Positions 1 to 64,000 of a DNA stretch of 64,000 nt are shown in pieces. The stretch is from Utricularia gibba. Taxonomy: Eukaryota; Plantae; Magnoliophyta. The notes under the pieces are model-generated. The model saw nothing but the letters and a program-made list of their open reading frames with translations. It was not told the DNA's origin and searched no databases. A program made the position numbers and the translations under genes. The stretch spans positions 3,968,001-4,032,000 of the forward strand of contig CM007990.1 in the NCBI GenBank assembly GCA_002189035.1, read 5' to 3'. The stretch's first letter is position 1. Each line of letters begins with the position of its first letter.

Positions 1-659
1 GAAATTAAATCAATTGGTATGTCACATTCATTGAAAAATTCGAAAAGTATTTGATTGGAATTCATATGTTTACTTATATAACTTTGAGTACTTGGACAGT
101 TATCTCGAAAAATATGAATACTTAATTATGAAATAATTGTTAGATATACATTTAATTTTTTTATAGTATATCTCTTTAATAAAACTTAAATAGTAATTAT
201 TACAAAATTAAAAATAGCGAAACATCTCACTAAATACTTTTAATATAATAATTATTACAAAATTAAGAAATACATAAATTATGTATACCTAATGATTTTA
301 TTATTTAATATTTGTAAACAACAATTATTTTTTTGAAAGAAGATAAGAGTATCAACCTACAATCGAATATGCACATCAACTAGGAAAAGTGATTTAATCA
401 CTTTTCTAAATCACCCTTATAGATAAGTTCATCCTATATCCAATGATTCAAGTTATTAATGGTGTCCAAGCAAATGTTCCGACACTTTCCAATTCATTTC
501 CATTTTTGGCGTATATTAAATACTTTTTTATATTACTTTTTTTAAAAAATAAGAAATTCGTGAATTTATATACACATAGAGACCATTTTTTCATACATTA
601 AGATGGTTGATTTTTTAATAAACTTTGATTCATGCGGTTTGGGATCAGTCAAACCCTAC

Positions 660-998
660 GGCCCCGTTTGGTTGAGAGTTCGGTGATATAAATTATTTAG
701 GTATCTTTAAACCCATATTCATGGGTTTTATGTAGAAACATGTTTGATTCGTGTGTTAAAATTATTTGGATTTATCATTACATGTGTTTAGTATATTAAT
801 TTAAGAAATAGGTGTTTATAATTAATATGGGTATACTTAAACCCACCCCCTAGATGAGTTTATATAAACCCATATCTATGGGTTATTGATTGATTTATCT
901 AAATCTGTGAGGTAAATTTAAACTCAATAATAACCTACATACCATCAAATATTAAACATATGTATAAATCTAGTTAAACCCACAAACCAAACGAGGTC
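660..998. mobile_element. Tourist/PIF-Harbinger-like MITE
   Basis: Imperfect TIRs GGCCCCGTTTGG (660) and CCAAACGAGGTC (ends 998), 10/12 match. A 3-bp TSD TAC lies on both sides and the interior is AT-rich and non-coding. Confidence 0.75.
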
Positions 999-1448
999 TA
1001 CATGTGTTCACATGTATTAAATACATTTTAAAAGCTAAAATAAATATTTAATTTATCGAAATCTTATTTTAATAACCTCGAATTTAGCTCTATGAAAATT
1101 ATCATAGAATCACATACGTAAATCTGATGAACAAAGGATGATGAAAGGGAATGCTTTTTCCACATTAAATCTCATCAAATTGTGAAAACTGGAAATCCCT
1201 CCTGCCTGCCTTTTCCTGTGTTTGTTTCTCTGCTTTGTAGTCTGGTGAATTTGGATTTCTGTATTGTTGCATATGGCTGGCTTGGTTTTTATCACGTAAT
1301 GTTAAAAGTTGAAAATTGATGGCCTTTATGCTATGGCGGCCATTTCTGATTTCCCGATTCAGTCCAGTCCTTCGCACTACTCATTGATCGTGTTAGATTA
1401 GCGCCTTGTAACCAGTTGGAGATAATGGTGTTAGGTACGGATTTAGTG

Positions 1449-4400
1449 ATGAAGACAAGTACCTGGAAGCAAAAAGAGCTTGTATTTCTTGTGCTATATG
1501 CTGCCGTCTTCTACTGGATTGTAATCCGACGCTCACTCCAGCTCTCACATGGTATGGCTCTGAATTGGAGATCTGTTTTTAGTATCCCATTGTTTTGAAT
1601 GATTTTTTAAATCTCTTTATGGGATGTGAATGCTGGCAGATCATTTCTTCAAGCTTCATGGACTGCGTCCTGGCTGGATTTCGGGTCGACTGAATGTATT
1701 GCAACTTCTTTGCTGTTAACGTTCAAAAACTGTTTTCTGTTTGTGCTCAATCTGATATTTGTTCATGAAATTTATTTTTTAAGGGACAAATGCTAGTTGA
1801 TGGCATTTTTTTGTTTGTTATGTTGGTTTGAAGGGGATTTGTCGAAGTAATTGATGAGATATTTTCTATGATTGCCGTCAACGTACTTTCTTAATTCTAT
1901 CCTCTTTTCTTTTGCCTGTGCTTTCATTTCTCTGACAGTGTAGCTGAATTTTATTATACATTAGTCGATCAAAAATTATATGTACAGGATGTTTCTGATG
2001 CGCAATGGAGAAATTTCAGAGGGAATTTAAGCATCCTCACCCTGGTTTTCGGATTCTTCTCATTTACTGCAACCATAATCAGAAAATCATTTTCATTGAA
2101 AGCAAAGGGGATGTCAATTATCTGGACAATTCTTTCGTTAGCTTACTTGTTGTATCTACATGAAGCTTGGTATGCATGAATCTTTTCTTGTGAAACAATG
2201 TTGCAGTTTGTCATGGTTAACTTATGGTATAACCGTTGTATATTTTTCCTGATGCAGTGTCATCTTTATTCTGGGTATTGCGTCGGCTAATTTTCTCCTT
2301 GTAAAGGTTTGTTTTGTACAAGAACTTAAATGCTATTAGAGTTATTCTGGTTGTTAAAGCTGCTAGAGGTATGGGTGGTAGGAACTCATTGAATGTTGGT
2401 AGAATTTGAAGAGTGCATTTTGATATGTTTTTAGCATGCGAAGGCAGATGGGTCAAAGAACTGGAAAAACTCTTGTCTGCCAGGCAAGAGCACGATAGGG
2501 GTTGTTCCTTGCAGCAGTTTACTGGAGGGATACTTTCCCTCTACCCTAATCCTGAAAATTGTAAAGTAGGTGTTACAATGAACAACCTCGTATTCTGTGG
2601 CATTGATGCATGATTTCCTGTGGCTTTGATGGTCTGGAATTTGGTGACTCAAAACTGTGGAAAAGAGGTTAATTTTGGCTTCGGTGCCTAAAAGTTATTT
2701 TCAACTTCCCTCATGGTTTTTCTGTACTCTCATGGCCTGTAAAATGGCAAATGCAGAACGTGTCCCATGAATTAAGCTCGATTATTTAAGGAGAGGGAAT
2801 ATTAGTCCATAGTTTGCATCCACTTTTAGTGTGGTATGCTCCTCTTGTGTACTACGTTTGTGTGGGCTTTCGGTTTTTGAACCATTTAGAAGCTTTTTGA
2901 CCGAGGGATTTTATAGAAACAAGAAAAATAATTTAGGTTTGTTCATTTAGACTTCTCTACTCGTTTTCATAAACTAGTGAATGAGGTATTCGTCTGATAT
3001 TTACTTCTGCAGATGTTTGGAAGGGAAAAATATTTCTTACTTATTCTCTGGATTTTTAACCTGTCATTTCTCATCTGCAATCGAATCTGTGAAGGATATC
3101 GCTTCTCTAGCTTTGGGTAATGTCTTCTCTCATGAATTTGCTATCCAACTTTAATTGTCAAGTTCACATGCAGCCATTTGCTTTTTGCTCGTGTAGGAGT
3201 TACTTGGCCTATCTGGATAGCTTTCGTGGTACCTTCAGATGGCATATCTGCTTCAACTTTGGTATATTATAATTTATTTTTAAGATGCGATTGATAGACC
3301 TAATAAAAAAATGTGTCAACAAAGAACATGAAACATCAAAGCTTTCCATGAGATGATGAAAATACATGTTTTTCTGTTAATTTTATATGTTTTCTACTTC
3401 AGTATTCAAGCTTCTTGTTTTACCTAAGTGTCATGAATATTGAACAAATCAGAGTCAGGTATATTTATTTCATTGTTGTCAAAATCATTAAATTAGCTTG
3501 CCGTACCATATATTGGAATGAATATATAGCTACCGGTGTGATCCTATTATACATTTGCTGCAGTTGTACTGCGAATGCTAAGCTTTGGCTATGACTACCA
3601 TTGGGCTGACAAGTCAAAATCAGTAGATCAGAAGGTGTGGCTAGATATTCTATATTTGGGAGAAATCCATAAAATGTCATCACTGAAAGTTTGTTTTATC
3701 AACTCGAAAGTCCCTGTTCCTCTCTTTTACTTTATACCAGCTTCCATTATTCAAAAAAAAAAAAAAATCTTCAATTTATATTTTCATGTAAATTTTAAAT
3801 GGATGAGGTGGGAATAGAGTATCCTAATGCTAATATGGTTGCATGCAGAAACAATATAACTCAGTAGCTAGCCTGAGGAGTAATTATCGGTTAATAACTA
3901 TGATGTTGAGTTTCTTTTTTCTACATGTTCTGCCTACAATCAATCCAAATGCAGCTTTTGGTATCTGCTATTGCTTAAAGCTTCCTTCTTATTATGTATG
4001 AACCGTGTACAGCATTGTGACCATTGTGCATCTGGAAGGACATGTTATTTTGTGTTACAGGTTAGCTTCAGAGTTATCACTTGCCACTTTTTTGCTAAAA
4101 TGCTTTGCAACATCTGGTAAACTAGCATCTCGAATGGTTCGCTCATATCTGCTTTGTCAACAACATCTTTGGTGTCCTCCAGGAGACAAGGGTTGCTGAT
4201 GACAAATTCTCATATCTCATGTACTTGTGTTATCTGTCTTATTGTCCTCTATATATTGCTGGACCGATCATTGGCTTCAATGCATTTGCTTCACAGGTTT
4301 GTTATGCTTGGTGTTTTGGTCATGCTGCTTTCTTTTATAGTTATTTGTATATGTTTAGTGTTCGCATGTGCATGCATAGCCTTCATTTGTCATTTTCTGT

Positions 4401-6553
4401 CACTTTTCTTTTTTTACTTTGTTTCTCTATTTTTTTTTATTGTCCTATGTCACTTAGTTTCTCTGCCATGAGCTTTTCTTTTTACTCCTTGATGGTTTCA
4501 GTTTTTCAGTAAATGAGAAGATTTGGGTGGTGTGCAAGAAAATTTTGGTTTTTTGGTTTATGAAACTTTACAATTTATCTTTTTCAATGTCCTGCATATC
4601 TCTTTTTCAGTATTTCCTAGACATGTGTCTTAGCATCCGTTCCTTGCATCAATGCAACATGAAATCAACTTAGTTAAGTTTGTGCAGTTGGATTCTCCCC
4701 AAAACATCTACTCAACTTGGGAAGTGTTCTTGTACGGATTGCGCTGGACATTTAGTTTTCTTCTTATGGAGTTAATGACACATTTCTTTCATTACAATGC
4801 CTTTGCCACGAGGTCAGTGCACGTTTTTCACAAGTAAAATGATTTTATATTTGTATCATATAAATAGAATTGAGTTTTTGGTTTGAAGTGGATTGTGGAA
4901 GCAGTTGTCTCCACTGGATATTTTCATCATTGGATATGGGGTAATGGTTGCTAACCATTTAATCCTGCTTTTTTCTTAAGCCCATTTAATTTGAAGTTCG
5001 AACCAAAGATTGACATATTTTCAAATATTACAGGTTCTAAACTTCATGTGGCTCAAGTTTTTCCTGATCTGGCGTTATTTTCGATTATGGTCAATGGTAA
5101 AGTTTTGTTATCTACTTTTCTTCGGCTCTGGATTTCCTAATTTCCAAGCATATGATTATATAGAAGTGTGCCAAGGGCTCAACTAGCACTACATAGCTGT
5201 AGATTAATGGCGTTGTGGTTCCTGAGAATATGCCAAGATGTGTAAACAACTGTCACAGCTTGGAAACCTTTTGGAAAAGCTGGCATGCTTCGTTCAACAA
5301 ATGGCTCGTTAGGTATTAGCTGTGTCTCTCCATTATTTGTTATATTTCTTCTGTACATGCCTTTATCTAGCTTCTAATTTTGTTAGGTACATCTACATAC
5401 CTCTTGGAGGCTCTAAGAAAAAGCTGCTCAACGTTTGGCTCATATTTACATTCGTTGCTATATGGCATGATTTGGAGTGGTATTACTAGCTTATCTAGGT
5501 TCTATGAACAATCAATGACAACTTTTTGTTCTCGAGTCCCACTGCTAATACTGCTCTGCCTTATAGGAAACTTCTTTCTTGGGCATGGTTGACTTGTATA
5601 TTCTTTGTTCCAGAAATGATAGTAAAATCATTGGCAGGATCGTATCAGGTATGAATCTTGACTCTCCTTTACTCTTGTTGTGATAAATGAAGAATTTGCT
5701 TAGTGCAATGCATGTAGACAAGACCATTCACACACATTTCCTAAAGTATCCAACGCTTCAAAGCATCCAACTTCTAAGTTCATAATAATAGCAATAGTAA
5801 TCTGAATGTGATAATGGCCAGGACTTTCGGTTATGGGCTTATTGCATCATGTGTGTCAGGTGGAGAGTGCTTTTGGAGAATTCATTTTCCGTGAACTTAC
5901 CGCCATCTCCGGTGCTGTAACAATAACATGCCTCATGGTTCGTCTTCTACTGCCTTCACATTTTAGTATAGCACGTGATAGGTACAATAAATATGTGCCC
6001 TTGTCATGCTTGCAAAATGTCTACCAAAATTTCCTTAGCCGATCAGGAAATGTGCGTCTTTCAGTAATGAGCTATTAGTGACTTTTTATTCAAGATAGAA
6101 AATTACCAAGCAGCAAAGTAGTCTGTTGGTTCTTTCGCTGAACTTTGTTCCCAAGACACCAATATTCATGATGTCATGAATTGTAATAGTATCAATTCGG
6201 TTATTGAAGGTGGCGAATCTTGTGGGGTTTGTTATCGGACCATCAGGAATCAGTTGGTTGCTTTCAGGGTTTCTCCAAGAAGGAGGTTGTCCCCCTTTAT
6301 TCCGTGTTTTGTAACTAGAAAAGCTCTTCAAGTAATATAAAAAGCATGTTACAGGTCTCGCCACGATTGGCGGTCTGTTGATTTCATTCTACCTCGGGAC
6401 GAAGGTTGGTACACTGGAACTCCTCCATCCCTCATGATCAGCGTGCTCCATTGCCGCAGTGCATTTTTTATCATACCTTTTCTTCCTTTGTTGAACTTTC
6501 AGCTTATGCTTCACATCTCTGAAGCCAAGCAGCAGAAGTACAAGACCAGATGA
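1449..6553 (+). CDS. Membrane-bound O-acyltransferase (MBOAT), GUP1/HHAT-like, similar to the Arabidopsis At1g57600 type; 19 exons, ~523 aa
   Basis: Manually spliced GT-AG exons: 1449-1551, 1640-1695, 1988-2169, 2258-2306, 3013-3116, 3197-3261, 3564-3634, 4013-4060, 4183-4296, 4688-4812, 4889-4940, 5034-5096, 5203-5312, 5387-5479, 5567-5648, 5860-5937, 6210-6285, 6355-6404, 6503-6553 (1572 nt, open). Motifs: [50 protein letters not shown] and the catalytic-His segment [10 protein letters not shown]. Confidence 0.93.
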
Positions 6554-7758
6554 CTCCTAAGGTAAAACGTAACTTCAACTGCTCCCCCCATTTCTCGACT
6601 ACCCACTTGATTCTTGTCAGAATTTGGATATTCTTTGGGTTTTTTTAGTATCATTGTTTTAACCTTGAATGTAAAATGTCGTTTTATAGTAGGTTATTAA
6701 TATATTTAAATATAATGTAATTGAGTATGTATATAACATTTGATATTCGAGAATATAAATCTAAATATATAAGTGTTATAAATATAATTAGTTATTTTTA
6801 TATTTATGTATACTATCCATTTGCTAAAAGAAATAAATGGTATAATCATATAATATTAGTATATATATGTTAATTAATTAAATAATATTTTATATATAAA
6901 TTTAGATATAAATATTTTATACTATATTATTATTAAATTTATTCTAAAAGTATCTATATATTTTGCACCACACTTGCCGTGGAGTCGACCCCACGAAATC
7001 AAATTACCATAATAAAATATATCCATTTCTTCTTCTTATTTAAATTTGGGCGGAATTTTTCTATGCTACAATTGATGAAATGGGCGCGCGTGAGAACAAA
7101 TAGTGCTCCTAAAGTAAACCAAACGTGGAAAGACAATGCCTAAAGGACAAGTGGCATGAAAAGCAATTTACGGTTATTTATATCTGAAGCACTCTTTTAA
7201 ACACAAATGGGATCCATACATAGGTTCGATAATTTTTAATTATATTCTCAAGTGAATATATCAAAGTATTTAATATACGCAAAAAATGGGAATGAATCGC
7301 AACGTGTCCGTGCCACCCTAATGACCCACCGACATCTCACTCGGTTGATAAAAAATATATTCAAGTAATTATCACGAGAAAATTAAAAAACATTAAGAGT
7401 CAATTTAGGAGTTTCATATCGTACACGTGGCAGGCAGCCCGGGATCCACGAAACCATCACTTACGTTTTGTTGAGCTATTTATTTTTAGTTGTATATTAA
7501 ATTTAATACGACAAAATCGCTATCAAAGGCAAAAAAACAAAAACGAATGTGGTGGATCGATTCATTATTATTCATTTATAACCTAATAATAAAATAAATA
7601 AATAAGAAGATTCCTGAGGTGCTGAGTTGCCCCGAAGCTTCCGACGTCCCCCACTCCCTAGGGCTCTTGCAATTTGTCACTTTTTTTGGGTGCTTTTTCG
7701 GGTAATCTTATTGGCCTAAGAACGTTTTTTTATTGGAGAAGGTCAACTAGTGCCAAGT

Positions 7759-8071
7759 GTTTCATAATAACAACCATTTGAGACACTTTGGTTAGACAAT
7801 TATTATTTACTAGGAGGAGAAAGAGGGAGGAATGCCTAACCTCATCACCCATTTTAAAGTTATGGATTCATTTTGAAAAAGAATCAAGTAGAAAGTGGGG
7901 AGAGCCAAATAAGAATAGCCCACGACCCTCTTTTTATGTAGGTGGATGTGCAAATACTCAACCTCCTCAAGTAATAATGTAACAAATTACACTATACATA
8001 ATACATTGTTTTGAAACTTGTTTTAAGTACATTGTATTAAACCATGAAAGTTAGATGGTCAGATGAATCAT
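7759..8071. mobile_element. Possible small insertion flanked by an 11-bp direct repeat
   Basis: TAGTGCCAAGT occurs at 7748-7758 and 8072-8082. The termini show only weak inverted similarity and the element class is unresolved. Confidence 0.3.
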
Positions 8072-8902
8072 TAGTGCCAAGTTTTTATGTCTCAGCACGA
8101 TGGGCTAAAAACATACTTCAAAATGATATACTGTAGATAACATAAATTATCATGATTTGAAAGATATAGTAATATGGTTTAATTTAAATTTAATTATATT
8201 TTAAAAATAAGTATGTTTGTTGTTGAGATGTTTGTAACATAACTTTTCAAATTATAAAGTTGAAATATCTAATTTTATTTTTTAAAGTTGGGGGATTAGA
8301 CTTTTGTAAAGTAGATTAGTCATACCCCACGTCTTCCGTTCTCCGTGGTTTTGCGAAGAAAAGTAGTTATTTCATGAGAGAGAAGGGGAAAAGTAAGAAA
8401 CTGTTTTCCCACGCCGTCGGCTATTTTTTTAATATTTATATATTTTATTTTTACTCACCTCGGAGTACGTGTACTATTGAAAATAGGCATAATTATAAAG
8501 TAATAATTTACTACACAGCTGGTCTAGATTCTTCATTTATTTTGTCTTACTGTAATAAAATATTCGAATTTTTTACCACCAAAAATTGCATTAATAATCA
8601 TTTAAAAACGTATATTTTTACTTCAAGGGAGGGGTGGATTAATAACTAAAAGAATGACTCGTGGTACACCAACTTATAATAATATAATAATTATTATATG
8701 GTATTTTTGGGAAATTTGAAAATGAGCCGGAAAATCAACACAATCAACAATGGTTGGTTTATTGAACAAATTTCGCAAGGAAGGGCCAGGGGACGGGGTA
8801 ATGCGGCCAGCGCGGGTCCGCCGTACACACGGACTCCCTTTGAGAGACTAGACGTTCATTTGATTGAACACCTCCGGTTTTGTGGATCCCGAACCGTGAG
8901 CC

Positions 8903-9235
8903 TCAAAGCCAAGAACCCGGTCCACGGCAGCAATTGGAGGCGCTGGCGGCGGAGTACAGGCGGCGGAAGGTCCTCCCTCTCCTTCCCGCAGAAAACACGA
9001 GGCCGTTCTTGAAGCTAATCCACAGCCTCCTCCTCATCTTCCTCACGGTCCTGAACCGGGCCCAGATCACCTTCTTCGCTCTGAGGAACGTCTTCTTCAT
9101 CTTTTCCGCGAAGGTCTGCTTCCTCGAGAACTGATAGCTTCTGAGGAAGAGCAGGCGCTTCTCCGCCTCCGTGTACGCCGCCTCGCTTCTGAGGAAGCAC
9201 GCCGGCTCGATGACGGAGTAGCTGAGAGCCGTCAT
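8903..9235 (-). CDS. Uncharacterised plant-specific small basic protein (110 aa, intronless)
   Basis: GC-rich ORF from the ATG at 9235: MTALSYSVIEPACFLRSEAAYTEAEKRLLFLRSYQFSRKQTFAEKMKKTFLRAKKVIWARFRTVRKMRRRLW... The R-x-x-FLRSYQFSRK motif resembles a widespread angiosperm family of unknown function (recognised from memory). Confidence 0.8.
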   Translation of the reverse strand: MTALSYSVIEPACFLRSEAAYTEAEKRLLFLRSYQFSRKQTFAEKMKKTFLRAKKVIWARFRTVRKMRRRLWISFKNGLVFSAGRRGRTFRRLYSAASASNCCRGPGSWL

Positions 9236-10144
9236 CGGAGAGGGAACACAGAAACAGAAACAGAAATAGATATAGATGGTAGATACAGACACAGAAGTGG
9301 TGGTGCGTATCTATAGGCTTGAAACGTGAGAGAAGTACGAGAGGGCAGAGGGGGGTGGGTTTCGTTTTAGTGAAGTTTTTATTGCCCGGTGAAAGGACTT
9401 TTATGAGAGGAGGCGCGGCGGGGGCATGTGGGTGGGTAGCTTGAGCCAATACGACGACGTTCGGGGGGTCGGTGCCCCGGTGCCCCTTTTTAATCTTGGC
9501 TCCTGGGTAAATAATTTAAATGGAAAAAGATCATTAATAAATTGAATTTAAATTATTAGGCAACCCGGCTACTACAACGGTTTAAACTTTTTAATCCAAA
9601 ATCATTTCATAAAGATGTCTTAATGATTGACAATGATTCATCCAAAAAATTTAATGCTATTTGTTGCAGAATATTTTAATATTTTGTTTTCATATTGTAT
9701 TTAAGAAGGGAACATCGGGGTACAATAATTTGTGTTATTAAAAGATTGACCCATTAATTTGAACGAAAGCCTATTATACATAGGTAGGTAATATACCGTT
9801 TTCACAAAATTAGTTTGTGATATACATATGCATTGGCTTCATGACTAATCACCAAGTGATTACTCGTAAATCGATCCCTCTAAAACTATCCAAATGATAC
9901 GAATTGGAAACACTCATTGACTAATTTTGTATCAAAAACATGGAAGAATTAATGGTTGGATTTTTTATGAGCAATCAAATTGGACACTATTAATCGAATT
10001 AATGGTTGGATTTTTATTTTAAAAAACCACCAACAAAATTATTTTTTTTCTTATTAAGAAGTGTTTATTGAGTTGAATTTTAGTTCTATTATGAATTGTT
10101 TGAACTTCAGGCTAAAACAATTGAGAAACAAGTGTTTTGGATCA

Positions 10145-10221
10145 AGCCCAGCTATTTCAAATGCAGGGCTCATTAGAGGAAAACAGAGTAAGCCCATGTA
10201 ACTGCCAAATAAAGCAGCCCA
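10145..10221. promoter_or_regulatory. Cluster of three site-II-like (TGGGCT/AGCCCA) motifs in the divergent intergenic region
   Basis: AGCCCA occurs at 10145, 10191 and 10216. Site II elements are known TCP-factor sites; function here is inferred only. Confidence 0.35.
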
Positions 10222-10402
10222 TGATCCGTCACTTTTATTTTTTTTTTTTACAAAAATTACTCATACACATATTTATTATACAATATATAATATTATACAA
10301 ATTAAAATAATTATTATTTAATTTTTTTAATAAAAATTATTGAATATTATTTAAAAAATCATATATTTGAATTAAATCTATATAACTTGAGATTGACACT
10401 TA

Positions 10403-11071
10403 GGATCGTTTGATAGGGTATTTATTGGATATAAATTGAGTTTAAAAATAAACATTCGTTTGATTAACTATTTTTCTTTTCTTATGACCCGTTTCTAAAA
10501 TTCGGATTTCGTTATTAAACCTGGGTTTTGGGTATTTTTGGATATTTTTGTGAATCCATCAAGAAGATAGGTTTAGTAAGACTAACATAATAATTATCTC
10601 TTTTATCTTTTTATTCAATCATAACTTTTACATACATGTAAAGATATTTATCCTCCCTCAAAACCCTAGCTACCAGGTAATCTTGAGAGACTACTCCTAT
10701 TCATCTTTTTCAAAAACTTTGTTTGTGTTTACAATAGGATGTAAGCAGTTCTCTTGCTAAAAAATTCAAGTTGAATAGTATTTTGGGAGAATTTCAATGA
10801 TGCTGGACTGCACAGGAAATAGCAATTTTCTTGCTAGGAACACAAGTTTTTATGATGGGATTTGAGAAAAAGTAATTATGTCAATTAATAAGGATGTAAT
10901 GATAAAAAATCATTAAAACCAAATTTTTATTATACCCAACCAAACACACATTTCATTATTCTTTATAAAATAAACTATCATACCAAATTAATTAAATCCA
11001 TTCATTTGAAGGTTTTATTTTTCTTAGTTTTTAAAAGCACTCTAATACTAAACATTATACCAAACGAATCC
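10403..11071. mobile_element. Tourist/PIF-Harbinger-like MITE
   Basis: Termini GGATCGTTTGA and CCAAACGAATCC, with a 3-bp TSD TTA at 10400-10402 and 11072-11074. Confidence 0.75.
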
Positions 11072-11625
11072 TTAGTTCCTGTTTATTGATAGGAAATACT
11101 CAAATTACAATTAATTAAAATATTTAATAGGTTTGATTTGCATATTTATAATGTTTTTGTACATAATAAATATGAAGAGATAAAAAATTATGACATGTTT
11201 TATTCAAAGTTCAAACTCATATAGTTTGAAAATTTTGAGTTTGTATTTAATTTGTGATTAAAATGTATATGCTATCAAATACATTAAACATATTTTTTAT
11301 TTAACGAAAAACTAATGTTATCTAACGTATCAAATAGGGAATTAGTATTAAATTTAAGAATTCAATTTTAATACATGAACTATATTATTTTATCTGGAAA
11401 TACATATAAAACACATCACACACACATTGTCAGAGAGTCGATGTGTTTTCCACAAATATCTGCCTTAAAATATCCATCGAAATTTGTAGACACTTAATAA
11501 ATCCTGCGGCTCTCACAGGCGAGGTGGAGGTTACCGTTGCCATAGAACAAGAGGATCCTCCCTCTCAACTCGCCACCCTTATCCTCTTCTCATTTCTCCG
11601 CCATCCGCCGCCGTCGCTGCTGCAG

Positions 11626-14600
11626 ATGGCTTGCTCTTCATCTCTAACCGGGGTTTCCTCCGTGTGCCATACCCCTCCGACTGACACTAATCCCAAGCAC
11701 CACCGTCTCCATTTCTCCGTTGCGCTTAATCCCTTTAGACCGTTTCTTTCGGCGCCTCGCACCGGTTTGGTTTCCGGGTCTTCTAACTCCTTCGTTGCCT
11801 CTGCTGTTTACACGCCCAATTCAAAGATTCTCAGCGAGGATGCCTTCAAAAATCTTGGTGGATTTGGGAAGGGGGTTTGGGTTTGGGTTTGGATGAAGCG
11901 GAGTATGAAGAGCTTGAAGGCGTAAAGGGGAAATTTGAGGCTGAAAACCCGGATGAACTCGATCTTACTAAGCTGGATTTGCCTCCACGCCTCGTGGAGA
12001 CGCTCAAGGGGCGTGGTATAACCCATCTTTTTCCCATTCAGGTATGTGCTCAAGTTCCTTGCTTTGTGCATTTCTTGTATTTAGAAAATATCTGCTTCTG
12101 CAGTTCGTTTTCAGTGTTTTTCCGTTTACTCACTCTGCACTTGAGTCGTTTGGTCGAGATTTTATCTTCAAAGAATGAGCTTTGTTTGAATACCTTTTCC
12201 ATTTTATCTTATGTAGAGGGCTGTATTAGTTCCAGCATTGGAAGGCCGTGATATAATCGCTCGTGCAAAGACTGGGACAGGAAAGACTTTAGCATTTGGT
12301 ATGCCAATAATCAAGGGACTTGATGATGCCCAACAAGATCGAAGTTCTTTGCGGTAAACTAAATTGTGCATCCGAGCTCTTTTGTTATACAGAGCATAAC
12401 CATTCCATATTGGTGGTCTGTGTGCAGGCGTGGACGGCTTCCTAAAGTATTGGTCCTTGCACCTACCAGGGAATTGGCTAAGCAAGTGGAGAAGGAATTT
12501 AGAGAGTCTGCCCCCAACCTGAGTACTGTATGTATATATGGAGGTGTTTCATATCTCACACAGGAAAACTCTCTTTCTCGTGGGGTTGATGTTGTGGTTG
12601 GAACTCCTGGAAGAATAATTGATCTTGTAAATAGCAACAGGCTTAAACTGGGAGAAGTTCAATATCTTGTCCTTGATGAAGCCGATCAGATGCTTGCTGT
12701 TGGATTTGAAGAAGATGTGGAGGTTATTTTGGAAAAGCTTCCTTCTAAGAGGCAGAGCATGCTATTCTCGGCAACAATGCCCACCTGGGTCAAAAAATTA
12801 GCCAAAAAGTTTTTGGATAATCCTCTGACCATTGATTTGGTAAATCCCTTTCTGACTGAATGTTACCTAGTGCTTCCTGTGATATTATATTTTGATATTT
12901 CTTTTGTTGGCTTGTTAATACCAAGCTCCTTAATTGCTCTCTGGATGCTTAATTCTATAACTATGATAGGTTGGTGATCAAGAAGAGAAGTTGGCAGAAG
13001 GCATTAAGTTGTTTGCTATTTCAACCACTGCAACATCTAAGAGGACTATCCTTGGGGATCTAGTGTCGGTATGAAATATTCATTCATAAATTTTGCCTCT
13101 TGATTATTTTAGGAACCTGCATTCACTTCTCCTATCTTGAATTCTGAATTCTTCTTCCTAAATGTTATGAAACAAATGTGTTCCTTATTGATGGCTTAGT
13201 TATTCCTTTTCTAGGTCTATGCTAAGGGTGGGAAAGCAATTATTTTTACTCGGACTAAACGGGATGCTGATGAAGTCTCATCAGCACTAACAAATAGCAT
13301 TTCCTCAGAGGCGCTTCACGGTGATATTTCTCAACACCAGAGAGAAAGGACCTTGAATAGCTTTCGGCAGGGAAAATTTACAGCTCTTGTTGCCACTGAT
13401 GTTGCAGCACGTGGGCTTGACATTCCAAATGTTGACCTTGTAAGTTCATAGACAATTTTTGATGTAGTTTTGAGTCTTAATGAACGTTTTTCAACCATTC
13501 ACTAACTAAAAATTTCCCTGTGTACCCTTTTCTAGAGACGCATAAGTCCATCCTCTTTTCGACAGCTTTTTGTCCAACAAAACTGCTCATCTGCTGGTCA
13601 TTTATTCAATTAGATGCTTTTGTTGTATCTTCACTCTTTTTCTGTGACATACGCAATGTTGGTGAAATTTAGGAGTAACTGTCTCTTAATTTTTTTGCTC
13701 TTAAATTTTGGTTCTTTGTATTTAGGTTATCCACTATGAACTTCCAAATGATCCAGAAACATTTGTGCACCGCTCTGGCCGAACAGGGCGAGCAGGGAAG
13801 GAAGGTGCAGCTATACTAATGTTTACCAGTAGTCAAAGGAGAACAGTCAAATCCCTTGAGCGTGATGTTGGGTGCAGATTCGAGTATATAACTCCGCCTT
13901 CTGTTCATGAAGTTTTAGAGTCATCTGCCCAGCAAGTAGTTGCCACACTTAGTGGAGTTCACCCTGAATCTATTGACTTTTTTACTCCAACCGCACAAAA
14001 ACTTATTGAAGAGAGAGGGGTTGATGCGCTTGCTGCTGCTTTAGCAACATTGAGTGGTTTCTCACGTCCACCATCTTCCCGTTCTCTTCTTACTCATGAA
14101 CAGGTAGATAAAAGCCTCTTGTTTAAGTTATCTTAAAGTATCGTAGTGTTCATAGATAAGAGATGCATTACATTTCTTCCTTCTTTAAGATGATGATTCT
14201 TCATGTTGGATTCTGAATTTTTCTGTTTTTTCCCCACACTGCAGGGAGTAGTTACTTTGCAACTGATTCGTGAGTCTGGTTATTCAAGAGGATTTCTTTC
14301 TGCCAGATCAGTCACTGGCTTCCTGTCTGATGTTCTGCCTGCTGCTGCTGATGAAATTGGAAAAATACAACTTCTTGCCGATGAAAAGGTTGATTAACGA
14401 GAGACCTTATTATGATGAACTGATGTTGTTTCACAGTTTTTACAAGATGGCTCTCTGTTTTCAGGTTCAAGGTGCAGTTTTTGATCTCCCAGAGGAGATA
14501 GCAGTGGAGTTGTTAAGCAAGGACCTTCCCGCTGGGAACACTATTACGAAGCTGATAAAGGCAACGATAGATCGCTTTTGTGTCCTTTCTTTCCAAATGC

Positions 14601-15130
14601 ACCATCAATTTGTAGTGTTCCATTCCTTCCACAATCTCACCTCTCACATATAACCCATTTGCAGTTACCCGCACTGCAAGATGATGCACCTGCAAGTGAT
14701 TTCTATGGAAGATTCTCCAACAGCGAAAGGCGTTCACCACGAGGGTCAAACAGCAGGAGAGGCTCCTCCCGGTCCTCCTCGCGTGGCTGGTTGGATGACA
14801 GTGACGATGATAACGAAGGCATCTTTCGTAGAGGCGCTAGCCGTGGCAGGGGAGGCGAAAGCAGATGGTCCGGTGGGGGAGACGGTAACTCGAGAAACCG
14901 TGGGTTTTCAAGCAGATCCACATCTTATGGAGGCCGGGACAGGTAATGGATAATACCTTACCTACCATATCCCACATTCCCTCCTACCATCTTTGAAACT
15001 CACTTGAATTCATGCTTTGCACCACCGAAGCGGCTCGAGCAGAGGAGGCTTCGGAGGCGCATGTTTCAAGTGCGGTCGGAGTGGTCACCGGGCATCCGAA
15101 TGCCCTGAAAGGAGTGACTTCTCGTTCTGA
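11626..15130 (+). CDS. RH3: Chloroplast DEAD-box RNA helicase RH3 (GUCT domain, C-terminal CCHC zinc knuckle); apparent 1-nt frameshift in exon 1
   Basis: Exons 11626-12041, 12217-12353, 12428-12839, 12970-13068, 13215-13439, 13726-14103, 14245-14388, 14465-14560, 14665-14942 and 15043 (or 15031)-15130. The protein has a transit-peptide-like N-terminus, Q-motif [40 protein letters not shown], an RG/SR-rich tail and [14 protein letters not shown]. The frame changes at the G5 run 11871-11875. Confidence 0.92.
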
Positions 15131-17112
15131 TGGCTGTTTGGTCTCTAGGAGGAGAAGCTTCTTATGAAACAGAACCTGGCTGCTGCCTCTAAAGATCTCA
15201 TGTCTAGGAAAGAAACGGAGAAGGAAATGATCCACTGCAGCAAGTCATGATTTTGCTTAAGATCTTCAGCAGCCTACTGTCGTCTGTTTACTCCTTTTTG
15301 CCACAGAATCATGTAGAAATGTTAGTTCAACTCTTTTGATTTTTTTAGGCGGTTTTTGTTCATTTTCTTGTGGATTGTAAATGGTGGACACCACGTTAAA
15401 GTTGCAGGTCCCCATGTCAGTGTTTTCGGTGGTTTCCACAAGGTAGTTACTCGTTCAGAAACGTACAAATGCTGCATGAAGAAATACATGAAGATATTGT
15501 GGGGCGGGTGAATGTTAAGGAGATTTTATGACCTAAAATCCCAGATTTTATTCATGAAAAAAGGGGGTTAAGCTCATTATTCAATAATTTATATACAAAA
15601 TTGAAATTTAGAATATGAAATTTAAATAACTATTTTTATTTTTCAACTAATTGTAAAAAGAATTTACTCAAAATCGTGAATAAATTTATTTATTGATTGA
15701 AATGAGTTTTAAAACTATAATATAATAATTGTATGAATCTAAATAAATAACTTATTGACATGACAATGAAAAGAGTTCTAATAAATCAACTACCAAGTGG
15801 CATGCATTTCTCTATCTCCTTCCGGTGGTTCTTGAAATTCAACACTACTCAAGCACGCTTTATGTATTTTAAGACGAAGGACTGCATCAACGTTTTGAAA
15901 TTATCATAATCAATTATATTCTGAATAATTCTGAATAGAATTGATTCTTTTTCCAAATGTACATCAAATTTTATTATGTGAGAATTAATTTTAGAGAACC
16001 AATTCAATTCTATAATAAATATAGATTATTAATTTTTTTCAAAGAAATTATTTTTGAGAAATGATTCTAAAATTGAAATTACGGTTATGTTCTTATAAAT
16101 AATTATAATTAATAATATTATAAAGAATTAATTACCTTAATTTTTAAATTTTAAATTTAATTTTGATATAAATATGTTCAAATTAAATTAATCATGTAAA
16201 TTATAATTTAAAAATTATGTGATATTTTTATAATATAAACAGTATATAAAAATATTTTTAAATTATAAATTTGTAAAATACAATTATTAATAAATATGGA
16301 TAAATATATCATTTAATTATTAAAATCAATTCTCATTTTATAATAATCATTCTAAAAAAAAAATTTTAAACATATATTAATTCTCATTCTATCATAAATT
16401 TCAATTCTTTTAAAATCAATTCTAAAATGATTTTTATACATATAACCTACGTTTTTTTGAAATGACTCAGCATGCTACTCCAAGATAATTATGACGTTTT
16501 TTTTTTCACAAATTTACACCTCGTCTCTTTGATTTTCTAGATATTCACAAATTTGAGAATGTAATCCAATACCATCATCAGAGTTTTTATTTTGAATGGC
16601 AAGATTATGAGATAAATATTGACTTTTAGTATAATGAGGTAAATCATTTTCTTCCATCTCAAAGTTGCATCATAGGTTGATTGTGTTGAATCTAAATTTA
16701 TATTATCATAAGTTGATGATAGAGAATTTATTGCATCATTATCTTATTTGTGTTTGTAAAATGAAAGTAATATTTTCTCTTTACTCATTGTCTAAAAAAT
16801 CAAAATCAAGATATCAAATTATGAAATATTTAAGTTTCATAACAAAAAAAATTGAAACAAGAAAACAACTAATATATACATATACTTAATTAATTAAAAT
16901 ATATTTTTGTCATTAGAAGGATTATTTAAAATAATTTGTTGTGAGTATAGTAGTTCAATTAAAAGATCTTCACAATTTAAATTGTATTTAATTATTGAAA
17001 AAGTTTTAAATTAGAGAATGCATCAAGATATTTCATTTGTATAGATGTATAAGTATGATATTTAAAATACAAATAATCAATTTATAATCTTTCAAAAATA
17101 TGTTAAAATTAA

Positions 17113-20100
17113 GAGAAAATTCTTTCTACCACAAGTATTGGAGATAAAATTCCAAAACATTACCAACTTTATATTTTAGTGTTCAATCAAATTTCCATAT
17201 CAGTATTTTGTATTTATTTTTTAAATGTAAATTCACATAAATAGGGTATTGTATTTATTTCTTTTTATATTATATCAGAAGCAATCCGTTCAACGCAATA
17301 GTACACATATGATTGATATGTTCAGATTTTAGCATTAAAATTATGAAAAAAAATTCACGACATTAAATTCATTTGTTTTTTTCGATTCAAAATTCAAAAA
17401 TCAAGAGTATTATGAAATGCATCTCTCATATCATCATTCTTATCCATTTTCTTCCTCTCAGAATTTCAATGACTTCTTTTCCAATTGAGATCCGATTTTA
17501 TTAGGGAGATAACTTGTTTTCTGGAAATAATGGTGTGTGCTGCATGACTTGCCACCGCGATTTTCTGCTTGGGTTGCCCATAATACCTCAATATCCATGC
17601 TATTGTTATTGATTTTTGATGTTATGCAAGTATTTTCAGTTGAGTATTCTATTAGCATTATTGTAAATTATGTTGTTATAAATCTAACAATGGGTTTTTA
17701 GAGGTATTATCATCATCTTTATTAAACAGATGACCGTTTATCTTTGATTTTTAATTAAAGCTGTATATTTCAGGTGCTGACATATATATTAGAGCGATTC
17801 CAAGCTTCAAAAATTTGGACATTCAACAACACACTGGTATGTGAATTGTTTTTTTCCAAATAATTTTATTATTATTAGTTTTAAATTACATTTAGGAGTT
17901 TTTTGTATTCATATGATTAAAATATGTTAATGATGTATTGCATTTTTAATCTCTACATAATGTTGGAGAAACATCAAATAATCATAATAATCCTCGTATT
18001 TCACTAATATATCATAATCCTTCACCACCCGACTCACCTTATGACGAAAATATATTATGAGATTTAGATCATCTTGTGAGAAAGATGCTACTAAATAAGT
18101 TGAATATGAAATGATGCAACAAGTTATTCTATCTTCAATTTCTTCAAGTGATAATGATAATGAACAAACAGAAGTCAGATATTATGAAAACGTTATTGCA
18201 ATAGAAATTTCCATAATGGTTGAGTTTGAGAAGACTTTGAACTTCTTTGATGGGACAAGTAGTGATCTACACAATATGGTTTTTTTAAAAATGAAATTTC
18301 AATGAAGGAAACATTAAATTATTACAATATCATGAAGCTGAAAAAGTCTTTCCATATTGAGAAGAGCAACAACAAGCAATATAAAATAAACTATATCAAC
18401 CGAACTGCAACGCCTCCATATGAATGGCGTGTTAGGGTATGAAACAACAATATCACTCAATTTTGGACTATGACATAATATGGGAGGCCTTATACTTGAT
18501 TTTCTAACTATTCTAGGACTGCAAGAAATTATAGCATTATTAGAAAATTTGTGTTTCTTTACATTATGAACAAGGTAAAAGCGAATGCAGAGATACGCTT
18601 TTCTTATGTCATTGATGATATTGATGAAGTTTATTATTTTAAAATATCCTATAAGTTCAAATAGATTGCTGTTAGACATACTATCATGCATATGTATAGT
18701 ACTTGAAAAGAATGACAAAGATTCCTTTCTATTTGTTATCTATTAAGGAAATCAACCCATATAATTCATTTTTATTTACGTGCATTGATATTTGTTTACT
18801 AACATATTTTTTTTTATTATAGATACTATATTTGAATATGAGAATCTTCGTTCTCATGATGGCAAGCCAAATGTTAAGTCATGTATTTTGGGCTTTGAGT
18901 CATGTGTCCATGCTATTCGGTATTGTCGACCGATCATTAATGCTGATGAAATACATCTATGCATAGAATATAGATATTAGCTTCTAATAGTATGCATACT
19001 TGATGGCAATCACACTATAATTCTACTTGCATTTGCTATTGTTGAAGAAGAATTATATGAATTATGCTATTGGTTTTTTAACTTTTTGGTTAAGCATATT
19101 GTGAAAGAATGTCATATTTGTCTAATAATTGATTTTGGTACAGAATTGTTATCTTTAATTAAGGATATACCTACTTTCAATGAGCCCATGAGAGTTTACA
19201 GATTTTGTATGCAACATTTGGTTGCCAATTTCATGTTCAATTTCAGGTCAAAACAGTTGGTTAATTTATTTTGGGAGGTTGTATTGAGTTCAAAAACAAA
19301 AAATTCCAAATAGCTATGCAGAAAATCAAAAGTAGGAATGTAGTTTGAGTATCTTCATGAAATCAATCTAAAGCGATGAATATTATCGTATGATAATGAC
19401 ATAAGGTAATTGAAAATGAAATAATTTTATTAATATTATTACTATGCTAACTTTATAATTTTTATTTTTTCAAATGTGATGTGCATGTTACAAGTATCTA
19501 TGAATCATTAAATAGTGTTTTATGTGGGGTACAAAAACTACCCATAAAAGCTATTGTTGAGATCAATTTCGAGTGATATGTTAAGATTTTCATCAATAAT
19601 AAAACGAAAATAGATTCACTCATGGAAATAGACCAATTATTTATTTCATATTTACTCTTTATTTACAAGAGATAAGATGACAAATCAATCAACTATGGTC
19701 GAGAAATACAATGCTGAAAAAATGAGTACTATCGTGATGTCTCAGAGCAAAAGTTCTAAAAAAACAAGCATTATTATATTATTTGTTTGACAGATTTGAT
19801 ATGTACTTGTGGAAAATGGCAACAAAAAGTTATTTCATGTTCGCATACTATTCAAATAAAAATTATATCTGATGTATCATGTTACTTATAATATCATAAT
19901 AGTTGTTAACTTTGTTTCTGTTTTGGGTGTACAAAGAATTTAATAAAGATGTAATTTCTTATATTTCAAAATATTATTAGTAAGTGAAGATATTTATGAA
20001 AATATAGAAAAAGGTAATTTAATCCAATAATTCCTGAGAGTGGATGGGATGCGTTTCCATTTGATTGTTTACAATCCAACAAGAAAAGTGACTACCAAAG

Positions 20101-20538
20101 TTCGTGCTAGATTAAAATTATTTTTGAGCAATTTAACTCATATACATTTGAAGAAAATATTAAGAGTTGATTAATTTCAATTTCAGATATTTTTATGGAT
20201 ATATTTTCGAGACTTTAGGATTTTAATTCAAATAATATTACTCATGCAACTATTATATGTTTTATTGCATAAGTTGTGCATTCAATTAATTGGCTATGTT
20301 TTCACTTATTGGTTAATATAAATATTGTAATATAATTGTATTGTAATATATTATATTTAAATTTTTCAATATAAAATTTGATTAAATGCATTTTTTTTGA
20401 AGAATTTTGTATTTATGTGAATTTACATTCAAAAAATAAATACAAAATGATGATGTTAAAATTTAATTTAATACTAAAATATAAAGTTGGTCGTGTTTTG
20501 GAATATCTCCAATACTTGGTAGTAGTAGGAATTTGCCC
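17113..20538 (+). mobile_element. Mutator-like element (MULE) with both TIRs and a decayed transposase
   Basis: ~110-bp TIRs (17113 GAGAAAATTCTTTCTACCACAAGTATTGGAGATA... matches the reverse complement of the sequence ending at 20538). 10-bp TSD TTAAAATTAA / TTAATATTAA (9/10). Confidence 0.88.
18300..19860 (+). pseudogene. MULE (MuDR-type) transposase remnant
   Basis: Broken frames encode CRPIINADEIHL, ILDGNHTIILLAFAIVEEE, YRFCMQHLVANF and a SWIM zinc finger CTCGKWQQKVISCSH, with many stops and frameshifts. Limits are approximate. Confidence 0.85.
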
Positions 20539-21103
20539 TTAATATTAATACTCATTAAAACTTGAAATTGAACTAAACATAAGATAGATCCATGGATCTA
20601 AACCCAATGAGTCTAACTTGGGTTTGATATGGAATTGTCTTGTGTCACTTGTTGGTTTTTTACTCTCCAAAATCTAAATTTTCCTTTCAAATTATTCATA
20701 ACTCACACATTTACGTTAATGTAATTCAAGAAAACTTAACTGTAATAACTATTCTCGTTAAACAAGTATTTGCTCAAATTATAATACTTTAAATGAGTGC
20801 TTATAGCAAAAGTCATTTACTCAAGATTTCCATTTCGCACTTTTTATATAGAATTTGGATTATAGCATTTTTTTTATTATAGTTCTTTTATTAATTTTTA
20901 ATTTATAGTTGTTCTATGTTACTATTTAAATAATAGATGCATTGTGACTTCTTTTAGTACCATTGAATTGAAATAACATTAAAAAAATACTAATATGAAA
21001 TTTTATATTATTATTTTTAATTTTCTTCAAAACTAGTATGATAACGAACACTAAAAGCATTGTGAAATAGAAATTTTTATCAATTATTCAACCATGAAAA
21101 ACA

Positions 21104-21523
21104 TCATATGGTATTCCAATCATACATCTTTTTGCCTCTCTGAAATGGAGCATGCGCTAAATATATCCCATCATCTGCTGCAAGCCAAATCTGGTAATTT
21201 GGATTGCTGTCCAGGTTCTCATTATAAGCATTAAATTTTTGGGTCTTGTTGCCCCACCATATATGACAAAAGAATTTCGTAGTTGGAATGAAATTCAAGC
21301 AGAACTTCCACTTGAAATAATCATTGAATTTTAGAAGCATATGATATCCAAGATCATCATCTTTCGAAAAACAATGTACCTTCATCGGAATGGCGTCGGA
21401 AGAAACATTTCGATCAACGACCACTGTTATTTTTTCCTCGATAAAGCGAGGTAGACATGCTTCAAGGGGGTTGCATTTTATGAGAAGAAGAAATAATAAA
21501 ATGACAAGAGGAGTAGTGCTCAT
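21104..21523 (-). CDS. SPH: S-protein homologue (self-incompatibility S1 family), subfamily A1, secreted, 139 aa
   Basis: Intronless ORF with a signal peptide and the motifs VHCFSKDDDLG, WKFC, FFCHIWWG, W-x4-DDGIYL and YDW. TATA-like element ~45 bp upstream. Confidence 0.92.
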   Translation of the reverse strand: MSTTPLVILLFLLLIKCNPLEACLPRFIEEKITVVVDRNVSSDAIPMKVHCFSKDDDLGYHMLLKFNDYFKWKFCLNFIPTTKFFCHIWWGNKTQKFNAYNENLDSNPNYQIWLAADDGIYLAHAPFQRGKKMYDWNTI

Positions 21524-21796
21524 GCTTGTGTGGTTTCATTCATTCATGCTCTTGGTGCTCTTTTTATAAGGGTTGCTTTAATATCAATTGTTTGTTTTTT
21601 TTAATATACGGCTAATGCTAATAATTCTCTTTCACTTTGTTGACTGAAATGGTAAATGGGCAGTTTTTTTTTGAAGTTGACCAAACTTTACCACATTAAT
21701 TAGAATTTGTCATATTGAATCTCTAGTTTAAAGTCACAAGAATGATAAATGGAACAAACCCAAGCAACAAGAATTAAGGAAAACATGAAGTTTGAG

Positions 21797-22225
21797 TAGG
21801 GAATTGGATGTAATTAGAATCAAATTTGTTTAAGAATCGATAAATTGAAATCGATAATAATAATTCGAGTATAGATAAAAAAAAAATTATACTTCGGATT
21901 TGGGTTTAAATTCTTATAAGCCGTTTATTCGAATAAGAATTGGATATTTTTTATTTTTATATAAATATTTTTTATAATACTAATTATGTAATATATTATA
22001 TATTTATGAACAAATATATATATATTATTTAAAATTGACAATATAAATTTATTATTTATATATCAAAAAATAAAATAAAATTTAGATTTGTGATGATATC
22101 AATATTTGAAATCAGATAAACCGATTAAAAATCGAAATTGATAATTTGCATAAAAACCGATTAATAGAATATTCGATCCAATATCAATAAGAACTGGAAT
22201 TGAACCCAATCTACGAAGATCTCTA
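21797..22225. mobile_element. hAT-type MITE
   Basis: Perfect 8-bp TSD AGTTTGAG at 21789-21796 and 22226-22233. Termini TAGGGA.../...TCTCTA, with internal AACCGA/AATCGA-type subterminal repeats. Confidence 0.8.
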
Positions 22226-22514
22226 AGTTTGAGACTCTAAATATCTATTTTTTTTTCTTATGGCCTATCGAGGGACTAGGTAATTACCAAGCAAATGGCG
22301 TAGTTATGCAAATATAAAACTTGAAGTGGGGATTATGCAACCCTTGTATGAGCATCAATGTCATTCATTTATTTAAAAGAAAAGCTATCGTTATATGACT
22401 ATTCATATGCATGGCTGGAAGCTGGCATGCCGCATGCGGGATAAGACACGAAGATCACATTGCATATATATAAATTTAGTGTGACGGTTTGTATGTCTAG
22501 ATTTGGTATTGAAG

Positions 22515-24566
22515 ATGAGCATCACTGCACTTCTGTCGGTTGATCTGCTGCTGTTCCTCCTCCTGCTACAGGGGATCGTTTTTGGTGATGGGGGCTCTCA
22601 GATCACACATCTCCCTGGCTTTGATGGCCCTCTTCCATTTTATCTGGAACTTGGAAGCAGGGTTGATTGACAATTAGCTGTTCTCTCATGAAGGATCTGT
22701 TCTGTTGGTTTCCTTGTGATAATTCTTGTCGAATGTTCTGAGTAGGTACATAGGTGTTGATGAAGAAGAAAATGTGCAGCTGTTTTACTACTTTGTTAAG
22801 TCATCGGGGCCGGAGCCTGAGAAAGAGTGCCAGGGTGCTCTGTTTTTGCTGCTCTTCTCTATGAAATTGGTTTGACTTCTTCTCTCTTCCATTTTTTTAT
22901 GTTCCATTTGCCGTACTCCGAGACAGGAAGAGTTTTCATCGCAGGGCCTTTGAGTTTTAATATGTCGGCTACAGTCGAAGGGGGCCTGTCCGGGGTGATG
23001 TTGAATCCTTCTTCATGGATCCAGGTTAGTAATTGTTTCTATTATGGAACTGTTCATCTTTTTTTTTTCGGAATATTGAGATTAGGATTTTTATGTTTTT
23101 TTTACAGGAAGCAAACATATTGTTCTTGGATTCCCCGTGGGAACTGCATTTTCCTATGGGAAGACAGAGAAGGCTACCTACACAACACACTTTCATTCAT
23201 GTGAACAAGCTTACCTGTTCCTTCAGAAGGTTTGTTTGTTTGATCCAACATATCCATGTGTTCTTTTATATATCCGTTTTTTGAGTTGTGACTTCTGGTC
23301 CGTCTGCAGTGGCTGGATGATCATTCGGAGTTCGGATTGAGCCCGTTTTACGTCGCCGGAGACTCCTTTAGCGGCACCACAGTACCTGTCATCACCAGGC
23401 TGATAGCTGATGGTGCACACAAATGAAAACAGGCCTATTTCTTCTGGACTCCGCAACTGACTCTTGCTTTCGCTCTTGTGATGCAGGGAATGAACTCGGA
23501 ATCAAAGCACCAGATTAACCTTAAAGTTTGTTATTCTTATTTTTATCTTTAGTTGCCTTCAAATTTTTTCAAGAATTCAACGCTTTGGAAACAGGGGTAC
23601 ATCTTGGGAAATCCAATCACATCTCATGACCATAAAAACTACAGGATATGGAATGGGACTCATCCCTCCTGATCTCTACGAGGTTAAACTGAAATTTCGC
23701 TTCATTTAAGAGTTGACAGAAACGTCAACTATCCTATGTTTGAGTCCTTGGAGCGAAACTGCAAGGGGAATTACTCGATAGATGCCAACAACAAGCCATG
23801 TTCTAAAGATGTTGAAACTTTTCAAGAGGCAAGATATCAAATTCCTGTGAAGATATCAACTTCCCAGTTCCTCTTTTCCCTCTGTCGAATCTTGAGTTTG
23901 ATGTAAACTTTGCCTGTGAAGCACAGCTCGTGGATCCCTTGAATATGCACAATGCCTTCAAGCCAGCATGCCCGTCAGTTTCTGGGAGAAGGCGGGATAT
24001 GATTCAGGTGTACAGAAACGAAGAGCACCCGGAGATTCATTGCCATGCAACATGCACAGCCTTTCTCGTGTTTCCATTCCTCTGTGTTCATTAATCTGTG
24101 TTGATTTCTCAGCCTGACAGTTGCATATTTTGCATTCCATGGGCTAATGATCCCAGTGTCCAAGAATCCCTTCACGTCACTAAGGTAAAACAATACACCT
24201 TTTGCTCTGCTTCAGATGCACAACAACAGGGAAAGATATTGTTTGTTGCTGATGATGCAGGGGAAAATATGGATTAGATGTAATTATAACATAAACTGCA
24301 GTTGTGATTATCCGAACATGACACCTTTTCATAAGAATCTGACCTCCAGAGGCTACCGCTCTCTGATTTACAGACAACAATCAAAGTAATGCTACTGTTT
24401 TGGCAAGCACTCCCAACCTGTCTCTCGTATGTGTTGTCGTGGTCTTGCAGTGGTAACATCATTTGGTATTGACATGTTGCAGGCGGCGGGGCATGTAGCT
24501 CCCCGGTACAAGCCCAAGGAATGCTTTTTCATGTTCAAGAGATGGATTTCGCGCAGCCCCTTGTGA
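22515..24566 (+). pseudogene. Serine carboxypeptidase-like (SCPL clade IA, acyltransferase-type) pseudogene
   Basis: Recognisable exons: signal peptide then ITHLPGFDGPLPFYLELG, YIGVDEEENVQLFYYFVKS, PGCSVFAALLYEIG, ANILFLDSP, FYVAGDSFSG (catalytic Ser), GYILGNP, RGYRSLIY, and a final exon AGHVAPRYKPKECFFMFKRWISRSPL*. There are several internal deletions, frameshifts and damaged splice donors. Confidence 0.88.
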
Positions 24567-25380
24567 TATCTGTGTATTCTCATGGCATTGCTGACCTACG
24601 TTTCACAGCGGTCTGTGTATTGACGCATTGCTCATTAAAAGTAATGTTGTCTTGTTTTACATTGTAATCATGGACTGTGTTTGGGATATGATTCTTTAGC
24701 AACTTCAATCACTTCTAAATTGTCATTTTTCCTCTTTTATTTATGTTTGTTGAACTTTGCCTCATTATTCCATGTATTTCTTATATAGATTTTCATTTTT
24801 AGTGTGCCAATAGTGCTCGTTAAGAATAATTTGGTATCTTAACCCTGTCTTGGTATTAAAACAAACAATTTTGCTTTAAAATTTAAAAATGAAATAAATA
24901 TATAAAAAATTATAAATTAATAATAATTGATTACATTTAATTTTTTCTATATATAATATATATTTCTTATATAATTGGTTTTCCTTGTTCTTGCCCAACT
25001 CACGGGAGCTTAATTTCAACATGGTCTCTAAACTTTTGCCGTACACCACAGCTTGGGCGACTTAGATGTATTTCGTATTAGTCTATGCTTTGGATTAAAA
25101 AAAAAATAAAAAGATGCATTAAGTTTAGGTAATAAAAATTAGATCGATATATGATCCAAGTATTTTTTATAATCACAAAAAACAAGTCTTAATCAAATTA
25201 AATGATAATTTTAACTTGAAGATAGTTATTAAAACAAACAATTCCACATTATAATTTAAAAGTGAAATAGTTAAATATATAAAAAATTACAGATTATTAA
25301 TAATCTATTGAATCTAATTTTTTAAAATGTAATCTATGTTTTTTTATATATTTAGATTTCACATGTTATGGCACGTGATT

Positions 25381-25557
25381 ACTTCTATGTCATTGTGGCA
25401 TGTGGATACTTCTATGTCATTGTGGAATTCAAATTTCACCATGAAACCATGAACCGATCCCATTGTGGCACCATAAAAGTTAATGCGATGAGGAATTCAA
25501 ATTCCACCATGAAACCATGAACCGATCCCATTGTGGCACGTGGATACTTCTATGTCA
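25381..25557. repeat. Local interleaved direct repeats
   Basis: Two copies of a ~47-bp unit (GAATTCAAATT(T/C)CACCATGAAACCATGAACCGATCCCATTGTGGCAC) and three copies of TACTTCTATGTCA. Confidence 0.7.
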
Positions 25558-25844
25558 AATCTACTCTCATCGAACTTTGCATGCCAAATTATACTTAATT
25601 GGGCAATATTCAGACACAAGGCGAGGAATATTAAGGAAGAACATGAAGACCAAATTCGATAAATATGAATAGAATGCAAAAGATGTAAAACCAATAACAT
25701 GGTTGTATATGTAGCAAGAAGTATGGTTATAGTTATCGAGGGTTTTTGTCAGCAACATGATGACAGTTTCAGCAGGCCCTCCATGTCATCACAACCATGA
25801 ATTTCTTGTAGTTTATTCAAAAGAGTGAAGTGCAGTCAGTGAGT

Positions 25845-26258
25845 TCATGTCTCCCAATCAAACACCTTGTTGTCATCAACATATGGATCACGATGCGACA
25901 GATAGATCCCATCATCCTTTGTTATCCAAACGTTTATTCTGTGGTTGGGAAAGAAATGCTCATGAAATGCCTTAAAAGCCTTGCTCTTATCTCCCCACCA
26001 AATGTGACAAAAGAACTCTGCCATGGGGAAAAGATTCAAGCAGAAATCCCACTTGAGGTAGTCGTGCGATTTTCGAAGCATATGGGTATCAATATCATCA
26101 TCGCCGGAAAAGCAATGCACCTTCATCGGGATCGCATCCGATGACACGTTACGAACGACGAGAACAATGACTTTAGCGTTCAAGAAACACGCCTCAAGAG
26201 GGTTGCATTTCATGAGAAGAAGAAACAGCAAACCGACTAAGGAGTTATTACTGCTCAT
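25845..26258 (-). CDS. SPH: S-protein homologue, subfamily A2, secreted, 137 aa
   Basis: Intronless ORF with a signal peptide and VHCFSGDDDID, WDFC, FFCHIWWG, WITKDDGIYL, FDW. Confidence 0.92.
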   Translation of the reverse strand: MSSNNSLVGLLFLLLMKCNPLEACFLNAKVIVLVVRNVSSDAIPMKVHCFSGDDDIDTHMLRKSHDYLKWDFCLNLFPMAEFFCHIWWGDKSKAFKAFHEHFFPNHRINVWITKDDGIYLSHRDPYVDDNKVFDWET

Positions 26259-27404
26259 TGTGGTGTGGGAGTGGAACCCCTCAGCTACCTCTTGATGTTC
26301 TTATAGACGTACATTAATTACTTCATACTCACAGATGCTTCAAAATCATGGAGAGTTGCAGAACTTTTTCTCCAAGAAAATAAGGTTTTACTTCAATTTA
26401 CATATAATACAAGATCCTCAGTAGTTCTTTCCACATGCGAATGACATTCAATCAACTCCACTGATATCGAATTTATTTGTTAGAGTGGCTTTTAAATGCA
26501 GCATACCAATGTAGGCTTTTATATTATTTTCGATTGACTATATATGTTTTTTGTCGTATATATTAAGACAAAGAATTAATATTGAAATCAAATATATATA
26601 TATATATATATATAATATTACAAAATTACAAAATGACCAATTTCTAAATGATTACATGTGTGTGTGTGTCTGTCTTGTCTTAAACCCAATCGGGGTGGTC
26701 TTCATTGTTTGTGCATGTATAATTTATGCATAAGTTTCAAAGCATATCACATTTATTTAATAAAATTAATACTTTGTGACATTTATTTTTTATAATAACC
26801 AATAGGGCCATAATTTCAATTTCTCTAAACCATTTTTCATTTGCAATTCGATACAAAAATTATTAACTTATGTGTTCCAAAATTAATATTGAATTAACGT
26901 AATTCATCAAGAAAACCTTATAACATGCACAATCTAAATCTCCATAACGTGCAAACCCAAAATCTTCAAACAAAAAATAAATCATCCGCATCTTCCATAA
27001 TCCATACGTTAATTTCATCAAGATTATCACGATATAAAGATTCAAGACCTTCATTTTCCGCAAATCATTTAAATGGTTTGAACTTCAAAGACATTCATTG
27101 AAAAGACAACTCATAACCCCAAAAGTATGTTAATTCAACAAAATCTTATCCAATTCTAAAGAAACACGGTGTGTAAGAGCATGGGGACTAAAAGACCCAT
27201 GATTTCACTGGTCACGTGGGGTTTTGGGTGTGATTCTCAGCTTTGGAGAATCTTGAGTCGTTACTCATCTTTAATCGCTTAGTTTTAATGTGATCGTCAT
27301 GAATGATTGTCATGACTGGGGAGGGCTATTATTCTAAGTATGGTGAATTATTGTCTTCATTTCTCTACCATCTTATTCATTATAAAACATAGTGATATGA
27401 ATCA

Positions 27405-27809
27405 CTACTCCCAATCATACACCTTCTTGGCATCGGAATAAGGATCGTCGTGAGACAAATAGATGCCATCATCTTTTGTCACCCAAACGTTAAGCAAATA
27501 GTTGATTAGAACTTCGTGAAATGCCCTAAACTTCTTTTGCTTCTTTCCCCACCAGACGTTACAGTAGAAACTGGTAACCCCCACGCCGCTCATGCAGAAC
27601 TCCCATTTGAACCCATCGTGCAGTTTCAGAAGCGTGTGAATACCCAAATCGTCATCACCGGAAAAGCAGTGCGCTTGCATCGGGATCGCATCTGAAGAAA
27701 CGTTCCGAACGATGGACACAGTCGCTTTGGAGCTTAGGAAACATGCTTTAAGAGTGCTGCATGTGGTCAGAAGAAATAAGAAGAAGACGAGCAGGGAGTT
27801 GTTGCTCAT
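27405..27809 (-). CDS. SPH: S-protein homologue, subfamily B, secreted, 134 aa
   Basis: Intronless ORF with a signal peptide and AHCFSGDDDLG, WEFC, FYCNVWWG, WVTKDDGIYL, YDWE. Confidence 0.92.
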   Translation of the reverse strand: MSNNSLLVFFLFLLTTCSTLKACFLSSKATVSIVRNVSSDAIPMQAHCFSGDDDLGIHTLLKLHDGFKWEFCMSGVGVTSFYCNVWWGKKQKKFRAFHEVLINYLLNVWVTKDDGIYLSHDDPYSDAKKVYDWE

Positions 27810-28372
27810 CGTTTGAGGTTTCCGTTGAGGACTCCGAGCTATCAGGACTCCTCTTATACCTCTTTTGGCTTTCCATTTAATTAAATGGTCTTAACAGATC
27901 CTCGAACTTGGAAAATGTAACCAACAAAAAATTGTTATGCAATTTTTGCAAATGCATGTTCTTTTGATTCCATGTGAAATTTCAGTTTTCTGATTCATCC
28001 CAAAAAACTTCTGAAATCTCTTCAAAATATAATCATTTTGAATGCAAGATGCCTAAACATTTATTTACTTTAAGTGAATTTAATGGCAATTTACATGGAA
28101 AATTTTCATTACTTACATAATATTCACTTTAATCGATTAAATTACTCAATAAGGTAGTCAAATAATTTCTTTTCGACATTTTTTTAATACAGATATGGAT
28201 TGTGTAGTTATACAACATATCTTATAGAAATAATGCTTTATTTTCCAACTTATTCGAATGGAAAAAATGCATCAACTCATCACATATAAATGTAAAATGC
28301 ATTACAATAAACAATTTTGAGGATGCATGTTGAAGAAATTTCGTTGCTTTTTAATATTTGATATGAGTATGT

Positions 28373-29369
28373 TTGTAAGGATATAATTATCATATTTATG
28401 GGGAAATTTGTAAAAATGCCCCCAATAGTTTACACATATGAGCAAAAATGACTCAAAAGTTTACTATGGTACAACTTTACCCCTAAAGTTCATATGCAGA
28501 TGCAATATTGACTCCAAATGTTTGCAAAAGGTTTTAATATGTTACATATCTTTGAGAAATATAGGTGCAAAAATGTTCTAACTTCTGTCAAATTTTTAAA
28601 TGTATATTTTTATCTCAAATATTTCAAAGTGTACACTTTTGCCCCATACTACTTTTTTTTATTATTACTAATATTAATATAATAATAAAAGTAATAATAA
28701 TAATAATTTTATTGTACAAAAACCCGAAACACTATCTGAAATTCTAAACTCTTGATAAACCTTTAAACTCAAACCAAAGTGAAAAAAAAAAAATTTGCAT
28801 CTTACTACGAGTTTTAGTATGATGATAATGATTAAAATCATAAATTGAGATAAAAACATTAATCAAAATGAATGAAAAATGGTTAAGAATTTATTTCATA
28901 GACAACCAAAGATGGTTAACAATTTATCTCATCATCATACTCAAACTCGTGTAATAAGATACAAAATTTATATTTTTTTCTATTTGGTTTAGGTTTAAGG
29001 GTTTTAACAAGACTTTAGATTTTCAGATTTTCGTACAATAAAATTATTATGATTATTAGTTATATTAATAATAAGTAATAACAATAAACCAGAATTGGGC
29101 AAAAGTTCACACTCTTAAATATTTGGGGGTAAAAATACACATTTAAAACTTTGATGGAAGTTAGGACATTTTCGTGTTGTTAAAAATAATTGGGCACAAA
29201 AATATATTTTTCATATATATATGACATATTAAAATGTTTTTGCAAATATTTGGGGTATTGTTACATATGTGTGAACGTTTGGGACAAATTTATGCCACAG
29301 TAAACTTTTGGGATAAAAAAACTTGTGTGTGTAAATAGTTGGTGATAAAAATAAACTTGATCTGATATT
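28373..29369. mobile_element. Foldback / long-TIR (Mutator-like) non-autonomous element, ~1 kb
   Basis: Inverted arms of ~450 bp (~28400-28845 vs ~28925-29350), e.g. TTACTACGAGTTTTAGTATGATGAT vs ATCATCATACTCAAACTCGTGTAA. The element is absent at the paralogous site upstream of B' (~39070) and the junctions share TATGT. Confidence 0.75.
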
Positions 29370-31235
29370 TATGTGCTTTTTTTTAGCATAATCCTAAATT
29401 TAGAGAAAATATTATGCAACCAACAAAATAGGGAGGTTTCCATATTTTATAAGGATCCTGACCCTAAAAAACAATTTCAAGAACTCTCTTATAGTTTTAG
29501 GACTCAACAATATTAGCCTTGGGCATGAGTACGAGTTAACTCCAGTAACTCATGAGTTTGTGGAATGAGTGACTTCTAATCATAATCATAGGAGGTAAAT
29601 CAACCAATTCTCAAATGTTACTCATGAATGAATTCAATTCTGATTTTATACTTTCTTTTCATTTCTTGGAATTTAATAAAGATATTGCCTCATCATAAAT
29701 TCTTGTCACAAACAGTTTTCAAAATTCTTCTTCATTTTCCTATCTTCTCAAATGGATTTAAAATCACAACAAGTGACCATAGATGATTTTCAAATAGTAA
29801 GAATAAATCATTGTTGTTTGAGAATCAATTATATCATGTTGATTGCCGTTTCTACAATAATTTTTTTTTAAAAAAAATTAAAATGTAAAACAAAAAGGGT
29901 GTAACTGAATATCGATCACATGGAGTTAATTTTTAAGAGAATGATGCAGTTTAAAACCTAATATAAACTATCACGATTTTGTAAATGAGATTATAAAGGT
30001 AAACAGAAAAAACAAATTTAAATGATGAATCTTAAGCAAGATTACTGTTGGATTGGAATCCTTACCAATTATCATTATAACTCTATCCCTCTTCGGTTTT
30101 TTTGGGGTATATGAACACAAATCACCTATGCTCTCTTATACTCTCTTATAAGAAAACATGAGAATTGTCTCATGTAGCACCTTTTTGGATGATCGTAAAG
30201 ATAAGAGATCCAAACATCAATTATCTTCATGATCGAATTGGCCATATGCGTCCAAGTGTTGCCAATGGTTCTATTGTGGTTGGATACACTCACAAACAAA
30301 ACGTTCTCTCCTTCGAACTGAAAAGGTAGGAGTTGGTGTCTTTCAGCTTGTTCATTTTGAAAACTTGTAAGTAGCAACGAATTACTCATGAATTTTGACT
30401 AGAGATCATTATACTGCAATGCATGTACATTGAAATATGTGAAAGCCGATTGAATTCAGAGAGAAAATGCATAATTAATCATACGATATAGAAGAAGTCT
30501 GTTAACCCAGAAAAGAGAAGTTTAGTTGCAAGCGGTCAAACACAATATGAAACTCAAAGCAAACTAGAGAAAAAAATGGAGAAAAACATTTTAGAGAAAT
30601 GTGAATTACAAAAACTAAAACACCAAATATTATCCTTATCTAAATATTGAAAATACATATTTCGAAGGGGATCTTATTTTTTGGTAGTATTGTCACGTTT
30701 TTCAACCAGTTATCATGCATATTCTCCAATAATGCACTTCAATTCAATTATACTAATATAAGAAAAAACTTATAATTCTTATTCTAGACATCAAATTATA
30801 CTACTCTAATTTCATTTAAACATACACTATGACACAAAATATGATATTAAAATAACAATTAGCATGTCACTTGGAAAACTAGTGGAAATTATGTAACTAA
30901 TTTTTTTAGGTGATCTCCATAGCCAACCAGATAAGAATTGCAGTGTATTTTCAATTTTTTAAATACATTATGAAGAATGATTTGAATTTAAAAATTATAA
31001 GCATAATCATATTTTAAAAAAAGTATTTGCGATGTATATAAATGTGATATAAAATTATTAGTAATTATGTTACATATATGATTTTCATTTTTTTGTGAAT
31101 GGTGTAATTTTTCCACTTAATCACATTCAATTTGAAAACCAAATTTAATATAGGCATAGTATCAAAGTTTCAATATTATTTAACGAATCAAGCACTCACC
31201 AACCATATTGTTAGTGGATGTGACAATTTCTTCTG

Positions 31236-31667
31236 TCAAATACCAACATTATAAGGTGGTGTATTTTCATTCCAACCATATTGCCATGCTGGAGAATCAT
31301 CACCATACCATAAGTAGATTCCATCATCTTTTGCTTCCCAGAAGAATCTTAAAGGAGCAACACCCATATCTTCCTTAAATGCGTTGAAAATAACACTCTT
31401 CTTTCCCCACCATATATGACAAATGAATTTCGTAGTAGGAAGAAAATTTACGCAAAATTTCCAACTAACATAGCTACGAAACACAGGGAGTTGGTGGTAT
31501 CCAAGATTGCCATCTTTTGAAAAGCAATGCACCCTCATCATCGTCGAATCCGAAGACACCATACGAGTAATGGAGATGATTTCCTCCTCAGTAAAGATAC
31601 ATGCTTGAATGGGGCTGCATATTGCAATAAGAACAAATAAGAGTATGGTTGGGAGACCGTTGCCCAT
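31236..31667 (-). CDS. SPH: S-protein homologue, subfamily C1, secreted, 143 aa
   Basis: The likely start is MGNGL at 31667, because the TATA-like element at ~31705 lies inside the longer computed ORF. SPH motifs VHCFSKDGNLG, FICHIWWG, WEAKDDGIYL; C-terminal tail NENTPPYNVGI. Confidence 0.92.
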   Translation of the reverse strand: MGNGLPTILLFVLIAICSPIQACIFTEEEIISITRMVSSDSTMMRVHCFSKDGNLGYHQLPVFRSYVSWKFCVNFLPTTKFICHIWWGKKSVIFNAFKEDMGVAPLRFFWEAKDDGIYLWYGDDSPAWQYGWNENTPPYNVGI

Positions 31668-32159
31668 TGTGTTGAGGTGTCCATTGAGGTTTTCAGGAGA
31701 TGCTCTTCTTATAGGAGTCTTACAAATCAAGTTGGCAATTGCTAACTTGACAACTTCCATAAGTTAGCACATTTTATAGGTAATTTGAGAGAATTAGGTC
31801 TCAATTCAAATTAAAGGTGCAATTGTATTAAGTTAAATTTATCCAAATCCTATAAAAAAAACCAACCTAAATCATCAAATTAAACTAATGAAATGAATAC
31901 AAAGAGTGAAATGTAATAATAATAGAAAAAATAGTTAATAATACAATTTCATTCTTAACTTATGAACATCAGAATTACCTAATAATATTTGCGGCTATAA
32001 GAGTTGAGTTCACATTAATTTTAAACTGAAAAAGAAAAGAATTCATATTTTATCAATTTCAAGACAAGATTTTTTTTTGAATTATTTAAACTAAAAAAAG
32101 GATTCATACTGATTTATAGATGAAATATGAGTCAACAATGAAGCCATATTAAATATGAA

Positions 32160-32445
32160 TTTATACAAGGACATATTTATTAAATAGATGTGATTTGGGT
32201 TATTATGAATGTATACAAGGGTATATTTATTAAATGGATGTGAATTTTGGTTATTATGAATATATACAAAGGTAAATTTATTAAATAGATGTGAATTTTG
32301 GTTATTCTAAATAGATATAAAGGTAAATTTATTAAATAGATGTGAATTTTGATTATTATAAATTAGCATCAAGGAAAATTATTTGAAACTTGATTATTAT
32401 GAATCTAGACAAGGGAAAATTTATTAAATATAAGTGAAATTTGGT
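32160..32445. repeat. ~51-bp AT-rich minisatellite, ~6 units
   Basis: Repeating AAATTTATTAAATAGATGTGAATTTTGGTTATTATGAAT... core; same family as the 42.9 kb and 53.2 kb arrays. Confidence 0.85.
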
Positions 32446-33248
32446 ATTATGTAATTTGAAAATGTACATAAAGTTGGGGATTCGAAAGATCGGATAGGTT
32501 TCGGTTGCACTAAGCCTGAAACTAAACAGCTTTACAATACCCAAAATTTCAAACTTAAACTCAAATTTTAGCAATATTTTGTACACAATTTCATTTTTTT
32601 ATATATAAAATTAATAATTTTTTAGAATACTGATTTCTCGGATGAAGAAAAATCAAATTCCCATTTTTTAAAATAACACTAAAATGAATAAATCATAATG
32701 TTAATTCTTGTTTGTTCTAATTTTAACAAAAATTTTTTTTAATAATGTTTCTGTTATTTTTTCTTTTCTATGTTAATTCTTTTTTTTTCCTTTTTATTAG
32801 TGTTAGCTTATACGATTCTAGGTAATAAAATAATGATGGCATTTCTTACGAAAATAATTCAAAATGAGATTTGCGCAAACATGGGGCAAGGTCATGGTAG
32901 TATATGACATTGAAAATGTATACTATTAAATAATTTAATGGACTTATACTCTATGAGTGTGTTTGGTAGAGAGGATAAAGGGGGATAGTTAAATGGAAAA
33001 AGAAAAATAGTATGTTTAGTAGATGAGATAAATTATACTTAATATAATTTATACCATGAATATGAAATAAAATAATGGAAGGAGAGGGATTGAGATAAAA
33101 TTATATTATCATATACCCCTCCTTTATATACCAACTCTTATTTCTGGTATAATTTATCTATGTACCAAATACAATCTATGTTCTCTGTAAGTATGCAAGG
33201 GGTATAAACATAAATTAGTAGCAATTATTAAGAACATACATTATTTGA

Positions 33249-33668
33249 TCAAAATATAATATTATAAGGTGGTATACCTTCATTCCAACCATATGCTCTC
33301 AATAAGGCATCATTACCATGTCCTAAATAAAACTCGTAATCTTTAACTTCTCAATAGTCTTTGAAAGGAGTCATTTTAATACTCTTGATGTGAATTAAAC
33401 TTAAGACTCTTCTTTCCCCACCAAAAATGATGAAAAAGCTTGAAAAAAAGTTGAAACAAAAAGTTCGACTATAAGTAATATGCAATATTGGGAGTAGGTG
33501 ATATCCAAGGTCATTATCCTTGGAAAATCAGTACACCCTCATCACTGTTGAATTCAATGAAAACTTACAAAAGACTGCAACATATTGCTCTTCAGTCACA
33601 CAAGCTTTATTAGGGTTGTGTAGTGCAAGAAGAACAACTAGGAAGATGGGTATGAGATTGTTGCTCAT
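33249..33668 (-). pseudogene. SPH subfamily D pseudogene
   Basis: MSNNLIPIFLVVLLALHNPNKACVTEEQY... is followed by a stop at the VHC motif (VY*) and a 1-nt frameshift. Downstream DNA still matches DNDLGYH, WWGKK and the PPY tail. Confidence 0.85.
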
Positions 33669-35138
33669 TGCATTATGGTCTGTATTCATGATTTTAGCCA
33701 ATGCTCTTCTTATAAGAGTTTGGTAAACCAAAAAAATGAGTAATCTCTTTCTCTCTAGAAGCAATAAACTAAAGTAGGTATTTACCATTCAATGGTTTTG
33801 AGTCATTTTCAATTGATTTGAACAATGAACATGTATTACATGGATCTTTGAGAAGTGGCAATTTATGTTTTTTTGCTGACACACTAAAGTTGTAAATTAA
33901 TATTTATATTACTTTTTGCACACATATGTTAGAAAACTACTTTCTAAATAACCATACATTTTACAAGCATAGATATTACTAACATTAAACCCCAAATGAG
34001 GGTGTGCACTTAGTCCCTTCATGAGGCAAATAGTCAACTTAAAATAATGGGGAAAGCATTAAAATAGAGGGAATCATTGTTGTAATTTTTTATGAATATC
34101 GGAGACCATTAACATCAAATACCCAATGTATTATATAAAAATTATGTGTTTCAAATTTAATATTGAATTAACATAATTCATCATGACTATGGAAAAACAA
34201 ACCATTTCCAATATATAGAATAGAAAAATTTAGTTATTACCATAAAGTCCAACTATGAAAAATTAATGTGATTTACAAATAATATGATAATAGTACTGTC
34301 TAAATAAATCAAACTTCAATATTTTGATTAGATATACAAATAAAAAATTTCATATGTTATGAATACTCGAAGTAAATATTAAATAAAATTATGAGTTATA
34401 GTTATTCAGGTAACATCAAATAGGAAACATGATGTTTTGAATTTAGATATCAAATGGGGATCTCAAATCGGAATAGCATACAATTATCTTTATAACCCGA
34501 TATAATCCATCGCTTATTTTGTGCTAGGAAGTGCTGAGAAAATCCTCAACAATCTGATGTTATTAGTGAAGAAGAAGAAAAAACCTAAAAAGAAAGCATG
34601 GAATAGAAATAGGAACTCAATTTGAACTATGGCCATTTAAATATAGATTTGATTCAAAGAAAATTCAATATGAAGAAAAGATTCAGGAGCAGAATTCTAG
34701 CTTACAACCAAGACACTGGCAAAAAACCCACAATTTTAAACTCTCAATGAGAATATAACAGTTGTATAGCTTTATTATATACAAATAGGAGAAACATACA
34801 TGCAGATCTGTAGATTAAAAATTATTTTTCTCCATAAAATTATTTTTGGAGGATAAAACTTCAAGTTCATAAGGTTCAATGTCCAGGCTCCAAGATAGGA
34901 ATGTATAATCTTAAATCAGTTCATTTTGTTGGTAGGTTGGGGCGATCACGGCAGCCCAGGTCCAAAATAAAATTTTTTTTTTTTTAATTTTGCATATGTA
35001 TTTTTTTATGTTTTTAATATTATGGTGCAAATTATCAACAAAATAGTACTAATATATCTTTCAATTAACCAAACAATATATCAAATAAGTTGTATCATAA
35101 GTCTATTAAGATTAAATGAGAAATAACATCATTGTTGT

Positions 35139-36997
35139 TGTGGTTGAAAATCTGTACTAGGGTAGGAGACGATTTTCGGGTTACGAGTACGGCTGGATGC
35201 ATAATATCCAATTTAGGTTCACATGTTATGTGGGGTGAGATACGGTTAATAGAAGCACATGAGACATAGAATTTTACGTGGAAACCATCGGAAAACACAA
35301 AAACCACGGAGCTGTCGGAGCTTGTCGGAAAAATGGTTTTCACTAGATGGAGGTGGAGAGATGTTAAGTGTCATTTTCTAGTTATTTATTAGGTGTTATT
35401 ATGTGTTAATTATGTATTAAGTCACCCAATTAGGAATTATATTGATCAGAAATTGATTTTCCTTAGAAAATCGCTATTTTCCTATTTTGTATATATTTTC
35501 TGTCTTTTTTTTCACACTTTGACCGAGACATGTCAGGAGACTATCATGGAGTGTTGCAGGAGTATTGCAGGTGGTAAGACTCTGAGTTTTCGTGTCTTGT
35601 ACGCGAGTTGGAACGATTGTGGGCGGAAGACTAACACTGGTCAAGGCCCGTGACTTACGGCATGTCAAAGTCTGCAGAAATGATTGAGCGCAAACTTGCA
35701 TGCAAAGAAAAGCCGCTGGTGCACGCAAGACAGAAGGAATGATGGGAAGGGGACCCAAAGGAGTTAATGCACGTGGGGAGTGATGTAAAAGCCACTTGGA
35801 GCACTTAGTTTCGAACTTTTTGCCATTTACTTTCTAGACTTAGAACTTTTAAGTTCTGCCTCCCCTCAAGGAGGAAGAACACTTAGCTTCCTTTTCATTT
35901 CTGTTTCCATGGTCCTTTGTGGCTAAAAACCTTTTAGTTTCTGGGAGAAGATGAAGTTTCCTTCTAAATCCTGGGCAATACACTCGGTTCTTCGCTGAAT
36001 TGATTTCGGATTCTACATACTTCCACACATTTTGTTGCAGTCTTTCTGTAATGACTCTTAGTCAAGGTCTATAAGTAGCAGGCCACTCCTCGCGGATTTT
36101 GGTGAAGATCAAGGTAAAGAACACCAACTCCAACCCTGCCAGTTCGAGGGAAGTAGGAGATTGTTTGTGGCCTAGGTACCGCGATAGTGTACAGGTTGTG
36201 ACCTTGGACCTACCACTGGCCATTGTCAACAGCTGGGCACACGCGCACAATTCGGTTTTGAAGGCAGTCGAAGGCAATCCTCTTGTCTTCCTAATCGTCC
36301 AAGGGGAATCACATGAAGCTATTTCCGTGCCTCCTTGTCAATCAGAGTGTAAGGGAGAGTAGGCTATTCCTTGCTCCTATAACCAGCCATTCGGAAAAAA
36401 TCAGTGAAAACCGAGACAAGAACGGATAGAGGAAGGAGATGAAATCTTATTCCCAAGAACTGCATCCCGTAGTCAAGGGCCATCACTTAGGTTGTAGCTT
36501 TTATTTCTGCACCTTAAAAACCCTCTTTTGCAAAACCGTGACATTTTGTGAAAGTTTCTTACAAACACTTTTCACGAAAAACAACTCCCTGAAATCGATA
36601 CTCGTACTACGCTTTTTGTGTTTTACATTTTATAAATATTTAAATTTTGTTGAGGAAACGCCACACAACATAAGAAAATACAAGTTGGAGGGCTTCGAGT
36701 CAAACCTTTTTTTCTGTAGGATTTCTTGTCTTTATAGATGAGATGGATTTGACTGAATTCTGAATTCTATAGATTTTGTCTACTTTCTGCACCTGCTGTA
36801 CGTACTCTGGTCTTGCTTTTTGGATAACCACCGCCTGCTTTATCGTTGCCATAATTCGGCTATTTTTCAAATTGTGCAAAACGGCCGTTGCTGACAGTGT
36901 TGACACTTACCAATATGTCGGCCTGCACCAGGGTGTCAGGATATCTTTTGCCTACTTTTTAGAGATCGATTAACCCAATCCGATTTAACCCCCATCA
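35139..36997. mobile_element. Solo LTR (TGTGGTTGAAAATC...CCCCATCA family) carrying a nested LTR
   Basis: TG...CA termini with near-TSD GTTGT/ATTGT. The outer parts match the element at 49839-51993. Confidence 0.75.
35362..36670. mobile_element. Nested LTR-like insertion (~1.3 kb)
   Basis: Starts TGTTAAG, ends CAACA and interrupts the outer LTR. Homologous in reverse orientation to 62632-~63830. Confidence 0.7.
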
Positions 36998-38149
36998 ATT
37001 GTGTTCTTTGTTTAACAAGAAAGCAGCACAACCAAAGCGTGAAATTCATGAATTTCATTTGTCTATAAGTTCATATCTTTATCTTGGTTTAACCTTGAAA
37101 TTTCAATAAAAATTAATGATAAACTTAAATCATATATTTATGTAATAAGATGAACAATGTTTAAAAAGAAAACCTTGATGCATGTATATATATATGTACA
37201 TTCTCATGTCTTTTGTCTAGTGTATCAAAAAATAGATTATTTTCATCATTCATAATCCATATGTTAATTTCATCAAGATCAAGATATAAAGGTTCAAAAC
37301 CTTCGTTTTGCACAATTCATTTAAATGGTCTGAATGTCACAAACGTTCATCGAAAGGCAAAACTTTTAACCCTGAAAATAAGTTAATGCAATGAAATCTC
37401 TCAACATTCAGACACATGGTGTGCAAGAGCATGGGATTAAAAGAGCCACCACTTCACCTGTCTCGTAGGGTTTTGGATGTGATTCTCAACATTAGAGAAT
37501 CTTGAGTCCTTACTCATTCTTTATCGCTTAGCTCAGTTTTAATGTGATCTTTTTCACTGATTGTCGTGACATGGGTGTGGCTATTATTCAAAGTATCTGG
37601 GTTATTGTCCTAATTTCCATGCCATCTTATTCATTAGGCCTCATGGGGTCATTATCTCTCTTTATGCAAAATTGTAAAAATAATACCTTAAGTTGTCAAA
37701 ACCGTGAAACAAATATCCAATAGTTTTCAAAATTTGTTAAAAAGAATTAGTTTACACTGCCATGAATGAGGTTTGCTTTCAAAACCACCGAAATTTAATG
37801 TTAGGATTTTTGCATTCGTGTCTAAAATTCAACAAATCGAATGATACTTCTGTTAATGTTATATACAATTTTATGCGTTCAAGGCAAACTATTTAAAAAA
37901 AATACATTAAGAGGTGTATAATACAATTTTAAAACTTAATGGTGAATCTATTTATACTGATTGTAAGTTCAAGTGCTAGGCAAACTACACCCCTTCCATA
38001 TTTCTCTAGATTTAACCTTTTGACTTCTACTAGGCAATGTCGAGACATTCAGGGCCAAATGGTCGAAGAATGACCATCCTGAACCCCTAGTTTGATCGGA
38101 ATTTTTTGTTGAATTTTATTCAATAAAAAAAACATAATATTATGGATCA

Positions 38150-38554
38150 CTACTCCCAATCATACACCTTTTTGGCATTGGAATAAGGATCGTTGTGAGA
38201 CAAATAGATGCCATCATCTTTTGTCACCCAAACGTTAAGCAAATAGTTGATTAGAACTTCGTGAAATGCCCTAAACTTCTTTTGCTTCTTTCCCCACCAG
38301 ACGTTACAGTAGAAACTGGTAACCCCCACGCCGCTCATGCAGAACTCCCATTTGAACCCATCGTGCAGTTTCAGAAGCGTGTGAGTCCCCAAATCGTCAT
38401 CACCGGAAAAGCAGTGCGCTTGCATCGGGATCGCATCTGAAGAAACGTTCCGAACGATGGACACAGTCGCTTTGGAGCTTAAGAAACATGCTTCAAGAGT
38501 GCTGCATGTTGTCAGAAGAAATAAGAAGAAGACGAGCAGGGAGTTGTTGCTCAT
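38150..38554 (-). CDS. SPH: S-protein homologue, subfamily B' (near-identical to 27405-27809), 134 aa
   Basis: Start MSNNSLL at 38554; 8 nucleotide and 4 amino-acid differences from copy B by manual comparison. Confidence 0.92.
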   Translation of the reverse strand: MSNNSLLVFFLFLLTTCSTLEACFLSSKATVSIVRNVSSDAIPMQAHCFSGDDDLGTHTLLKLHDGFKWEFCMSGVGVTSFYCNVWWGKKQKKFRAFHEVLINYLLNVWVTKDDGIYLSHNDPYSNAKKVYDWE

Positions 38555-39299
38555 CGTTTGAGGTTTCCGTAGAGGACCCCGAGCTATCGGGACTCCTCTT
38601 ATACCTCGTTTGCTTTTCCATTTAATTAAATGGTTATGCATTTTTTTGCAATTGCATGGTCTTTCGATTCCATGTGAAATTTCAGATTTTTTATTTATTT
38701 AAAAAAAAACTTAAGAAATCTCTTAAAAACTTAAATCATTTTGAATTCAAGATGTCAAAATATGTATTTACTTTTAAGTGAATTTAATGGCAATTTACAT
38801 GGAAAATTTTCATTACTTACATAATATTCACTTTTATCGATTAAATTACTCAGTAAGGCAGTCAAATAATTCCTTTTCGACATTTTTTAATACAGATATG
38901 AACTGTGTAGTATACAACATATCCTACAGAAATAATGCTTTAGATTCCCATGAATTTGAATGGCAAAAATGCATCAACTCATCACATATAAATGTGAAAT
39001 ACACTACGATAAACAATTTTGAGGATGCCTATAAAAAAGAAATTCACTTTTTAATATTTGATATGAGTATGTGCTTTTTTCAGCATGATCCGAAATTATG
39101 AGAAATTATTATGTAACCAACAAAATATGGAGGCTGCCATCTTTTATGATGGATCTCTTGGCCCTAAAAAACTATTTCAAAGCGTCTTCTATAGTTAGTC
39201 CAAAAGTTTTAGTATTTACCATGAAGTACCTCAAAAACCTTCATATTGAAAAACCTCAATATAAAAAATAGCATTTACTATCTTAATAATCCCATTCAC

Positions 39300-39950
39300 A
39301 TAGACTGGAATATCAAGAGTCAAGACTTGAGTGATAATGTAACCAAAGTCCAACAAACCTCATAAATAGTCATTTCCTAATCCCCGACTCATTGGATTTT
39401 TTTTTCAAAGTAGTTATCATTTATTATCCCAAGAAAACAGTTCAAGGCATGGTTCTTAAAGACATTTGGAACGTGAATTATTGAGAGAGTGGTGAAATTA
39501 CATATTTCTATGGACCAACAACCACATTGTAAAATAGTTTCATAACTCCATTTTCATTTCTCATTGTGGTTGTGTGCACCTCCCTAGCCATGTGCATCCC
39601 TGTTAAATTTCAAGGAGGCTCTAGAGAACTTGCCAAGTTCTCATAGAAGCGCCCAAGCTTCAATTTCCTTTGGATGAACTATTTTAGGAAGGAATCCTTC
39701 ATTAAGAGTCTTCATCTAATAATTCAAGCATCTTTGCAACACGGAACAAATATTTAGGTAAAATGCTCCAGCATTAGTATGTGCTTAAGTTTTACGCATA
39801 TGAACCTTGTGTTGGAAGTTTCTGATACGAGATTAGTTATCCACACATTTCAATGAGCAAATGGCATTAAAACCGATTCCCTTGCGTTTGCGCCAGCTCT
39901 TTTGAATGACGTGCGAGATACATCCCATCCCCGTTTGCACACCAAGAATG
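39300..39950 (-). mobile_element. Highly degenerate retroelement-like remnant (possibly Copia integrase region)
   Basis: The minus strand has weak echoes of the TPQQNGVAER and ARTML regions. No open frame; family assignment is uncertain. Confidence 0.3.
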
Positions 39951-42283
39951 TTTTCTACAGGACACCTAATTGGTATATCCCGGGATCCTAAGGGGGTGAT
40001 TTTGAAAAATAACTCCTATCAAATGATTATGTGATAAAAATATCCATCTTATATGTATTTTTTTGTGAGTAGTATGTGTGATAGAAATGGAAGATGGTTA
40101 ATTTTATAAACAACCCGGATCCCAAGGCTCTTCTCTAGATGAATTTGAAGCGTAAGTATACTATTATTATTGTGTGTGAAAATAATCATCGTATATGTAA
40201 AATACTATTATTAGTATATGATAAAAAATGTTAAGATGTTTATTCTCTTCCCATACTAGATAACAATGCAAGACGGTCCTAGGAATTGTTTCCCATATCT
40301 GGTAAGCTCATGGTTCCATGGCATTGCTTGAATCGAGATGCATCTTGCCAGAAGTAGGTGGAGAAAGGGAAGAAGATTTTTTCTGTCATGGGGGTTCTTA
40401 CAATTATATATCCATATGTAATTATTGTATTAGAGCCTGCATTTTCTTTTTATTCACCGTATATTTTAAAAGAATTATTTTATTAATATAGTGTTAAATA
40501 TTTTATATATTTTATTAAAGTATATATTCAATTTAAAAAATAATTGAATGGGACTACATCAACAACTTGAAAGGAAAACAGGAAAATTATTCAAATATAT
40601 GTGCAATTTGGGTATTATCATATTTTTTTTTATTATTGATTTTGGGAAAATAGGCAAAGATGATATTAAATATAAACTCATTTGCAATATATAAAGATAA
40701 AAAATTCAAATAAATAATAAATTGTGTTATTCTACTAAACGCTTCATTAAAGTTCAGATTTCAAATTCAAATCATCAAATAAATCATCAATTAAATTTCT
40801 CTAAACCCAAAAAATCTACAAAAAACAAAAATAAAAAAACCCAAACCAATCTGATTCATTAGATTTCAAAATTAGATTCAAATTGAAACATTAAAAGTCA
40901 GTTAAACCAATGCAATGCAATTCACTAATTCAGTTATTTTGAAATTTGAAGTTGTATTTCATATTATATAAAATAAAATCATTTGTAAAATTATATGAAT
41001 CAAATTACTTTGAAATTATAAAACTGTTTTGTATAATATAATTTAATAAAATAAAATATATGTTATAAATTTTAATATATTAAATTATTATATAATTAAT
41101 ATTATGATATTGATATATTTTTCAAATAGATAAAAAATGAATAATATAATTTTTCTAATTAATCTTTCATTTAATCACTGAAAAATATATTTAATAATTC
41201 AATTATTTAAGATTAATTATATAATCTGAATTTTTAATTTTAATACAGAATAACAAAAAATTAAAATTTTCATAAAAACTACACATAATTATTTCAAGAA
41301 ATTATGAAAACAGAATAGATCCATAATGTATGTACATTATCAATATCGGATCACTTCTGCTATTTCAATTTTTTAAATAGATTATGAAGAATAATTTGAA
41401 TTTAAATATTATACAAATAACTATGTTTGAAAATTAAGTATTTGGGAATGTATGTAAATGTGATATAAAATTATACGATTTACAAGCTTTGGTTCAAGAT
41501 ATAATTTTTCATCTTATCACATTCAATTTGAAACTTTAAGGGCTTATTTTATTTTAATAATTTCATGAATTGATTTTATTTAATTTTTAAATATTCCAAT
41601 TTTTAATTGTTCTGTAGTAAAATTAAAAATTTATATTTTACAAGTATGCATATTACTAACATTAAACCCCAAATGAGAGTGTGCACTTAGCCAATCCGTG
41701 AGGCAAATGATCAAATTAAAATTTAGCTAAATTAATTCTATAGATCTTTATACATAGATTTTTCATCTTATTTCTAGCAATCACTTCTCTCAAATACTAA
41801 AAGAAAAAGAACAAAATTTGTATTTGCAGATTTTCTATAATGTCATGTATGGTTTGCGTGTTGGAGTTAAATCTAAATCTTAATTTTTTGGATATCTTTG
41901 AATTCGAATTCATGGGTTTTATAAACAAAAATGTGTTTAGTAAATGGATTATTATATAATAGTTTAATATATTAAAATTTATAATATATATTTTATTTTA
42001 TTAAATTTATAATATAATTTTACATACTGTCATAAAACAATTTTACAATTTCGAATTAATTTTATTCACATAATCTCAAAACTGATTATATTATATCTAA
42101 TTTGAAGTATAATTTCACATACATAACATGCTCTAATTATTATAAGTTGATCATACAATATTTTTGAAATCATTCAAAAAATGTTGATTAAAATAACATA
42201 CGCATAGTATCAAAGTTTCGATATTATTCAACGAATTGAGCACTCACCAACCATATTATAAGTGAATGTTACAATTTCTTCTA

Positions 42284-42715
42284 TCAAAGACCAACATCAT
42301 AAGGCGGTATATTTGCATTCCAATCATATACCCATGTTGGAGAATCATTACCATGCCCTAGATAGATTCCATCATCTCTTGCTTCCCAGAAGAATCTTAG
42401 AGGAGCACGAGTCAAAGTTTCCTTATATGCGTTGAACCTAATGCTCTTATTTCCCCACCATATATGACAAATGAAATTTGTAGTAGGAAGAAAATTTACG
42501 CAAAATCTCCAACTAAAATTACTATGCATCACAGGGAGTTGGTGGTATCCAAGATCGTCATCTTTTGAAAAGCAATGCACCCTCATCATCGTTGAATCCG
42601 AAGACACCATACGAGTAACGGTGATGACTTCTTCCTCAGTAATGAAACATGCCTGAAGGGGATTGCATATAGCAAGAACAACAATTAAGAGGACGGTTGG
42701 AAGATTGTTGTGCAT
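42284..42715 (-). CDS. SPH: S-protein homologue, subfamily C2, secreted, 143 aa
   Basis: Intronless ORF with VHCFSKDDDLG, FICHIWWG, WEARDDGIYL and tail NANIPPYDVGL. Confidence 0.92.
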   Translation of the reverse strand: MHNNLPTVLLIVVLAICNPLQACFITEEEVITVTRMVSSDSTMMRVHCFSKDDDLGYHQLPVMHSNFSWRFCVNFLPTTNFICHIWWGNKSIRFNAYKETLTRAPLRFFWEARDDGIYLGHGNDSPTWVYDWNANIPPYDVGL

Positions 42716-42889
42716 TATGCTGAAATTGTATTGAAGGTTTAGGGGATGCTCTTTTTATAGGAGTCTTAGAAATCAAGTTGGGAATTGTTGACTTGGATAA
42801 TTTTCATAAATTAGCATATTTTGTTGTTAATTTAAGAGAATTAGGTTAACAATGATGATGCCACATTACATAAGATTTTCATATGAATT

Positions 42890-43370
42890 ATACACAGACA
42901 AATTTATTAAATAGATGTGAATTTTTGTTATTATGAAGTGGCAAATTTATTAAATATATGTAAATTTTGGTTATTATGAATTAATGCATGGGTATATTTA
43001 TTACATTGATGTGAATTTTGGTTATTATAAATTGATACAAGGGTAAATTTATTAAATAGATGTGAATTTTTGATATTATGAAGGGGAAAATTTATTAAAT
43101 ATATGTAAATTTTGGTTATTATGAATTAATGCATGGGTATATTTATTAAATTGATGTGAATTTTGGTTATTATAAATTGATACAAGGGTAAATTTATTAA
43201 ATAGATGTGAATTTTTGTTATTATGAATTGATAAAAGGATAAATTTATTAAATAGATTTGAATTTTTGTTATTATGAATTAATATAAGGACAAATTTATT
43301 AAAGTAAATGTGAATTTGGTTATTATGAATTGATATAAGGGTAAATTTATTAAATACATGTGAAATTTGG
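42890..43370. repeat. 51-bp minisatellite, 10 units, containing a duplicated 145-bp higher-order unit
   Basis: Core starts at 42901, 42944, 42995, 43046, 43089, 43140, 43191, 43242, 43293 and ~43344 (spacings 43, 51, 51, 43, 51, 51, 51, 51, 51). Confidence 0.9.
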
Positions 43371-43860
43371 TAGGATTCAAAAATTGGATTGGTTTGGATT
43401 GCACTAAGCCTGAAATAACTAAAAAAGTTTATAATACCCACAATTTTTCAATTTAAACTGAAATATTAGCTATATTTTACACATATTTTTCATTTTTAAA
43501 TAATTCATGATGTTAATTCTTGCTTCTTTTTTTTCTTTTCTATTTTAGTTCATTTTTTTCCATTTTCTTATTTTTGGCTTCTTATATTCTAGATAATAAT
43601 GATGGCATTTTTATAAAAACACTCCCAAATGAGATTTGTGCAAACATGGGGCAAGGTCATGGTAGTAAATGATATTGAAAATTTATATTAATAAATAATT
43701 AAATTTTCCTTCATTAGATATGTATTTTATTACTTTATTAAAATAAAAATTGATACTTTATGTTATTTTAAATTTTTAAATGACTTATACTCTATGCTTT
43801 ATATAAATATACAATAGGTAAACATAAATTAGTAGCAATTATTAAGAACATGCATTATTG

Positions 43861-44288
43861 GATTAAAATACAATATCATAAGGTGATACATTTTTATTTC
43901 AACCATATGTTGTCAATGGGGTATCATTACCTTTTACTAAATAAAATCTATCATCTCTAACTTCTCAATAGTTTTTCAAATGAGTTATTTTCATACACCC
44001 TTATATGTATTAAACTTATGACTCTTCGTTCCGCACCACAAATGATAAAAGGAACTTATAGTAGAAAAAAAGTTAAGACAAAAAGTCCAACTATAAGTAA
44101 TATGGAATACCGGGAGCAGATGATATCCAAGATCATCATCTTTGGCAAAATGCACACCTGCATCATTGTTGAATTCGATGAAACCATATGAGTAATCGCA
44201 ACATATTGTTCCGTGGTCACAGAAGTTTGAACAAGGTTTCACATTGCAAGAAAAACAATGAGCAATAAGGTATGAGATTGTCATTCAT
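43861..44288 (-). pseudogene. SPH subfamily D' pseudogene
   Basis: Frameshifted signal peptide and loss of the Cys in VHC (VHFAKDDDLGYHLLPVFHITYSWTFCLNFF...HLWCG), then a stop. Homologous to 33249-33668. Confidence 0.85.
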
Positions 44289-44750
44289 GGCATTAAGGTA
44301 TGTATTGAGGATTGTAAAAGATACTCTTTTTATAAGAGCTTGGTAAATTAAAAAATGAGTATCTCTTTCTTTTTAAGAAAGCAATAAACTATAAAGTGGG
44401 TATCACCATTCAATGGTTTCGAGTCATTTTCATTAATTTGAACAATGAGTTTGTAATACATAGATTTTTGAAAAGTGACAATTTATACTTTTTTTGTTCA
44501 CACATTAAAGTTACAATTAATATTGATAGTACTTACTTTTTACATGTATATGTTAGAATATTACTATATAAATAATCATATATTTTACAAGTATGCATAT
44601 TACTTATATTAAACCCCAAATGAGGGTGTCACTTAGCCTGTGAATGGGACAATGATCAAATTAAAACGATTTGATTCAGCCTAGTTTAACTAAATTAATT
44701 TTGTAAACGTTTATACATAAAATTTGTATCTCATTTCTAGCAATCATTAT

Positions 44751-45395
44751 TGATGACACACATTTTCTTTGAATTTTATAATGCAAAATGGTTATGTTTT
44801 ATTATGGTTTAGGTTAGGTATATATGGTTTTTCATGTTTTATGTGTGCTAATGTTAATTTTGTGTGTTTATGTTAAAAAGTGAACTAAATCTTTTGATTT
44901 AGTTCACTACTTTTGTTATTAATGTTTGACTAAATTCAGCAAGGAGATTAGCAGCAAAATCAGACTTACAATTGAGTGGAATAAGTAGAAAAAGACACAA
45001 CATCCAAAGAGAGACAAAGAGCACTATTCTACCACTTGCAGTCTACAAGTTCAGGTCGAGAACAGTGCTGGTATCAAGAACAATGCATTGAAATCAAGGA
45101 GGGGAGATATTTTCGAAAAAGAAGGGCGGGAGAAGACAACACAGACACGAGGGGGCTTCTCCTCCAACAATACGAAGAACACCGACGAGAAGAGAAGAAT
45201 AGGGACTTAATCCTCAAGAACAGCATCAGAGCCTAGTCCAGCGCTACTGTTCATGGCTCAGAACAATAGCAAACGGGCTTCAAAACATTCTCTATTATTT
45301 TTTCGTTTACTAAACGTTTTGAGTTTCTGCATCTAGCTTACTTATAATGTTTCTGTTATTTTCACTGCATTATCTAAATAAAATCATGTTTTATC
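44751..45395. mobile_element. Truncated LTR related to the TGATAA...TTATCA family
   Basis: Begins TGATGACACACATTTTC, similar to the termini of the solo LTRs at 46.3 and 55.3 kb. The other end is not recognisable. Confidence 0.5.
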
Positions 45396-46338
45396 TTCAA
45401 AGTGTAGTGGATATATACTATAGATGAATTTGCAAAAGAACTATAACTTTGTCATATGATAGTATTTCTTACTCTCTCTAGTTTTGAATACATGTGCTTA
45501 ATATGTTAATTTTTCCTATTAATTGTTGTAGATGAATGTTTTGATGGTAGATGTATGATATTTTTCTATATTATTTATCTATGAATAATAAGAAAAATAG
45601 CATATACGAAAAGATTGAAGTTCACTTAAATCGAAAGAGAATGTGTTGTACCTACAAATCCTGAAACCACATCAATCAAGAATGACTACAAATGGTTTGA
45701 ACGTGTATTCGATGAGTTTCGAGAAAGACAAGTACTCTCTTGAATTATGTAGTTCATTTGATGAAGAGGAAAATAGTAGTGCATATGCAAATCACACTGA
45801 TATAAATAAAGGTGGTGAAAATTATATTAACTATATTGAGTATATTAACAAACACAAACTAAATGCTTGAGCTGTATAATAATGCTGAAGATGTTAGTAT
45901 CACTATTAATGGTGAGAAACTATCATCTTTTAATAAAGATGATAGAGAAGAACATCAGCAAATATAAAAAAGAAAGTAACAAAGTAAAAATAATAATTAT
46001 GTGATGTATTTTATCATATCTATTCATTTGTTAAAAATGTGTTAGATATTGAATCAGAAAATATTACATCTTATTATTGTTAATGTTTTAAGTTTATAAC
46101 AAATGCATACCCAATCATATTTTCAGACATACTCTTGTTATACTTTCAAACATTTTCGTATAAATCACATTTAGTGTAATAAAAATAAATCTATAAATAT
46201 ATTAAAAATAAATATGCTAATTTAATTACATCCAATCAATACCCAAATAATTATCTTAAAACATACAAGAGTTTGTTCTCATGGTTGAAATATAGATTTT
46301 GGTCTTTAGAAGGATCTTTCCACATTAAAATTTGGTAT

Positions 46339-47505
46339 TAATAAATGAAAAATTTATGCAACGTCATTTGAATTGCAAATTTCTCTTATCAAATAAAATT
46401 TATAAACCTAATTCACATCAAATCATATGAAAAATATGAGTATAGTGGACTAAGGTTAAACACAAGTACTTAGGTGCTTACTATGTGAAAGTCAATGTAT
46501 TCAATCAATGTCACATCGATAGATTTGATCTTAATTAGGACTAAGTCAAAGTTGCGGTAAAATACAATAAGAAAAAGTAACAAACTTCTGAACTCGGTTA
46601 TTTCTAAGGTGAAATGGGTGATGTTTTGGGACTTCTAGAGTATGTATGCTTATCACTAAACACGCTCATACAAACCATAAATCAAACAACTAACAAACAA
46701 AGTATAGGTCTACTCGAACTCTTGTTTTTTGCCTAATCTTTGGTCTACCTCTAATTTGGATAGTTAAGATGGGTTTCACTATTTTCCTCTCCTGGATCTA
46801 TCCTGGTTTTTAAGGAAGTGGCGTGATTTATGATTGATTAAGTCTAAAGATTGATTAGTACATTTCTCCTCTTTTCACCCCCAAGGAACCCTTAAATAAT
46901 TAGCCACTCATAACAAGAGAAAGGAAGACACTTTCATAACCTAGAAACCAGAACATGTTCATGTCATTGTGCAACAATGAGAAAGAAACATAAACAAAGA
47001 CAGAAGATGGTAAACGGTTAATGCAGAAAGCTAAAGCTATTCCTAATTAGGAATAGTATTCCTGATAAACGAAAAGTTTAAGTGTAGTTGAAATCTTCTT
47101 CTTTGTCCTCCATGGTTCTTTTGCGACTTTCCCCCAGAAAACCTTCTACAGAAAGCTGTCTCGTGTGTTCCCAATGGGGAGATCTTTTTCTCTCTTCATC
47201 TTGTCCCCTTTTTGTCCAAAATATCAATTTTTTCTCTTCCTTGGATTTTGTGTGTATTCCTTTTCAGACTTCTGCCTCATCCTCTGCCACTACACTGTTC
47301 ATATCCGACTCTTTGGAATTTGTATTGCAACATATGCTGCATTGTTCAAAGAAAACTATTAGAGGTTGGGATTAAATTTAAGACTAAAAAAACACAACTA
47401 CGATAATATTCGCAAAAATATAAAAGCAGGCAATAAAACTTAATTTTTGCAGCATAATATGAGTAATTTTCATATATTAAATCACTCAAAAAATATCTGT
47501 TATCA
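46339..47505. mobile_element. Solo LTR (1167 bp)
   Basis: Termini TAATAA(=TGATAA)...TTATCA with a perfect 5-bp TSD GGTAT (46334-46338, 47506-47510). The empty site is visible in the paralogous region at ~54270. Confidence 0.85.
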
Positions 47506-48016
47506 GGTATATTATAGGTTTTAACAAAACTGCTTATTTGAAATTCAATTAAGAAAACTTGCCTAACCTAGGATAAAAAATTGGTACAACTGTTTTAGTT
47601 AAATAGTTAGACAATTCAGAGTTTAGACAATGAAGTTTGTAGAGCTTTTGCCGTTAAAATTTTTCTATTAAACCAATTAGTAGATTAACTTGAATCTATC
47701 AACATAGTTCAATTAACTCGCACCATTATTATGCATTCATAGTAAGGTTTTGTTTGTAGAGTTTCATTCGACTTCTAACTCCATCTTCTGTAGAATCTCT
47801 CGGTCAAGATACTATACCAGCTCCCACGTTTTCTCTTCTCTGGTACCATTCTCATTAGCCTAACCATGTAAATATTACAATATAATGCATTTAGAACAAT
47901 TTGACAAAAAATATGGAAATATGTTTCTTGTGACAAGAAGAAATCGATATACGCTCATTGTGTGAGTTAATAAAAATTGCTTAAAACTCTTAAATTGTAA
48001 AGAAAGGCTTTAAATT

Positions 48017-48292
48017 GTTTTTTCGAAAGACGATGATCTTTGATATCACTCTCTCCGAGTTGTACACTATGTTGCTTGGAGATTTTGTGTGATTTTTTTC
48101 CCTACAACAAGTTTCTTTTGTCATATATGGTGGGGAAAGAAGAGTATCAAGTTCAATGCATATCAAGATCATTTTTAGTGTGGTCCTTTCTTGTTCAGAT
48201 TCACATGTGAAAACAGTAAGAAAATATAAAGAAAGCCAGTTTAGGAAAGGCAGACATTGGATCAAGATTAACGTTCAAGCTGGAATATATAT
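48017..48292 (+). pseudogene. SPH subfamily E pseudogene, 5'-deleted
   Basis: FSKDDDL*YH...FPTTSFFCHIWWGKKSIKFNAYQDHF*. The start codon and signal peptide are missing and there is a ~60-bp insertion near the 3' end. Confidence 0.85.
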
Positions 48293-49838
48293 GAATCAGG
48301 GTTGTGATTTGTAGGGTTTTAATGTTTAGGGTTTTTTAGAAGGTGCCGATCAATGTAATTGTTCAATTACATTGATTATACATCTTTATACAATTCATGC
48401 TAATACATGTACATTGCAATTTCATGTACTAGTTTTTCTACTTCTTTTTCAAAGTTATCTATTTAGCATTATTGGGAATTAAAATTTATTTCAATATATC
48501 ACATATTCATTGTTAATTTTTTAATTAAAGGTAATAAAATATATCACATATTCATTATTTTCAAATGTATAAGCGAAATGAAAAGATATGTTTTGAAACT
48601 TGAGGAAATAATTTAGTTAATACTTTAATTTTTCAAAATTGAATTAATACTTTAAAATTAAGAATTAATTTCAGGGGGTGGAGATTTCTAATAACAAAAT
48701 TATAAAAAATTTAGAATAATTGTTATTTGTATGTAAAACAAATTACTATAATAACTGTATTTTAATGCATGATATGAAAATGAACCTCTTTATAAAATGT
48801 ATTACTACTCTCTTTTATTTCTGCGACTTGGGCCTATTGTTAAACCTTCTCAACTGAGCTTATCTTTACAACCTAATTACGCATGTGGGTTCAAGTGTTG
48901 CTAATGATCTAATGGTGCAAATACGAGGTCATTATATGTCCATTGTGATAAGATACAATCACGAATAAAATATTATCTCCCTCAAATCAAAAGAGTAGGA
49001 GTTGGTGTTTTTTATCTTACTCCTTACAAACTCGTAAGCAGTGACTAGCTAGCTACTCATGAATCTAGATTAAAAGTCATTAGAAAAGACTGTAACCTAT
49101 GCATGAGGAAATGTGTTAAACCAAATCGATTTCAAAGAGAAAATATAGAATAAGTCTCCTAATCGAAAAATGAGAAGTTTAGCAGCAAACAGCCAAACAT
49201 AAAAGCAAACTGGAGAAAAGTTGAACAAAAATATTTTAGATAAATGTGAATTACAAAAAGTAAAACTCTAAACAGTAATTTCTCCTTGTTTTTTCCTTAA
49301 ATTTTATTAGTAATTTTGTGTGACTTGTAAGAAAATCTTATGCTACTATAACACTACAATGCAATTATCATTCCTTTTCTCACATACAATTGTGTTTCTC
49401 ACGTTAAGTCTGATTATCAATATTTTGTTTTCTTATGGAAAGACGTCTTTTGAAGGTGTTCCTATCTTTCATGTAGTTGCCACATTTTTCAGCCATCTAT
49501 CACGTATATTCACCAATCATACACTTAAAGTCAATTAAATTTTTCATAAAAAGAGATAAGATAAAATATAAAAATAAAGATAATTATACTAGAAAAACTT
49601 ATAACTCTTAGTCTAGACTTCAAATTATATTATTCTAATTTTATTTAGATATACACTATGACACAAAATATGATATTAAAATAAAAATTAGATGTTATTT
49701 GGAAAAATATTGGAAATTATGTATGTAAATTTTTTAGGTGATATCTATCGCCATCCAAATAAGATATGCAGTACCCATATATTTTCAATTTTTTAAAGAC
49801 ATTTCGAATGATTCAAATTTAAAAATTATAAGCATAAT

Positions 49839-51993
49839 TGTGGTTGAAAATCGGTATTGAGGCGGAGACCGATTTTCGGGTTAGGGGTACGGCCAGATGC
49901 GTTGTATCCGATTAAGGTTTCAATGCTTTATGTGATGCGATGCGGTCAATGGAAATGAAGAAAGACAGGGATTTAATGTGGAAACCGTCGGAGAACGGAA
50001 AAACCACAGAGCTATCAGGGCTCGTCGAAAAATGGTTTCACTAGACGGAGTCGGAGAAAAGATACAAGTTAGAAAGCTTGGAATCCAACCACTTCATCTT
50101 CAAGCTTTCTTGTATTTATAGAATAGACTAGTGTGACCGAATTCTGAATTCTGTAAATATCAGCTACTTTCTGCACCTGCTATCCATACTGTGGTCCTGC
50201 TTTCGGATAACTGCCGAGTGTTATGTCATATCGTAATTCGGCTACTTTTCAGACTATCTAAAACGGAAATTTCCTAATATCGTTGCAAAAAATAGAAATT
50301 TCGTATCAAATAAATTTTTAAGCTTTAATCTACAGAAAATAAAAATTTAAAAAACTTGTATAGTTATTTTGAGATCGATCACGAAGAGCTTGTGCTTGCT
50401 AAGTGTTTCAACATATGCGAAATTCGGAATAATAGTGGTCTTAATCTAAACTCGAACTAACATAGGTAAGGAAGTTCAATAAACAAAGTCATGTCTCAAT
50501 GCTGAAAGTAACAATTATCGGTTTTAACACAGACTAATGGGAAGATACTTTAAGGGTCTGCAGATGGTGTGGTGTTAAGATGTCTAATTTAATTTACCAT
50601 GTTTCTGTGCTCACAACTTCAAACAACCTATGTCTACCCAGGTCATTCATTATATTTTTGGCTAAGCTAGTCCCCAATATCATCACCAACATTGTAATTA
50701 GGTCTATCCGCATGCAAAGTATATAGAATTAAGTCTACCTGGTTCTACTGATTCTATCTTGGACTAATATCTATTGCTCCCATATTGATTTTTCGGTTTA
50801 CGTCTAAATCAAGCATCTTAGTTGTGAAGTTACTTGTTCCCTTCCTTAAGTCTACCCATGTAATGATAGAAACAAGAGCTAAGAAACAAACACAAAATTC
50901 ATTATTAACCCTAGATCCACACCATCATGTTTTACCTTAAGGCATCCCTAAGGTTTTAGCTACTCATATATGAAAGATAAAGCATGATATCATCAAGATA
51001 AATTGAAGAGAATAGCAAATACATTGTAAAATAATAGTCAAAGTAACAAAATATCCAGTAAACTAAAGATAAAGTTGGGTGTTTTGTTCACGATCTGGTA
51101 CTGTTCACTGCTCGGAATAGTAGCGCTGAATTGGGTCTTTGATGTTGTTCTTGAAGTCTTTGGTCTTCCTTCTGAAGAAATCGCCTTCATCTTCCTTCCT
51201 TCGTGTTCTCGTCCCCCTCTCGGGGTCTGGTCATGCTCTCTTCCTTCCCCCCTCCTCCAAAAATATCTTCACATCTTTTTTCCATTTTCCAAAATCAGTC
51301 CATTGTTCCTCACATCTATACTGTTCCTAGTCTGAACCTGCAGACTGTAGGTGACTGAATATTAATCATATCTCATCCTTATGTCTTGTGCCCCTTCGAA
51401 TCGTTCTCATAAACTAGCTAAATGTGATTCACAATACTGCTATTAACACTTGGAAGAATATTAGAAATCATAATATAGATTAAATCAATAATTTAGTCTA
51501 TATTATGCATAAAAATACGAATAATACTACAATTAATAAAATATTGAAAATCATAATTAAATACCTAATTTTATCAGTAAACATATCAATTTTATAACTT
51601 AAAAACACTGATGAAATGTGTGTTATCACGGGGCTCATCGGAAAATGGTTTCACTAGATGAAGGTAGAAAAAAGATACAAATTAGAAAGCTTGGAATCCA
51701 ACCACTTCATCTTAGGGTTTTGTTGTATTTATAGAATAGACTAGTCTAACCAAATTCTGAATTCTATAGATATCGGCTATTTTCTGTACCTGCTATTTGT
51801 ACTGTAGTCCTGCTTTCGAATAACTACCGAGTGTTCTGTCATACCGTAATTCGACTACTTTTTAGACTATCTAAAACGGCGGCTACTGGCAAACTCTGAC
51901 ACATATTAGTCTGTCGACCTGCACCAATTTGTCAGGAAACCTTGTGGCTCCTTTTCAGTTGCCAATTATCTCGATCCGATTTATACCCCATCA
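49839..51993. mobile_element. Solo LTR (TGTGGTTGAAAATC...CCCCATCA family) with a nested second LTR
   Basis: TG...CA termini and a perfect 5-bp TSD ATAAT (49834-49838, 51994-51998). The empty site GCATAATCAT is seen in the paralogous region at ~31001. Confidence 0.85.
50270..51628. mobile_element. Nested LTR, same family as 60797-62192, left end eroded
   Basis: Colinear similarity to 60810-62192; ends GTGTGTTATCA. Confidence 0.75.
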
Positions 51994-52283
51994 ATAATTA
52001 TATTTAGACATTAAGTATTTTGCGATGTATGTAAATGTGGCATCAAATTATTAGTAATTATGTTACACGTATGATTTTAAATGTTTTTGTTGAATGATGT
52101 AATTTTTCCATTTAATCACACACAATTTCAAACTCTAATTCTTCTAACCTGATCATACAATGTTTTCAAATAACTCAAAAAACGTTGACTAACATAACAT
52201 AGGCATAATATTAAAGTTTCAGTATTATTGAACGAATTCATTACTCACCAACCATATTGTTAGAGGACTTTAAATTTTCTCTA

Positions 52284-52715
52284 TCAAACACCAATATCAT
52301 AAGGTGGTATATTTTCATTCCAACCATACATCCATGCTGGAAATTCATCACCGTGCCCTAAATAGATTCCATCATCTCTTGCTTCCCAAAAGAATCTTGA
52401 AGGAGCACGAACCATATTTTCCTTATATGCGTTGAACCTAATACTCTTCTTTCCCCACCATATATGACAAATGAAATTCGTAGTAGGAAGAAGATTTACG
52501 CAAAAACTCCAACTAATATGGCTACGAAAAACAGGGAGCTGGTGGTATCCAAGATCGTTATCTTTTGAAAAGCAATGCACCCTCATCATCGTCGAATCTG
52601 AAGACACCATACGGGTAACAAAGATGAATTCTTCCTTAGTAAAGACACATGCTTGAAGGGAGATGCATGATGTAAGAAGAACAACTAAGATGATGGTTGG
52701 AAGATTGTTGCCCAT
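52284..52715 (-). CDS. SPH: S-protein homologue, subfamily C3, secreted, 143 aa
   Basis: Likely start MGNNL at 52715 (TATA-like element at ~52755). SPH motifs are intact; tail NENIPPYDIGV. Confidence 0.92.
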   Translation of the reverse strand: MGNNLPTIILVVLLTSCISLQACVFTKEEFIFVTRMVSSDSTMMRVHCFSKDNDLGYHQLPVFRSHISWSFCVNLLPTTNFICHIWWGKKSIRFNAYKENMVRAPSRFFWEARDDGIYLGHGDEFPAWMYGWNENIPPYDIGV

Positions 52716-53164
52716 TATGTTGAGTTGTGCGCTGAGGGTTTTAGGGGATGTTCTTCTTATAGGAGTCAATCAACTTTGCAATTATTGATTTGAACAATTT
52801 TCATAAATTACCACAAGTTATAGGTAATTTTAGAGAATTAGGTCTCAATTCCATAATGAGTTATGTACCAAGGGTTCAATTGAATTAAGTTAGTTTTATC
52901 CAAATTCGAATTCAATCTACTGAAATCAATAAAATAAACTAATGAAATGAACACAAAAAGCGAAATGTAATAATGATAGAAAATTGTTAATAATATAATT
53001 TCCTTCGCAACATATCAAATATCAAAATTATTAATAATATTTGCAGCTATAAGAGTTGAGTTCACATTAATTTAAACTTAAAAAATATATATTTTATTAT
53101 TTTTTTCAAATTATTTAGGCTGAAATATGAGTCAACTATGAAGACGTATTACACAAGAATTTCA

Positions 53165-53262
53165 TATAAATTTATTTAAAGTCAAATTAGTTAAATAGAT
53201 GTGAATTTTTATTATTGTGAATTGATATCAAGGTAAATTTGTTAAATATATGTGAAATTTGG
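53165..53262. repeat. Two-unit remnant of the 51-bp minisatellite
   Basis: TTAAATAGATGTGAATTTT and TTAAATATATGTGAAATTTGG cores lie upstream of C3. Confidence 0.65.
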
Positions 53263-54913
53263 TCATTTTTTCTTTTATTTATATTCATCATCCAATCTAT
53301 TTTTGTTTTTGTCTATAATTATTTTTTTGTTTATAGAAGTTATTGCTCTGCCATTTGCATTGATGCTCTTCTTTTTTATTTGTCATGTGATGTAATTCTC
53401 ATGCTGCCTCTACAAATCAGGATCCATAGAGGCTAAAGTGTAACACTTTGCCTTGTTGTCATCAGCCTCAGCTCTATCAGTTTCATTCATATTTATCACA
53501 TAAACAAGGTATGGACAATGCAATAGATAGAATTATTCTTACTCTACATCTCCTCAAGTAGCTGATGTATAGTCTAGATGAATTTGCAAAGACAATGTAC
53601 TTTCATCATATAATAGTACTTCTTATGTTATCTAGTTTTGAATTCATGTGCTTGATATGTAAAGTTTTCCTGTGAATTATTGTGGATGGATGTTCCAGTG
53701 GTAGGTGTTTATCATTTTATATATAATTTACTAATGAATAACAAGAAAAATAACATCCTAAAACTATCGTTAATAGAACCACATCAATCAAGAACGACTA
53801 CAAATGGTTTGATAGCGTATTAGATGATTTAATTAATTGTACACTGATTTTCAAGAAAGACGAACACCCTTTTGAATTATGTAGTTTACATGATATGAGG
53901 AAGATAGTGGAGCATATACAAAACAAGATGATAAATTTTAAAGAATAATTGTGTGATTTATTTTATTATATTTATTTATTTTTGATGAATGTATCAAATA
54001 TTTGAAATCAAAAAATATTACACTCATTTATTGATAATGTTTGTTTATAACTGATGTATGCTCACCAATTTTTTCACACATATGCTCATTATACTTTCAA
54101 ATAATTTCATATGAATCACATTTAGGTTAATAAAAATAAATCATTAAATATAATAAAAATACATATGAAAATTAACTACATACAAGCAAAACAAAGTAAA
54201 CTACATGCATATTTGAAATAGCGAACCTCATTATTATCTTGAAACATACAAGACTTCATTTTAATATTTGGTATATTTTAGGTTTTAACAAAACTCTTTA
54301 TATGAAATTTAATCAAGAAACCTATCTAGCCCTAGGGCGAAAAATTAGTGGGTTAAATAGTTAGACAGTAATAGTTTAGACAATTAAGTTTTTGTAGAGA
54401 GTTCTGGGCTTTCTGTGATTCTAAGTTTTTCATTAAAGCAATCAGTTGCTTAACTTGAATCCATCAAACTACTTTGTTTAACTCGCACCCATTAATATGC
54501 GTTTATAGTTAGATTTTGTTTGAAGAATTTCATTCGACTTCTCACTTGTATCTTCTGCAGAATCTCTCACCAAGTTACCATACTAGCTCCTACGATTTTT
54601 CTCATGTGCCATTCTTATTAGCCTACCTGTGTAAATATTAGAGTAAAATGCATTTATAACAATGTTATTACGAAAAATTATGGAGATGTGCTTCTTATGA
54701 CAAAAGGAAATCGATATAAGCTCATTATGTGAGTTAATAAAAATTACTCAAAACTCTTGAATTGTAAAAAAAACATTTTAATGCTTTTCTACAACATGAG
54801 ATTTGGTTATGTAGATTTTTTTGCGTATACATTCATGAAAACACTCCAATGTGATTTATAAAACTATTATAACAAGAGCATATGCTAAAGCTCTCATTGC
54901 CAATCTCAAAACA

Positions 54914-56486
54914 ATGTGGAAAAATAATTTCCTTGTCATCTTGTTGTTTGATGTTCTAATGAGATGCAATCCTCTTTAGGCCTGTATAACCAATGAAGTT
55001 TACTTCAATATTATATGCATGGTAACCTCAATTCAACCATGATGATAATGCATTAATTTTCAAAAGATGATGATCTTGGATACCACCATCTCTCCCAGTT
55101 GTATGATATGTTTGATTGGCGATTTTCTGTGAACTTTTTCCCTACAACGAGTTTCTTTTGTCATATATGGTGGGGAAAGAAGAGTATTGGGTTTAATGCA
55201 TATCATGAGCACTTTCAGCATGGTCCTTTGAAACGTCATTGGAGAGCTAAAGATGATAGAATATATTTTTTATAACACATATTTTCGAGTATTTTAAGTA
55301 TAGAAAAATGACTCATATTTTACTTCAAAACTCAACTTTATTATATATTTTCTATGTTTTTATGACTAATATTGTAGTTGCATCTTTTATTCTTAGTTGG
55401 GACTAAATCATACAACCTTAGTTCTAATGGTTTTCTTGAGCAATGTAGCGGTTTGCTAGTGGCCCAATTCCCTAGGAGCCGAAGAAGGAAGTACAACCAA
55501 ATCCCAAGGAAGAAAAAAGGGATTTTAGGAAATGATGAGAGAGAGAAGAGGAGAGAGGGACCCTTGAACAATAAGCCACAAAGAATTCTGAGGAGCTAAG
55601 AAGAAAAATCACAATAACACACGGGAGTGCGAGGAGGAAGATCTAGAAAAACAAGCTTCCTTTCGAAAATTTCTTACGCTCTCGAAGAACACTAGTCCTA
55701 ACTGAGAACAGTTCTAGCTTTACTGCATTAACAATTTACCATTTCTATGTTTATTATACCCTATTTGTTGTTGTTTAACTTCGAGAACAAAATGTTACTT
55801 AAGATATGTTATGAAAACACTTTTTTCACCCTTATCATAAGTAGTTAAAGCACCTAGTAGTGCCTTGGGAAAAGGGGTAAACAAGATTGTTGTTCACTAA
55901 ACCACATTAATCAAATATCACATTATTTCCTTACAAACCAAGATAGATCCAAAATGGTAAGTACTGAAACTCACTAAAATAACTCTAACTAGAGGTAGAA
56001 CAAAAATTATGGAAAACAAAGGTTTGGATAGACTTAAATCTCTACTTATTATGTGAATGATCTATTATCTAGGTGGGATAGTTGTAGCAAATTACATGTT
56101 AACCCTCAGACTCTCAAGGCACCACCCATCTCATCTTAGGAACAACCGAGTTCAAAAGTTTGTTACTTTTCTCTATTAGATTTTATCCTAAATCTGTTTT
56201 AGTCTTAGTTTAGACTAAATCTATCAACATGCCATTGATTGCATGCATTGATACTCATATGACAAACACCTACTCTTCGTTTTGACCCTAATCACTATGC
56301 TCACAATTATATTATGTTTGAATGTTTATTAGATTTATAAATTTTATTTGATAGAAGAATTTTCAATTCTAACAACGTTGCAAAAATTTTTCATTTATAA
56401 ATTTTAGACATGAATGCAAAGATATCTTAAGAAAGATGTATGGTTGGAATGAAAATATACCACCTTATCCTAATATTATTTTTTAA
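54914..56486 (+). pseudogene. SPH subfamily E' pseudogene interrupted by a solo LTR
   Basis: ATG at 54914, premature TAG at 54977-54979 and a frameshift near 55030. The coding sequence stops at 55269 and resumes at 56401 (…RHECKDILRKMYGWNENIPPYPNIIF*). Confidence 0.88.
55270..56400. mobile_element. Solo LTR (1131 bp) inside the SPH E' coding region
   Basis: Eroded TGATAA...TTATCA termini (TTATAAC...TTTATAA) and 5-bp TSD ATTTT. Reverse-complement similarity to 46339-47505 and 58.6-59.28 kb. Confidence 0.82.
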
Positions 56487-56840
56487 TGAAATAATCCATA
56501 ATTATTGATAAATGATGTTTTTTTCTAAGATAGGTGCTTAGATTAGTGGCGTAACTTTAATAAGGATCCAAGAAGTTTACGGATCTGAGAAGTATATGCA
56601 TTGGATTTATATGAGGGTAGTTACATAAGAAGCGCTATTGTGTTGCTCGAGTACGCTCTTTTGTTTCTTGTGTTGGACAATTATTGGAGTGCTTGAGGAC
56701 TTTCTACCTCTCTATCGCATCACTTCCTTGATGTCTTTAGTTTCCAAGAATGTTCCTTATGATTGAGAAGATTTCTTATGCTCAATAAAGACTCGTAACC
56801 ACTAGAAGGCATTGTATTTCTCTTAAGTGCTCTGAAGCAA

Positions 56841-56893
56841 AAGAAGAAGAAGAAGAAGAAGAAGAAGAAAAAGAAGAAGAAGAAGAAGAAGAA
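56841..56893. repeat. (GAA)n microsatellite
   Basis: ~17 GAA units with one interruption; a shorter homologous tract lies at ~60399-60422. Confidence 0.9.
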
Positions 56894-57029
56894 AATGAAT
56901 AGAAATAATAACATACAACTTTTATTTTGATAAAACCTAGGGTCTCAAAAATTTCTTGAGTTTGGGTCATCTCCCAACTTGTAAGAATGTATAATGTAGC
57001 ATCTAAGTATAATACTAAAATATTACAAC

Positions 57030-59276
57030 TCACACACTACACGATAAATAATTACCTAATATCACTACATTAGTTATTCTTCACAAAGCACATACATAAT
57101 TTCCTCTTCCCATGCTATCTATAGTCACTCCCATGCTTTATGCTAACAATATGCCACATCTTTATAGAAGTCAAATAGTGCTGCAATCCAATAGTTGTAG
57201 CCAAATTCGCTAGTCCTCCAACATTTAAATTATATGGCTTAGCTTTTTGGTAACTTGACTTGAAGGCTGTACGAGGTTGTTTTTCAAAAAATACATCTTT
57301 CAAAGCCTCTGCAAGGATCTATGAGAGTTTTACTTACTAGCTTACTAATTCTAACTGCTAATAAATGCGACATTATCTTATGCCACATATCGTATATTTT
57401 AATATTATTTGTTATAGTATTTAGCACTTGTACCTCATATCTCATCCCTATTTTTGTATAGTACAACAACCAGGTGACTTTTTGACTCCTATCATGGAGC
57501 CTCGAATTAACTTTCAACCTTCGATGCCAAGACTATATCAATAACCTTGAATATCTAGCTCCCCTACTAGAGATAAATTCATTATAAAAAATGATGTTAT
57601 ATGTTGAAGACTCTTATATTTCAACTATACCGTCATATTGGTGATCACACATGGATTTCCAATCCTAAATATTTCTTTTGTATATAATGGTTTTCCATTT
57701 TAACTTTACTAGAACTACACTTTTGATAGTTAACCATACATGTCTCAATAGATGTAGTATGTAACAAAACTATTGAATCTGCGAACCAATCATTCACTAG
57801 GTTAACTTCTTCTATCTCAACTGTTAATAAAACCAACAAGTTATTATCATCAAGACTCATATAGGTAGAGATATTTTTGTCTATTGTATCTTTTGGTTTT
57901 CACTCCTTATTCTACTCTTGTTGAGATTATTTGTAGGCTTGGCAGTTCTTCCATAAATGACTTTTGTCCCATAGTAAAAGCATAATTAAGATTCATAATT
58001 TTTCATGTATACTTGAGTTAGTTTGACACTTAGCTATATTTTTGCTTCCTAGTCATCTTTCTAGATCTTCTTTTATACTTGTTCTCACTATACATTAAAA
58101 TATCTTTTGAATAAAATTCTTTATCAGCTCTTGTAGATTTCAGCCTAAGTTCTTCTTACAATAAAGAAGTTACCACTATCTTGTATTAGTGTTTCCCACG
58201 AATCAAAGATTGTATCTCGAAGTTGTATGACTTGAATCTCATCGTCAAAACTCTTCTTCACTACCATCATTTGATCAAATATATCCTTACCATTGTAGAG
58301 ATGGTCTAACATGGATTTATCATCTTTATATACTTCAAGCTGGACATATGTTTATACAAAGTCAATTTGTTCAATATGTTATCTGACCAAAACATCTCTT
58401 CCAAAGCCTATCACAATAACTATGCATCTTCATATTCAATGATCTATGAGATAAACAGTTATTTATATACAAGTTCATAATAACTAATGATCTATACCAC
58501 TTCGAGGAATATAGGGACTTGAGAAGCTTATGAATCTATGAGAAGCATATGCACTAGCCTAAAGGAATACAGGGACTCGAGAAACTTCTAAATTTGAGAA
58601 GAAAATGTACTTGGGAAGTATTACTATAAAGTCCAACTATCCTTTATTATTTCTCGTATTGGACAAGTATTGTTAATCCCCTTTGCCCTAAGGCACCACT
58701 AGGTGATTAGCTATTCATGATAAGGAAAAGTAAAATACTTTCATAACAAGCATCATTCTGATTTCAAAGTTCAACAACAACAAAAGACACATAACATAAA
58801 CATAAACTATAAATAGTTCACACGAAAAAGATAAAACTACTCCCAACTAGGAGTAATGTCTTCATAAGCCAAAAAAGTCTTCAAAAGTGAGATTGATTCC
58901 TGGTTCTTCTTCTTCATTTTTTCTTGTAAGGTTTTCTCTAGATCTCCTCTCCAAAAATTTGTGACGTGTTGTTCGAAGTCCTGGAGATATTTTCTCTCCC
59001 TCATTATATCCAAAATTCATCTTTTTATCTCTTTGGATTTTGGTGCACTTCCTTTCAATTTTCGTCCACATCTTCTGCAACTTCATTGTTCTCTTTCGGC
59101 TCTTTGAGATTTGGACTGCTAAAACATACTACATTGAGCAAGAGAGTGATTAGAATTAAGATTGAGACTAAATCATGGATTTAATACCAACTAGGAATAA
59201 AAGACACAAACGGTGGTGCTAGTAAAATATTAGTCATTTTTCTATCCTTAAATACTCAAAAATATTTTTTTTATCA
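57030..59276. mobile_element. Degenerate LTR-retrotransposon remnant: decayed internal sequence plus a partial LTR ending TTATCA
   Basis: 58.6-59.28 kb matches the 46.3 and 55.3 kb LTR family. The internal part is repeated at 60.5-60.8 and 62.2-62.6 kb, with weak Gypsy-integrase-like translation on the minus strand. Confidence 0.55.
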
Positions 59277-59614
59277 ATCACCATACTAGCTCCTGCAATT
59301 TTTCTAATGCATCATTCTTGTTAGCCCACTTGTATTAATACTAGAGTAAAATGCATTTATAACAATGTTATTAAGAAAAATTATGGAAATGTACTTTTTA
59401 TGACAAAAAGAAATCTATAGTATGCTCATTTTGTGAGTTAATAAAAATTGCTCAAACTTTTGAATTGTAAAAAAAACCTTTTAATGCTTTTCTACAGTAT
59501 GAGATTCGATTATATAGATTTTTTGGGTATACATTCATGAAAATATTCCAATGTGATTTATGAAACTACTATAACAAGAGCATCTGTAAAGCCCTCATTG
59601 CCAATCTCAACACA

Positions 59615-60052
59615 ATGAGGAAAAATAATTTTCTTGTCATCATGCTGCTTGCTGTTCTAATGGTATGCAATCCTCTTCAAGCTTGTATAACCGATGAAGT
59701 TTACATTGATATTATATGCATGGTGACCTCAAATTCAACCATGATGATAGTACATTGCTTTTCAAAAGATGATGATCTTGGATACCACCATCTCTCCCAG
59801 TTGTATGATATGTTTGATGGGAAATTTTGTGTGAACTTTTTCCCTACAACGAGTTTCTTTTGTCATATATGGTGGGGAAAGAAGAGTATTGGGTTCAATG
59901 CATATCAGGAGCACTTTCAGTATGATCCTTTGGAATATCATTGGAGAGTTAAAGATGATGGAATATATTTTAGACATGAAGGCAAAGATATCCTAAGAAA
60001 GATGTATGGTTGGAATGAAAATGTACCACCTTATCTTAATAGTGTTTTTTAA
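59615..60052 (+). CDS. SPH: S-protein homologue, subfamily E'' (only intact E copy), secreted, 145 aa
   Basis: Intronless ORF with a signal peptide, VHCFSKDDDLG, FFCHIWWG, WRVKDDGIYF and tail NENVPPYLNSVF. Confidence 0.92.
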   Translation: MRKNNFLVIMLLAVLMVCNPLQACITDEVYIDIICMVTSNSTMMIVHCFSKDDDLGYHHLSQLYDMFDGKFCVNFFPTTSFFCHIWWGKKSIGFNAYQEHFQYDPLEYHWRVKDDGIYFRHEGKDILRKMYGWNENVPPYLNSVF

Positions 60053-60391
60053 TGAAATAATCCATGATTATTAATAAATGATGTTTTGTTTTTTAAGATA
60101 AGTGCTTAGATTAGTAGCGTAACTTTAATAAGGATCCAACAAGCTTCTAGATCTAAGAAGTGTAAGCACTTCCGTAGTCGAGAAGCATTGTTGTATTGCT
60201 CGAGTACGCTTTTTGTTTCATGCATTAGACAATTATTGGAGTGCTTGAGGACTTTCTACCTCTCTATCACATTGCTATCTCAATTTCTCTAGTTCTCAAC
60301 AATGTTCCCTGTGATTGAGAAGATTCCTTGTGCTCAGGAAAAACTTGTAACCACTAGAAGGCATTGTATTTCTCTTAGGTGCCTTGAAGCA

Positions 60392-60423
<32 letters not shown>

Positions 60424-60796
60424 TAAATAGAAATAGTAACACATAAGTTTCATTATGATAAAACCTAAAATCTCAGAAACTTATTGAGCTTGGATTATCC
60501 CCTAAGTTATGGGGATTTATAATCTAATATCTAAGTGCAATACTAAAGGATCACAACTCACACACTACACGATAATTAATTACCTAATGTCACTATACTA
60601 GTTACTCTTCACAAAGCACATACATAATTTCCTATTTCCATGCTATCTATAGTCACTCTCATGTTTTATACAAACAATCCCCCACATCTTTATAGAAGTC
60701 AAGTAGTGCTTCAATCCACTAGTTGTAGCCAAATTTACTAGTCCTCCAACATTTGAATGATATATCTTCACTTTTAGGTTGCTTGACTTGAAGGCT

Positions 60797-62192
60797 TGAT
60801 AAACAAAAATTTTTGAATCTAAAATCAAATTTTCGTATCAAATAAATTTCTAAGCTCTAATCTTCACAAAATACAAATTAAACACAAGATGTAAAGTGGA
60901 ATTCGGGGTCGATCACAAGGAGCTGATGCTGCAGTGTGTTTCAGCAAATATAGAATTCAAAATAAACGTTGTTCTTAGTCTAAGCTCAAACTAACAGTAA
61001 CAGACAAACTCGTTAAGTAAAATCAAGTTGCAAAGCAGAAAATAAAAAGTGTTGGTTGTAAGTACGGGATGATACTAAGATGCCTTAACGCAATATAGGT
61101 GATGTGGTGCTAATTAACCTAATTTAATTTACCATGTTCCTATACTCACAACTCTAAATAACCTAAATCTACTCAGATCATTCATCATATTTTCGACTAA
61201 GCTAGTACTCAATATCATCACCAACATTGCAATTACGTCTAGCTACATGCAAATCGTATAGAACTAGGTCTACTCAGTTCTATTGGTTCTACACTGAACT
61301 AATATTTACGGCTCCTGCCTTGATTTGTTGGTTTACCTCTAAATCAAGTATCTAAGTTGCGAAGTTATTTGTTCCCCTCCTTAGATCTACCCATGGAATG
61401 ATAGAAACAAGAACTAAGAAACAAAGATAAATTGTATTTTTTAAATCTAGCCCCACATCACCCTTCCGCACTTTAAGGTATCCCTAATGTTCTAGTTACT
61501 CATGTGTGGAAAATAAAACAAGGTTTCATAGTCATAAACTGAAGAAAATATTTCCAACATCATCAAACAAACAGCCAACGAAAGTAAAGTTTCAGCAAAC
61601 TAAGTAAAATAAAGTGTTCTATTTTCTATCTGCTACTGTTCACAGCGTAGAATAGTAGCACTGAACTGGATCTTATTAATGCTCTTGTGGGTGGGGAGGC
61701 TTCTTCGCGAGAATCTCCTTCTCCCATTTGGATCGATGTTCGTAGTGTTGGAGGAAAAGCCCACTATGTGTTGCTGTTATGGAAGCTCCCAAAGCTCTCC
61801 TCCTTTTTCTCTCTCTTTCGCAAGAAAAATATTTTCTTCATTTCCCAAAGCAAGTACGATTTTTTGAAAATCCTTCTGCTCCTACCTGTAACCTGCGGAC
61901 TGCTACCGTAACAGTACACTCATTGTCCCTTTTGTTATGTTGCAGATCTGTCAAGTTGCTCCCTACACGAAATCCTTGCCTTCTTTCCCGATTTTTGGAA
62001 GTTTCTGCTAGATTCAAAACCCGTTAGTAACAACGAATGAGCTAAATCAAGGGATTTAGCTCATTTGCATATAAATTTCATATATTCACTAAATTATAAG
62101 AAAATATTTAAGACTAGAAAATAAACAACTAAAACTTAATTAAAAACTTATAATTTTTATATTATAAAAATAGAAAAATTTGTGTGTTATCA
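60797..62192. mobile_element. Solo LTR (1396 bp), intact termini
   Basis: TGATAA...TTATCA with a perfect 5-bp TSD AGGCT (60792-60796, 62193-62197). The empty site GAAGGCTGTAC is at ~57262. Confidence 0.9.
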
Positions 62193-62631
62193 AGGCTACA
62201 CGTGGTTGTTTTCCCAAGATACATCTTTCAAAGCGTCTGCAAGGATTTATGAGAGTTTTGCTTACTAGGTTACTAATTCCAACTACTGATAAATGCACAG
62301 CTATCTTGTGCCACACATCATACATTTTAGTACTCTTTGTTATAGTATTTAGCACTTGTGCCTCATATCTCATCTCTATTTTATATAATACAGCAACCGG
62401 GTGACTTTTGACTACTATCATGGAGCCTCGTATTAACTTTCAACCCTCTACACCAGGGCCATATCGATAACCTGGAATATCTAGCTCCCCTACTAGGGAT
62501 ACATTCATTATCAAGAATGTTGTTACATATTGAAGACCCTTATATCTCAACTATACTGCAATTATACATATGGTCTGACATGAATTCACCATCTTTATAT
62601 ACTTCAAGCTGGATATATGTTTATACAAAGT

Positions 62632-63880
62632 TGTTGCATGTCGTTTCCTCAATAAATTTTAAATATATAAAACGTAAAATACAAAAGAGCGTAGTACGAG
62701 TATTAATCTCAGGGAGTTGAGTTTTGCAAAAAGTGTTTTATAGAAAACTTTCACAAATTGTCACGGATTTGTAAAAAAAGGTTTTTGAAGTACAAGAAAT
62801 AAAAATACAACCTACGTAATGGACCTTGACTAAGGGTTACAATTTCTGGGAATAAGATTCCGCTTTCTTCTTTTGTCTATCCTCGCTTCGATTTTCATTG
62901 ATTCCTTCCGAATAGCTGGTTATAGGAGTAAGGAATAGCCTACTCTCTGTTACACTCTCATTGACAAGGAGGCACGGGAATAGCCTCATGTGCTTTCCCC
63001 TTGGATGATTAAGAAGACAAGAGAATTGCCATCGATTGCCTTCAAAACCGAATTGTGCACATATGCCTAGCTGTTGCTAATGATCAATGGCTAGTACGAG
63101 GTTACTACTCGTCCACTGTCACAGTATCTCAGCCACAAACAATTTGCTATTTTCCTCGAACTAGTAGGGTTGAAGTTGGTGCTCTTCACCTTGATCTTCA
63201 TCAAGACCCGCGAAGAGTGCCTGCTGCTCATGGACTATGGCTAAGAGTCATTATAGAAAGACTGCAACAAGATGCGTGGAAGTATGAAAAATCCGAAATG
63301 AGTTCAACGAAGAACCAAGTTTAGTGCTCAAGACTTGTAAGGAAACTTCATCTACTCCTAGAAACTAAAGGGTTTTAGCCACAAAAGGGCCATGAAAATA
63401 GAAACAAAAATGAAAGTGAAGTGTTCTTCCTCCCTTGGGAGAGGAAGAACTCAAAAGTTCTAATTCTAGAAAGAAAATGTCAAAAGTCCGAAAATAAGTG
63501 ATCCAAATGGATTTTACATCACACCCCACATGCATTAACTCCTTCTGGTCCTCTTTCCATCATTCCCTCTGTCTTGCGTGCACCATCAGCTTTCCTTTGC
63601 ATGCAAGTTAGCGCTCAATCATTGCTACAGACTCTGACATGCTGTAAGAGCATCTCCATTGTTGGGCGCCCAAGTCCCATGTGGCGCACACCTCAGCTTT
63701 GTCTGTCATTATTATTGGTCCGGTCACCAATGTGATGACAATAATAAATGTCCAGAAAAAAGAAGTCCTCGGACCTTTTATTTCTGCGGACAAAAACTCA
63801 TGTTGCTCTAAACCTAATTCATTTTCTCTATCTTCCTTCCATCTTCCTTCCGCAGCTGCATCAAATTTCTTCTAAGGTAA
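62632..63880. mobile_element. LTR-like element, same family as 35362-36670 (opposite orientation)
   Basis: Starts TGTTGCATGTCGTTTCCTC, the reverse complement of the 36670 terminus, and interrupts sequence homologous to ~58360. The right boundary is uncertain. Confidence 0.65.
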
Positions 63881-64000
63881 CAAATAGTTTTTAATTTCAT
63901 AAAATCTTGCCCATAAGTACTTTGAAGATGTGGGTATGGTTAATTTCTTTATTAATGCTTATTTTGGGATTATAAGTTATGTATTTGTTTTTTTAAAACC

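What the first reader, a model, noticed from the sequence alone, without database searches (positions are those of the whole stretch)
21104..60052. Twelve-locus, five-subfamily SPH ligand array undergoing birth-and-death evolution
Seen: 8 intact and 4 dead intronless SPH genes in 39 kb. They share a distinctive signature (S-S-D/N-x-x-P/M-M-x-V-H-C-F-S) but the subfamilies are strongly diverged. Established: the family includes the Papaver stigma S-determinant PrsS and an SPH gene in the Turnera distyly S-locus; most SPH proteins have no known receptor or function. Inference: a lineage-specific repertoire of secreted recognition ligands (pollen-pistil, species barrier or defence) with haplotype-level copy-number variation. 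This is the best candidate in the window for an undescribed system. No receptor gene is visible in the window.
Basis: partly seen in the sequence, partly recalled or inferred. Interest (0 to 1): 0.8.

Follow-up and report, generated by a model that had tools for sequence, protein, structure and literature searches.

The report
Tandem array of SPH genes
This is a real cluster of eight working and four dead copies of a well-known plant gene family for small secreted proteins (S-protein homologues); clusters like it, expanding separately in each lineage, are already described, and nothing found here ties this one to mating or defence.

Summary
Window 21104-60052 carries eight intact intronless genes that match Pfam PF05938 (Self-incomp_S1 / SPH) at E 1e-18 to 1e-23. 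It also carries four decayed copies, one of them split by a 1.1-kb insertion.

An AlphaFold model of one copy (mean pLDDT 85) best matches the solved Arabidopsis SPH15 structure (6G7G) and predicted Arabidopsis SPH and Papaver S1 structures.

The nearest relatives are nine SPH genes packed into 7 kb of a Genlisea aurea contig (Lamiales). The eight window genes group together apart from them, so the array grew after that split.

Growth included a roughly 7-kb block duplication of three loci, one of which was already dead. One gene pair was later homogenised across its coding region, probably by gene conversion. Selection is purifying overall (omega 0.38), tighter in g1/g2/g3/g5 (0.20) and looser in g4/g6/g7/g8 (0.62).

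The birth-and-death reading is supported.

Species-specific tandem SPH clusters are published for Turnera and Passiflora. This scan noted another SPH array elsewhere in the same genome (s1-267408). It is an ordinary new member of a known kind.

The parts
21104..21523 (-). g1, intact SPH gene (139 aa). It has the shortest branch and is the copy closest to the Genlisea relatives.
   Evidence: PF05938 E 1.5e-23. Coding sequence identical in a Logan contig from SRR2033663.
25845..26258 (-). g2, intact SPH gene (137 aa)
   Evidence: PF05938 E 2e-18. Sister to g3/g5.
27405..27809 (-). g3, intact SPH gene (134 aa), near-identical partner of g5
   Evidence: PF05938 E 4.9e-18. 97% aa and 98% nt identity to g5, dS 0.05.
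31236..31667 (-). g4, intact SPH gene (143 aa from the conserved ATG; an in-frame upstream ATG lies at 31760)
   Evidence: PF05938 E 6.6e-19; alignment of start regions.
33249..33668 (-). p1, dead SPH copy. TGA replaces the invariant Cys codon (33530) and the invariant Trp codon (33353), and there are several frameshifts.
   Evidence: The TGA at the Trp codon is shared with p2.
38150..38554 (-). g5, intact SPH gene (134 aa from the conserved ATG; an in-frame upstream ATG lies at 38641)
   Evidence: PF05938 E 3.6e-18.
42284..42715 (-). g6, intact SPH gene (143 aa); this is the copy that was modelled
   Evidence: PF05938 E 7e-23. AF2 pLDDT 85.4 with nine strands. Best PDB match 6G7G.
43863..44288 (-). 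p2, dead SPH copy, sister of p1: three TGA codons and several frameshifts
   Evidence: 78% nt identity to p1 over 888 bp.
47978..48217 (+). p3, SPH fragment (central ~80 codons, stops and indels, no signal-peptide region)
52284..52715 (-). g7, intact SPH gene (143 aa from the conserved ATG)
   Evidence: PF05938 E 1e-21. Groups with g4 and g6.
54914..55269 (+). p4, 5' part of a dead copy of the g8 type: 1-nt deletion at 55030, stops at 54977 and 55054
   Evidence: About 90% nt identity to g8.
55270..56396 (.). 1127-bp insertion splitting p4. It is flanked by an imperfect 9-bp direct repeat, has no clear terminal inverted repeats, and parts of it recur elsewhere in the window.
56397..56486 (+). 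p4, 3' part (last ~30 codons)
59615..60052 (+). g8, intact SPH gene (145 aa), the only intact copy on the + strand
   Evidence: PF05938 E 2.9e-20.
26971..34044 (.). Block-duplication copy 1, carrying g3, g4 and p1
   Evidence: Colinear blastn pieces to 37226-44666 at offsets of about 10.3-11.1 kb, 75-87% identity.
37226..44666 (.). Block-duplication copy 2, carrying g5, g6 and p2
27410..27860 (.). Tract of 94-100% identity with 38155-38605 (g3/g5 coding sequence plus ~50 bp of leader), set in flanks that are 50-90% identical. Probably a gene-conversion tract.
   Evidence: Sliding identity. dS 0.05, against 0.18 for the co-duplicated g4/g6.
32154..32363 (.). 51-bp minisatellite, 4.1 copies, about 0.5 kb upstream of g4
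42900..43371 (.). The same 51-bp minisatellite, 8.6 copies, upstream of g6

Best explanation
This is a tandem array of S-protein homologue (SPH, Pfam PF05938) genes. Each intact copy is a single exon. It encodes a pre-protein of about 135-145 residues with a hydrophobic N-terminal signal sequence of about 23 residues ending in a small-x-small site just before a Cys. The mature domain is about 110-120 residues, four-cysteine, and forms a beta-sandwich. The array grew by repeated local duplication after the lineage split from the Genlisea lineage. One step copied a roughly 7-kb block holding three loci, one of which was already dead. Copies then took different paths. Four decayed through stops, frameshifts, truncation and an insertion. 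g3 and g5 were re-homogenised over their coding region, most likely by gene conversion. g4, g6 and g7 diverged quickly in protein sequence while keeping every core residue. Shown here: family, fold, copy number, duplication structure, lesions and rates. Inferred from what is known of the family: the products are secreted into the apoplast and act as extracellular binding or signalling proteins, probably in floral tissue. Neither the tissue, the partner nor the phenotype is known.
For: Pfam hits far above cut-off for all eight genes. The AF2 model of g6 (pLDDT 85.4, pTM 0.75, one N-terminal helix plus nine strands) best matches SPH15, PDB 6G7G (TM 0.63/0.77, rmsd 2.7 A over 114 columns). Its top 30 Swiss-Prot model matches are all Arabidopsis SPHs plus Papaver S1. 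A profile search finds 1497 clusters at E<=0.001. The named close hits are annotated 'S-protein homolog'. The Cys pattern (N-terminal C, HC, FC, FxC, without the C-terminal pair) is shared by many family members. Trees put the eight genes in one clade (99/95, 83/87) inside a starred clade otherwise made only of Genlisea aurea genes. Block duplication. p1 and p2 share a TGA at the invariant Trp codon. High-identity tract. Omega by GY94: 0.38 for all eight, 0.20 for g1/g2/g3/g5, 0.62 for g4/g6/g7/g8. Published parallels: PMC9862265, PMC6439154, PMC9856046.
Against: No expression evidence. Pairwise dN/dS of 0.5-1.0 among g4, g6 and g7 also fits relaxed constraint, so some 'intact' copies may be silent or on the way to decay. 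The signal peptide was judged by eye and from the model helix, not with a dedicated predictor. Support for the window genes forming one clade fell below the star threshold in the second tree.
Confidence: 0.85

Rival explanations
1. The array is, or sits in, a mating-recognition locus of the Papaver PrsS or Turnera S-locus kind. Its copies would be highly polymorphic or hemizygous ligands paired with a linked pollen-side partner.
For: Same family and fold as PrsS. Faster protein evolution in g4/g6/g7, including the loop that corresponds to the PrsS specificity loop. SPH proteins occur in Brassicaceae pollen coats.
Against: No partner-like gene was found: no kinase, LRR or multi-pass membrane ORF in 15.5-64 kb. 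The g1 coding sequence is identical in the one independent sample, with only 3 SNPs in 1482 bp. Most plants carry dozens to about 100 SPH genes in clusters with no role in incompatibility. Another SPH array is noted elsewhere in this genome. Omega stays below 1.
Confidence: 0.05
2. The array is largely a graveyard. The eight open frames are kept mainly by youth, and few or none are expressed.
For: Four of twelve loci are dead. dN/dS is 0.8-1.0 for g4 against g6 and g7. No RNA run was listed as holding g2-g4.
Against: g1, g2 and g3/g5 are separated by saturated dS (above 1.4), yet they stay open with omega about 0.2 and all core residues invariant. Truly neutral copies of similar or younger age (p1, p2, p4) have already gathered stops and indels.
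Confidence: 0.1
3. The proteins act in defence, either as membrane-binding or pore-associated proteins or as decoys, rather than in signalling.
For: The SPH15 topology resembles the membrane-binding domain of cholesterol-dependent cytolysins (paper read). Weak fold matches to pneumolysin-type entries appear low in the list. Rapid turnover is typical of defence gene clusters.
Against: Those fold matches have TM below 0.42 and E above 0.02. No SPH has a shown defence role in the papers read.
Confidence: 0.05

Closest known systems
Genlisea aurea SPH cluster on contig KE527372.1 (M569_01930 to M569_01937, annotated 'S-protein homolog')
   Same: Same SPH clade, with a starred branch in both trees. 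Same N-V/I-S-S-D...V-H-C-F-S-G-D-D-D-L-G motif and the same four-Cys pattern. Intronless genes in a dense tandem array, nine in 7 kb.
   Different: No one-to-one orthology: each species' copies group apart. The Genlisea array is about five times denser. Its flank (an Mlo gene) has no match in the window. None of the retrieved Genlisea proteins has the C-terminal N-x-N-x-P-P-Y tail.
Turnera subulata and Passiflora organensis tandem SPH clusters (Henning et al. 2023, PMC9862265)
   Same: Seven and nine neighbouring SPH genes that expanded separately in each species and form species-specific clades. This is the same evolutionary pattern.
   Different: A different eudicot order and a different SPH clade. 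One Turnera paralogue (SPH1) was recruited into the hemizygous distyly S-locus. Nothing comparable is shown here.
Arabidopsis thaliana SPH family, including SPH15 (PDB 6G7G)
   Same: Same Pfam family, size, signal peptide and beta-sandwich fold. A large family of about 92 to over 100 members with no assigned function.
   Different: 18-33% sequence identity. Too distant for phmmer or a profile of the window genes to reach the PDB entry by sequence.
Papaver rhoeas PrsS (stigma S-determinant, Self-incompatibility protein S1)
   Same: Family and predicted fold (TM 0.65).
   Different: 19% identity. PrsS is one highly polymorphic locus tightly linked to PrpS. Here there are many paralogues, no visible partner, and no evidence on polymorphism or stigma expression.

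Membership tests
SPH / Pfam PF05938 (Self-incomp_S1) | Match to the family HMM above the gathering score | tested here: met
   All eight intact ORFs score 66-84 bits against a cut-off of 24. The p2 fragment scores 21 bits, below the cut-off.
SPH / Pfam PF05938 (Self-incomp_S1) | Small single-domain precursor (~130-150 aa) from an intronless gene | tested here: met
   Uninterrupted ORFs of 134-145 codons.
SPH / Pfam PF05938 (Self-incomp_S1) | N-terminal secretion signal | tested here: inconclusive
   There is a hydrophobic stretch at residues ~5-20, modelled as a helix at 5-16, followed by L-x-A then C. No dedicated signal-peptide predictor or secretion assay was available.
SPH / Pfam PF05938 (Self-incomp_S1) | Beta-sandwich of eight or nine strands as in SPH15 | tested here: met
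   AF2 model with nine strands and pLDDT 85. Best PDB match is 6G7G, TM 0.63/0.77.
SPH / Pfam PF05938 (Self-incomp_S1) | Conserved cysteines able to form two disulphides | tested here: met
   Four Cys in the mature part: N-terminal C, H-C, F-C and F-x-C. The two near-universal ones are present. The other two follow a variant pattern seen in many family members instead of the C-terminal pair. Disulphide pairing itself was not tested.
PrsS-type self-incompatibility determinant | Tightly linked pollen-expressed partner gene (PrpS-like small membrane protein) | tested here: not met
   No ORF of at least 80 codons with three or more hydrophobic segments, no kinase motif in a credible ORF, and no Pfam domain in intergenic ORFs within 15.5-64 kb. 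A multi-exon gene, or one outside the window, would be missed.
PrsS-type self-incompatibility determinant | Extreme allelic polymorphism at the locus | tested here: inconclusive
   Only one comparison was possible. The g1 coding sequence is identical and its 3' flank differs at 3 sites in the SRR2033663 contig. The genotype and library type of that run are unknown.
PrsS-type self-incompatibility determinant | Stigma-specific expression and S-specific pollen inhibition | not testable with these tools
   No RNA run was listed as holding g2-g4.
Hemizygous S-locus SPH (Turnera SPH1 type) | Presence in only one haplotype or morph | not testable with these tools
   No DNA reads or second haplotype could be examined.

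The most novel reading that the evidence does not exclude
The fast-evolving g4/g6/g7/g8 group carries a conserved, disordered C-terminal tail (N-x-N-x-P-P-Y). That tail is absent from all 177 other family members retrieved. The group could be a lineage-specific set of polymorphic reproductive recognition ligands, and the tail could be a modification or docking site. That would make this a second, independently recruited SPH-based recognition system outside Papaveraceae.
Probability: 0.04. Interest if true: 0.65.

Novelty: new member of a known kind. Interest (0 to 1): 0.2.

Why it matters
SPH proteins are among the largest plant families of secreted proteins with no assigned function, apart from the poppy stigma determinant. 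Each well-resolved array adds material for finding out what they bind. This array shows in 39 kb the whole repertoire of family turnover: tandem and block duplication, duplication of an already dead copy, gene conversion, relaxed or diversifying change, and decay by point lesions and by an insertion. It does not open a new question. The same pattern is published for other plants, and no link to a phenotype could be tested.

Tried and rejected
1. Expression. The look-up of sequencing runs listed seven RNA runs with the species label, and none held sampled words of 25800-31790. The first attempt found the machine busy.

2. An apparent stop-loss allele of g1. P0001 is longer at both ends. I rejected this because the Logan contig's coding sequence is identical to the window's. 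The extensions come from a gene call that read TGA as Trp.

3. Sequence search of solved structures, with g6 and with a profile of the eight genes: no hit at E<=1. The relation to SPH15 appears only by fold.

4. Synteny. The Genlisea flank and the Phtheirospermum locus share nothing with the window outside the SPH genes.

5. Partner or receptor gene. Pfam on 20 intergenic ORFs gave only a MULE transposase fragment at 18981-19310. A hydrophobicity and kinase-motif scan found nothing credible. Rfam found nothing.

6. A feature-based hint that ORF 22827-23201 is a serine carboxypeptidase relic. Pfam gave no support. Only a P-G-C-S-type motif and an N-P-S-S-W motif were seen. It remains a lead.

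7. Positive selection. Omega does not exceed 1 for any group in the one-ratio codon model. Loop-only pairwise values above 1 rest on very few sites. Site models were not available.
Full report
**What is there.**
- ORF listing and Pfam scanning show eight uninterrupted ORFs of 134-145 codons between 21104 and 60052. Each matches PF05938 (Self-incomp_S1) at 66-84 bits against a curated cut-off of 24.
- Seven lie on the minus strand (g1-g7) and one on the plus strand (g8).
- tblastn with these eight proteins against the whole window finds four further loci and nothing else.
- Nucleotide alignment to the nearest intact copy gives the lesions:
  - p1 (33249-33668) has TGA at the invariant Cys and Trp codons, plus frameshifts.
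  - p2 (43863-44288) has three TGA codons and frameshifts.
  - p3 (47978-48217) is a central fragment without a 5' end.
  - p4 is about 90% identical to g8. It has a 1-nt deletion and stops, and a 1127-bp insertion (55270-56396) bounded by an imperfect 9-bp direct repeat.
- The count of eight intact and four dead is therefore correct.

**Family and fold.**
- The eight proteins share an N-terminal hydrophobic stretch ending in L-x-A followed by Cys.
- Thirty-one columns are invariant, including H-C-F-S, F-C, W-W-G and D-D-G-I-Y.
- An AlphaFold2 model of g6 was built on a 93-sequence alignment. It has mean pLDDT 85.4, one N-terminal helix and nine strands.
- Its best solved match is Arabidopsis SPH15, PDB 6G7G (TM 0.63 by query, 0.77 by target, rmsd 2.7 A).
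- Its thirty best Swiss-Prot model matches are Arabidopsis S-protein homologues and Papaver S1.
- Sequence searches of the PDB found nothing, which reflects how divergent the family is.
- The mature proteins have four cysteines. Two are the near-universal ones. The other two follow a variant pattern (an N-terminal Cys and F-C) that many family members use in place of the C-terminal pair.

**Relatives.**
- A profile of the eight genes finds 1497 representative clusters at E<=0.001 in 1.84 billion proteins.
- The closest named proteins are all from Lamiales and annotated 'S-protein homolog': Genlisea aurea, Phtheirospermum, Striga, Castilleja, Erythranthe and Handroanthus.
- The three best Genlisea hits sit on one 9.8-kb contig. 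That contig carries nine SPH genes in 7 kb next to an Mlo gene.
- Several high-scoring database entries are 250-420-residue models with two or three SPH domains. These are most likely neighbouring copies fused by annotation, in Vaccinium, Striga and Tetracentron. The Phtheirospermum model spans two copies 25 kb apart.
- Tandem SPH arrays are therefore common.

**Phylogeny.**
- In a 62-protein tree the eight window genes form one clade (99/95). It sits inside a clade (100/99) whose other members are all Genlisea aurea genes.
- With more Lamiales sequences added, the window clade is kept at 83/87 and the joint clade at 96/92.
- No window gene pairs with a particular Genlisea gene. The array therefore expanded after that split, as far as current sampling shows.
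- The 12-locus DNA tree gives (g1,(g2,(g3,g5))). The other eight loci form one starred group whose internal order is unresolved: g4, g6 and g7; (p1,p2); and (p3,(g8,p4)).

**How it grew.**
- Self-comparison shows a colinear duplication of 26971-34044 onto 37226-44666, carrying g3-g4-p1 and g5-g6-p2.
- p1 and p2 share a TGA at the same invariant Trp codon. That copy was therefore already dead when the block was copied.
- Non-coding parts of the blocks are 75-87% identical, and p1/p2 are 78% identical.
- g4/g6 have dS 0.18, but g3/g5 have dS 0.05 and 98% identity.
- A sliding comparison puts the 94-100% tract at 27410-27860, which is the coding region plus about 50 bp. Both flanks fall to 50-90%.
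- Local gene conversion explains this best. Very strong constraint on synonymous sites is the alternative.
- This agrees with the earlier first-reader note s1-277560 on the same stretch.

**Selection.**
- A one-ratio codon model gives omega 0.38 for all eight genes, 0.20 for g1/g2/g3/g5 and 0.62 for g4/g6/g7/g8.
- Pairwise values for mature g4/g6/g7 are 0.48-1.04.
- The older copies are clearly under purifying selection: they stay open although their dS is saturated.
- The younger group shows relaxed or partly diversifying change while keeping all core residues.
- Positive selection is not demonstrated.

**Function.**
- Nothing could be learned directly. I worked beside those places afterwards.
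- The only public contig carrying any of the eight proteins is a 1482-bp Logan contig from SRR2033663. It is colinear with 20348-21829 and differs at three sites, all downstream of g1. Whether it is DNA or RNA is unknown.
- No partner gene is visible.
- The papers read state that no SPH other than PrsS has an assigned function. They also report that SPHs are mainly floral and occur in pollen coats, and that tandem clusters expanded separately in Turnera and Passiflora.
- The likeliest role is therefore a secreted extracellular binding or signalling protein. This is an inference from the family, not a result.

**Verdict.** This is a genuine, cleanly resolved SPH tandem array and a new member of a known kind. 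The birth-and-death description is right and can be sharpened: a dead copy was duplicated, and one gene pair underwent conversion. The suggestion of an undescribed recognition system has no support yet. This scan has also noted a 14-gene SPH array on another piece of the same genome (s1-267408; not checked here).

Noticed in passing
window 42284-42325, 31236-31277, 52284-52325 (-) and 60011-60049 (+); relics in p1, p2, p4: g4, g6, g7 and g8 end in a conserved ~10-residue tail (N-x-N-x-P-P-Y-x-x-x) after the last family Trp, and the dead p1, p2 and p4 keep relics of it. The model has it disordered (pLDDT ~48). None of the 177 other family members retrieved has a W...P-P-Y tail. It could be a modification or docking site.
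   Followed up: partly
window 32154-32363 and 42900-43371: A 51-bp minisatellite lies upstream of g4 (4.1 copies) and of its duplicate g6 (8.6 copies). It changed in length after the block duplication and sits in the likely promoter region.
   Followed up: partly
window 22827-23201 (+): This 125-codon ORF lies in a GC-richer stretch between g1 and g2. Its protein-language features resemble serine carboxypeptidase (Peptidase_S10) fragments (score 0.92, 162 shared features), and it has P-G-C-S and N-P-S-S-W motifs. Pfam gives no hit. It may be a decayed SCPL exon.
   Followed up: partly
window 18981-19310 (+): MULE transposase domain fragment (PF10551, E 3.4e-5, just under the cut-off), about 2 kb beyond the g1 end of the array.
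   Followed up: no
window 35654-36670 and 62632-63648: About 1 kb repeated in inverted orientation at 82.5% identity, with no Pfam domain in its ORFs. Probably a non-autonomous mobile element. Other dispersed repeats recur near SPH copies, for example 50289-51139 and 60821-61674.
   Followed up: no
window ~11400-15000 (+) and ~3500-4500 (+): Upstream of the array, several long open frames look by eye like exons of a multi-exon DEAD-box RNA helicase gene and of a membrane-bound O-acyltransferase-like gene. No family search was run on them. They are the nearest non-SPH genes.
   Followed up: no
L001 (Logan contig of SRR2033663) = window 20348-21829: The database protein for g1 (P0001) carries false N- and C-terminal extensions because the gene caller read TGA as Trp on this plant contig. 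This is a caution for other plant proteins in that collection.
   Followed up: yes
window 33530 (p1) and 55054 (p4): In two independent dead copies, the codon of the invariant Cys in H-C-F-S is now a stop (TGA in p1, TAA in p4).
   Followed up: no
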